64,000 nt of DNA from Callorhinchus milii. Its lineage: Eukaryota. The translations under genes were made by a program, and so were the position numbers. Under the pieces are notes generated by a model. It was not told the DNA's origin, made no database searches, and saw nothing but the letters and a program-made list of their open reading frames with translations. The stretch covers positions 137,578,001 through 137,642,000 of the forward strand of contig NW_024704742.1 in the NCBI RefSeq assembly GCF_018977255.1. The letters are read 5' to 3'. How positions within the stretch are numbered: the stretch's first letter is position 1; each line of letters opens with the position of its first letter. Shown here piece by piece: positions 1-64,000 of the stretch.

Positions 1-974
1 GATCAAATTATTACTAATGATCATTTTTTTAAGGTATTATTATCCCTGGAAAGTGATCCGCCATTCGACTAACAACTGGGTTCCTAGTTACTGCTCAGTA
101 AACAGGGGCGGGTGGAGTTAGGAAACTTGTCCGACGTTTCGCCCTGCCCGGGAATCAAACACAAATCCTAGACCTGTGCTCTAACCACTAACATACAGGA
201 CTACACGTGCTTAGTGATTACCAGTAAAGTGTTATACTGTAGTTTCTATAAAAAATGCAAGGTATTGTGTTTAACTCCAATTGCTGTAACTGTGTGCTGT
301 CTTTACACACTGGGCCACTGGGGCGCACTGCAGGACAGTCATTGGTTCACAGACCAGTGGAGAATCTATCTGAATGTTTTCTAACTGAGTGGGTTCCTTG
401 ATTATTAAACCTCTGTGTCTCACTTACCTGTGGAAACGTTGCTTATTCTGGGAGCCGACCCTGATTGTAGATTCATGGCTGGGCTTGGAATTCATTCCCA
501 CGAGCGGCTGCGAAGGCCGGAACAAGAGAATTGCTCAAAAGGGAACTGGATAAATACCTGAAAGGATTGAGGATGTGAGGAGAGAGTGGGGAGGTTCGAA
601 ACACAGGGAGCGGAGGGCAGACAGAAAAGGGGAAAGGGCTCCGTGGGCTGAAAATGTCTGTTTCTATATTTCCCAGAGACCAAAAAAGTGTTTGAATCCC
701 AACTCTCAGCTTGATTGAAAACCCTCGACTGTCCAGCGCCTGGAAGGAGGTCCTCCTGGCCTGAAAATCGCTGCAATTTATTGTTGTTGTTGTACTGCAA
801 GGACTGGAGGCGTTACCCGGAGTCCAAGTTTGTAAACACACGTTTGTACATCCAGCATCTGGAATCCACCTTGACTGACTTGTTGAGAGGCCAGCAGCAA
901 CCGCTGTTTAAACTCTGCACGTTTAACTGGTGGAACCGTCGCTCAATGGGAAGGGACATGTGCTCAAGCTGAGA

Positions 975-1296
975 TAATAATAATAATCCTTGCATTTGAT
1001 ATAGCGCTTTGCACGTCTTCTCGACGTCCCAAAGCGCTTCACAGAACACACTGTAAAGTGAATTGACTGTATATTTATGGGCGAACGCGGCAGCCAATTG
1101 CGCACAGCAATGTCCCACAAACAGTCATAGAGTGAAAATGACCAATTTATTATTGTTTTTGGTTTTGGAGGGATTATTATTAGGCTCTGTGTGGAGTAAG
1201 GAAACTTGCCCAAGATTTCGCCCTCTGCCTGGAATTGAACTCAGGTCTCTCGTTTGCAAAAGCGAGTGCTCTAATCACTGAGCTACAGGACTCCAC
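975..1296 (-). mobile_element. Young tRNA-derived SINE (about 320 bp, L2-like 3' tail, (ATT)n end)
   Basis: A/B-box head GTAGCTCAGTGxTTAGAGC...GTTCAATTCC. Near-identical to 20114-20440, 29641-29963 and 46680-47010. Confidence 0.9.
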
Positions 1297-2439
1297 GAGA
1301 TACTTTATGCTGAGATATGTTGCCCACTGGGAAGCTTGTAGGGAGTTCCTACCATCTACCTAGTGTGGACTCAAACTCGCAATTGTCGGATGCTGTAAGA
1401 CCAACTGGTGACTATCTTCCTTGGGGTCTACTTGGAACTAAACTGCAGCAGGACTTGGAAGAGCAGACCATACAATGGGAGCAGGGAATTCTCTCACTCA
1501 TGTTCCAGTTCCCCTCTCGACTCTCTACCCCCTCCTCGCTCCCTCCCTTTCCTCCCCTCACCCTGACCATTTCCTCCCTGCTCGGGTCCTGACCCAACTG
1601 TCCAGCGCCTTGGGACGTCCTCCCGACGTGAAAGGCGCTCTATAAATGGAATCTTGTTGGTGTTGTCGTTGTTCACCCCATGTCTGAACCATTGGGGAGC
1701 ATATAGATATTGAAAAGGAGGGGACCAAGGACAGAGCCCTGAAGAATTCCGCATGAGTGGGGTGGAGGCTAAAGGAGAAACCGTTTGTGGAGATGAAGTG
1801 GAGGCGGTGTGAGAGGTATGATCTGAACCAGGTCAAGGACAGAGCCACAAAGGTTGAGGTGAGGAGAGGTGGTGAATGAGGATAGAGTGATCGACGGTGT
1901 CGAAGGCAGCAGAGAGGTCAAGGAGGATGAGGAGGCAGAGGGAGCCCTGGTTGCAGATGGACAGAATATCATTTGTCACTTAGACAAGGGCGGCTTCTCT
2001 GCTGTGGGCGGCACGGAAAACCGATGGAGGGGTTCATGAAGGGAATGGTGGGAGAGGAAGAAGTGAAGCAACAACTCATTCCAAGACTTTGGAGAGGAAA
2101 GGAAAGTTAGAGATGGGGTGGCAGTTTTAGAGTAGAGATGGGTCCACTATTGGAGGTGGTGTCCTTCAGATCTTCCAACTCTGTTTTGCTGCTCTCTCCT
2201 TGTGTCTTATCGTTGTGGCTGAGTGAATGCTCACTGAATACTGCTGTGTTAATACAGCGCTGCTAACTCCACTTACACAGTTGCCATTCACACAGGAAAA
2301 CAGCTGAAACAACAACAACAAGATTTGTATAGCGCCTTTCACGTCGGGAAGACACTCTTTACAGACAGAGTGTGAGTAGGAGCCGGGTGAGAGATTGGGG
2401 TTCCAATGATGAGCAGCGTAGTGACTGTTTGGATGAAAC

Positions 2440-2692
2440 ATGACAGCACGTTTGCACATAACAATGTCCCACAAACAGCCACGGAGCTACTGATGTCCCC
2501 CAGAACAGTTGGGGAGGACCTGGTTGTGGGATTAATATATCATCAGAAAGAAGGTTTCTCCCACAATGCAATCCCTCCAGCAATGCATTGGAGACTCACC
2601 TTAGACTACGTGATTCGAAGTTCCTCCATGGGGTTTGAACCCACAATCATTTGACCCAGAGGCAAGAGTGGTACCACTGAGCCTGGCTGACA
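2440..2692 (-). mobile_element. Older DeuSINE/SacSINE1-like SINE
   Basis: Head GTGTCAGCCAGGCTCAGTGGTACCACTCTTGCCTCTG...GGGTTCAAACCCC followed by a Deu-like core. Family assigned from recalled consensus. Confidence 0.6.
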
Positions 2693-3749
2693 CACAATGC
2701 AATTTGCATTTCAAGGTTAGAGAGTGAGGGCAAAACGAGCACTGGAGAATAGGACAGAAAAAGGGATGGTGAAAATAAAACTTAGCACAGACACGATGCA
2801 GAATGAACCATATGGTGCTGCAAATTGCTATGGTTCTCTTCCTATGTCACCTCTTGTAGAGTCAACAGAGGGCGCCTGAGGTCCCTCTGTTACACAACAA
2901 CAACTTGCATTTATATAGCGTCCGTCACGTGGTGGAGCACTTGACAGTGGTGGAGTCTGACCCTGAGCCAGGGGGAAAGGGAGGGGTGACAGTAAGCACG
3001 ATCAACAAGGAAGGTCTTTAGGTGGGATTTGAAAGTGGGGAGGGTGGAGGGGGCAAGTGGAGGGATTGAGTGAGGGCGTTCCAGAGCTTCGGGGCCTAGT
3101 GGCTGAAAGCACGGCCGCCGATGGTGGAGCGGAGGGGATGAGGGACAAACAGAAGGCCGGAGTTGGCTGAGCGGAGGCAGAGGCTGGTAGAGTGGGGGGA
3201 GGTGGGTAAGCAAATCAGAGAGGTAGGGAGGTTCCTGAGCATGAAGGGATTTGAAAACAAGTGATACATAGTCAGCTCCCCTTTTATACACAGTGAGGAA
3301 CACTATATAATGTCTCTTACACAGGAGAACATCTTAAAGCTCTTCACAGATTGGGAGATACGGTAACTGAGTGTGGAATCCATTCACTTTCCTCTCTTGA
3401 CCGACAGACACTTTGACCCTGTCATTTCGACCAAGCGGTTCAAATGGCGGTCCGCGACATCATTTCATCCGTCCCAGGAACCATTTCCATACTCGGGCCT
3501 CCCGCTCCCTCCCCCGGCGAACCGTCCTCTCAATACAGCAGCTCAATGCGGGGGTGTAGGGGGTGGTGTCAACAATGGCTGCCCTCTGTCAGGAAGTCGC
3601 TCTCGAGCTGAGGGGAAGGCAGGCTTACCAACTGTGTCCTCCCAACTGCCAGCTCCTGCTGCTCCCACCCCGTGAACCACCCCACGCACGGCCGGCTAGG
3701 AGGGCGGCCGTTCCCTTTTACAGAAAATTCTCCCCTCTCTCCCATGGCA

Positions 3750-4590
3750 CTTGGCTGCTGGCCAGATAGTCATCACTCCTATCCTTAAAAAAACCTCCGT
3801 GCTCTCAAACTACCGTCCCATCTCCAACCTCCCGTTCCTTTCCAAGTTTTTGGACTGTGTCGTTGCTTCCCAACTTCACTGCCTCCTCTCCCGCCACTCC
3901 CTTCACGAACCCCTCCACAGCACAGAAACCGCGCAGGTCAAAGTGACAAATGATGAGAGCTAACTTTCTGCAGTTAAACTTCAACAAGACTGAGGCTCCC
4001 CTGATTGACTCCCATCAGCGCCTACACACCGCAGGCCCTGACAGCATCACTATCCATGGATGCACACTCCACCTCACTGAGCCAGTCTGGAACCTTGACA
4101 TCTTGTTTGACCCTCAACTATCCTTTCTACCCCACATCCGTGCCATGACGCACTCTGCCTTTCCCTACCTCTGCAACATCGGCCGGCTCCGTCACTGCCA
4201 CCAAAACCCTCAACACGTGCATTCATAATATCCAGGTTTAACAATGCAAACTCCCTGACTTGTTGGCCTCCGCAATTCCTCCATCCATAGGTTGCAGATT
4301 ATGCAGAACTCTCCAGCCCATATCCTCCCCGGCACCAGGCTCTGTGACCCTATCACCCCCATCCTCGCTCAACTTCACTGGCTTCCCATCACACAGAAGA
4401 TACAGCTCAAGATCCTGGTATTAGCCTTGAAAGCCCTCCATGGCCTTACTCCCCCCTACCTCCTCAACCTCCTAACGCCCTACCAACCTGCCCACTCCCT
4501 CCGCTCAGTGGGATCTGGCCTGCTTGATGTCCGCTGCCTCAGTCCCCCTACTTTGCCTCCTTCAAGACCCGTCTTGATTCGATAACAACG
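3750..4590 (+). mobile_element. L2 LINE fragment with internal deletions
   Basis: [34 protein letters not shown]. Confidence 0.8.
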
Positions 4591-5559
4591 TTTAAGAGAG
4601 AAGTAGATAAATGTTTGGCGAGGACAAGTTTGCTGGGCTATGGGGAGAGAGCGGGGGAGTGGGATTGAATAGGATAGCTCTTTTCAAAAGCCAACACAGC
4701 CACAATGGACTGAATGAACTCATGTTGTGCTGTACAATTCAATGATTCTATAATTCTATGAATAGTAGTGTATTGGTTGAAGTACTTGCCTCGCAAACGA
4801 AAGGATCCGGGTTTGATTCCCGGGCAGGGCAAAATCTTAGGGAAGTTTCCTTACTCCAATACCTCTGTTTATTTAGTTTATTTACTAAGTGACTGGTGGA
4901 GTACTTTCCATGGGTAATAATCCCTTCAAAAAAACAAAAGTGAAAAATAATAATAATTGCATTAGCAAACAGCACTTTGGAGTAGTCGTGGAGTAAGTGA
5001 CCAAATATTTTTTGACAGATTATTAACTCCACAAAGCAATGTGCCAATGGACTAACAACCAGGTTCCTACTAACTACTAGGTAAACAGAGGTGTGTAGAG
5101 TAAGGAAACTTGCTGAATCAAGGAATCATAGATCATAGAATCATAGAATCATACAGCACAAAATGAGGCCATTTGGCCCATCAAGTCCATTACGGCTCTT
5201 TGAGAAGACCAATGTAATGTCAGTCCCACTCCCGGCCCTTTCCCCATAACCTGCAAACCCGTCCTCCTCAAATACCCGTCCACCGCATTTTTAAAAGTAG
5301 TTATCGAATCGGCCTCGACCGCCCTTTCAGGCAATGCGTTCCAGATTCGAACAACTCACTGCGTGAAGCAATTTCTTCTCACCTCCCCTCGGCTTCTTTT
5401 AGAGACTATTTATTTATTTAAATAAGAACATAAGAATTTGCTGACGAAACAAGACTAAGGTTTACCAAGTTTGCTTTCACCATCCTGGGAGTCGCTTGAT
5501 ATGTTGTGTCCCAAACTATATACTGTATCCTTAGATATTATTTTCAAGCACAAATCTAT

Positions 5560-6850
5560 CTCATTTGTACTTGAAACAAACAACAGTTTCTGCTTCCACT
5601 GTCTCACTTGGGAGCCTGTTCCATAAGTTTACTACTCTCTCACTGAAATACTCTTTCCGCAGATTTGTTCTGAATTTCCCCTCTTCAGTCGTAGGCAGTG
5701 TCCTCTGTTCTACTGTTCAGTACAAGATAAAACACCTTATCATGGTCTACATTATCTATTCCCTTCAGAATCTTATTAGATCATCATCATATTGCCCCTC
5801 AACCTTCTCTTCTCCACTTTATCTAATTGTTCCTCGTAGTCCAGTTCCTCCATCCCCTCTATTATTTTGGTTGCCCTCCTCTATATCCTCTCAATTGCTG
5901 CAATATCCTTTTTACATTGCGATAATCAGAACTGCACACAGTATTCCAACTGCGGTCGCAACAGTGATTTATTTATAAAGTGGTTGGATTGCCCCACTAT
6001 TTTGGCTCAACATCGCCTTTTGAAGACAGCCTAGCATCTGGTTTGCCTTACTCATTGTTACCGAGCACTTCTGCAATAGATTCAACTTATTATCAATCAG
6101 GATCCCTAGGTCCTTGTTATTTTCTGTACAGCAATTTTTTTTCCCATTTAAATAATAGTCCCTTGCTGGATTCATCTTTGCAGCCTACTGCCTTCATTAG
6201 CTTGGTGTTATCTGCAAATTTAGCCACTGCGCTTGTGACTCCGAGGTCCAGGTCATTTATGAACCTGTTAAATAAAAGAGGTCCCAAAACAGACTCCTGT
6301 GGAACTCCACTGGTAACATTCTCGCAGCCTGATGGCATTCCCTGTACCACCACCTTCTGGGTTTTACCGGTCAGCCAATTATGTGACCATTGCAAGATAC
6401 TTCCTGTGATTCCTGCTTTCCTTATTTTCAGTATTAGCCTTTCATGAGGAACTGCATCAAAGGCCTTACTGAAATACAGATATATAATATCCATTGCCTT
6501 AACCTTATCAAGCTTCTTTGTCACACTGTCCAAAAAAAAAACAGGACATGGGTTTGGCAGGATCTCCCCTCCATAAACCCATATTGGCCATCTTTTGTAA
6601 TTTTATCCAGATGCTCCATAATTTTATTTTTAATAAGAGTCTCCATAAGTTTACCGAAAATGGCCATCAAACTTACTGGTCTGTAGTTTCCTGGGTCACT
6701 TTTGTTAGTTTTTTTAGTTTTTTTNAGATTTTCTCCCCCGACTCCTCTCCAGTAGTCAGTGATATCTGATTTGTGCCAGTGTTTCTGCAATTTCCTCACT
6801 TGGTTCCTTAAGGATCCTCGGATGTAATTCATCCGGCCCTTGGCATTTCT
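5560..6850 (-). mobile_element. CR1-clade LINE fragment (RT, degenerate)
   Basis: [46 protein letters not shown]. Confidence 0.85.
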
Positions 6851-7799
6851 TTACCTTAAATTTGCGCAGTTGTTTGGCAACCATTCTGGTTCTGAAGGTT
6901 CAACTTTAAGATACTCAAACTCAAGTTCAAATCCCCTCGGCATATCCCTACCTCTCTGAGCTCCTCACTGCGCAATCCACCAACCAGCACCTCCCGCTCG
7001 ACTGGCACCTGCCTTCTGCTTGTCCCTCGTACCCTCCATCCTGGTGGTTGCTTAATTTCAGATTTCTTGTCTATTCTTGGCTATCTTCCACCTCCGTCCC
7101 ACCATCGGGTGTGGCCATTTTCAGCCACGAGCACCTCGAAATTCTGTAACACTCTCCCTCAATCCCTCTGCCTTGCCCCTCTCTCCCCCGTTTCAAGTTC
7201 CACCTGAAAACTTTCCTCTTCGACTGTGCTTATGGCCACCTCCTGCTACCCCTCTCCCCACCCCCCCAACGCCCAGCCACCCACCGCTCGGAGAAAGGGT
7301 GCTATATAAATGCAAGTTGTTGTTGTAGTGATATGTATAAGTGTCATAGCTTGCCTCTGCAACACCACTGAGTTCTCTTTCCAGATCGAATAAATTGCCC
7401 ATCTCCTCTTTACTAAAAACTGATGGAAAACAATTATTTATTACTTATGCAGCTTCTGTAGTTTCATTTGTCATAGCCTCACCTGTTCCCACTTCAATGG
7501 CCCTATTCCATTCTTTGCTTTTTATTTCTCTTAAAGTAACTGAAACACATTTTATTGTTATCGTTCAATTGTACTGGGACAACTCCTGTTCCACATATAT
7601 GTTAATGACCTGGATTCGTAAACCTAATGTAAGATAGTTCCAGGTCGCTAACCCACATGAAGGGCACTATATAGCTATACCACAATCAACATGAATTGAT
7701 GAACGTTAACAAGCCTATTCTTCATCAAAGCCACTGTATTGGTCTGATCAGCCCATTGCAGTGAATTTACTAACCTTTCATAGGCATTATCCACAGACA

Positions 7800-8440
7800 T
7801 AGGGTCAATTTCCACATGTACACAGATGACACCCAATTCTATCTCTCTGCCTCCACCCACAACTACTGCCCTGACAGACTGCCTGTCACACATCAAGTCT
7901 TGGATGAGAGGCCAACTTTCTACAGTTGAATGTCAGCAAGACCGAGGTTTTGCTGATTGGCTCGCTCCAGAGCCTCCACATCAGTATCAGCATCCACGGA
8001 TGCACAGTGCCCCTCACCAAGCCAGTCAGGAACCTAGGCATCTTGTTTGACCCTCAACTGTTCTTTCACCCCCAACATCTGTGTCATGACCTGCTCTGCC
8101 TTCCCCCAGCTCCGCAACATTGCCCAACTCTGCCACTGCCTTCCCCCTCAGGCCGCCAAAACCCTCATACATGCTTTCATTACATCCAGACTCGACTACA
8201 GAAACTCCCTCATTGTTGGCCTCCCCAACTCTTCCCTCTACAAGCTGCAGATCATCCAGAACTCTGCACCTCCCTTTACCTCCTTCAAGGCACTCCTCAA
8301 GACCCTCCTCTTTGGCCACCCTCCTATCCTCTCTGCCCTCCACCCTCCCTGATCCCAACCTTCCCCCACTCGGGTCTTAATCCTTGACTGTTCAGTGCCT
8401 TGGGACATCCTCCCGATGTAAAAGGAGCTTTACAAATGTA
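7800..8440 (+). mobile_element. L2 LINE 3' fragment
   Basis: DCLSHIKSWM, LNVSKTEVLLIG, LIHAFITSRLDYRNSL, followed by the L2 3' tail. Confidence 0.8.
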
Positions 8441-9119
8441 ATTTTGTATTGCATCAAATTGATTTGATGAAATGTATAACTTTGGTATGTTTAACCTTGT
8501 TAATCTTTTATTAAACTTTACTACTTAAAAGGAAATTTATGTCAGGTCATACTTCACTGTGCGTTACTAATTTATTAAATCCTTACAATGCAGATACATT
8601 CAAGGTAGTACATATTAGATGCAAGAATAGGAAACACAAGTAGTCTTAGTGAGATAGAACTTGCTAAGGTGTAAGCTGAAATAGAAATATGGGTGTTGGT
8701 TGACTCTTCGCTGTCGAAACAGGGACAAGGTAAAAAGGATGCATTGCTTAATCAGTTGAGTTTGGATCCCCAGATGTCATATTCAGGCTGTGCAATGCTC
8801 TGGTCAAACCATACCTGGAAACTACTGCAAACAGTTCTTGTCACCGTGCCATAAAGAACAGTCCAGGGCATAGAGACACTGCCGAGCAGAGCAACAAGGA
8901 TGATCCCCAATTTTACAGAAATGGGCTATGAGCAACAATTAGACATGTCAGGGTTTTTCCATCTTGAGAAAAGGGAGGTATAGAGGTGTATACAATTTTA
9001 AAAGGCATTAAAAAAGTTCATCTAGATTAATACTTTAAGATTCAACAAAACATTAGAAGAAGACGTTTAAAGTTGCAAAGGACCTATACAACTCTAAACT
9101 TCTTGTTCTAAAAAGAACA

Positions 9120-9735
9120 TAAGAACATAGGAATTAGGAGCAGGAGTAGGCCATTCGGGCCCTCGAGCCTGTGCCCCGCCATTCAATAAGATCATGGCTG
9201 ATCTTCAGACCTAACTCTAATTACCTGCCTTATCCCCATATCCCCTAATCTCTCTGTGTTTTAAAAATCTATCAGTCTCAGCCTTGAAGATGTTCAAGGA
9301 TTGACATCTACAGCCTTCTGGGGGAGTGAATTCCATAAATTCACTACCCTCTGAGTGAAGAAATGTTTCCTCAACTCTGTTCTAAAAGGCTGACCCTTAA
9401 TTCTCTTACCAGGGGAAATAGACCCTCAGTGTCTACTTTATCAGCCCTTTAAGAATCTTATAAGTTCAGTAAGATTCCCCCCTAATTCTTCTGTATTCTC
9501 TAGAATACAGCCCCAGTTTATTCAGCCTCTCCTCATAGGTCAGTCCCCTCATCCCAGGCATTAACCGAGTGAATCTACACTGCACCCCCTCGAGGGCAAG
9601 TATGTCCTTTTTTAAATAAGGAAACCGAAACTGCACACAATACTCCAGGTGCGTTCTCACCAAAGCCCTATACAGTTGCAGTAAGACTTTCCTACTCTTG
9701 TACTCTAAACCTTTTGCAATGAACGCTAACATGCC
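9120..9735 (-). mobile_element. CR1-clade LINE 3' fragment
   Basis: LEYKSRKVLLQLYRALVRTHLEYCVQF, ending in (TTCTTATG)-type tail repeats. Confidence 0.8.
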
Positions 9736-10855
9736 GTCTTGTTGAATCGTAAAGTATTAATCTTAGGACAGACACCAGGTTTTTTCTTTACTCAGAGGTA
9801 ATTATGAACTGGAACAGGTTGACAGGAAGGGTGGCTGATACCAGGACACGGTTTTAAAAAGCATTCTGATGCTATAATAGACAGAAGGTAGGGTGGGTAG
9901 TCTGAAAGGATGAGATTGGATGGACCAAATCTTGTGATCAGAGCAGGGCAATATGGCCAAGAGCTGGCCACTGATGGTGGAATGATAATGATAAGAATAA
10001 TGATCCTTGCATTTGATGTAGCACCTTATCATGTCTTTGAGATGTCTCAAAGCGCTTCACAGAATATACTTAAAGTGAATTGACTCTATATTTTGTAGGT
10101 GAAACGCAGCAGCCAATTGCACACAACAGTGTCCCACAAACATTCCTGGATTGAAGTGACCAATTTATTTATTTTTTGGGGAAGGAATTATTACCTCTGG
10201 TCCAACCTTGCAAGAATGATGTTAAACCTGTTTCTTCCCTCCCGCACTCACCACCAGTACCACCATTCAACAATGCATAACCTAGACAAACATTAGCCCC
10301 ATATATGAATCAGAAATCCTGTAGAGTAGTGGTTAGCTCACTCACCTCACAAGCGAGAGGACCCGGTTTTGAATCCGGGCGGAGTGATGCCTAAGGTAAG
10401 TTTCCTTACTTCACACACCTGTTTACTTAGCAGTAAGTAGGATTCTGATTGTTAGTCGATTACCGAATAAGCTTTCTGGGGGTAATAATCACTCCCCCAA
10501 AAATTTGGGTGTTAAATGCACGACTGTTTGTGGGACATTGCTGTGAGCTGTGTTTCACCCACAAAATAACGTAATCCCACTTTACAATATATTCTGTGAA
10601 GTGCTTTGAAACATCTCCATGAGGTGAAAAGGTGATATATCAAATGCAAGGATTATTATTATTATTTATTTAATATGGGATGGATTTAATATGGAGCGGG
10701 GGCAGGGTTAGTGTTGGGAGAAACATGACAGAGCATCAGAACAAAGCGGATGTGGGGGGTGGAGAACGAGAGGAGGAAGGAAAGAGAAGGGTGACCAGCT
10801 GTGCCAGTGCGAGGCAGACGTGTGCGGGGAAGGAGTGTGTCCTGAGTGAGGGACG

Positions 10856-10907
10856 ATGATGCTGGGAGCTGTGCTCTGTACACTGGTCCTGTCAACCTCT
10901 GCCTCCC
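10856..10907 (+). pseudogene. Gene A leader exon (signal peptide MMLGAVLCTLVLSTSAS), phase-1 donor
   Basis: ATG at 10856, 17 hydrophobic codons plus 1 nt, then GTACGT donor at 10908. Paralogous to 49217-49267 including flanks. Confidence 0.8.
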
Positions 10908-11718
10908 GTACGTACTTTCCAATCAGAAACCTGACTGGCTTTAATTACTGCTTTACCTTTTACTGCAATAATTACAGAGTTGTGTGTCAACTCGCAGAAA
11001 TAAGATACTACATCGTGTCTGAGCCAGTCCTTGGTCCTCCACTGGAGCCCTCTACTTTAACCCCATTCCCTGCTCTCTCCCTATCATATCTGTACACAGT
11101 CATTGACAGTTGGATCTCTTTTTTCCTCCTCCCCTTAACCCAACCTGCCAAAGGTCTACCAGGCAGTGTGGTCCTAGCTCAACACGACCTGGGAAAGCTT
11201 GCCTGACAATACTGTCAGTGGAAAGCTATTCGGTTATAACTAGTTAAACTCTAACATTTATCCCAACTCACATTCTGGCGTCCCTAATCTTTGGCTCTTG
11301 CCAACTTGTGCCTGATACTGTGTGTGATTTGGCGAACAGGGTACGCCCCTCTGTGGAGAGAGCGCTCAGCCCATTCCAGTCAAACAGAAATTTCCATGTA
11401 CAGGTGAAATTTTCAGCTGTTTGCTTTGAAGAATCTTGAGCACCGTGATGAGTTTCTTCTTGTATGAAACAACCAGCTGTCCACAAACAACGTGTCTGTG
11501 CTGGTCCTAGCTCTCACTGGAGCTCTCAATTCTAATCCAGTTTCTGGTGGATATTTTTCTCTACACGAACAGCCCAGTCTAACACCTCTCCACCCTCCCC
11601 CGACACCCTTTAATAGTCCTCTTCAAAGATCTGTCCAATTCCCTTTTATAGAATTGACAGACTTTGCCTTAATTCCGGTTTGTGCAGGGAATCCAACAAT
11701 CCCAACCCCTCTGTGCAG

Positions 11719-11997
11719 GGAACATCACCATCATGTGGAAGGAAGGCTGGACTAGTGCTGTGTATATTAAATATACAAATTATAGGCCGGATTCACAGGG
11801 AAAGTATCAAAATGTCATTGATGTAAATGAGGGAGAGCGATATCGAGTGATTGGGGATCCGAGGAGGAACGACGCCACAATAGAGATAAACCAACTGAGG
11901 GGAGAGGACAATAATAAGCTGTTGTCCTGTCGTGTGGAGCTCCAGGGTGAGGACGGAAAGTTTGAAACTGGCCCCAAAACACGTCTGATTGTTACAG
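11719..11997 (+). pseudogene. Gene A V1 exon, Siglec-15-like V-set, 5'-truncated (lacks A/B strands and first Cys)
   Basis: NITIMWKEGW...RYRVIGDPRRNDATIEI...LSCRVE...TRLIVT|G with GTGAG donor at 11998. Colinear with the 3' 279 nt of 57346-57735. Confidence 0.85.
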
Positions 11998-12627
11998 GTG
12001 AGGAATGATGGGAAGTGGGAATGAGACGTGACGTTCCTCACTGGGGCCGGAGTCAGTGGGAAGTGTCCCGTCCCAGGACGGGCAATAGAGAGGCAGTGTT
12101 CCCTGTGATGGACGGTGTGTAGCAGGGAGCTGACAGGTGACAGTGAGAGTCAATAAACAGTTACAACAACAAAACCTTCTCTTGTTTCCTCAACCCATCT
12201 TGACCACCAGAAGCTGGCTCTCTATTGGCTGGCGGTGGGAGGGTCGGTCAGTGATTGACAGAACGGATAAGCAATCGATTGGTAGAATTGATGAGATCAG
12301 CCCAATCAGAGCAGAGAGGAGGCACTGCTTCAGAGTGATTGGATGAGCAAAAACTGAGGGCCCTATTGTGGGCGGTGCCTGTGAGACATTGCATAGAGTT
12401 ACATAGAATATACAGTACAGAAACAGACCATTTGGCCCAACTGGTCTATGCTGGTGTTTATGCTCCATGTGAGCAGGACACAGGCTCAGAGAGGCTGAGT
12501 GAGGAGCACAGGCCTGAGGGAGATGGTGCCATGAAGACCAGGTAACATATCCAGGATTTCACAGTGTGTAACATGTACTCTGTCACACTGACTGCTCTGC
12601 ACTATTCCAATCCTGTTCCTGTCTCAG

Positions 12628-13020
12628 GTCATGAAGAGAAGCTCCGGTCAGTGACTGGTACCAAGGGAGGTGATGCCACACTGCCCTGCTCCTTCACCAT
12701 CCCCAACACATACCAGAATCGTGCCACAGTCACAGTGCTTTGGAGGAGAGGGAGGCCACATGGGCAGCTGGTGTTTAATTACACTCTTGGCCTCACCGCC
12801 CACACCAACTCCGGGGAGTCAGAGACAGTGAATGAAGGAAATCGCTACAAGCTGGTCAGGAATGTGGGAGATGGAGACGCTTCCCTGAAGATCAGGGGCC
12901 TGGAGTTAAACGACACCGGACGGTATTTCTGTCACGTACACGTCATGTTTATAAAGGAAAGATACCTGAGGTACCAGCAGGACCAGGTGACACAGGATAT
13001 GTTACGGCTGCAGGTTGCTG
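12628..13020 (+). pseudogene. Gene A V2 exon, V-set Ig domain (open frame, 131 codons)
   Basis: Acceptor cctgtctcAG and donor GTAAGA, phase 1-1. LPCSF...VLWRRG...DASLKI...DTGRYFCHVH gives canonical B-Cys, C-Trp and D-x-G-x-Y-x-C. Confidence 0.9.
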
Positions 13021-14076
13021 GTAAGAAATCTCTGTGGGACATGGAAATCTTCACCATCGCAACGTTAAGGACAAAGTTTGTCTCATTCCTTACCCTGTTC
13101 CTCATTTGTTAAAATTAGCACAAGAAAGCTCATTTTGAAATAGCAGAAACTTTAGTTTGTTACTGGGGGAAGGGTTTCTTACCACTTGTCTCATGTTAAG
13201 CCTGTAAGCCAAACCCATAATAAATAATACGATCCTAACCACAAAAGCAGAAGGAAACTTGCCAGACAAGCTGTGAGGTGTTTAATGACAAGCTGTGAGG
13301 TGTTTAATGACAAGCTGTGAGGTGTTTACAAGATCACAAGGTTAGTTGGGATGAAGAAGGTCCATCTGATCTCATCCCTCCAGAACACCCAACTATCCTC
13401 CCCCAATCAAAGCATCAAACTGCTTTGCAAAGGAGCCCAAGTATCCTGACCTACCACCGTTTCTGGCTACCTGTGCCCTGTGTGTGAAGAAAAACTTCCT
13501 GATGTCACCTACAAGGCCATTCACGGCCTCGCTCCCTCCTACCTCTCTGACCTACTATCCCCCTACCTTCCTGCCCGTACCCTCCGTTCCTCCGGGTCCG
13601 GTCTGCTCCACATCCCCCGCCCCAACCGCCCTACCATCGGTGGCCTTCAGCCTCTCAGCCCCGAGGCTCTGGAACTCTATCCCCCAGTGCCTTCTCCGCC
13701 TCCTCCCTTTCCTCCTTCAAGGCCGGTCTCAAGACCTTTCTCTTTGACCGAGCCTTCAGCTCCCCTCTCGACTCTCTACCCCCTCCTCGCTAACTCCCTT
13801 CCCTCCCCTCACCCCCTTCCCCCCCTCCTCGCTCCCTCCCTTCCCTTCCCTCCCCTCACCCTGACCATTTCCCCCCTGCCCGGGTCCTGACCCAATTGTA
13901 CAGCGCCTTGGGACGTCCTCCCGACGTGAAAGGCGCTCTATAAATGGAATCTTGTTGTTGTTGTGTTGTTGTTGATGGGTTAGAGTAGAGAGCTCCAGTG
14001 GGGAGTGAGCACCAGCACAGACACTATGGGGAAAGTTGTTTGGTTAGAATAACTCTGTGTTTCTTTATACCTGAAG

Positions 14077-14517
14077 CTCCGGCCGTCATCCTGAGTCTGT
14101 CGTGTGCACAGCTGAGGGGGAACCACCGGCCAACATCACATGGATTGACCCCGAGAATAACACGCTGCCCACACGCCAGTCACACACGTACCAGACAAGC
14201 ATCTAACCGTGGGGGAGATCCGGTGCCCGAGGCTGAGGGGAACTTACCGCTGTGTAGCTGAGAACACATAGGGCAGTGACGCCCGAGACATCCTCGCACC
14301 TGGACCACAGTGTGATGGGGACAGACAGAGTGATGGAGACAGACAGAGCAATGGGGACAGACAGAGTGATGGGGACAGACAGAATGATGGAGACAGACAG
14401 AGTGATGGGGACAGATACAATGATTGCAGCTTCATTATCATGATGCTGTGGCTGATGCCAGTAGCTAAATGTTTCTTTCTGTTGGTGATCGGGATCGTTC
14501 TAGTCAGAAAACCAAAG
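14077..14517 (+). pseudogene. Gene A C2-set plus transmembrane exon, frameshifted
   Basis: Paralog of 60994-61362 with about 22-nt and 13-nt deletions (shifted frame stops at 14259-14261) and an 18-bp tandem repeat in the stalk. TM remnant FIIMMLWLMPVAKCFFLLVIGIVL. Confidence 0.85.
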
Positions 14518-15869
14518 GTTTGTTGATTACCAGAAATGAGCCCAGAGCTGGGATGGGTTTGGGTTGAGGTGAAAGAGGTCTTTACTGTTATGAAGAGGAC
14601 AGCACACCGTCCACTGAGTTGTTGGCCTCAATCTTGATTGTGAAAGAACATGTTCTGTGATGGGCAGAGTATCAATTGTGCCCGTCTCTGAAAATCCCTC
14701 CAGAAAATAATGATTAAGAAACAAAATGTTTGCCACCTTGTCAAAGGCTTCTTTAGACCCGAGCTGACTCCAAGTGAAAATCAAATTGGTCAATGCAGTG
14801 CGGCTGCCTTGGTAGCCTGGTTCCTGAGCCAGACATGTCCGCCATCCTCCAGGATGTTGCTTGATGCTGGACGAACTGGTCTGGCTCACTGGCAGAATTT
14901 GGAGGAACAGATTATTCACTGGGGCAGAGATTCAATTATGCATAAAAAAGCTCCAATGGGTGGATGGACGTAGGTGGACAAGCAGCGAGAAGCTTGAGAC
15001 AGTGTTGGCAAAGGCCAATTATTGTAGCTAGTTATATTGTAGCTGTAACCCAATGGGCCCTGAACCTGGCCAGTCAGCATAGCATGCCTCTCATGGTAGC
15101 AAGAGAGCACTCTCACCTCTGAGTCATGAGTTGTGGGTTCAAGCCCTAAATCAGGACATGGGGAGTACTTAATTGTTGGAGATGGTGTCCTTCAGATGAC
15201 TTGTTAAACAAGGTCCTATCTCCATGTCCAGTTGACTTTAAAGATCCCATCATTTTATTAGAAAAGAGAAGGGAGTTTTACTCTCCTGTTATCCTGGCTA
15301 ATAATCCCACAAATAAAATTGGTCACTCACTTTACTTCTATTTTTGGGACATTGCTGCACATGAATTGGCTTCCGTATTCACCCACAAAATACACAGTCA
15401 CTCCCATGTGGTGAGGAGACAATGCACCCAGTAGTCATTCCATGTAATACACCTGGTTCATCAAGCTCAGGATCTTGGTTTACAGTTACTGTTAATTGTG
15501 ATGCTGCTTAACAAGTATAAAATTATCAACACAGGAAATTTCCCTAAGTTGTCTCAGGACTATTAACAGAAGCCAGTTCCACTCCTGGTTCAGTTGGTAA
15601 CACACTCGCCTCTGGGACAGTAGGTCCCATGTTGGGACTTTGAGCTCATAGTCTGAGCTGATGCTCCAGTGCAATAGGAGAGGAACCACTGTATTATTGG
15701 ACGTTTCGTCTTCTGATGAGATGTAAACCAAGGTGTTGTCTACACTTGTTCGGGTGGCTGTTTGTGGAACTTTGCAATGTCCAAATTGACTACTGTGTTT
15801 GCCTACAAATTGCTGATTGTCGTCAGATTAAATTCAATCAGTCAATAATTTTCTCTTTTCCCCATACAG

Positions 15870-15937
15870 ACCAAGTGAAGATCATGCAACTCTGTTTTGC
15901 TGCTCTCTCCTTGCGTCTTACCCTTGGGGCTGAGTGA
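15870..15937 (+). pseudogene. Candidate terminal exon of gene A (DQVKIMQLCFAALSLRLTLGAE*)
   Basis: Pyrimidine-rich acceptor ttttctcttttccccatacAG, stop at 15935-15937, AATAAA at 15977-15982. A related copy lies at about 2168-2260. Confidence 0.45.
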
Positions 15938-18900
15938 CTGCTCATTGAATACCGCTACGATCTGGTACTCCGCTTCAATAAAGACAGTTTTTTCTTCAAG
16001 ATGCTGTGTAGAGGTGTCACTGCTAATCTCGGGCCATATAAAGGTATCACTGATAATATGACCAGATTAGAGGTGTTCACTGCTAATATCTACATAGAGG
16101 TGTCATTGCTAATATCAGATGAGAGAATCCGATCTCTCAAGTTAAGTTTAGGTGATTTAGGGGCTTCTGAAGCTGAGGTTTTGATCTAAGGGTTAAGCTT
16201 TGCTCTGTATATTTTCTGCTGTTTCACAATAAAGCTTATTTGCTTTGATAAACTGTGTCTGTGATTCCAACTGAACCTCCTGGGGGTTGGTGGGGGAGGG
16301 GGGGGTGGCGTTGAAGAGGTAGATTTTTTGGTATTAAATTAGAGTACAATTTACACTCAAATGATAGATAGAGAGGGAGACGACTGCTGGAGAATAGTAC
16401 AGAAAAAGGGATGGCGGAAATAAGTCAGCACAGAGACGATGTCCGAATGGACCACATGGTGATGTAGCTTGCTATGGTGCTCTTCCTACGTCACTTCCTG
16501 CAGAGTCAACAGAGGTCCCTCAGTCACACGCTATATAGTAATGTATAGAGCATCTCTTACATAGGAGAACGTCTTAAAGCTCTTCACAGATTGGGAGATA
16601 CAAGCGTGGAAAACTGCTCACTTTCCTCTCTTGATAGTCAGGCACTTTGACTGTCACTCTTAGATCATAATAGGCACAACCAGAGACGTTTTTTTAGTCA
16701 GGGTTTGAAAGTTTAGATAACTCCTGTGAGGAAGCATTAACCTGATGGAAGAGAAGATAATTGGGGTCAGAGTAGAGAGCTCCAGAGGGGGAGCAAGCAC
16801 CAGCACAGACACCATGGGCGAGAGAGAGAGCATGGAATGGGGTTAGAATAGAGAGCTCCAGTTGGGGACTGAGCACCAGCATGATAGGAGAGAATGGGCA
16901 ATTGATGCAAGTGAATGATCAGAAGCACAACATGATGGGCCCTGAGGTATCTGAGCTTTAAGTGTTAGCAGTTTATGACATGAGCGTCATTGCGTGATTC
17001 TATCCTCATCACCCTTCAGGAAGAAGGGTAGGTGGTCTTGACTGTGATTAGGAGGAGGAAAACCCTTCCCAGGGGTGGGGCATGGGGGAGTCTGCTGGCC
17101 ATTTCCAAGGCCTTGTTGCTACCTCTAGGCTGGATAACAGAGCACATTCCTGAGCCAGGCAAGTCCGCTGTATGCCCAAGAACTTGGCTTCCAACAACCT
17201 AATACCCCTCTGCCTTGCCCCCTCCCTTGCCTCCTTCAAGACCTGTCTCAAGTCCCTCTCCTCGACCGTGCCTTTGGTCACCCTACTACGCCTACCCTTC
17301 CCCCGCCCTCCACCCCTCCTGATCCCAACTACCAGCTCGCGTGTGGATCGCTGACTTTCCAGTGCCTTGGGACATCCTCCTGATGTGAAAGACGCTATAC
17401 AAATGTAATTTATTGTTGTTGTCTCACACACAGACACAAAGTCAGACATTCGGTTGCACAGCTATCTCTATATCTCTCACACACTCTCGCTCTGTCTCTC
17501 ACACACTCTCTCTCTGTCTCTCACACACTCTCTGTCTCTCTCATACTCTCTTTCTCTCACACACTCTCTCTGTTCCAGAGTGTTGAGGTAAAGATACTGA
17601 ATGCCTGACCGCCATTAATGGGAAGTGCGGGGGATCTGAATCAGGCCGGTGTCCGCTGAGTGGAGGGAGTGGACAGCCTGATATGGGTTATGAGGTTGGA
17701 GAGGTAGGGGGGAGCAAGACCATGGAGGACCCTGAATGTAAGAACGAGGATTTTGTACTCGAGGAATGGGGAGCCAGTGGAGCCGGGCAAGAATGGGTGT
17801 GATAGGTTCCCGGAGCCTGGTGCAGGAGAGGACATGAGCTGCAGAGCTCTGAGTAATCTGCAGCTTGTGGAGGGAAGAGTTTGGAAATCCAGTGAGCAGG
17901 CAGTTGTCGTAGTCAAGCCGGGACGTAATGAAAGCGTGAGATCAGGGTCTCGGGGTCCTGCAGTGAGAGGCAGTGGCAGAGGCGGGCAATGTTGCGGAGG
18001 TGTGGAAAGGCGGAATGGGTCATGGCACGAATGTTGGGTTTGAAGGATAACTGAGGGTCGAGAAGGATACAGAGGTTTTGGATTGGCTCTGTGAGGTGAA
18101 GAGTGCAGCCATGAAGGCAGAGGGTAGTGGTGAATGGAGGGAAGTATACAGTGGTGTCCCCCAGGGGTGGTATTAGGCTCACTGCTCTTTTTGATATATG
18201 TGAATGACTTGGACTTGGGTATAAAGGGAATATCGTTCTCCTTACAGAAGGTTAAGGGGAGATTTAATAGAGGTTTCCAAAATTATGAGGGGTATTGATT
18301 TGAGTAGATAGGGAGAAACTTTTTCTACTGGCAGGCGGGTCGGTAACCAGGGCACATGATTTAAGATAATTTTCAAAAGAACTAGAGGGGAAGTGAGGAC
18401 ATTTTTTTTTACACAGAGAGTTGGTATGGTCTGGAATGCATTGCCTAAAAGGGTGGTGGAAACAAATGCAATATCAACTTTTAAAAGGGGAATAGATAGG
18501 TACTTGAAAAGGAAAGAGTTGCAGGAGTATGGGGAAAGAGCGGGGAGTGGAACTGATTGGTTAACTCTTCCAAGGAGCACGATGGGCTGAATGGCCTCCT
18601 TTTGTGCTGTAATATTCTATAATTCAAAGTTCTATAGAGACCCACACACACACACACACAGACAGATGGACACATACACAGAGCATTTGTCTCGGACACA
18701 GGTTTTATTGGTGGATACATTGGAAACATTACAGTGAAAATCAACGCAGACAACGATCATTACACAGCCCGATAGAGGGAGAGAGACAAAGAGAGAGAGA
18801 GAGTGTGTGTGAGAGAGAGAGAAAGTCGAATGTCTTCCTTCTGTGCTGTAAAATTCTCTGATTCTATGATCATTTTGGTGAATCTGCGCTGTATCCCCTG

Positions 18901-19012
18901 CAAGGCTAATATATCCTCCTGAGATGAGGTGCCTAAAACTAAACACAGTCTCCAGATGGGATCTGACCAAGGCTCTATACTCGATACTAAAAAAGTTGTT
19001 CCAATGGGGGAA

Positions 19013-19498
19013 GAGCTCACTATAATGCAGTACCAGTTGTCTGATGACCTCCCGAGTTCTCTCCCGTTCCGGCTTTTCCCCACACTGGAGAAGGATGCCA
19101 ACAGCAAGCTGGTGGTGTACATGAAGTTGAGGTGCGATCTCCCCACCAAGACCCAGGCTCTCAACGTGAGGTCGGTCCCTCGAACAACAACCAGTCTCTC
19201 CCAGGGGCTGAGCAGCCCGGACCAGTCGGCGAGGCTGGAACTCGCCTCTCGGGCTGTACTGTGGCAGATCCCCAAATTCCCCGGAGGATCCCAACTCTCC
19301 GCACTCTTCAAGCTGGAGGTGGGGGGTCCGGGGGCAGCACAGATGATGGAGGTCGGACCCGCCTGTCTGAGCTTTGAGCTGCCGATGACCACCTGCTCGG
19401 GCCTCGCCATCCGATTTCTCCGTGTCTCCGGCCTCCAAGCCCCACATCGCTGGGTCAGGTACCTCACACACAGCCAGTCCTACATGGTGAGACTGTGA
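19013..19498 (+). pseudogene. AP4M1: Intronless, 5'-truncated copy of AP-4 complex subunit mu-1 (C-terminal part of the mu-homology domain)
   Basis: [23 protein letters not shown]...KLRCDL...SLSFELP..TCSGL.IRFLR...RWVRYLTHSQSYMVRL* matches the AP4M1 C-terminus (human [22 protein letters not shown]...WVRHLSHSDAYVIRI). No introns. No upstream AP4M1 exons in the window. Joined to an antisense CR1 fragment. Confidence 0.85.
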
Positions 19499-19499
19499 G

Positions 19500-19800
19500 G
19501 GGTTGGGAGGGCGGGGGGGGGGGGGGGGGGGGGCAGAGAGAGGGGGAGGGAGAGAGTAGGGGGGAAGTGGGGGAGAGAGAGAGACATAGTGGGGGGGAGG
19601 GGGGGGGGAGAGGGAGAGAGTGTGGGGGTAAGTGGGGGAGAGAGAGAGAGAGAGAGACAGAGGGGGGAGAGGGGAGAGAGAGTGGGGGAGAGAGACGGGG
19701 CAAGAGAGAGGGAGGGGGAGAGAGATAGTGTGGGGGGGGGGGGGAGAGAGGGGTGGGGAGGGGGAGAGAGAGCGCGGGGGGGTGAAGCGAGAGACAGACA
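19500..19800. repeat. Poly-G/(GA)n low-complexity tract following the AP4M1 stop codon
   Basis: Direct inspection. Confidence 0.9.
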
Positions 19801-20113
19801 GGCCCAAACCAGCCCTGTATTCCGTCCCTACTCCCCCTCCCTCCCTCCTCTCCCGTTGTCAGTGTGGTGTGGGGTGAGGGAGTTGGGCAGTGGGTGGGTG
19901 GGGAGTCCAGGGTGTGAGGCAGGGGAGGCTGGGGATCAGGGCCAGGCTGTGTGTGGGGGTCGCTGTGGGTAGTGGAGGGATTGACGGACGGTGTGAAGCC
20001 GTGAACAGAAAGGCCAGCGATGTCCCCCCCACCCCCACAGGCCGGAGACAGGACCCTCATCACATCACAGGACCACCCCCCCACCCAGGCTGTCAGTCTG
20101 TGACTGTCTGTCA

Positions 20114-20440
20114 GTGGAGTCCTGTAGCTCAGTGGTTAGAGCACTCGCTTTGGAAGCGAGAGACCTGAGTTCAATTCCAGGCAGAGGGCGAAACCTTGGG
20201 CAAGTTTCCTTACTCCACACAGAGCCTAATAATAATCCCTCCAAAACCAAAAACAATAATAAATTGGTCATTTTCAATCTACGACTGTTTGTGGGACATT
20301 GCTGTGCGCAATTGGCTGCCGCGTTCACCCACAAATATACAGTCAATTCACTTTACAGTGTGTTCTGTGAAGCGCTTTGGGACGTCCTCCCGACGTCAAA
20401 AGCGCTATATAAAATGCAAGGATTATTATTATTATTATTA
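20114..20440 (+). mobile_element. Young tRNA-derived SINE, same family as 975-1296
   Basis: tRNA-like head, conserved body, (ATT)n tail. Confidence 0.9.
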
Positions 20441-20459
20441 TACAACTTAAATATCGCTT

Positions 20460-21110
20460 GCTCACTTTTGTATCCCTTTGAGATAAAGGCTCTCTGCATC
20501 AGTGTACCAGCCTTTTGTGATTTGTGTACATGGACACCTAATTCCCTTTTGCTCCTCCACAGTTTTGAAAGTATTCTGATCTGGAATTCTTGGATCTAAA
20601 GTGGATAAACTCACACTTCCCCCACATTGAACTCTATCTGTCATAGTTCTGTCCACTCACTTAACCTGTCCATGTCCGTTTGTAACTTCCTGCCTCCATT
20701 TACATAATTTATCCCATCTCCCAATTGAAGTGTCATCTGCAAATTTGGATATATAGCCCTCTGTTCCTTCATCCACGTCATTGATATATAAATGTGAAGA
20801 GCTGAGGCCCCAATAACAATCCCTGGGGAACCCAACTTGTTACTTCCTTCTAATTAGAGAACGTACCATTACTCTCTGCCTCCCAACCAATTACCAACCC
20901 CTCTAACGTGGTTATCTCCAATTCTGTGCCCTTTCATTTTTACTATTAATCTCTGGTGTAGCACCTTATCAAATGCTTTCTGAAAGTCCACATAAATAAC
21001 ATCCAAAGGCACTCCCTTCTCCACAATGCTCGTGATCTCCTCAAAGAAGTCAACTAGATTAGTTAGATATGATCTACCCGTCACAAGCCATGTTGACTCT
21101 CCCTAATCAG
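20460..21110 (-). mobile_element. CR1-clade LINE fragment
   Basis: SYLTNLVDFFEE...YVDFQKAFDKVLHQRL. Confidence 0.8.
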
Positions 21111-21536
21111 CTCAGACCTCAGGGTGTATCTCATACCCTCCATCACAGAGAGGCTCTGAATGGAAACAACAACAAAAAAAATACATTTGTACAGCGCTTT
21201 TCACATCGGGTGTCGTCTCAAAAAATATAACAACCACAGGAAAAAATTGCACAAAACAACAAAAAGAAGTCTTCAATAAATTATGTAGCAGCATTTTGGA
21301 CAGTAGGACAACAAAAACAACTTGCATTTATATAGGGTACCTCACGCATCCCAGAGAGCTTAAAGTGCCCAGAGCTCGACGCTTGATGTCGAGGTTTTTC
21401 CAGCTGGTGGTGGTGGGGTGGGAAGTTGGTGGAGGGGAAACACGGAGACAATTACCCAGAGGCAAGACTCTGCCCTTGTTAGAACTGTAGCTTTTTCCTT
21501 CTCCAAATTGTATTTGTGCAAGTAAGATGATAGGGT

Positions 21537-21713
21537 TCATGTGGCTGCAGTCAGATGCACATCATCATCGCAATCCGAGGCACACCCTTGCAGCCGGTCA
21601 TGCTCGCGTCCCAGATTAGCCTCCCAGCACAGGAGTTTGCCAGTCACTGTGGAAGGCAGACGCTCGCTGTGTTCATCGATCAGTTCATCATTATGTCGAA
21701 TTGATGTCATCCT
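21537..21713 (-). CDS. Candidate terminal exon of gene B (58 aa, no Tyr motif)
   Basis: Acceptor ctccgtttccctttcAG. Open in phase 0 (RMTSIRHND...HLTAAT*) in non-repeat sequence. Not supported by homology. Confidence 0.35.
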   Translation of the reverse strand, partial: RMTSIRHNDELIDEHSERLPSTVTGKLLCWEANLGREHDRLQGCASDCDDDVHLTAAT

Positions 21714-23719
21714 CTGAAAGGGAAACGGAGGTGGTTTTGAGTACCTAAAATGCTAGAATTTAGATGCTGGTGAGAAAGTAATGATAATAATCCCTGCATT
21801 TGTATTGCGCCTTATCATTTCATTGAGATGTCTCCAAGCGCTTCACAGACATATACTGTAAAGTGCAGTGACTGCGTATTTTGTGCAGGAAACACGGCAG
21901 CCAATTGCGCACATCAGTGTCCCACAAACAGTCGGGAATTGAGTAATCACATTTTTTTTGAAGGAATTATTACCCGAGGAAAGTGATCCTCCAATCCACT
22001 AACAACCAGGTTCCTACTTACTGCTGGATAAACAAAGGTATGTGGAGTAAAGAAACTTGCCTAAGATTTTGCCCTGCCCTGGAAAATGACTTTCGAATAC
22101 ACTAGGGTGGCAGGACAAGAGGTCTCAGGATCGTGGTGAGGGAGGGGCAATTTTGAAGGTGGCAGGACAGGTAGATAAAGCTATTAAAAAAGCATACGGG
22201 ATACTAGGCTTCTCTTCAACCGTGCCTTCAGCTCCCCTCTCGACTCTCTACCCCCTCCTCGCTCCCTCCCTTCCCTCCCCTGACCATTTTCCCCCTGCTC
22301 GGGTACAGCGCCTTGGGACGTACTCCCGACAGGCGCTCTATAAATGCAATCCTGTTGTTGTTATAAATAGGGGCATAGAATACAAAAGTCAGGAAATTAT
22401 GATCAACTTTTATATAAAACACTGGTTAGGCCTCAGCGAGAGACTATGTTCAGTTCTGGTTCCATGATCCCTTGATACCATGACCTAACAAATATATATC
22501 CATCTCATTCTTGAAAATGTGAATGGATCCAGCATCCAGCATCCACAGCCTTTCGGAGGAGAGAAAGCAAGAGTGAAAAATCGACTCCTATTTTGTCTCC
22601 TAAATTTAAGATGATGCTCCTTGTTCTGGATTCCCCACCAGAGGAAATAGTTTCTCTGTAGCTGCCCTATCGAATCCCTTTATCATTTTAAACACCTCAG
22701 ATAGACTGTCAGCCAGACCACCGTTCTCTTTTCGAATAGTAGCTTGGTATATTTAACATCCACCTGAACAGGCAGACGGGATCTCAATTTAACGTTTCAT
22801 CTGAAGGTTGGATATATTTATATATCTTATATATAACATTATATTGGATGGATACGTATATATTGGATAGGATGGCCAGAGCGATAAGAGGGGGCTCACT
22901 CAGCACCCGCGTCCCCCCCAATCTATCCACAGGCATATCTTTAAGGGAGGGGAAAGCCTCGAGGAGGACCACAGACAGTCCGCCAAGTAGACTCAACCAG
23001 GGGCACCCGCCGACCCCCTCTTGCCCCCCTCCCAACTCGTTATCAGTGCCCGCCCACTTTCTCGTCGGGCATCTTCACCTCTGATTGGCTGATCCACTTG
23101 TCGGCCTTCAGGTGAAGACGGGCAAAGAGTGGGTGAGGCAGAGGGAATCCCTTGTGCGTGAATCCTCAAAGCACTGAGGATAGGTGAGTGGGAGTAGTGG
23201 GACAGAAAGGGAGCCATTNAGTGAGGGGTCAGGAGTGCCAACGTAAAAGCTGAGACTAGGAGCAAGGGCCCAGTGTAGGGTTGAGGGTAGAAGATGGGGC
23301 CAGGTCTAGACTGGCTCACAGGGGAGAACGGGAGGACAGACTCGCCTCTGAGTCTGCTTGATGGGATCCCAGATGTTGCAATTCCCAAATAACTTTTTAT
23401 TCCCACCCGGCCTCCCCAGGCACCAACAGCCCCTCCCCAGGCATCTGGATCACTCCTGCCCCCCGCCATCTGCCCTCTCCCCCTCCCTAGTTGTCTGGCG
23501 CCCCCAGGCCCCTGCCCCCACCACCCTCCAGCTATCAAGGCTCTCTCCCCACCTACACAGCTGCCTGGAGTCAGACCTGTCCCTTGTCCCCACATTGCAA
23601 ATCTAATTGCCCTCAATCACACAGTGTTTCTGGGGCAGACAGAGCAAAACTCGTGATTGCACCTTTATCCCCATTCAAACACATTTGTAAAAGAGACGAG
23701 AAGAGAAATGGGAACCTAC

Positions 23720-23748
23720 CGGGTGGCCCACGGTGTAACTTCCTTTAT
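23720..23748 (-). CDS. Gene B short cytoplasmic exon (DKGSYTVGHP)
   Basis: 29 nt between acceptor tctctttattcctccgacAG and donor GTAGGT. Phase 1 in, phase 0 out. Confidence 0.6.
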
Positions 23749-24949
23749 CTGTCGGAGGAATAAAGAGACACTGTAATCAACTCAGTCAATTTATTTACTA
23801 TAGACCTGAAATTCCACCAAGTCTCAGTCTGTGAGGGGTTTTGTTTTGTTTTAAAATTTATGATTGTGCATAATTGTGAATAAATTCTATATGTAGTCTA
23901 TAGTTTGGGACATGACATGTACATGCGACTGCCAGGATGTTGGAAGGCAAATTAGATGGACCTTGGTCTTCTTTTGTCTAGGAATTCTTGTGCTCTTATG
24001 TAGATGGAAGCTGGTTTCTTTATAAGAAACTGTGGAAAACACAGCTGAGACCAAGTGTAATTTCAGAATATAACACATTAAGATATCTTAAAGCTCTTCA
24101 CAAGAAACAGCAGTGGAGTTCCGTTATAAGGTGGGTCCAGCGAATCTCTATAACATTTGGCGCACAACAAGATCCCTGAATTGAACAAACAACTATTCTG
24201 GGGAGATTAATAATAATAATAATCCTTGCATCTGATGCAGTGCCTTATCACGTCATTGAGAAATCTCAAAACGCTTCACTGAATATAATGTAAAGTGGAT
24301 TAACTGTGTATTTTGTGGGCAAAACGCAGTAGCCAATTGCGCACAGCAGTGTCCACAAACAGTTGTGAATGGAGTGTACAATTTATTTTAACAAAGGGTT
24401 TACTACCGCGGAAAACAATCTGCCAATTGACTAACATACTTACTGCTAAATAAACAGAGATGGGTGGAGTAAGAAAACTTTCCAAAAGTTTCGCCCTGCC
24501 CAGGAACCGTACCTGGATCATCTCGCCTGCGAGGGAGTGCGCTAACCACTACGCTACAGGACTACACATAGTCGGCCAGACCGGGCACTGGGAGAAACTC
24601 AGTTTCTTTTCTAGTAGCACCACGGAATCTTTAAAGTCTAAACAGGGCGCTGACAGGAGCTCGGTTTAATGTCTCATCTGAAAGACAACACCTCCGACAA
24701 TCCGGTGCTCCCTCTGGCATTGCCCAGGGTTATCATCCTGGTCGGTGAGCTCAGAGTCCCTGACAACACAAGTGGTGGTGGTGGGTGGGGGGGGGGCGGT
24801 GGAAGGCAGGGGACTGAACCAACCATCTTGTGCCCCCGAGATGACAGCACGAGTCACTGAGCCAGGCTGACACAATACGGCTGAACTCTTAAACTAACTT
24901 GCGAATGGATTTGGGACCAAGCAAGAGAAAGTCGATGGCAATAACCCAC

Positions 24950-25312
24950 CTTTCTTCGCCCTCCAGATGAAGACTCCAACCGCGAGGAGAATGATCAGAA
25001 GGACTGTAGAGACACAGATGATGACCAAGAGTAATTCAAAGCTCAGCATCACCTCGTTGCCTTGGTAATAGACGGAGCGGGATGTGGTACCCAGCTGGTT
25101 AGTGACTGTGCAGGTATAGTTACCGGTGACCTGCGGATTGTGCGCCCAGCTCTCGATCCGGTAGTGGTCCAGTATGCGAGTGACGGAGGTCTGGTTGCCT
25201 CTGGGGTTGGTCCAAGTAATAGTGGGTCTAGGATTGCCCTCCGCGGTGCATGTCAGGATCTGGTGAGTCTGGTTCACTCTGTGCTGCGTCAGGTTCAGGA
25301 TCTCGGGCTGAC
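24950..25312 (-). CDS. Gene B C2-set plus uncharged transmembrane exon
   Basis: 363 nt, open, phase 1-1: LTCTAEGNPRPTITW...GNYTCTVTNQLG then LLLVIICVSTVLLIILLAVGVFIW-RAKK. Acceptor cttcctgtcccggtgccAG, donor GTGGGT. Confidence 0.9.
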
Positions 25313-27362
25313 CTGGCACCGGGACAGGAAGTGGAATCAATGAAACATGTTTGGCAAAACCACGGAAACACATGGAGTCTCCCACCAACCACAAACAGCA
25401 GCGTGTGTTTACACAATGTTCTTCAACCGGGGTAGCATCTGGGGGCGCTTAACAGTGGCGGAGCTTGACATCGAGTCGGGAGGAGGGGAGAGGTAACTAT
25501 AAGCATGGTCGAAGAGGCGTGATCTGAAGATGGGGAAGGAGGGACCGTGGCAAAGAGTTCCAGAATTTGTGGGCATAGTGGCTGAAAGCATGGACGCTGA
25601 TGGTGGAGCGAGGGGATGAGAGATAAGCAGAAGGCTGTAGGAGCAAAGGGATGGGTAGAGGAGGGGTTGGCAAACCAAAATTCAACCAAACTACCAAGAG
25701 GTCCACACATGTATGTTTTGCATTTGGCCGTAATGGAATGAATGTTCTCTCTCCTGTGGAGGAACCTCCATCTAAACCCAGACCTTATCAGGTGGAGATT
25801 GGAAAGAGGGGAGGGCATGGAGGTATCTACTAGACTTTAACCAGTCAAGTAATGTCAACTTACATGTAGAACAATAATAATCTTTGCATTTGATTCGGCG
25901 ACTTATCACGTCATTGAGACGTCTCAAAACCTCACAGAATATACTATAAAGTCGATTGACTGTGGGTTTTGTGGGTGAAACGTGGCAACCAATTGTACTC
26001 AGCAGAGTGTCCCACAAACAGTCGTTGCTGAGTGACCAAATTATTAATTCATCTTTTTTGAAGCAATTATTATCACTGGTAAAGCGATCCATCAATCGGC
26101 TGTCAACTAGGTTTCTACTTACTACTAAGTAATAGAGACGTGTGGAGGAGGAAACTCGCTTAACGTTTCGCCCCAAACGGGAATCAAATTCTTAAATTGG
26201 TCTTATTTGTGTAAAATCAGCAATAAAACGCCTTCCAAACTGAAACTGGATTCAATAATTTTACACAAATCGGTGTCATTAACGAGTAACTTTTTAACGT
26301 TTTAACAATTTTAAGATAAAATGGTTGCACAGGCTGAGATTAGACCGCAGGCTTCAGGAGAGTAGTGGGTTTAGACCGGGTGGCTCATCCGTCTCAGCAG
26401 TCTGGTTCCTCCCCTAATGTGGTCCTTGCCGGGCAACACTACCAACAACAACTTGCAAATATATAGAGCGCTGTATGTAGGATAGCGTCTCAGAATGCTG
26501 CACCATTGATGGGGTTAGACACCGAGTGAGGGGACTATTTGGTTGAATAGGGAAGTCTTAAGGAGGGATTTAAAGATAGATAAAAAGAGACTGAGGTGGA
26601 GAGATTGAGGCAGAGATTTCCAGAGGTTATGGGTATGAAGCAGCGGGAAGCAGTGACTGAAGCAGCGGGAAGCTTACTAGAAAAAATATGGTGAAAACGA
26701 TTGCAGAGGGGAGATTTAATGGCAGATAGAAAGAGGGCGAGACAGAGGGGTAGAGGGAGGGGGTAGAGGGAGGGAGTTCCAGAAGTAGTAGCTGATAATT
26801 CGGCCCAACAATGGGGCAGAGGGGGATAAGCAGAAGAGTGGTGCAGGTGTAGATTAGAGAGATAGAGAGGTGCCAGGGAGTGAAGAGACCCATCTGGCGA
26901 TGATAGGGTGGGCCAGGTGGGGGACGTGGAACAGGCCAGAGCCTGCTGAGTGGCGTCAGCTGACAGGTTGGTATGGAGTAACAGATCAGAGATAGGGAGG
27001 AGCAAGGGCGTGGAGGGTTTTCAAGGTGAGGACGAAGATTTTGAACTGCATTGCTGTTGGATGGGGAGGCAGTGGAACTGGGTGAGGGTGGGAGTGAAGT
27101 GATAGAGCTTTTGAGCCAGGTGCCAGAGAGGACATGAGCTGCAGAGTTCTGGATGATCTGCAGCTTGTGGCAGGAAGAGTTGGGGAGGCCGACGAGCAGG
27201 GAGTTGGAGCACTTGAGCCCAGATGTAATAAATGTGTGGATGAGGGTCTCACAAGCCTGAGGGGAGAGGAAGTGGCAGAGTCGGGTTGATGTTGGCGAGT
27301 TGGGGAAAGGTAGAACGGGTCATGACACAGATATGGGGTAGTCTGGTTACATGGACATGTAC

Positions 27363-27752
27363 CTGTCACCTCCAGGGTGATTCCCGGGTTGCTCTCATGC
27401 TTGGACGTGTAGATCAGTTTCCGGGAGACTTCCACACGGCAGAAATACTGATCATTGTCCTCCAGCTCTGCCCAGTCCAGCTGGAGGGAGGCGTCCTGCT
27501 CTCTGGGGTTCCCGACCAGCGTGTAGCGCTCTCTTGCGTTCACCTTTATCAAGGTCTCGTTATTGGCGCTGTTCACGGAGTGGAATATAACCGGCCCCTC
27601 GAAGAATTTCCTCGTCCTCCAAAGCACGGTGATCTCCACTGTGGTGTAGTGAGCGAAGGAGGAGTTGAACTTACAGGGCAGGATAACGGGGGCGCCCAGC
27701 CTGCCGCTCACTCTGCTCGGGACCCGTACCTTGACATCCACCTGCACGCTGA
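27363..27752 (-). CDS. Gene B V-set exon, Siglec-15-like with conserved F-strand Arg (YFCRVE)
   Basis: 390 nt, open, phase 1-1: VILPCKF...VLWRTRKFFEGPVIF...RYTLVGNPREQDASLQL...DNDQYFCRVE...ITLEVT|G. Donor GTACAT. Confidence 0.9.
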
Positions 27753-29274
27753 CTGTTCGCCGACAAACACACCAAACAGGTAAGATTATAATTATAATAA
27801 TAATAATTCTTGCATTTGATAATCCTTACGCCTTATCACATCGTTGAGACGTCTCAAAGCGCTTCACAGAAATACTGCAAAGTGAATTTCCTGTGTATTT
27901 TGGCGATAGCCAATTACGCACCGCAGTGTCCCACAAATAGTGGTGGATTGAGTGATTATTTTTTTTAAGGGATTATTATCGGCAGTAAAGTGATCTGTCA
28001 ATCTGTCAAGCAGTGGTTCCTGCTTACTGCTAGGCAAACAGAGGCATAAGGAAACTTGCCTAACTTTTCACCCTGCCCGGAAATGGAACCCTAGTCCCAA
28101 GACCGGTTTGGTTTGGATGACGAAGACCCTTTGGCCATTTGATCACATTCCCTCCTGACCATCCTCTTATCACAGCATCCAAGACCTGACCTCAACCGCA
28201 AACTGATAACCAGTTCCTCATTTGTCAACACCTACTTCCTGACTGTTCCACTAACTATGGAAGCAAGCTCTCTTATGAGTCAGATCAATTGAAGTGGTCA
28301 CACGTGTGCCTCTGGGTATGAGAGCTGTGAATTTAAGCCCCATGGTAATAACAACAGCCCTTCTCTTCATATTATTGTAATAATCCTTACATTTGATACA
28401 GCGCCTTTCATGTCAGTAAGGCGTGCAAAAGTGCTTTACAGGATATACTGTACAGTGTAGTGACTGTTTTTCAGTCATATGCGATAGCACAATAATTTCC
28501 CCCAGACTGTTGGCCAGGATACTGATATAGAGAAACCTCCTCCTTCTTTAACGGGATATTTAGTGTCCACCTGATCAGGCAGATAGAACCTCTGTTTAAC
28601 ATCTCCTTTGAAGGATGGCACCTCTGACAATGAATTGCATTGGAATATCATCTTAGAGTGTGATTCCAAGTCCCGACGTGGGGCTTGAACATACAACCTT
28701 CTGACTCATAGTCAAGAATGCTCCACTGAGCTATTCGCCCACAAAATACAGTCACTGCAGTGAACAGCAATTACTGTGATTCACTTGAGATGCACTAAAA
28801 CCTGGCTGGACCAATGGAGTTGGGGATAGGGGGTGGGGGGGGAAATCCAGTCTGACCAGCTGGAATCCTATGAGTAGAAGATAGTTTGCGGAGTCCTGTA
28901 GCTCAGTGGTTAGAGCACTCGCCACCCAAGCGAGAGGACCTGGGTTTGACTCCTGGGCAGAGCCAAACCTTGGGCTAGTTTTCTTACCCCACACGCCTCT
29001 GGCTATCTAGCAGTAAGTAGGAACCGGGTTGTTTGATGATTGCCGGGTCACTTTTCTAGGGATAACAACCCCTTCAATAAATAATAATAATGACTGTTCA
29101 TGGGAAGCTGCTGTGGGCAGTTGCTTATCGCATTTCGCCCACAAAATATACACGCAATTCACTTCACAGTATATTCTGTGAAATGCTTTGAGACGTCTTG
29201 AAGACATGATAAGGCGCTACATCAAACTGTAGGCCAGCGAGCACGGTGAGGATGGGGTGGGTGAGAGTAGACTG

Positions 29275-29540
29275 GGCCAGTGTCTGTGTGTGAGAGGAGA
29301 CTGAGACAGTGTCTGTGTGTGAGAGGAGATTGAGCCAGTGTCTGTGTGTGAGAGGAGACTGAGACAGTGTCTGTGTGTGAGAGGAGACTGAGACAGTGTC
29401 TGTGTGTGAGAGGAAACTGAGCCAGTCTGTGTGTGAGAGAGGAAACTGAGCAAATGTCTGTGTGTGAGAGAGGAAACTGAGCAAGTGTCTGTGTAGGTGA
29501 GAGGAAACTGAGCCAGTGTCTGTGTGTGTGAGGAGACTGG
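29275..29540. repeat. About 30-bp tandem repeat (GTGTCTGTGTGTGAGAGGAGACTGAGxCA)
   Basis: Direct inspection. Confidence 0.85.
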
Positions 29541-29640
29541 GATAGTTTTTTAGGAGAGTTTGTTTTCTGTTCTGAGTTAAATCTGAATTCCTGATACCAA
29601 AGTCCAGAGAGCTGGGTGTTCAGTGTATTTCAGATCCATA

Positions 29641-29963
29641 AATAATAATAATAATCCTTGCATTTGATATAGCGCTTTTCACGTCGGGAGGACGTCCCAA
29701 AGCGCTTCACAGAACACACTGTAAAGTGAATTGACTGTATATTTGTGGGCGAACGCGGCAGCCAATTGCGCACATCAATGTCCCACAAACAGTCGCAGAT
29801 TGAAAATGACCAATTTATTATTGTTTTTGGTTTTGGAGGGATTATTATTAGGCTCTGTGTGGAGTAAGGAAACTTGCCCGAGGTTTCGCCCTCTGCCTGG
29901 AATTGAACTCAGGTCTCTCACTTGCAAAGCGAGTGCTCTAACCACTGAGCTACAGGACTCCAC
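29641..29963 (-). mobile_element. Young tRNA-derived SINE, same family as 975-1296
   Basis: Near-identical sequence, giving identical spurious ORF translations in the track. Confidence 0.9.
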
Positions 29964-32961
29964 ATCTAGATTTAGATGTTACAGGCACTGTACCAAATGC
30001 TAGTAATATTATTTATTGAAACTTTCTCCCTCGCCCTTCCCCAATCCTCTCTTGTGGTCATTTGTGAGCTTTTAACTTCTGTGATCTTACAGCTGAACTT
30101 CCTGAAAAAAAAACAATGATATCAGACTGGGTTGACCAGCAGACTATGGAGGTGAGGTGGGGGGGAGATGGGTCACGGGGATGCTATCAACCAAGAGGAA
30201 ACGAAAACCTCCATTCATGGCCTCGTGATCAAAAAATGCAATGAGTAATGTGGGGAACTATTCCCGGCTGCTCTATGTAGTCATTTTGTTCAGCCAGCTC
30301 TATGTAGTCATTTTGTGTGGCCGACTGCTATAATGACCCAGCGACGTTAGTATAAAAACAGAGAATAAAGAATAATAATTTGGTCACGCAATCCACAACT
30401 GTTTTTGGGACACAATTGGCTGCCTGCCTTTCGCCCTCAAAATGTACAGTCGATTCACTTTACGATGTATTCTGTGAATCGCTTTGACACCTCTCGAAGA
30501 CGTGAGAAGGTGCTTTATCAAATGCAAGTATTATTACACAGCAGCCCCCTACTCCCCATGCCCTGCACTTCTCCGTCTCTGCTCTTCCCTCATTCTCACT
30601 CGCTACAAGAACCTTCCCCAATTACGAAACTTGCTCTATGGAATTCCCAGTCCCCTAAAAATTCCACCTCTATTAAAAGTCTGTCGGACATGTCTTTGAA
30701 CATTCCCTCAAACTTCCCCAACTCACCAGCCCTCTTCCTCGTCCGTTGTTGTGAATAGCTTTGAGTTCTTTATCTACCACTCCCTCCTCTTTCACACTGT
30801 TTATCCTACTGACCTAATTTCAGAGAGCATTAGGCACAGACTGGCAAGATCCAAGGCTTGGGGACTGCACACTATGGGGTCAGACCAGTCACTGGAGGCA
30901 GGGAATCCTCCCACTCAACCCCTGTTAACTCTGCAAGCCAAAACCCGAACGGGAAGGGTGGTTATAGCTGGACAAGCAGAGGGAAAGCTTGCCAGACAGC
31001 GCTCTGAATGGCAAGGCTATGTAGATTTAGCTGCTTAGACTCCAGCAGTTAACCCAACGCACACTCTGGGGTGCATGGGCAAAGCACGATGTCTCCCTTC
31101 AGGGAGAGAGAGTGCATTCCATTCCAACAATCTATTTCTTGAATTTAATAATAATATAACAATCCTTGCATTTGATGTAGCGCTTTTTACGTCTTCTCGA
31201 TGTCTCAAAGCGCCTCACAGAACACACTGTAAAGTGAACTGACTGTATATTTGTGGGCGAACGCGGCAGCCAATTGCGCACAGCAATGTCCCTCAAACAG
31301 TCGTGGATTGAAAACGACCAATTTATTATTGTTTTTGGTTTTGGAGGGATTATTATTAGGCTCTGTGTGGGGTAAGGAAACTTGCCCAAGGTTTCGCCCT
31401 CTGCCTGGAATTGAACCCAGGTTTGATTTGGAGACTCTTTAAACAACGGTGATGGGTTTCCGTGCGGGTCAGACACCCGGCTGGGAAACAAAAATCTCAC
31501 GACGTTCAGGCTCCCACTCCTTCCCCAAAGCACTTTGTGAAAGGAGCTGTGGAAACTACAAAGAGCTGTTTATCCTGTGCAAATATCGGCAGATAAATGC
31601 AAATCATTTACTTTGGATAAAACGATCATAACTAGAGAAAACGCTAGCAAGTAATGGAAACTGTGTCCAGTCTGCTGCCCTCCTTCCATATAATAATAAT
31701 AATGATAATTCTTAGCTTGCGCAGCGTTTATAACATCAAAACATCTCGGAGGGCTTCACTGGGCATTTCAGTCCAGTGCAGTGATCATACATCTCTAGAC
31801 AAAGGTGGCAGCCAATTTGAGCACAGAAATCAGCTGGGAAGTTAATGAGTGATTAACCTGCCCGCTTAGATGTTCTTTTCCAACAGTGTTGGGAGATTGC
31901 CAAGATCTGTCCCTCATTTCCTCTCTCTTTGGTCGGCCTGCAAAATGCCAAATATGTTCCTTTTCGCAGGAATTTGTTTGCGGAACCAACAACAGGCCCC
32001 ACCCAAGACTTTCTCGTCACGTAATCGTGAGCCTGCTGTGAATTTCCATCATATTTGTACGTTTCCTGTTTCACTTGATCCCTGACAGAGAATTATTATA
32101 ATAATCTTTGCACTTGACTTAGCGCCTTATCACGTCTTTGTGACGTCTCAAAGCTCTTCACAGCATATACTGAAAAGTGAATTGACTGTATATTTTATGG
32201 ATGAAACACAGCAGCCAATTGCACACACCAGCGTCCCACAAACAGTCGAGGATTGGGTGACCAAATTATTATATTTGGAAGGGGGATATTATTCTCAACG
32301 GAAAGTCTTTCGACAATTGACTAAACAACCAACTTCCTACTAACTGCTGGATAAACTGTGCATGTTGAGTAGTCAGGCTGAGCTACGGTTTCGCCCTACT
32401 ATCGCTGATTACTATCAAACCCAGATCCTATCGCTTGTGAGATGAACACTCTAACCATTACCCACTGCAGGAACTAAACCCTTTACACTCAGCGAAAAAA
32501 ATGTTAACCCACAAACTACAACGGTTTCAAGCACAACACAAGAAGTCTTTGTATAAAATGCACGGTGTTTAAAAAAAACAAAGCTGTTCAGCAATTTTAT
32601 TGCTGAAAGTCCGATTAAAACAGACTCACTCATCTGTGTGAGTCACTCACTCATCACTCATCTGAGTGAGTCAGTTCTAAGTCAGATTAAAACAGATGGA
32701 AGCCATAGGAAAGCCGAGACACCGGGCAGTCAGTAGCCCGCAGCACATTTATCTGATATTCTCAAATCAATCTTAATCTCTAGTGCGGACGCCTTTTCCC
32801 TTAAAACACTGACAGCCAATTCCCTGTAAACACAGGGCCTTTCCCTGCTCAGTCTCGGGCACCAAAAGAAATGGATAGGACGTTGGGAATCCCAATGTAA
32901 CTATAATTGATGTCCACCTGTTTATCCCTGGAGGGTTTCAAACCCTCAGTAAATTACTTAC

Positions 32962-33010
32962 CGGTGTTACGGACAATCAGGGCTGCCAGGATCAAGCGAA
33001 GAGCAGTCAT
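32962..33010 (-). CDS. Gene B leader exon (MTALRLILAALIVRNT), phase 1
   Basis: Minus-strand ATG at 33010, hydrophobic core, consensus donor G|GTAAGT. Phase matches the V exon at 27752. Confidence 0.7.
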
Positions 33011-35061
33011 TTTCACCCACAAGATTGCAGGGAGTTCAGTCGGTTTAAAATTCCGTACTGTATACAAACCAGGAAATGGTAGCTCTATATCTGTAGTTGT
33101 TTCAGACCAATCAAAGGCGTTGTTTGGGTACGGCTGAGGTCATATCACTAAAAAAAAAACCCTGTTCAAATTCCCCTCAGTGATCTCACAGTCAGGTGCA
33201 CACGTAACTCGCTCACAAAGGCATTAGCATTCTGGTTTGGAAAATTTGGGGCTGGGTATTTTTGCAGCACTCACTTTCAAATAGGCCTGAAATACGCTAC
33301 GCAGGATTTCCAACAACTTGTTTTTAGCCCTGCGAGTTTCTTCAAAAACACATTTCGATCACTGAATCCACGAATGTTTGTGGGCGACTGCGGTGGACAT
33401 TTAGCTTCGGCGTTTCGCCCACAAAATGCAGTCACTCCACTTTACAGTGTATCCTGGGAAGCGCTTTGAGATGTCTCAAAGATGTGATAAGGTGCTACAA
33501 CAACAACTACAACAACTTGGATTTATACAGCGCCCTCCGCGTCCGCGCCGGACGGCGTCTCAGAGCGCTTTACAGTTTAGGATACCGGGGCCGAGCCGGG
33601 GGGAGGGGGGGGGGGAAGGTGACCAAAGGCGCGGTCGAAAAGAAAGATGCAAGGATTATTATTATTTATAACGACTTATCCGAAGGACGGCACCACTGAC
33701 AGTGTAGCACTCCCCCAGCACTCTATTGCGGTGTTTCCCGAGACTGTGAGTTGAAGGCCCCATGTTGGGACCTTGATTGAGTTCATAATACACGCTGACA
33801 TTTCTTGGTGCGCAGTTTAACACTTTAATTTAATTCCTTTGATTTAAATTGAAATCTCACAAAAGGCATTGCAGGGAATAGCTACCAAGTGTAGTGACTG
33901 CAGGGCAAAAGCAGCCCTGATTTGTACACAGCAACGTCTCACACGCAGCCTTGGAGAGACTGACCAATTTTATCGAAGGATTGTCAGCCAGGAACCCCGG
34001 GTGAAACTCCCATCTTTTTTATTTTATTAATAATAATAATCCTCGCATTTGATATAGCATCTGATCACATCGTTGAGACTCGCAAGTGATTCACCGGATA
34101 CACTGTAAAGTGGATAGCCTGTGCGTTTTGTGCCTTCACCTCCCCTCTCGACTCTCTACCCCCTCCTCGTCCCTCCCTTCCCTCCCCTCACCCTGACCAG
34201 CTCCCCTCTGCTCGGGTCCCAACCCAACTGTGCAGCACCTTGGGACGTCCTCCCGACGTGAAAGGCGCTCTATAAATACAATCTTGTTGTTGTTGTTGCT
34301 GAAACGTGGCAGCCATTTGCGCGTAGTAATGTTACACGACACAACAGTGACCAATTTTTTTTATTTGGGTGGGGGTTTGTTGGCCAGGACACTGGGAGAT
34401 AGAAACTGCATTCTCCTGTTGGATAGCGCCACGGGATCGTTAACATCCACCTGAACGAGCAGACTCAGTTTAACTTCTCATCTGAAGGACAGCACCTCCG
34501 GCAACGCAGCACAATAATAATTTAATAAATGTTTAACAACATTTTAACAATAGTGTTGTAGGTGTTGAACATCCGCCCAAACAAGACACAGACAGGATCT
34601 GGGTTTGACATCACATCAGGCAGAAGGCAGGTGTGTAACATTCGGGTTTCCCCCAATACTTCTCTGCAGATACTGACTGTAAAGAACACGAACTCTGGGG
34701 AGACGAGTGGGGGAGAAATTCACAAAAATTTGGAGGGTTATTTTGGGGGAAGTTTGGGAGTGTAATTATTGGGGCTTACTATATGACTAATAATTTGCAT
34801 TTACACATTGTCTTTCACTTGAATTAGCTTAATAAAATCCGACTGCTTAAAAGATAAAAGACATCAATGTTGTCCCAGAGACAAACTCACAGCATCTAAT
34901 CTGCACCAGGGACATCCCATGAACAGCATTTTCTTTTGGTCAGCCGGGTGTCTGACACGTGTGGAAACCCATCACCATGCGTAAGAATATTAAGAGTAAC
35001 CAAACAAAATTACGTGCATCCCACCTACCCATGGAAATCCGAGACGCAGATTGTTGGAATG

Positions 35062-35104
<43 letters not shown>

Positions 35105-38100
35105 GTCTCTCTCCCTGAAGGCAGACACGCTGCACCTAATTCTGGAAACTATTAAGCACGGGTTGGCAAGAGCCGAGGCTTGGGAAGCCCGGAGTGCCCG
35201 CAGGGTGACTGGGAGAACTTAGCGGATGTGGGCAGGCAATATGGGGGAAGTGAAGCAGGCTCGTGCCTGCCGGGTAGCTCAGCCCGAACAGGAGAAAACG
35301 ATCCAGCTTCTGTGAATGAGTAAATGTGCGCGTGGTTTCTCGACCCTCTGTGACCTCCCAATGTAATGTGCGACTGCGGTGATGTCAGCGGAAATAAATG
35401 CTCTGCCAGTGGACGGGGATTTCCCTATCGAGGGAATTCCCTCAAGAGACAGGGGTTCCCCCCCCTCCCCCCCCCCCCCGAGGCACCACATGGCCTTAGC
35501 GGCTCTGGGTATTTGTACCAAACGCTGTCCCCCGATTACTCCAGTCCCGGCCAAACCCCACTGGCTCCTGTCACAGAGCAGATCCACTTCAAGATCCTCA
35601 CTCTAGTGTTTAAATCCCTCCCCCTCCCCCCCCCCCATCTCTCTAACCTCCTCTTTCCCCACAGCAGTACCCGCTGCCTCCGCTCCACTGGGTCCAGCCT
35701 CCTCCGCGTCCCCCGAATCCTCCTCTCCACCATTGGCGGCCGTGCCTTCAGCCACTACGCCCCAAAACTTTGGAAGTCCCTCCCTCAACCCCTTTGCCTC
35801 GCCTCCTCCTTGCGCACCTTCAGGTCGCGCCTGAAGACAATCCTATGGTCACCTTCTCCCTCCCCATGGTTCGGCCTTGGACTCTGCCATTGTTAAGCGC
35901 TCTGAGATGCCACCCGGCGTGGATGGTGCTACATAAGTGCAAGTTACTGTTGTTGTATCTGAATAGCACTAATCAACCCCGCACTTTCCCCGCACTTTCC
36001 CCAGCAAAATTTAGCAAAGTCTCTGCAATTTCAGAATATGTGAAGATATGTCCACACTTTTCTGTTGGCCCCGGCGATCACCTGCAAAGTGTTAAACAGC
36101 AGGTTCTTCCGCTTCACTGCCACCCCTCATTACCCCCTTCACTGATCCCCCCTCACTGATCCCCCCTCACTGATCCCCCCTCACTGATCCCCCCTTACTG
36201 GCCCCAACTCAATAACCGACTCACTGCTCCAGTCATTGTTCCCTCTCACAGCCCCTCCTCACTGGGCCCCCTTACTGCCCCCCCCCGCCCCAACTGCTTC
36301 CCTTCCATTGCTCCCCTTTCATTCCCCCTCACTGCCCCCATCACTGCCCCCCTCTCACTGCCCCCTCACTGCCCTCCCCTCACTATCTGCCCCCTCACTG
36401 CCCCCCCTACAGCTCTGCCTCCCCTCAATGCCCCTCCTCGCTGGCCCCCGACACTGCCCCCCCTCACACACTCTCCCCCCTCACACACTCTCCCCCCAAA
36501 CCCACTGCATCGTTGATTCCAAGGCATTGAATCAGATTGTCTTATTCACTATTTTTCCTACTGAACCTGATCTCCACAGTAAATATTCTGTTCTGAAATT
36601 GACTGAATAAAATGCTTGTGAACGTATGGCTCGGTGGTGTATGTTAATGTGGCCGCAGTCAGGCGAACCTGTGAGACAGTAATGGAGTATTGTAGTTCAG
36701 TGGTGACAGCACTCGTCGCAAGCAACAGTTCCCGGGTTCGATTCCGGGCCGACCCAAACGGTAGTCAAGTTTCCTTACTCCACCGCCGGTGTTTACACAG
36801 CAGTAACAAGGAACCCGGTTGTTAGTCGATTGGTGCATCGCTTTTCTGGGGTAACAATCCCTTCAAAATATTTCTCTTTTTTCATTTGGTCACTCAATCC
36901 ACGACTGTTTGTGGGACACTGATGTGCGCAATTATCTGCCGCGTTTCACCCACAAAATATATTATAATAATCTGTCAATATCTCTCCTCGTCTTCTCCCA
37001 CAGCTGCCTCTGTGCACCCATTACTCATCAGGTGTCAGTCTGGTGAGTCAGTAGCACTCTCGCCTGTGGGTCAGCGGGTTGTGGTGTTCACCATCCAGGT
37101 GCCGTCCTTCAGATGAGACGTTAAACCAAGGACCTGTTTGCCTGACATTAAAGATCCCTCGACACTGATGGAAAAGAGAAGCGAGTTCCTCCCGGCTTCC
37201 TGCGCGACAATCAACCAGATGAATTGTAGACTAATTGTCTTCTAGGAATGCCTACCTTGAAGAAGTTCTGCTCTTCACTACACCGTGACTTTCTTTCTTC
37301 CCTTTTACCCTGCTCACCTTCTTAGCTATCTGTTTCCCTTCTTGTGTTTGATGATGTTTTCATTAAAACCTGTTTTCACAGCCACATCTCTTTCCTCAGT
37401 AACTGTCTTAAACTGCAACTAATTCCATATGGATTCCCTCTGAAATTCCACCCTTCCTGCTTTTAATCCACCCACAATCATCAAAATTCAGCGCTCTTCT
37501 GATCACTGTTCTTGCCGACTCATGATATCTACTGTCTCCAGCGTGTGCCGACACGTGCAAACTCTCAACCTTTCCCTTCAGCAGCTCCGACACACTTTAT
37601 CTCAGAACTGCCCTGAACCTCATCTCTGTTTTGTCCTTCACCTTATTCAGCGCTTTAACAAAAAACTCTTTTTATTTCTTTCAGATGATATGGCTGTGTG
37701 CAAAGTGGTTGCTGTGTTTGTCCACGAACACAGTCAGTACCTGTTGAAGACCTTTGAAACTTTCTAACATTACAGATTCTGCATCAAATACAGAAATGTA
37801 ACGCTTATTCAAACATTTGTTCACTACTTCAGTGAGAGAGTAGTAACTTATGGAGGGTTCCCTTTGGAGACGGTGGAAGCAAATTGTGTTAAATATACAT
37901 TAGAATACATTAGAATATATTGCACAGAAACCGGCCATTCAGCCCAACTGGTCTTTAGCTCCACATGAGCCTCCTCCTGCTCTTCCTCAACTAAGCCATC
38001 AAGCATCACCTTCTATTCCTTTCTCCCTCAAGTACCTCTCCAGCTTCCTCTTAAATACATCTATGCTATCAGCCTCAACAACTCCTTGTGGCAGATGTTC

Positions 38101-38835
38101 CACATTCTCACTACTCTGTGTGAAGACATTTATTTCTTCAAACGTCTAACTTCCCTATTTAATCCACTTGTGACAATTTTATATTGATGGCCCCTGGTTT
38201 TGATCTCCAGATTTCCTTTTTTCTACTGCCATGATGTTATCCCTAACATGTACAGCTACTCCATTGCCCTTTTATCCCATCTCTATCCTATCTAAATATG
38301 TTACACCCTGCAATGTTTAATTGCCAGTCCTGGTCTTTCTGTAGCCACGTTTCAGTAATCCCAAATATATCTGTTTCCTCACTACGAATTACTGCCTCAG
38401 TCCTCCTGTTTTATTTCGGATGCTGTGAACATTGCTGTACAGACAGTTTCATTCATTATTATTCGTTGCTCCTCTCATTTTATTTTTGAAAGTCTTTTCA
38501 CCCTTCTGTTCTATAATTGTATTAGGTCCCTGACCACTTATATTCTCCTTATTTGTGACTTCGGTCCAGCTTGGGTCATTTCCTTCTGATTTTAATCCTC
38601 TATTACATTTCACACCCTTGTTATATTGGCCACGTTTACATGGGAACATACAAATTTGTTGGCGAAGGAACGCAAAGGTCCATCTCGTTCGCCTTCCACC
38701 ATCCTGGCAGTCGCTTGACATGTCATTTCCCAAACCATACAGTGTATCCTGAGATATTATTTTTCTTGCAGAAATCTATCTAATTTGTTCTTGAAACAAA
38801 CAACTATGGAAGAAGCAAACAAAATTGGGGAGGGA

Positions 38836-38860
38836 NNNNNNNNNNNNNNNNNNNNNNNNN
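38836..38860. other. Assembly gap (25 N)
   Basis: Run of N in the sequence. Confidence 0.99.
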
Positions 38861-40215
38861 TCTCTCACCTGTGCCTGTCTCCAGTGGCCATGAAAGTGTT
38901 TCGTACAAGATTACAAGAGCTTGAAGTCAGGCAGAGCTTCTGATGATCAAGACCTTTTGGCCTATAAGATCTCATCCTTGCAGTAAGCGCCAGCCTGCAG
39001 TCCTCCCATTATAGCATTGAGCTGCTTTGACGACGTTCACAGTCACCTCCTCTGTCCCCCCGGCTTGGCATCAGGCTACGCCACTGTGAAGCATTCTGAG
39101 ACGCTGCCCCACGCTGTATAAATGTCCGTTGTTGTTGTTAGGTTGAAGGTTATGACCTCCAGCAGCCACTCATGTCAAAGCCTTCCATGTTCTAAATAGC
39201 TGTGTTTGAAAAGATGACTCATCAACTCCTCGCGGCTTCCTGGAATCTCATCCTTTCCAATGGGTTTGGACTGGATGATTAGCAGGCGGTTGGGATGTGT
39301 ATCCTCACGGGTCTGAACTGAAGGTTCATGAGGTGCTCCCGAGAAGGCACAGGGAATTCGGGGCCAAAGCAACAAAGGGTGTGGCTTGTCTGTGTGAAGC
39401 CAAGAGAAGAAAAGAAGCCGGTCAACTTTGCAGAGACAACAACCTCCACTGCTCGGAGAAACCTCCAACCTTGAAGAACATCGTTGCTTCCAAGACATTG
39501 AATGGGACTCTCTCATGAACTCCTTTTGCTACTAAACCTGTGCTCCTTAGTAAATATTCTGTTTTCCAAATGACTGAATAAAATACTTGTGAAAGTATCA
39601 CTCAGTCGTGTGGGTTAGTGTGTCTGCAGGCGGGTGGTTCTGTGAGACATTAATCGAGTTGTGCAGCTTAGTGGCTTGAGCTCTCGCCTCACAAGTGAGA
39701 GGATCTGGGTTCAATTCCCGGTAGGGTGAAATGTTCGGCAAGTTCCCTTACTCCACATGCCTCTGTTTACCGGGTAGTCAGTTGGAACCCAAACACTTTA
39801 GCTGATCCCTTTTCTGGGGGTAACAATCCCTTCAAAAATTATTTTAAACAATAATTGGTATACTCAATCCCTGACGGTTTATGGGGCACTGCTGTGCGCA
39901 ATTGCATGTTGCATTTTGCCTACAATACAGTCAATGCACTTTACAGTATATTCTGTGAAGCGCTTTGAGACGTTTCAAAGACGTGATAAGGCGCTATATC
40001 AAATGCAAGGATTATTACAATACAAAATGACAACAACAACAACAAGATTACACTTCTGTAGCGCCTTTCACGGCGGGAGGACGTCCCAAGGTGCTGAATA
40101 CAACATTAGATTTGTACAGTGCCTTTCACGTTATGAGGATGTCCTAAGAGGCTGAACAGTCAGCCATTTAGACCCGCTCAGGGGATTTGATGGGATCAGA
40201 GATGGCGGAGAGCAA
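38861..40215 (+). other. Orphan paralog of the gene C 3'UTR and downstream flank
   Basis: Aligns by eye to 62170-~63675 with substitutions and indels. AATAAA near 39577. Confidence 0.85.
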
Positions 40216-40499
40216 GTATGATGGCCTACTACTGAAGGGGGTAAATTCAGAACAATTCTGTGGAAAGATTACTTCAATGAGAGAGTAGTAAACTAATGGA
40301 GCAGGCTCCCTAGGGGGACAGATGGTGGATTGTATGTAATACAATCGTAATTTGTTTCAAGAACAAATTGGATAGATTTCTGCTAGAAAATAATATCTTG
40401 GGATACATTGTTTGGGACACGACATGCCAAGCCACTGCCAGGATGGTGGAAGGCGAAGTAGATGGACCTTGGTCTTCTATCGCCTAACAAATTTCTATG

Positions 40500-41030
40500 A
40501 TCTTATGATGTCTGACAGACATTCTGTCAGGATAGTGGTGGTCCTGGTGTCAAGAGTCATCGCATGCATTTGGCAGTTGACCCCATGTTCTGTGGATGAT
40601 GAAGAGGAGGCGTGTTCAAGTTGAAGAGGAGAGGGCCAAGGACCGAGCACTGAGGAACATCGCTCGAGACGGTGCAGGGGCTGGAGTAGAAGCCGTTTGT
40701 GGAGACAAAGTGGAGACGCTGTCGGAGGTAGAATCTGAACCATTCAAGGATACAAGCGTGAAGGTTGAGGCGAGAGGATAGGCGGTGAAGGAGGATAGAG
40801 TGGTCAAAGGTATCAAAGGCAGCAGAGAAGTCAATGAGGATGAGCAGACAGAGGGAGCCCTGGTCAGAGGGACAAGATGACATTTGCAACCTTGACGAGG
40901 GCTCTTTCTGTGCCGATTGGAGAGGTTTGTACAGGGAGAGTCGGGAGAAGAAGGAGCGGAACTTGGAAGTAACAATTCATTGAAGGACCATAGAAAGGAC
41001 AGGGCGGTCGGAGATGGGATGGTGATGTGA
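40500..41030 (-). mobile_element. L2 LINE RT fragment
   Basis: SLCLLILIDFSAAFDTFDHSILLHRL...[12 protein letters not shown]. Confidence 0.75.
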
Positions 41031-43046
41031 GCATTATACAACAAAAACAACAACTTGCACTTATACAGACATGACTTACAGCTCATCGGAAAGGTCTTCC
41101 ACCTAGGAGTGACAAGGGCATATTTGTTTTTAGGTATCTCCTATCGTTCATGAGCTTTTTCAGTTTTGCATTTTTTTCTGCATTGACACCTGGTGGCTGT
41201 GCTGGCTGACCGTGGTGCTGTGGCATCCTGCATCACAGAGCATGCACGTAAACAAACGGCAGGAACAAAATAAAGAACACAGACGAAGCTAAGGCGCAGC
41301 AACAACAAAATTACTTTCTTAAAGAGCCGAGTCCTCCCACTGAGTCCTCCCACAGGAGTCTTCCCACAGGAGCCCTCACACATCAGCACAGATAAAGATG
41401 AAATGTCTGTCTGTGTATCAATTTACATTTCATATTGTTTCCTTTGGTGACAAGCGAAGCTGCAACAGGCACAGTTAGTTAATAAAAAAAATTTATAGTT
41501 TCTTTAACAAACCTGTGTGGCCCACTGAGTGGGGGCATTAATATAGACTGATGGGCTACAGGAAGTTATCACCTTCTGCTTCTCAGGACTGCCACCACAC
41601 AGAGACACACAGAAAGACGTACTCACAAACACAGAGAGAGATTCACCCTCACAGACACAGAGAGAGACGCACTCACCAACAAAGACAGCAACTTTCCTGA
41701 CGCCACACGTCTCTGTTTACCGAGCAGCAAGAAGGAACCCGGTCGCTAGTCGATTCGAAGATGGATTTTCTGGGGGGTAACAATCCCTTCAAAACATTTA
41801 TAATTTGTTCACTCAATCCACGACTGTTTGTGGGACACTGATGAGTGCAATTGTCTGCTGCGTTTCACCCACAAAATATATTATTATACTAATCTGTCAT
41901 TATCTCTCCTCGTCTTCTCCCACAGCTGCCTCTGTGCACCCATTACTCATCAGGTGTCAGTCTGGCGAGTCAGTAGCACTCTCGCCTCTGGGTCAGAGGG
42001 TTGTGGGTTCACGCCCCACATCAGGACTTTCTGTTCACCATCCAGGCTGACACTTCAGTGCAGTCTTGGGGTCGCCCTTCATTGTCACAGGTGAGTGTGC
42101 AATCCATCCTAATGTACAGCAATTCCCAAGTGTTGGTGGTTTGGATAATCCACAGCATAGGGATGGGTTTCTGCGTGTGTCAGACACCCGACTAACGAAA
42201 AATACACCGATACCTCTGCACAGACACAGTGGGGAAAGAGCAGGGATTTGGATTACCGTATAGAGCCCCAGTAAAGAGCGATCACCAGCACAGACAGCAG
42301 AGGGGGGGAAGGCTTCTGTGCCGTAAACCAACAAATCACATGGACAGCAGCTCCACTTCTCTGACCTTAACATAACGCAGGAAGTCAGTTTGGCTCAGTC
42401 AGTCACACTCTCGCCTCTGGGTCTAAAGCCTGGGTTCGTGCCCATGTCGGGATTGTGCTCAGAGTCCAGGCTGATGCTCCAGCCCAGGGGGAGCTGTACA
42501 TCGTCAGAGTTGCCGTCCTTCAGACGAGACGTTGAACCAAGGACCTGTTTGCCTGACATTAAAGATCCCTCGACACTGATGGAAAAGAGAAGCGAGTTCC
42601 TCCCGGCTTCCTGCGCGACAATCAACCAGATTAATGGTTCACAAAAACAGTGTTATCGCTGTGTGCAAACTCGCTGCTGTGTTTGTCCATGAACACAGTC
42701 ACGATCTGTTGAAGACCTCTGAGATTTTAAACCATTACAGGTTCAGTATCAAAGTACAGAAACATAAAGGTCATTGAAACATTTATCTACAAAAAATGTT
42801 CTACATTTATTCTACAAAAGTTGCAGATTTTAACGTTTGGCATTTTTTGCTGCAGTTACACCTGACGGCCACTGAGGCAAAGTGGCGCTGTGCCATCGCG
42901 CATCACAGAGCACACACTGCAGTTACCACTGGCGGCCGCTGTGGCGCTGTGGCGCTGTGGCAGCCGCCGTCACAGAGCAATCACGTGGCCAAGAGGCGGG
43001 AAGAAAATGAAGGGCAACAACAACATTAAATGTTTAAAGAGCCGAT

Positions 43047-44740
43047 CCCCCCCTGAGCCCCTCCCCCTGAGCCCCTCCCCCTGAGCCCCTCCCCCTGAGC
43101 CCCTCCCCCTGAGCCCCTCCCCCTGAGCCCCTCCCCTGAGCCCCTCCCCCTGAGCCCCTCCCCCTGAGCCCTCCCCCTGAGCCCCTCCCCCCGAGCCCCT
43201 CCCCCGAGCCCCTCCCCCGAGCCCCTCCCCTGAGCCCCTCCGCCCCTGAGCCCCTCCCCCCTCTGAGCCCTCCCCCTGAGCCCCTCCCCCCCTGAGCCCC
43301 TCCGCCCCTGAGCCCCTCCCCCTGAGCCCCTCCCCCTGAGCCCCTCCCCCTGAGCCCTCCCCCCTGAGCCCCTCCCCCTGAGCCCCTCCCCCTAGAGCCC
43401 CTCCCCTTGAGCCCCTAGCCCTCCCAGAGCCCCTCCCCCCTGAGCCCCTCCCCTGAGCCCCTCCCCAGAGCCCCTCCCCCTGAGCCCCTCCCCTGAGCCC
43501 CTCCCCCTGAGTCCCTCCCCCTGAGCCCCTCCCCCTGAGCCCTCCCCCTGAGCCCTCCCCTGAGTCCTCCCCCTGAGCCCCTCCCCTGAGCCCTCCCCTG
43601 AGCCCCTCCCCCCAAGCCCCTCCCCCTGAGCCCCTCCCCCAGAGCCCCTCCCCTGAGCCCTCCCCAGAGCCCTCCCCTGAGCCCCTCCCCTGAGCCCCTC
43701 CCCCTTAGTCCTCCCCCTGAGCCCTCCCCCTGAGCCCCTCCCCCTGAGCCCCTCCCCCAGAGCCCCTCCCCCTGAGCCCCTCCCCTGAGCCCCTCCCCCC
43801 TGAGCCCCTCCCCCTGAGTCCCTCCCCCAGAGCCTCTCCTTTGTGCCTCTCCCCCTGAGCCCCTCCCCCAAGCCCCTCCCCCTGAGCCCCTCCCCCAAGC
43901 CCCTCCCCCTGAGCCCCTCCCCTGAGCCCTGAGCCCCTCCCCGAGCCCCTCCCCTTGAGCCCCTCCCCCAGAGCTCCTCCCTGAGCCCTCCCCTGAGCTC
44001 CCTCCCCCTGAGCCCTCCCCTGAGCCCCTCCCCCTGAGCCCCTCCCCTGAGTCCCTCCCCCTGAGCCCTCCCCCTGAGCCCCTCCCCCTGACCAGCCCCT
44101 CCCCCGAGCCCCTCCCCCTCCTGAGCCCCTCCCCCTGAGCCCCTCCCCAGAGCCCCTCCCCTGAGTCCCTCCCCCAGAGCCTCTCCTTTGTGCCTCTCCC
44201 CGGAGCTCCTCCTTTGTGCCCCTCCCCCTGAGTCCCTCCCCCAGAGCCTCTCCTTTGTGCCTCTCCCCCTGAGCCCCTCCCCCAAGCCCCTCCCCCTGAG
44301 CCCTCCCCCAAGCCCCTCCCCCTGAGCCCCTCCCCTGAGCCCTCACCCAGAGCCCCTCCCCCTGAGCCCCTCCCCCAGAGCTCCTCCTTTGTGCCCCTCC
44401 CCCTGAGTCCCTCCCCCAGAGCCTCTCCTTTGTGCCTCTCCCCCTGAGCCCTCCCCCAAGCCCTCCCCCTGAGCCCCTCCCCCCAAGCCCTCCCCCTGAG
44501 CCCCTCCCCTGAGTCCCTCCCCCTGAGCCCTCCCCTGAGTCCTCCCCAGAGCCCCTCCCCCTGAGTCCCTCCCCCTGAGTCCCTCCCCCTGAGCCCCTTC
44601 CCCTGAGTCCCTCCCCCAGAGCCCTCCCCCTGAGTCCCTCCCCAGAGCCTCTCCTTTGTGCCTCTCCCCCTGAGCCCCTCCTCCTGAGCCCTTCCCCTGA
44701 GCGCCTCCCCCCAAGCCCCTCCCCCTGAGCCCCTCCCCAA
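43047..44740. repeat. GC-rich minisatellite, about 12-13 bp unit (CCCCTGAGCCCCT) with variant units
   Basis: Direct inspection. It produces the long Gly/Glu/Arg ORFs on the minus strand. Confidence 0.95.
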
Positions 44741-46679
44741 ATCCCCCACAGGAGATCTTCCACAGGAGTCCCCCCACATGAGTACAGATAAAGATGAGAT
44801 GTCTGTCTGGATGTCCATCTGCGTTCCATATCGGAGACGTCGGTTGTAAGCGAAGTTGTTAACAAACAATAAACATCAAGAAATAACACGTAGTAAATTC
44901 TTGCAAAAAAGATGTTAATGGTTTGTTTAACAAATCTGGGCGGCCCACAGGTCGGGGGTGGGGGGGGGGGGCGGGGTGGGGGGATTAGGACTGACTGGGG
45001 GGCTACAGCAAGTTATCACCTCTGCCTCTCAGGGCTGCTCCCAGATACACAGAGAGAGAGTCACAGACAATATGAACTGCGGGGCCTCAGGGTGAGGGAA
45101 GCCCACTTCCCCCTCGAGCCGCACCGCGCCCGCACATCCTGGGCGGCTCCGCTCACAGTCGTGGCAGCGAGTTAACAGCCGGTGGCAGCGCAGAGGCCCC
45201 GAACTCACTGTGTGTTTAGCCGTTTGTAGCCGAGGGGATGTCCGTAGCGGATTCCGCGGGAAAATTGTGGTCGCACTTTTCTATCGGCCGAGATCATACC
45301 CCATCGGGTGTCAGTCTGGCGAGTCAGTAGCACTCTCGCCTCTGGGTCAGAGGGTTGTGGGTTCACGCCCCACATCAGGACTTTCTGTTCACCATCCAGG
45401 CTGACACTTCAGTGCAGTCTTGGGGTCGCCCTTCATTGTCACAGGTGAGTGTGCAATCCATCCTAATGTACAGCAATTCCCAAGTGTTGGTGGTTTGGAT
45501 AACCCACAGCATAGGGATGGGTTTCTGCGTGTGTCAGACACCCGACTAACGAAAAATACACCGATACCTCTGCACAGACACAGTGGGGAAAGAGCAGGGA
45601 TTTGGATTACCGTATAGAGCCCCAGTAAAGAGCGATCACCAGCACAGACAGCAGAGGGGGGAAGGCTTCTGTGCCGTAAACCAACAAATCACATGGACAG
45701 CAGCTCCACTTCTCTGACCTTAACATAACGCAGGAAGTCAGTTTGGCTCAGTCAGTCACACTCTCACCTCTGGGTCTAAAGAACATAAGAACATAAGAAT
45801 TAGGAGCAGGAGTAGGCCATTCAGTCCCTCTAGCCTGCCCCGCCATTCAATAAGATCATGGCTGATATATTCTAACTTCACCTCCTGCCTTATCCCCATA
45901 TCCCTTAATCCCTTTAACCGCAAGAAATCTATCAATCTCAGTCTTGATTATGTTCCATAAATTCACTACCCTCTTGAGTGAAGAAATATTTCCTCAACTC
46001 TGTTCAAAAAAGCTGACCCTCAACTCAGTGCGAAATGACTTACCCCTAATTTTAAGAATGTGAACCCCTGCTTATAGTTTCTCCAACCAAGGGAAAAAGT
46101 CTCCCACTATCTATTCTGTCGTGTTTCCTCCGGCTCCGGTCTGCTCCCCATCCCCCGCCCCAACCGCCCTACCATCGGTGGCCGGGCCTTCAGCCTCTCA
46201 GCCCCGAGGCTCTGGAACTCTATCCCCCGGTGCCTTCTCCGCCTCCTCCCTTTCCTCCTTCAAGGCCGGTCTCAAGACTTTTCTCTTTCACCGAGCCTTC
46301 CGCGCCCCTTTTGACTCTCTACCCCCTCCTCGCAGCTCCTTCCTCCCTCACCCTGACCATTTCCCCCCTCCTCGCTCCCTCCCTTCCCTCCCCTCACCCT
46401 GACCATTTCCCCCCAATGCTCGGGTCCCGACCCAACTGTACAGCGCCTTGGGACGTCCTCCCGATGTGAAAGGCCCTCTATAAATGGAATCTTGTTGTTG
46501 TTGTTGTTGTGGTGCCCCTTAATAACCTTATAGGTCTCAAAAAATCACTCCTCATTCTTCTATATTCTAGAGAATATAGGCCTAAATTACTCAACCTATC
46601 CTCACAACTCACCGCCCTCATCCAGGTACCAACCTAATGAATCTACGTTGAACCCACTCCAAGGTGAGTACATACTTTC

Positions 46680-47010
46680 CTAATAATAATAATAATAATA
46701 ATCCTTGCATTTGATATAGCGCTTTACACGTCTTCTAGACGTCCTAAAGTGCTTCACAGAATATACTGTAAAGTGAATTGACTGTATATTTGTGGGCGAA
46801 CGCGGCAGCCAATTGCACACAGCAATGTCCCACAAACAGTCGTGGATTGAAAATGACCAATTTGTTATTGTTTTTGGTTTTGGAGGGAATATTATTAGGC
46901 TCTGTGTGGAGTAAGGAAACTTGCCCAAGGTTTCGCCCTCTGCCTGGAATTGAACTCAAGTCTCTCACTTGCAAAGCGAGTGCTCTAACCACTGAGCTAC
47001 GGGACTCCAC
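46680..47010 (-). mobile_element. Young tRNA-derived SINE inserted in a CR1 fragment
   Basis: Near-identical to the other copies, with CR1 sequence on both sides. Confidence 0.9.
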
Positions 47011-47029
47011 GGAAGGTGTGTTGGTCTCC

Positions 47030-48030
47030 TTAAATAAGGAGACCAACACCCAATACTCTTGGTGCGGTCTCACCAGGGCCCTATATAGCTGCAGTAAAAC
47101 TTTCCTACTCTTATATTCTAACCCTTTTGTAACAAATGCCAACATACCGTTAGCCTTCCTAATTCCTTACTGTACCTGCAAACTAACTTTTTGTGACTGG
47201 TATACAAGGACACCCAAGTCCCTCTGAACGCTAACACTATCGAGTCTCTCCCCTTCTAAAAAATAATCTGCTCTACTGTTTTTGCCACCGAGGTGATGAC
47301 TTCACAGTTCCCTACATTATACTTCATCTGCCTCCTATTTGCCCACTCACCTGCCTATTTATATCTCGTTGCATTTTTTTAATGTCATCCTCTGTGTTTA
47401 CCCTCTCTCCTAGTTTAGTGTCCTCCGCGAATTTAGATATATTAAGTTTGATGTCCTCATCTGATCGTTGATGTAGATTGTAAAAAGATTTGTTAAACAT
47501 GATTTCCCTTTTGTAAAGCCATGTTGACTGTCTAATCATCTTGTCATCCGCTAAGTATCCCACTAAGGATTCTAGAATTTTCCCTACCACCGATGTCAGA
47601 CTAACTGGTCTATAGTTCCCCGTCTTTTCTCTCCCACCCTTCTTAAATAGTGGTGTGACATTTGCGATCTTCCAATCAATGGGAACCGTTCCAGAATCCA
47701 AAGAATTTTGGAAGATCAGACACAAGGCCTCCACTATCTCATGAGTTACCTCTTTTACAACCCTAGGCTGCAAACCATCAGGTCTGGGGGCCTTGCCACT
47801 TTTTAATGCCAACAATTTCTCTAGCACTAATTCTTTGCCAATGTAAATTTCCCTAAGTTGTTCCCTATCATTAGCCCCTTGGTTCATCTCTATCTCTGGT
47901 AGTAAACTTCTTGTGTCTTCTAACATGAAGACAGAAGCAAAGTATTTATTTAGGGACTCTCCCCATATCGTTATCCCCCATTATAATTTTTTCCTGTCTC
48001 TGCCTGTATTGAACCCAATTTACTTTTGCT
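47030..48030 (-). mobile_element. CR1-clade LINE fragment
   Basis: DWKIANVTPLFKKGGREKTGNYRPVSLTSVVGKILE, SKFAEDTKLG. Confidence 0.85.
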
Positions 48031-49216
48031 AGCCTATTCCTCTCAATGTATTTATTGATGTATTATTATTATTGATGGGTTCGTGCCCATGTTGGGATAG
48101 TGCTCAGAGTCCAGGCTGATGCTCCAGCCCAGGGGAGCTGTACATCGTCAGAGTTGCCGTCCTTCAGATGAGATGTTAAACCAAGGACCTGTTTGGCCTG
48201 ACATTAAAGATCCCTCGACACTGATGGAAAAGAGAAGCGAGTTCCTCCCGGCTTCCTGCGCGACGATCAACCAGATTAATGGTTCATTCAACTTCTGGCT
48301 GTTTTTGTGATATCGCTGTGTGCAAACTGGTGCTGTGTTTGTCCATGAACACAGACACGATCGGTTCAAAACCTTTGAGACTTCCTAACATTACAGATTT
48401 TGTATCAAATACAGAACTGAACGGGTTATTAAAACATTTGTTCACTTCTTCAGTGAGAGAGTAGGAAACTTATGGAACGTTCTCTAGGGAGATGGTAGAA
48501 GTAAAGAGTATTGTTTGTTTTTAGAACAAAATTAGAAGTTCAGAGTAGTAAACTAATGGAAAAGCCTCCCTAGTGGAAACAGAAAATTTGTTTCGAGAAA
48601 ATAATAGAAAATAATATCTCAGGATACACTTTATAAAAATAATAATCCCTCGAAAACCAAAAACAATAATAAATTGATCATTTTCAATCTACGACTGTTT
48701 GTGGGACATTGCTGTGCGCAATTGGCTGCCGCGTTCGCCCACAAATATATAGTCAATTCACTTTACAGTGTGTTCTGTGAAGCGCTTTGGGACGTCCTCC
48801 CAACGTGAAAAGTGCTATATCAAATGCCAAGGATTATTATTATTATTATTTATAGATCTGAAATTATAGTTTAGGAAATGATATGTCAAGCGACTGCCAG
48901 GATGGTGGAAGGCGAACGAGATGGAGCTTTGTCTTCCTTCACCAGCAAATTCTTGTGTTCCCATGTAAACGTGGCCAATATAAAAAGGGTGTGAAATGTA
49001 ATAGAGCATTAAAAGTCACCCAGTTACTGTGACAGGGGGTGAGGGCGGGTTAGTGTTGGGGACAAACATAACAGAGCATCAGAACATAGCGGATGCGGAG
49101 GGTGGAGCTCTGGTGGTGACCACAGAACAAGAGGAGGAAGGAAGGAGAAGGGTGACCAGCTGTGCCAGTGCGAGGCAGACGTGCGCGGGGAAGGAGTGTG
49201 TCCTGAGTGAGGGACG

Positions 49217-49267
49217 ATGATGCTGGAGCTGTGCTCTGTACCCTGGTCCTGTCAGCCTCGGCCTTCC
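49217..49267 (+). CDS. Gene C leader exon with apparent 1-nt deletion relative to gene A
   Basis: ATGATGCTGGAGCT here versus ATGATGCTGGGAGCT in gene A, giving 51 nt instead of 52 before the same GTACGT donor. Confidence 0.75.
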
Positions 49268-50411
49268 GTACGTACTTTCCAATCAGAAACCTGACTGGCT
49301 TTAATTACTGCTTTACCTTTTACTGGAATAATTACAGTCATGTGATATCTCCTGCAAATAAGATTCCCGTCTCTAAACTGAACAGAACTGTGTTACTCAC
49401 TGAGCCCCACAGTGTAAGTGTTTGCCTCACCCTTTGGAACTCCATCCCACAGTCCCTTCCCCTCACCCCTCTCTTGATGTCCTCCCGACATGAAAGTGCT
49501 ATACAATTTGTTGTTGTTGAATCGGTGATCTTCCCATCCTGCGCAGAATACTGTCTGTGATGAGGTGAGCAGGATACGTCCCTCTGGGGACAAAGTGCAC
49601 ATCTCATTCCAGACACACAGACATTTCCAGATATAGGTGGAATTCTGCGTAGTTTGGTTTGAAGACTCTTCAGCGCAGTGATGAGTTTCCTCTGTTATCA
49701 GACACCCGGCTGATCGCAAACAAAGTGTCTGTGCCGGCGCTGGTTCTCACTGCAGCTCTGTATTCTACTGCAGTTTCTGACTGTTAAAATGATGGTATTT
49801 TTATAGCATGAAAACAGCCGCTCCGCCCGTTCATTCCATTTTGACAAGTTTTATTTTGTTCACATGATGCTCAGTCCCACCCTGTGTCTCGCTCACTCTC
49901 CCTCCCCCCAACACCATTTAATTTAATACACTTCGAACAACAATTCCCTTTTATGGACTTGACTGTGGATTCCTGTAGCTCAGTGGTTAGAGCACTCGCC
50001 TCGCAGGCAAGAGACTTGGGTTCGATTAGCATAAGTTGGGCAATTTTCCTCTCACCACACGCTTCTGTTTACTTAGCAGTAAGTAGGAACCTGGTTGTTA
50101 GTTGAATGGCGGTTCACATTTTCGTGGGGAATAATTCCTTCAAAAAAAATTATAAATATGTCGTTCAATCCACGACTGTTTGTGAGACACAGCAGCGCAA
50201 TTGGCTGCTGCGTTTCGCCCACAAAATATACTGTCAATTCACTTTACAGTGTATTCTATGATGCACTTTGAGACATCTCAAAGATGTGATCAAACCCTAT
50301 ATGAAATGCAAGACTCATTATTAATTGACGGACTTTGCCTCAACTCCGTCTGTGCAGAGGATTCCATAATCCCATCCTCTCTGTGTAAAGTGAAGTTTCT
50401 AACCCTCTCTA

Positions 50412-53185
50412 ACCGTGGCGGTGGTGTTGCCCTTATCTCAAGGACACCACTTGCCCTATCCCCCTACTCCACTGGCTCTTTCCCCTCCTTTGAGCACTTC
50501 ACCCTCTCCCACCCCTCCGATCGCCTCATCATCCTGGGCGACTTTAACCTACACTTCACACCCTCCTGCTCCATCTCCACAGACTTCTCTTCCCTGCTCT
50601 CCTCACTCAACCTCTCCTTACACATAAACTCCCCCACTCACAGTCACGGCCACCCACTCGATTTGGTGATCACCTGGGGCCTCAGTGTCTCGGATGTCAC
50701 TATTACCGACAAGGCCATCTCTGACCACTACTTCATCTCCTTCACCACCTCCACCCCCCTCCCCACCTCCACCAGACCCACCACCATCTTCTACCGCCCT
50801 TGGAAGAAATTACCCCCACAATCCCTAACCGATGCCTTGGAGTCCTCTGAACTCCTCTCCCTCTGGCCTTCAACCCTCACCGACCCCTCTTCTCCTCTCT
50901 CCCTCCTCCACAATACCCTCTCCTCCACACTCGATACTCTTGCCCCCATCACTTCCCGCACTGTCTCCTACTCCCGCTCCTCCCCCTGGTACACCACCCA
51001 CCTCCGCTCACTGAAAAGTCAGGTGCGGGCCGCTGAACGCACCTGTGTCAAATCTGGCCTAACGGTCCACCGACAAATCTGGCTAGACCTCCTCAAAATT
51101 TACCGCTCCACTCTAGCCTCGGCCAAGTCGTCCTTCTACTCCAGGATAATCCTGGAGGCGAAGAACAACCCCAGGCTACTGTTTTCCACCACAACCCGAC
51201 TCCTCCGTCCCCCCCGCCACGCCGCGCAGGTCATCTCCTCCAACCTTCACTGCGAGGAGATGCTGGATTTCCTTGAATCCAAGATCAAGGGAATCCGCTC
51301 CGCGGTCACTTCCCCTCCAACTTCCACCCACCACCCACCCCTTCCCTCCCACACTCCGACTCCTACCCATCCTCCCCTACACACCTTCGTACCCGTTTCC
51401 CCACCCTCTGTCACTGAACTCATCCTATCCCTAAAACCAACCACCTGCTCCCTTGACCCCATCCCCACTCCACTCCTTATCTCCCAGCTCCACTTTCTTG
51501 CCCCACATATCACTGACATCATAAACCTGTCCCTCTCCTCTGGCTCTGTCCCCATTCCATTAAAAACTGCCACCATCACGCCCACCCTGAAAAAACCCTC
51601 CCTTGATGCGTCGCAGCTATCAAGCTACCGGCCCATCTCCAACCTCCCCTTTCTCTCCAAGGTCTTGGAAAGAGTTGTCGCCTCCCAACTGCGCTCTTTC
51701 CTTTCCACCCATTCTCTTTTCGAACCCCTTCAGTCAGGTTTCCGTGCTGCCATAGCACAGAAACTGCCCTGGTCAAGGTCACCAATGATATCCTGACCAT
51801 CTGTGACCAGGGCTCCCTCTGTCTCCTCGTCCTCCTCGACCTATCGGCAGCATTCGATACGGTCGACCACGCTATCCTACTCCACCGCTTGTCCTCCCAC
51901 CTCAAACTTCAAGGCACTGTCCTTGAATGGTTTAGGTCGTACCTTTCTCACCGTCTTCACTTTGTCTCGACGAATGGCTTCTCCTCCACCCCCCGCACTG
52001 TCTCATGTGGTGTCCCTCAGGCTCTGTCCTCGGTCGCCTCCTCTTCACACTCTATATGCTCCCCCTGTGGTGACATCATCCGCAGACATGGAGTTAACTT
52101 CCACATGTATGCGGATGACACCCAACTCTACCTTTCCTCCTCTACTCTCAACTCCACGACCACCGATGTCCTGACAGCTGCCTGTCCGACATCGAGTCCT
52201 GGACGAGAGACAACTTTCTTCAGCTCAACGTGCGAAAAAACCGGAGGCCCTCCTGATTGGCTCACGTCAGCGCCTCCGCACCTCAGGCGCTGACACCATC
52301 AGCATCCAAGGCTGCACTCTCCACCTCTCAAAGCCAGTCAGGAACCTCGGCGTTTTGTTCGACCCTGAGCTGTCCTTTCTCCCTCACATCCGCACCACAA
52401 CTGGCACCGCCTTCCATCACCTCCGGAACATCGCCAGACTACGGCACTACCTCACCCCTCACGCGGCTGAAACCCTAGTTCACGCCTTTGTCACCTCAAG
52501 GCTGGACTACGGGAACTCTCTCCTCGTCGGCCTTCCCGCCACCTCCCTCCACACTGCAGGTCATTCAGAACTCTGCAGCTCGTGTACTGTCCCGCACCAG
52601 ACACCGCGACCACATCACTCCCACCCCTCGCTCACCTCCACTGGCTCCCCATCCCCAGAGGATTGATTTCAAGATCCTCATCCTCACCTACAAGGCCATT
52701 CACGGCCTTGCTCCCTCCTACCTCTCCAACCTACTATCCCCCTACCTACCTGCCCGTACCCTCCGTTCCTCTGGCTCTGGTCTGCTCCACGTCCCCCGCC
52801 CCAACCGCCCTACCATCGGTGGTCGGGCCTTCAGCCTCTCAGCCCCAGGCTCTGGAACTCCATCCCCCAGTGCCTTCGCCGCTTCCTCCCTCTCCTCCTT
52901 CAAGGCCGGTCTCAAAACCTTTCTCTTTGACCGTGCATTCAGCTCCCCTCTCGACTCTCTTCCCCCTCCTCGCTCCCTCCCTTCCCTCCCCTCACCCTGA
53001 CCATTTCCCCCCTCCTTGCTCCCCTTCCCTCCCTCACCCTGACCATTCCCCCCTCCTGCCCCCCCCTCCCCCTCACCCTGACCATTTCCCCCCTGCTCGG
53101 GTCATGACCCAACTGTGCAGCACCTTGGGACGTCCTCCTGACGTGAAAGGCGCTTTATAAATGGAATCTTGTTGTTGTTGTTGTT
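50412..53185 (+). mobile_element. L2-clade LINE, 5'-truncated (partial endonuclease plus RT, frameshifted)
   Basis: [40 protein letters not shown]. 3' stem-loop and (TTG)n tail. Confidence 0.9.
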
Positions 53186-53375
53186 AGTTAATTTTTTGTG
53201 ATGGTTTTTACATTTATTCCTCTTGTGACTGACTGGCTGATGAGAGGAAAATCTTTTGTGACTCTTTGAGGTTTAGCGACCGCTATCAGGTCACCCCTAA
53301 CCTTCTCAGCTTGCTAAAAAAGCCCCAACCTTTCAAATCTCCTTACAAACTTAAACCGCTAAACCCTGGGGACAT

Positions 53376-56300
53376 CAACAACAACAACAACAACAAGATT
53401 CCATTTATAGAGCGCCTTTCACGTCAGGAGGACGTCCAAGGCGCTGCACAGTTGGGTCATGACCCGAGCAGGGGGGAAATGGTCAGGGTGAGGGGAGGGA
53501 AGGGAGGGAGAGAGGAGGGGAGAAATGGTCAGGGTGAGGGGAGGGAAGGGAGGGAGCGAGGAGGAGGAAGAGAGTCGAGAGGGGAGCTGAAGGCACGGTC
53601 AAAGAGAAAGGTTTTGAGACCGGCCTTGAAGGAGGAAAGGGAGGAAGCAAGGCGAAGGCACTGGGGGATGGAGTTCCAGAGCCTCGGGGCTGAGAGGCTG
53701 AAGGCCCGACCACCGATAGTAGGGCGGTTGGGCGGGGGACGTGGAGCAGACCGGAGCCAGAGGAACGGAGGGTACGGGCAGGTAGGTAGGGGGATAGTAG
53801 GTTGGAGAGGTAGGAGGGAGCAAGGCCGTGAATGGCCTTGTAGGTGAGGATGAGGATCTTGAAATCAATCCTCTGGGGGATGGGGAGCCAGTGGAGGCGA
53901 GCGAGGGTGGGAGTGATGTGGTCCCGAAGCCTGGTGCGGGACAGTACACGAGCTGCAGAGTTCTGAATGACCTGCAGCTTGTGGAGGGAGGTGCCGGGAA
54001 GGCCGGCGAGGAGAGAGTTCCCATAGTCCAGCCTTGAGGTGACAAAGGCGTGAACCAGGGTTTCAGCAGCGTGAGGGGTGAGGTAGTGCCGTAATCTGGC
54101 GATATTCCGGAGGTGATGGAAGGCGGTGCCAGTTGTGGTGCGGATGTGAGGGAGAAAGGACAGCTCAGGGTCGAACAAAACGCCGAGGTTCCTGACTGGC
54201 TTTGAGAGGTGGAGAGTGCAGCCTTGGATGCTGATGGTGTCAGCGCCTGAGGTGCGGAGGCGCTGACGTGAGCCAATCAGGAGGGCCTCGGTTTTTCGCA
54301 CGTTGAGCTGAAGAAAGTTGTCTCTCGTCCAGGACTCGATGTCGGACAGGCAGGCTGTCAGGACATCGGTGGTCGTGGAGTTGAGAGTAGAGGAGGAAAG
54401 GTAGAGTTGGGTGTCATCCGCATACATGTGGAAGTTAACCCCATGTTTGCGGATGATGTCACCGAGGGGGAGCATATAGAGGGTGAAGAGGAGGGGACCG
54501 AGGACAGAGCCCTGAGGGACACCACATGAGACAGTACGGGGGGTGGAGGAGAAGCCATTCGTTGAGACGAAGTGAAGACGGTGGGAAAGGTAAGAGCTAA
54601 ACCATTCAAGGACAGTGCCTTGAAGGTTGAGGTGGGAGGACAAGCGGTGGAGTAGGATAGCGTGGTCGACCGTATCGAATGCTGCCGATAGGTCGAGGAG
54701 GACGAGGAGACAGAGGGAGCCCTGGTCACAGATAGTCAGGATATCATTGGTGACCTTGACCAGGGCAGTTTCTGTGCTATGAGCAGCACGGAAACCTGAC
54801 TGAAGGGGTTCAAAAAGAGAATGGGTGGAGAGGAAAGAGCGCAGTTGGGAGGCGACAACTCTTTCCAAGACCTTGGAGAGAAAGGGGAGGTTGGAGATGG
54901 GCCGGTAGCTTGATAGCTGCGACGCATCAAGGGAGGGTTTTTTCAGGGTGGGCGTGATGATGGCAGTTTTTAATGGAATGGGGACAGAGCCAGAGGAGAG
55001 GGACAGGTTTATGATGTCAGTGATGTGTGGGGCAAGAAAATGGAGCTGGGAGATAAGGAGTGGAGTGGGGATGGGTCAAGGGAGCAGGTGGTTGGTTTTA
55101 GGGATAGGATGAGTTCAGTGACAGAGGGTGGGGAAACGGGTACGAAGGTGTGTAGGGGAGGATGGGTAGGAGTCGGAGTGTGGGAGGGAAGGGGTGGGTG
55201 GAAGTTGGAGGGGAAGTGACCGCGGAGCGGATTCCCTTGATCTTGGATTCAAGGAAATCCAGCATCTCCTCGCAGTGAAGGTTGAAGGAGATGACCTGCG
55301 CGGGGTGGCGGGGGGGACGGAGGAGTCGGGTTGTGGTGGAAAACAGTAGCCTGGGGTTGTTCTTCGCCTCCAGGATTATCCTGGAGTAGAAGGACGACTT
55401 GGCCGAGGCTAGAGTGGAGCGGTAAATTTTGAGGAGGTCCAGCCAGATTTGTCGGTGGACCGTTAAGCCGGATTTGACAAAGGTGCGCTCAGCAGCCCGC
55501 ACCTGGCATTTCAGTGAGCGGAGGTGGGTGGTGTACCAGGGGAGGAGCGGGAGTAGGAGACAGTGCGGGAAGTGATGGGGCAAGAGTATCGAAGTGTGGA
55601 GGAGAGGATATTGTGGAGGAGGGAGAGAGGAGAAGAGGGGTCGGTGAGGGTTGAAGGCCAGAGGGAGAGGAGTTCAGAGGACTCCAAGGCATCGGTTAGG
55701 GATTGTGGGGGTAACTTCTTCCAAGGGCGGTAGAAGATGGTGGTGGGTCTGGTGGAGGTGGGGAGGGGGGTGGAGGTGGTGAAGAAGATGAAGTAGTGGT
55801 CGGAGATGGCCTTGTCGGTAATAGTGACATCCGAGACACTGAGGCCCCGGGTGATCACCAAATCGAGTGGGTGGCCGTGACTGTGAGTGGGGGAGTTTAT
55901 GGTGTAGGGGAAAGGTTGAGTGAGGAGAGCAGGGAAGAGAAGTCTGTGGAGATGGAGCAGGAGGGGTGAAGTGTAGGTTAAAGTCGCCCAGGATGATGAG
56001 GCGATCAGAGGAGAGGCAAAGAGATGTGAGGAGTGTTGAAATGTCAGAGATGAAGGTGGGAGAGGTTTAGGGGGCCGGTAGAGGAGGAGGATTTTAAGGG
56101 AGAGGAATGAGGGGTGGGAGAGGGTGAGGTGCTCGAAGGAGGGGAAAGAGCCAGAGGAGTAGGGGATAGGGCAAGTGGTGTCCTTGAGATAAGGGCAACA
56201 CCACCGCCACGGCGGTTGGGGCGGGGATGTGGTGGGAGGTGTAGCCGGGTGGCGTGGCCTCCGTGAGGGGGAAGGTGGCGCCTGGGGTGAGCCAGGTTTC

Positions 56301-57165
56301 TGTCAAGGCCATGATATCAACGTTCTCATCAAGGATGAGATCGTTGATGACCAGGGCCTTGTTGCAGAGGGAGCGGACATTTTGCAGTCCGATGTGGAGG
56401 GAGCGGTTGACAGAAGGGTGTGTGGGAGGGGAGGGCCTCCAGGTTGTGAGGCAGGGGTGGGGGGAATGGGGATGAGGGAGGAGAGGTTGACTCCCCGGGT
56501 CTGTGTCCGGGGTGGCTGGCGAGAGTGGTGGGGAATGGGGCAGTCGGTGTGGCTGCTGCTGGACAGCCAACGCCGAGTACCGCGGTGAGCCCGGCGGAGG
56601 ATCCCAGACTGGAACAGAGGGAGGTTGTGGGAGGGTCAAGTGGGGATAGAAGACGAGAGGGACGGAGAGAGAGGAGGAGAGAGCGGAGAGATGGAGAGGG
56701 GGGAGGGTTTGGGGGGAGAGAGGAGGGGGCGGGAGGAGGGGGTGAGGGGGCTCGGGTCAAAGCGGCAGCCATAGTGCGCACGCGGGGACCGGGAGCGAGC
56801 GGTCAGGTGGATGGCATTATCCCGCAGATTGGGGCATCGAACCCAACAGGACCATAGTGGGGGGGGGGGGGCGCGGAGGGTTTTTTTTTTTTTTTTTTTT
56901 TGTTTGTTTTGTGCGCGCGCACTCACCTGAAAACTAATCTATGACGTCGCAGTTCCCCCGCTCCGCCCCCACACCTCCCTCCACTGCCTAGCTGCACTCG
57001 CTCCGGCGTCGAGTTTAAGTACCTGGGTCAGTAGGCCCAGGCTCCTCCCCGCGCTGTCCTGCTGCCGCTCCCCGACTGGCTGCACTCGCTCCGGCGTCGA
57101 GTTTAAGTACCTGGGTCAGTAGGCCCAGGCTCCTCCCCGCGCTGTCCTGCTGCCGCTCCCCGACA
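53376..57165 (-). mobile_element. Near full-length L2-clade LINE (endonuclease plus RT), probably including its 5'UTR
   Basis: LQNVRSLCNK and ALTETWL (APE endonuclease). 461-aa RT ORF at 53483-54868 with YADD. (TTG)n tail. The 5' limit is uncertain. Confidence 0.85.
56991..57164. repeat. Perfect 2x direct repeat with 88-bp period, CpG-rich
   Basis: GCTGCACTCGCTCCGGCGTCGAG...GCCGCTCCCCGAC starts at both 56991 and 57079. Confidence 0.9.
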
Positions 57166-57345
57166 TCGCAGTGAATCTAAGCTGCAACTTTTCCATCACT
57201 TTTATATCCTTCTTACAGTGGGGGTCCCAATACTATCCACATTACTCCCCGCTGTGACCTAACCAAGCTCTTGTACAAGCTCAGTGTTACCTGTTTGCTT
57301 TTATGTTGTGTTCTGGTTCACATTACACCATGTGTGTCCTCACAG

Positions 57346-57735
57346 GGCTCAGTAGGAATGGCTGGACGATGGAGACCCCCGATACAGTGACCGGCAGGTT
57401 AGGGTCACCGGTCACCGTGTACTGCAAGTTCACTCCCCCTCACCCCAGATACACAGGGAACATCACCATCATGTGGAAGGAAGGCTGGACTGGTCCTGCG
57501 CATTTTAATTATACAAATTATGGGCCGGATTCACAGGGAAAGTATCAAAATGTTATTGATGTAAACGAGGGAGAGCGACATCGAGTGATTGGGAACCCGA
57601 GGAGGAACGACGCAACAATAGAGATAAACCAACTGAGGGGAGAGGACAATAATAAGCTGTTGTCCTGTTGTGTGGAGCTCCAGGGTGAGGACGGAAAGTT
57701 TGAAACTGGGCCCAGAACACGTCTGATTGTTACAG
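57346..57735 (+). CDS. Gene C V1 exon, Siglec-15-like V-set
   Basis: 390 nt, phase 1-1: WTMETPDTVTGRLGSPVTVYCKFTPPHPRYTGNITIMW...GNPRRND...LSCCVE. GNPRRND matches my recollection of human SIGLEC15. Confidence 0.9.
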
Positions 57736-59120
57736 GTGAGGAACGATGGGAAGTCCCCTGAGCACCTGGAGGCTGAGGCGGCCTCACTGTGGGGTTGTCT
57801 ATTTGCCGAGGCCCCTCACATGAGGACCTGGATTCAGCAGCTGGTGATCAGTAAGCCTGGGACGTGGCAATGGATCTCGAGAACATCAAGGTGGCTGGCA
57901 GGTCACAAACTGCCCTGTAAGATTCTCCCACCACAAAAAAGCCGGTGTAAAGCAGGGACTGGCTCCACAGTGACATACCAGGCCACAGGACGTCGGGCAG
58001 GAGTCAACCCTCTGTGGGGGTCTCTAGTCTGGTTCCTGAGCCAGGCGGTCGCAGTACTCCAGGGCACTGCTGATTTGGCATCAGCCTCATTGGCAGACCA
58101 GTCACTGGGCGCGACCATTCCCACTCAGCTCAATAACACCACAGATCTACACAAGCAGCAGGAAGCTTGCCACACAGTGCCGTCACTGGCCAACTGTGCT
58201 GTGGAGTCCTGTAGTGTAGTGGTTAGAGCACTCGCCTCACAAGCGAGAGGACTTGGGTTTGATTCCTGGGCAGGAAGAAACCTTGAGCAAGTTTCCTTGC
58301 TATACACGCCTCTGTTTACCTCGCAGTAAGTAGGAAGCCGGTAGTTTAGTCGATTGGTGGATCACCTCTGGGGGCAAAAATCTCTCCAAAAATAATTTTT
58401 TAAAAATTTGCTCTCTCAATCCATGACGGTTGTTGGAACGCTGCTGGCACAATTGACTGGTGTATTTCTCCCACAAGTTATACAGTCAATTCACTGGACA
58501 GTATATTTGGTGAAGCGCTTTGAGATGTCTCAATAGCAAGATATCAAATCCAGGTATTATTATGATTATTATTATGCTGCTTTCGCTGGTTGAACTCCAA
58601 ATTGCCCCAAACATAATACTCTCTGAATTACATACTCAGAGTGGATATATATGTGGAAGTCTCTCTCTGGTTTAGATACTCTTAACAACGGTGACAGATA
58701 TCTGTATGTATCAGGAAACCGACTGCCCCAAAACATGAGGAGGGATTTTCTTTACACCACCAAACCTCCATCTGAATTAGGTTGTTCAACAACAACAATA
58801 ACGTGCATTTATACAGCACTCCTCATGCAGGGCAGCATCCCAGAGCCTTCATAAGCATTGGGGGTCCTTCATCTGAGTAAATTCGCTGCAAAACAGTCAC
58901 TACACTTGCCAGTAATCATGTTAATGGTCCTATAAACATCCCAGGTTTTGTGTGTGAGACATTGTGTTGGACATAGGCTCATAGAGGGTGAGTGAGGAGC
59001 ACAGGCCTGAGGGAGATGGTGCCATGAAGAGCAGGTAACATATCCAGGATTTCACAGTGTGTAACATGTACTCTGTCACACTGACTGCTCTGCACTATTC
59101 CAATCCTGTTCCTGTCTCAG

Positions 59121-59504
59121 GTCCTGAAGAGAAGCTCCGGTCAGTGACTGGTACCAAGGGAGGTGATGCCACACTGCCCTGCTCCTTCACCATCCCCAAC
59201 ACATACCAGAATCGTGCCACAGTCACAGTGCTTTGGAGGAGAGGGAGTCCACATGGGCAGCTGGTGTTTAATTACACTCTTGGCCTCACCGCCCACACCA
59301 ACTCCAGGGAGTCAGAGACAGTGAATGAAGGAAATCGCTACAAGCTGGTCAGGAATGTGGGAGATGGAGACGCTTCCCTGAAGATCAGGGGCCTGGAGTT
59401 AAACGACACCGGACGGTATTTCTGTCACGTACACGTCATGTTTATAATGGAAGGATCCCATCAGGACCAGGTGACACAGGACATGTCACGGCTGCAGGTT
59501 GTTG
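59121..59504 (+). CDS. Gene C V2 exon, V-set Ig domain
   Basis: 384 nt, phase 1-1, near-identical to 12628-13020. YFCHVH, no F-strand Arg. Confidence 0.9.
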
Positions 59505-60548
59505 GTAAGAGATCTCTTGTCTCTGTGGGACATGGAAAAGGATGAATGAACAGGTCATCACTGACGCAATGTTACAGACGAGGTTTGTCTCATTCCTTAC
59601 CCTGTTTGTCATGTGTTAATTAGCACAAGAAACATGGTATCAGAAGGAGGAGACTTTAGTATGTTACTGGGGACAGGGTTTCTTCCCACTTGTCTCCTGT
59701 TAACCCTACAAGCTAAAGCCCAGGGTGATCCTCGCTGGACAAGCAGCGGGAAGCTTCCCAACAATAAATAATGTGTTTTTCACAAGTCCAGGATTGGTCT
59801 GAATGAAGAAGGTCCATCTGGTCTGATCCTTACAGAACACCACCCCCCCCCATCACAGTATCAACTGCTTTTTAAATGAGTCCCAGTGTCCTGGCCTCAG
59901 CCACCCTTCCTGGCCACCTGTTCCAATCCCTGATTACCCTCCGAGTAAAGCAAAACTTAAACACACGACCAGGTCCATCAGTGTCGGAATAAGACAGACT
60001 GGTTACCATCCCAGACACTGCACTGCCATCAGAACAGCAATATTTAGTTTCCCAACAGCACACGGTGTAGAAGTTACTGATTTTCTTCACGGATTTGATA
60101 AGAAATACGTCATTGCTCTCAGATACGTCAGGAGGGCACAGGGTCAGGGTTGTGATGGGCAAAATAAGAACAGATACCCGGAAGTACTTCTTTGTCCAGA
60201 AGGTAATTAATGACAGGAAGTTACCAGGAAGGGTGGTTGAGGCCGGACACTGTGGCTTATTACAGAAAGAGGTCGATGCTGTAACATCGACAGTGGGGTT
60301 GGGGGGGGATTGGGAACTTTGAGGTCAAATGGGCTGAAGCATTTTCTTCACACAAAACTCTCTTGAGATTTTATCAATTACATTGATACAATTGATACAA
60401 AATACATTTGCATAGCGTCTTTCCCAACAAAAGGACGTCCTGAGGCCCTGAGACTCGAATAGACTAAAATAGACTATATTAAAAAAATATTTTGTAAAGT
60501 GGTTGTAGCGGAACACTATGAACAACATGTCCAAGGAAAGAGAAGGGA

Positions 60549-60952
60549 TTAGAGTAGAGAACTCCAGTGGGGGAGCGAACCAGCACAGACACGATGGGTA
60601 GATAGCAGGGAATGGGGTTAGAGTAGAGAGCTCCAGTGGGGAGTGAGCACCAGCAGACACGATGGGAGAGAGCAGGGAATGTGGTTAGAGTAGAGAACTC
60701 CAGTGGGGGAGCGAACCAGCACAGACACGATGGGTAGATAGCAGGGAATGGGGTTAGAGTAGAGAGCTCCAGTGGGGGAGTGAACACCAGGACAGACACG
60801 ATGGGGAGAGAGCAGTGAATGGGGTTAGAGTAGAGAGCTCCAGTGGGGGAGTGAACACCAGGACAGACACGATGGGGAGAGAGCAGTGAATGGGGTTAGA
60901 GTAGAGAGCTCCAGTGGGGGAGTGAGCACCAGCACAGACACGATGGGGACAG
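60549..60952. repeat. About 70-bp minisatellite, 6 units, just upstream of the gene C C2 acceptor
   Basis: TTAGAGTAGAGAGCTCCAGTGGGGGAGTGAGCACCAGCACAGACACGATGGG...GAATGGGG repeated head-to-tail without spacers. Confidence 0.9.
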
Positions 60953-60993
60953 TTGTTTGGTTTGAATATCTCTGTGTTTCTTTATACCTGAAG

Positions 60994-61362
60994 CTCCGGC
61001 CGTCATCCTGAGTCTGTCCCTCGTGGCCGGAGGTGACATTGTGTGCTCGGCTGAGGGGGAACCACCGGCCAACATCACATGGATCGACCCTGAGAATAAC
61101 ACGCTGCCCATTAACACCAGCCACACGCCAGTCACACATGTACCGGACAAGCATCAAACCGTGGGGGAGATCCGGGGCCCGAGGCTGAGGGGAACTTACC
61201 GCTGTGTAGCTGAGAACACACAGGGCAGAGACACCCGAGACATCCTCGCACCTGGACCACAGAGTGATGGCAGCTTCATCACTGTGATGCTGTGGCTGAT
61301 GCCAGCAGCTAAATGTCTCTTTCTGTTGGTGATCGGGATCGTTCTCCTCTGTAAAACACAAG
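60994..61362 (+). CDS. Gene C C2-set plus Lys-containing transmembrane exon
   Basis: 369 nt, open, phase 1-1: IVCSAEGEPPANITW...GTYRCVAEN...FITVMLWLMPAAKCLFLLVIGIVLLC-KTQ|G. Donor GTTTGT. Confidence 0.9.
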
Positions 61363-62112
61363 GTTTGTCAATCCTTTGCTGTTTGTATCTTAAATACAAA
61401 ACCACTGAAAACCACTCCTGTGGTTATAATACATAACAGAACACAATACACAGTCACTATTTTATAGTAAAATCTCCTGAAACACTTTGAGATATCTTGA
61501 AATCATGATAAGGCGTTGTATCAAATGCAAGAATTATTATTATTCCAAAACAAGCACAGTCACTACACTTCACAGTAACAAACATCCTGTGAAGAGTATT
61601 CAGATGTTTAACCATGTGATGATGCGCTGCATCCAATGGAAGCATTATTATAACTAATGTGCTTTGTCAGATGTAGTGACTGTGTTTTTGTCAGCAAACG
61701 CTGCAGCCAGTCAGTGCGCAGCAAATCCCCCACACCCAGCAGTGATGTGGGCGACCAATTCATCTGGAGGATTGCTGGCCAGGACCCTCGGAGAAATCCC
61801 ACCTTGAGACCTACATGAATATGGGGAAGGTCTCGTCTCCTCATAGCCCACTCCTCTGGCTGCCCCTTTTGCTTGGCATCCAACCTTGCCACGATAAAGA
61901 GCTCTGAGACGCTGTCCTGTGTGAATACAAGTTGTTGTTGGATTTACCCCATTTGTGGACCATCCGAGATTTGAGGGCAAAACATCTCAAGGGCTGAGAT
62001 GAGGTGGAATTTTGCGATTCTGTTGAGCCTTTGAGAACATGGGAACCCGTGACTCCCAATAACAGTGTTTGTTTGGCTGAAACATGATCTCATTCTTTTT
62101 CTTCACTCATAG

Positions 62113-62162
62113 ATTCAAGACGTCTCCATCCTGAGGCCAAGAAAAGAAGGAGCTCTGTATAG
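62113..62162 (+). CDS. Gene C terminal exon (DSRRLHPEAKKRRSSV*)
   Basis: Acceptor ttctttttcttcactcatAG, phase 1, TAG at 62160-62162. Followed by a unique 3'UTR with AATAAA near 62833. Confidence 0.65.
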
Positions 62163-63684
62163 TTCCCGCTCTCTCACCTGTGCCTGTCTCCAGTGGCCAT
62201 GAAAGTGTCTCGTACAAGATCACAAGAGCTTGAAGTCAGGCAGAGCTTCTGATGATCGAGACCTTTTGGCCTATAAGATCTCATCCTTGCAGTAAGCGCC
62301 AGCCTGCAGTCCTCCCATTATAGCATTGAGCTGCTTCGACGACGTTCACAGTCACCTCCTCTGTCCCCCCGGCTTGGCAACAGGCTACGCCACTATGAAG
62401 CATTCCGAGACGCTGCCCCATGTGAAGGGCGCTGAATAAATGCACTGTTGCTGTTAGGTTGAAGGTTATGACCTCCAGCAGCCACTCATGTCAAAGCCTT
62501 CCATGTTCTAAATAGCTGTGTTTGAAAAGATGACTTCTTTCCTCTGTTCCAATCGTTGCAGTGAGAATCCTGATCTCACCGTTCTTCTCACCCACTGTGA
62601 AACGCTCAGTGTATTCAGGGGTTGTGCTCATCCCGTGCCTTCAACTTCACACATCTCATCAACTCCTCGCGGCTTCCTGGAATCTCATCCTTTCCAATGG
62701 GTTGTTGGAACCTCCAACCTCCAACCTTGAAGAACATCGTTGATTCCAAGACATTGAATGGGACTCTCTCATGAACTCCTTTTGCTACTAAACCTGTGCT
62801 CCTTAGTAAATATTCTGTTTTCCAAATGACTGAATAAAATACTTGTGAAGGTATCACTCAGTCGTGTGGGTTAGTGTGTCTGCAGGCGGGTGAATCTGTG
62901 GTACAATAATCGAGTCCTGTAGCTTAGTGGTCCTGTAGCTTTGAGCTCTGGCCTCGCAAGTGAGAGGATCTGGGTTCAATTCCCGGACAGGGTGAAATGA
63001 TCGGTAGTTTCCTGACTTCACACGCCTCTGTTTAAGTTGATCGCTTTTCCGGAAGGTAATAATCCCTTAAAAAAAGTTGTTCACTCAATCCACGACTGGC
63101 ACTGATGTGTTCAATTCGCTGCCGCATTTTGCCGACAAAATATAGAGGCAATGCACCTGACAGTATATTCTGTGAAGCGATTTCAGACGTCTCAAAGACG
63201 TGATAATGCGCTATATCCAGGGAAGGATTATTACAATACAAAATGACAATACAACATTAGATTGTATAGCGCTGTACGTTTCCTCCACGTGCCTTTGTTT
63301 ACCTATCAGACAGTGGGAACTAAACAGGTCAGTCGATCGCTTTTAGTGTAATACTCTCTTCAAAGAAATTGTTTTTAAAGTAATTTGGTCACTTTGTTTG
63401 TGGGACACTGCTGTATGCAATTAGCAGCTGCATTTCTCCTTAAAAATACCCAGTCAATGCATTTTACAGTATACTCTGTGAAGCGCTATGAGACGTCTCA
63501 AAGATGTGACAACGCATTGTATCAATTGTAAGATTTATTACAAAGAAAATGACAATACAACTTTAGATTTGTATAGCGCCGTTCACATTGGGAGGATATC
63601 CCAAGAGGTTGGACAGTCAGGCATTTAGATCCGTGCAGGAGAGTTGTTGGGATCAGGGATGGCGGAGGGCAAGGAGGGTCGGAG

Positions 63685-64000
63685 TGACAAACTGACAAAT
63701 GACGCTCTGTCTATCTGGGACCAGGGCTCCCTCTGTCTACTCGTCCTCCTTGACCTCTCTGCTGCCTTCGACACCATCGACCACTCTACCCTCCTCCACT
63801 GCCTCCTCTCACCTCAACGTTCATGGCTCTGTCCTTGACTGGTTCAGATCGTACCTCTCACACCGCCTCCACTTCATCTCCACAAACGGCTTCTCCTCTG
63901 GGATCCCCACCGTCTCGTGCAGTGTTTCTCAGGGCTCTGTCCTTGGTTCCCTCCTCTTCAATATCTATATGCCCCCTCTCGGTGACATCATCCGCAGACA
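63685..64000 (+). mobile_element. L2 LINE RT fragment running off the window
   Basis: [24 protein letters not shown]...QGSVLGSLLFNIY. Confidence 0.8.

Follow-up and report, generated by a model that had tools for sequence, protein, structure and literature searches.

A Probable Siglec-15-Related Gene Cluster with Two Kinds of Gene in Callorhinchus milii

Gene Content of the Locus

The stretch of DNA analysed here (the window; 64,000 nucleotides) contains three immunoglobulin (Ig) receptor loci, A, B and C, at the places where a sequence-only reading of the same DNA had put them (Table 1). The chondrichthyan origin guessed in that reading was correct, gene B being 100% identical to the Callorhinchus milii UniRef entry A0A4W3I0S2, "Sialic acid-binding Ig-like lectin 15". 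In all three genes the C2 domain and the TM share one exon, as had been proposed; however, the accompanying leader / V / C2+TM model does not hold for A and C, in which a second V exon had been overlooked and the arrangement is V1-V2-C2. The motifs GNPRRND, YFCRVE and CxAEGxPxPxxxW, read earlier as common to the three genes, are present, but each exact form occurs only once: the first in V1 of gene C (57591-57611), the second and third in gene B (27430-27447 and 25212-25250, respectively). The remaining copies are variants (GDPRRND, GNPREQD and RNVGDGD; LSCCVE, LSCRVE and YFCHVH; CSAEGEPPANITW). The TM Lys is found where it had been expected, in C (MLWLMPAAKCLFLLVIGIVLL) and in the broken exon of A, and the TM of B lacks it.

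Table 1. Positions of the Ig-receptor genes, their exons and neighboring features in the window.
Feature	Position	Strand	Sequence and remarks
Gene A	10856-14517	+	
Gene A, leader exon	10856-10907	+	MMLGAVLCTLVLSTSAS; phase-1 donor C/GTACGT; intact
Gene A, V1 remnant	11719-11997	+	GDPRRND and LSCRVE kept
Gene A, V2 exon	12628-13020	+	open, V-set (YFCHVH); 91% aa identity to C V2; in V2 clade
Gene A, C2+TM pseudo-exon	14077-14517	+	22-bp and 13-bp deletions; TAG at 14269-14271
Gene B	27752-24950	-	
Gene B, V-set exon	27363-27752	-	GNPREQD, YFCRVE; Arg directly after F-strand Cys
Gene B, C2-set + neutral TM exon	24950-25312	-	CTAEGNPRPTITW; ELLLVIICVSTVLLIILLAVGVFIW; donor AAAG/GTGGGT
Gene B, sole candidate leader	32962-33010	-	MTALRLILAALIVRNT; donor G/GTAAGT; low confidence, without homology support
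Left gap flank	36421-38589	-	98.5% identical to 3' part of ITIM paralogue LOC103188796
Assembly gap (25 N)	38836-38860	.	between B and C; not spanned by any exon of the three genes
Remnant D	38861-40216	+	copy of gene C 3' region; fourth, 3'-only remnant
Gene C	49217-62162	+	
Gene C, leader exon	49217-49267	+	ATGATGCTGG-AGC; one G fewer than gene A and the other assembly
Inverted LINE-type retroelement pair	50514-56011	.	gene C intron 1; reverse-transcriptase ORFs
Gene C, V1 exon	57346-57735	+	GNPRRND; LSCCVE, Cys replacing Siglec Arg
Gene C, V2 exon	59121-59504	+	RNVGDGD; YFCHVH
Gene C, C2-set + Lys-TM exon	60994-61362	+	CSAEGEPPANITW; MLWLMPAAKCLFLLVIGIVLL
Gene C, tail exon	62113-62162	+	DSRRLHPEAKKRRSSV; stop 62160-62162

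Gene A is a pseudogene, a dead copy of the activating form described below. Its leader shares 89% DNA identity with the leader region of gene C. The V1 exon has lost about 106 nt at its 5' end, including the B-strand Cys; homology to V1 of gene C begins abruptly at 11716, and tblastn spans only residues 28-126 of the latter. In addition to the lesions listed in Table 1, the C2+TM pseudo-exon carries a DRQS-repeat insertion of 108 bp and, past the TM, has lost 1 bp. There is no tail exon, and 3' homology is absent beyond 14523. Gene C is therefore the sole possible working Lys-TM member in the window.

Gene B is a single-V gene with a neutral TM, named SIGLEC15 in Ensembl and with orthologues in sharks and rays. 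Proteins resembling it carry the same name in Carcharodon, Cetorhinus, Amblyraja, Leucoraja and Pristiophorus, and together form one clade (support 100/99). A search for its leader and tail exons located neither, and shark leaders gave no match. In gene C, exons 2-5 are intact, with 397 open codons, the TM Lys, a 19-residue tail and AG/GT at all junctions. The tail exon matches the C-terminus of P0003 at 100%, and the AlphaFold2 model (pLDDT 83.6) contains three β-sandwich domains and a TM helix.

The assembly gap was judged by comparing its two flanks. The left flank corresponds to LOC103188796 of assembly GCA_018977255.1, covering the final ~0.7 kb of its annotated range and 1.4 kb downstream, and shows no homology to the last intron of gene C. 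The right flank is remnant D; its first base corresponds to the position 8 nt beyond the gene C stop codon, and it aligns to 62170-63673 in several blocks of 81-94% identity; coding exons of D are not present in the window. Since one flank resembles the 3' end of an ITIM paralogue and the other the 3' region of gene C, the two are not continuous. The window differs from the other C. milii assembly by ~1.3-1.5% and loses colinearity with it near the gap, meaning that local order and orientation are not secure.

Homology to Siglec-15

When the Ig pieces of B and C were searched against all PDB chains, human Siglec-15 (7ZOZ) was the top match for each V and C2TM piece, with a lead of at least seven orders of magnitude, and the likeness to Siglec-15 claimed from the sequence is thus real. 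For V+C2+TM of gene B the E-value was 5e-31 (runner-up 1e-9), for V1 of gene C 1.2e-12 (runner-up CD33, 1e-3) and for V2+C2TM of gene C 1.8e-16 (runner-up 4e-8). PILRA matched the last of these pieces only weakly (1.8e-4), and CD300 was absent from its PDB matches. Pfam detects V-set plus Ig_3/I-set domains. Human Siglec-15 also shares with the window genes the GNPRxND and YFCRVE-type motifs, the C2 motif CxAEGEPP, and a TM that directly follows C2.

In the V-domain tree, whose deep nodes rest on ~130 columns, gene B and the V1 domains form one chondrichthyan clade (99/95), nested within a larger one (96/86) to which the SIGLEC15 with a Lys TM of bony vertebrates also belongs. The V1 domains (98/93), the V2 domains (99/98) and the orthologues of B (100/99) each form a clade of their own. 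The remaining V domains of gnathostomes all together form the sister group of V2, a placement that a long-branch effect may explain. The C2 tree, with ~95 columns, is unresolved.

The SIGLEC15 of bony vertebrates has the mid-membrane Lys of gene C at an almost equal position in the TM. By contrast, gene B lacks a TM Lys, A and C add a V2 domain with His in place of the Arg, and V1 of gene C has Cys in this place. Mammalian Siglec-15 signals through DAP12. Gene B, with a Lys-free TM, should not signal in this way. The Arg that follows its F-strand Cys is retained, so that it could still bind sialic acid.

The V1-V2-C2 Family and its Two Forms

RefSeq contains models of V1-V2-C2 proteins, ~400 aa long and with 95-100% coverage of the gene C query, from Cetorhinus, Chiloscyllium, Pristis, Heterodontus, Rhincodon and Mobula, as well as from C. 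milii. Other chondrichthyan genomes have several members each. The activating form has a mid-membrane Lys, in the motif CLIPLxKFLLLLxTGIILF in elasmobranchs and MLWLMPAAKCLFLLVIGIVLL in C. milii, and its tail is 4-45 residues long (elasmobranchs 4-9, C. milii 19-45). The inhibitory form has a neutral TM and ITIM tails, with VIYSEV/VIYAVV (P0004), two copies of VIYSVV (P0026), ILYSSV (Heptranchias) or VIYATV (Heterodontus). Within a species the ectodomains of the activating and inhibitory forms are 89% (C. milii), 86% (Heptranchias) or 92% (Heterodontus) identical. The true ITIM partners in C. milii are the V1-V2-C2 paralogues LOC103188801 and LOC103188796, which have a neutral TM and ectodomains ~89% identical; their coding exons lie outside the window. 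In the other C. milii assembly both forms are found in tandem and in one orientation, in at least four tandem units.

The window is probably part of a Siglec-15-related gene cluster of C. milii with two distinct kinds of gene. As the sequence comparisons suggest, one kind would be gene B, a conserved chondrichthyan gene with one V and one C2 domain, which databases call SIGLEC15. The other would comprise A, C and remnant D, as members of a V1-V2-C2 family common to chimaera, sharks and rays, with gene C a nearly intact member of the activating form; this combined reading is the one that we consider likely. It bears out the earlier proposal of a Siglec-15-like birth-and-death multigene family, given the dead gene A, remnant D and further paralogues elsewhere in the genome, and departs from that proposal in the gene model and in the pairing of A and C with B. 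Automatic pipelines already list the V1-V2-C2 genes in databases under mixed names, and the literature search turned up no paper describing or characterizing members; this family of activating and inhibitory pairs thus appears, as far as we could find, to be undescribed.

The scaffold of the family is a Siglec-15-type V1, followed by a divergent V2, one C2 and the TM. If gene C is expressed, its TM Lys may pair with the Asp in an ITAM adaptor of the DAP12 type, through which ligand binding would become an activating signal. The ITIM paralogues, seeing the same or similar ligands, would counteract this signal via SHP-type phosphatases. Between paralogues, dS is 0.065-0.098 in V1 vs. 0-0.045 in V2 and C2TM, and dN/dS in V1 is ~1. 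These values are consistent with a family that evolves through tandem duplication, gene loss and homogenization of V2-C2, while V1 diverges.

Alternative Interpretations

A Siglec-15-derived family without sugar binding, in which V1 and V2 have ligands of protein or pathogen origin and sialic acid is not involved, is possible if rather doubtful. Directly after the F-strand Cys, gene C and P0004 have Cys instead of the Arg, P0006 has Trp, and each of the seven elasmobranch Lys-TM members read has Leu; V2 always has His at this site. For gene C itself, with Cys in V1 and His in V2, sialic-acid binding is therefore questionable. However, the Arg is retained in B, in P0003, in the V1 remnant of A and in those members of Heptranchias and Pristis that have an ITIM or a neutral TM, so that some of the family, at least, could still bind sialic acid.

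It is unlikely that the window holds no functional V1-V2-C2 copy, with gene C a recent pseudogene and B the only gene working here. In the assembled sequence, a G missing past ATGATGCTGG shifts the reading frame of the gene C leader, whose phase no longer matches that of V1, and the spliced CDS meets a stop after 31 codons. A 5.5-kb retroelement palindrome, with arms 96.5% identical, sits in intron 1, the neighboring copy A is certainly dead, and the V1 dN/dS given above points the same way. Against this, exons 2-5 are still open over 397 codons with every splice site canonical, and the missing base falls in a GGG run that is present in the matching, otherwise identical leader of the other assembly. 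NCBI models a 414-aa protein at the matching gene of that assembly (LOC103174418), and the same retroelement pair lies within this annotated gene.

The sequence-only reading had taken the three loci as V-C2 genes forming a paired set, Lys-TM A and C beside neutral-TM B, a model that we regard as very improbable. The distribution of the TM Lys fits it, and all three genes are Siglec-15-like and lie inside 50 kb. However, the ectodomains of B and C are only 35% identical, compared with 86-92% in true activating/inhibitory pairs, and B, for which no ITIM or tail was found, belongs to the separate single-V orthologue clade of sharks and rays; it was accordingly rejected as the partner of C. Moreover, A and C each carry an additional V domain, A is a pseudogene, and ITIM partners sharing the V1-V2-C2 ectodomain exist elsewhere. 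That the expansion in the window is an assembly artefact, with one or two genes multiplied by haplotigs or by mis-scaffolding of contigs, is hardly credible. In its favor, the gap has discontinuous flanks, and the window is not colinear around it with the chromosome-scale assembly, to which it is just 98.5-98.7% identical. Against it, A and C differ by 6-14% at the DNA level and by deletions private to one copy, an insertion and a nonsense codon, more than haplotypes would account for. The other assembly has its tandem units independently, and other chondrichthyan genomes also have several members.

Comparison with Other Receptor Systems

The V1-V2-C2 family resembles the paired Ig receptors, i.e., the CD33-related Siglecs (Siglec-5/14, 11/16), PILRA/B, KIR and LILR, in its tandem clusters with pseudogenes, in the near-identical ectodomains carried on charged-TM/short-tail or ITIM-tail forms, and in homogenized domains beside diverging ligand-binding domains. 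It differs from them in its scaffold of Siglec-15-type V1, V2 and C2, and from mammalian SIGLEC15 in being multi-copy and including inhibitory ITIM forms. Its presence throughout the chondrichthyans indicates that it is old.

Siglec-15 relatives that lack the Lys, as B does, include the teleost "siglec15, like" genes and genes named SIGLEC15 in paddlefish, coelacanth, caecilians and turtle. These have a V-C2 ectodomain, a neutral TM and tails with Tyr motifs (Conger, for example, has IIYADI/VCYAEV and Rhinatrema VTYAAV), and in the V tree, where the deep order is moderately supported, they fall outside the clade of B, V1 and Lys-TM SIGLEC15.

Two Siglec-15-like V domains followed by C2 are likewise found, as independent forms, in lungfish (XP_043934105), with a Lys TM as in gene C, and in characiform fishes. 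In lungfish the two V domains group most closely with one another, so that their duplication is recent and separate. In the characiform Metynnis, each V domain groups instead with a single-V gene of a different characiform, Salminus or Astyanax. The chondrichthyan V2 forms an old and separate clade.

Gene Content and Exon Organization

The window contains one conserved gene (B), one dead copy (A), one nearly intact copy (C) and one remnant (D). Six-frame scans, together with tblastn using the domains of the sequence-only reading, recover five V-type exons and three exons that each encode a C2-set domain plus the transmembrane (TM) segment (C2+TM). In the self-comparison of the window, locus A (10.7-14.5 kb) is paralogous block by block to locus C (49.0-62.2 kb), with DNA identities of 89% for the leader, 94% for the first V exon, 90% for the second and 87% for the C2+TM exon. 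Both genes therefore possess two V exons, V1 and V2, instead of the single one described by the sequence-only reading, and of its three Siglec-15-like Ig genes the loci stand while the one-V structure of A and C does not. Gene B, on the minus strand, has one V exon and one C2+TM exon. Exon limits of all three genes were set with AG/GT at all junctions. The three exact motifs that had been presented as shared each occur once in the window; the other copies are variants.

Exons of the three Ig-receptor loci, in window positions
Feature	Position	Strand
Gene A leader	10856-10907	+
Gene A V1 (remnant)	11719-11997	+
Gene A V2	12628-13020	+
Gene A C2+TM (broken)	14077-14517	+
Gene B single V	27752-27363	-
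Gene B C2+TM	25312-24950	-
Gene C leader	49217-49267	+
Gene C V1	57346-57735	+
Gene C V2	59121-59504	+
Gene C C2+TM	60994-61362	+
Gene C tail exon	62113-62162	+

Gene A is a pseudogene. The homology of its V1 exon to that of gene C begins abruptly at 11716, meaning that the first ~106 nt, including the B-strand Cys, are gone. The C2+TM exon carries a 22-bp deletion, a 13-bp deletion, a CAG-to-TAG change at 14269-14271, a 108-bp repeat insertion and a 1-bp deletion, and no tail exon was found, the 3' homology being absent beyond 14523. The dead exon retains the mid-TM Lys. The 108-bp expansion (14290-14400) is in frame and encodes DGDRQS repeats between C2 and TM; a C. milii paralogue with ITIMs, P0004, carries a related but shorter stalk, DGNRQSDGDGHSDGG.

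Gene C is nearly intact, with 397 open codons in exons 2-5. Its product is a type I membrane protein of V1-V2-C2 arrangement with a mid-membrane Lys and a 19-residue tail that lacks Tyr, the leader being out of frame as assembled. This leader reads ATGATGCTGG-AGC, and those of gene A, of two other units and of the matching position in the other, chromosome-scale assembly (GCA_018977255.1) read ATGATGCTGGGAGC; the spliced coding sequence as assembled meets a stop after 31 codons. The deficit is either a sequencing error or a null allele. The closest relative is C. milii LOC103174418 (P0003, 414 aa), which is 93% identical and whose last 16 residues match 62113-62159 exactly, fixing the tail exon. 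The AlphaFold2 model of gene C (12 relatives; pLDDT 83.6) displays three beta-sandwich domains and a TM helix. A Foldseek search of the three-domain model against the PDB returned generic multi-Ig matches only (OPCML, titin, IgLON5), with no family assignment.

Intron 1 of gene C holds two inverted LINE-type copies (50514-53057 and 53467-56011), whose arms are 96.5% identical and form a 5.5-kb near-palindrome. Reverse-transcriptase ORFs lie within them (minus-strand 53486-55075 matches RVT_1 at 6.7e-37). Since the same pair is present in the annotated LOC103174418 of the other assembly, it is not disabling for gene C. In intron 3, just 5' of the C2+TM exon, lies a 71-bp tandem repeat of 5.8 copies (60545-60949), an array also carried by paralogous units in the other assembly.

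Gene B, A Single-V Relative of Siglec-15

Pfam detects V-set and Ig_3/I-set domains, and the ectodomain of gene B consists of one V-set (Pfam V-set) and one C2-set domain (Ig_3/I-set). Both central exons are intact. Its sequence matches UniRef A0A4W3I0S2 (“Sialic acid-binding Ig-like lectin 15”, Callorhinchus milii) at 100% identity; that entry is a partial Ensembl model that reads through a splice donor at its end and has a repeat-derived first exon, seemingly from a repeat related to the ~320-bp element of the window. Neither a leader nor a tail exon was found for gene B. A scan for exons with a Met, a hydrophobic stretch and a donor site gave one weak leader candidate only (33010-32962), and the leaders and tails of shark, ray and sawshark proteins yielded, by tblastn, matches at chance level only. 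The best of these, “TFSPASK” at 21779, was rejected as an exon, as it lies within a repeat and is followed by a stop.

The mid-TM Lys is absent from gene B and from its shark and ray orthologues, where a basic residue, if present at all, lies at the outer edge of the TM. With the Arg of the ligand site and without this Lys, gene B would be a putative lectin whose signalling mode differs from that of the Lys-TM type.

Relationship to Siglec-15 and Other Ig Families

Siglec-15 is usually viewed as a single, conserved, DAP12-coupled lectin, and is a mammalian drug target in bone disease and cancer. In phmmer searches of all PDB chains, every piece finds its best match in human Siglec-15 (7ZOZ). 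Gene B (V+C2+TM) aligns with it end to end over residues 27-264 (E=5e-31; runner-up 1e-9), gene C V1 scores 1.2e-12 (next, CD33, 1e-3), and gene C V2 with C2+TM scores 1.8e-16 (next 4e-8). The sequence-only reading had named other families for comparison of the V domains, PILR, CD300-MDIR and NITR-DICP among them. In the comparison made, which covers PDB chains, Siglec-15 scores far better (1.8e-16, vs. 1.8e-4 for PILRA and 1.4e-3 for PILRB), and no CD300 or NITR chain appears at E<=0.01 with the V2 and C2+TM query or at E<=1 with the V1 query. We know of no solved structure of MDIR or DICP.

Matches of the gene B query among 1.84 billion representative proteins include shark and ray single-V proteins of the same kind (B-like), two hagfish relatives, and Lys-TM SIGLEC15 of mammals, birds, frog, coelacanth, lungfish and one characiform fish. 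They also include neutral-TM forms with a Tyr-bearing tail in teleosts (“siglec15, like”), paddlefish, coelacanth, caecilians and one turtle; a neutral-TM bowfin form has a tail without an ITIM-type motif. A maximum-likelihood tree of 66 V domains was rooted on hagfish, the sole non-Siglec-15 outgroup. The B-like sequences form one clade (100/99) and the V1 domains its sister (98/93), the two uniting at 99/95, and this chondrichthyan group is nested, together with Lys-TM SIGLEC15 from bony vertebrates, in a clade supported at 96/86. The V2 domains form a clade of their own (99/98) on a long branch. Because the B-like and V1 clades both include chimaera and elasmobranch sequences, the split between them predates the chimaera-elasmobranch divergence. 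The C2-domain tree does not resolve the deeper branching order, and its branch to B is long.

The one V plus one C2 of SIGLEC15 is shared by gene B, whereas A and C differ in their V1-V2-C2 arrangement; conversely, its mid-TM Lys is shared by gene C and the dead exon of gene A, but not by gene B. V-V-C2 architectures of Siglec-15 have also evolved beyond the cartilaginous fish, in a lungfish (P0038) and a characiform (P0061). The lungfish V domains are each other's closest relatives, indicating a recent and separate duplication, and the V domains of Metynnis each group with the single-V gene of another characiform.

The V1-V2-C2 Family and its Paired Members

The joined gene C query (V1-V2-C2+TM) finds full-length relatives of ~400 aa in C. 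milii and many sharks and rays, which supports the V1-V2-C2 architecture. Ensembl and NCBI already list these genes, but the automatically assigned names are mixed (SIGLEC15, SIGLEC12, CXADR-like, CD276-like, uncharacterized). No paper on Siglec-15 relatives in cartilaginous fish was found in full-text searches of the literature; the family, which the sequence-only reading had allowed might be annotated and characterized already, is thus annotated, with no characterizing paper found. In the skate members P0010, P0012, P0025 and P0023 the V2 unit is repeated after V1, for a total of three or four V domains, so the number of V2 domains varies within the family.

Two types of member are distinguished by the membrane segment and tail. 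Across eight elasmobranch species the membrane segment of the Lys-TM type carries CLIPLxKFLLLLxTGIILF; its C. milii counterpart is MLWLMPAAKCLFLLVIGIVLL or ILCLIPLVKFLTMLVTGIILV. Tails are 4-45 residues long, and gene C, P0003, P0006 and the Lys-TM members of those eight species all combine the charged TM with a short tail lacking Tyr. The second type has a neutral TM and ITIMs: VIYSEV and VIYAVV in P0004, VIYSVV twice in P0026 (also C. milii), ILYSSV in Heptranchias and VIYATV in Heterodontus. Within a species the ectodomains of the two types are 86-92% identical (P0004 vs. gene C, 89%). They are separate genes and not splice forms of one, since a single exon of the ITIM gene encodes both C2 and a neutral TM of its own. 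Within 40 kb of the other assembly, Lys-type and ITIM-type units alternate in the same orientation, the stretch holding a 480-aa gene, unit 1 (Lys-TM), LOC103188796 (ITIM) and LOC103174418 (Lys-TM); in the window, A, D and C also lie on one strand. The P0026 locus (MU249832.1:137747800-137788011) stops ~100 bp short of the position matching the gene C V1 exon.

The V1-V2-C2 family therefore matches known paired activating/inhibitory Ig families in its charged-TM, short-tailed member, ITIM near-twin and tandem clustering. The pairing proposed from the sequence holds for this family, and fails for A and C with B: genes B and C share only 35% ectodomain identity, no ITIM or neutral-TM exon of the family was found within the window, and its ITIM-type gene is represented solely by a 3'-end fragment left of the gap. 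That interpretation is accordingly supported in part.

In SIGLEC15 the mid-TM Lys couples to DAP12/DAP10, and sialic acid of the sialyl-Tn type is bound. By analogy with the established behaviour of Siglec-15, Siglec-14/16, activating KIR and PILRB, the Lys in the TM of gene C would pair with the Asp in the TM of an ITAM adaptor of the DAP12 type, delivering an activating signal that the ITIM twins would oppose by recruiting SHP phosphatases. A search with human TYROBP is uninformative on sharks, the best 120 of 228 matches all being mammalian, and a search of the literature on DAP12 in elephant shark or cartilaginous fish found nothing relevant.

The Sialic Acid Site and its Variants

The Arg directly after the F-strand Cys corresponds to R143 of human Siglec-15, which is required for sialic acid binding. 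The motif reads YFCRVE in gene B, LSCRVE in the V1 remnant of gene A, LSCCVE in gene C V1 and YFCHVH in the V2 of both A and C. Elasmobranch ITIM and neutral-TM members mostly retain the V1 Arg (Heptranchias, Pristis; P0017, P0020).

Residue at the site matching R143 of human Siglec-15
Residue	Members
Arg	B; P0003; gene A V1 remnant; Heptranchias ITIM form; Pristis neutral-TM form; skate members
Cys	Gene C; P0004
Trp	P0006
Gln	Hemitrygon
Leu	7/7 elasmobranch Lys-TM members read (P0011, P0013, P0014, P0016, P0018, P0019, P0024)
His	Every V2

Members bearing the Arg may bind sialic acid, and gene C, with its Cys, probably lacks canonical binding. Comparison of gene C with two paralogous units gives dS values of 0.065-0.098 for V1 and 0-0.045 for V2 and C2+TM, with dN/dS of ~1.0-1.15 for V1 and 0.45-0.84 for C2+TM, all from small counts. 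The pattern fits a homogenized V2-C2 and a V1 that would be older, and less constrained or diversifying. In elasmobranchs, V1 domains of the Lys and ITIM types fall into different subclades, and V2 and C2 group by species.

Paired Ig receptors are themselves known; new here is their construction on a Siglec-15 scaffold with an added V2. Taken together, these features may tentatively be read as an undescribed paired family that predates the chimaera/shark split and combines a Siglec-15 V with V2, its inhibitory member sensing self sialic acid and its activating counterparts having moved off sialic acid, a reading that we hold at somewhat below even chances. If true, the logic of the CD33-related Siglec pairs arose independently in a lineage in which a 2014 survey recorded no Fc-receptor or KIR/LILR-type genes (PMC4016189). 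The oldest living jawed-vertebrate lineage differs from the usual picture of Siglec-15, having a single-V gene without Lys and the Lys-TM design in a multi-copy V1-V2-C2 family with ITIM twins. To our knowledge, few innate paired receptors are known from sharks, rays and chimaeras; the family provides concrete candidates. The Arg, Cys, Leu and Trp variants form a natural series at the sialic acid site. It becomes possible to test how Siglec signalling modes originated, as well as the self-versus-decoy model of paired receptors. For the window alone, the result is more modest.

Assembly Reliability and Repeats

The window has a G+C content of 49%, two single N's and one gap of 25 N's at 38836-38860, which lies clear of every exon of A, B and C. 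The analysis of this gap is a comparison of its flanks. To the right, 38861-40216 (remnant D) copies the gene C 3' region 62170-63673 in several blocks of 81-94% identity, its first base aligning 8 nt beyond the gene C stop codon. To the left, 2.3 kb show no homology to the last intron of gene C, and the minus strand is 98.5% identical to the final 0.7 kb of the ITIM paralogue's annotated range plus 1.4 kb downstream in the chromosome-scale assembly. From these homologies each flank looks like the 3' end of a family gene, the body of which would be expected inside the gap. This would mean a gap far longer than its 25 N's, spanning two genes in head-to-head orientation; otherwise the join is an error. 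Around the gap, the window loses colinearity with the other assembly, and the join is unreliable. The reading of A and C as haplotigs is rejected, given their divergence and private lesions.

Window positions 36421-57164 are 98.5-98.7% identical, and not identical, to the P0026 locus, with rearrangement near the gap; the block matching 36421-38589 is inverted there and directly adjoins the gene C upstream region. A ~320-bp repeat occurs at 974-1296, 20114-20436, 29641-29963, 31146-31422, 46684-47010 and 48638-48864 (92-97% identical). ARAGORN calls tRNA-like structures within two copies (20119-20189 and 29888-29958), suggestive of a SINE of tRNA origin. A C-rich minisatellite with a 14-bp unit, CCCCCTGAGCCCCT, extends over 43049-44738 (~123 copies, G+C ~0.6), between 480-bp direct repeats at 41948-42428 and 45302-45781 that are 99.2% identical.
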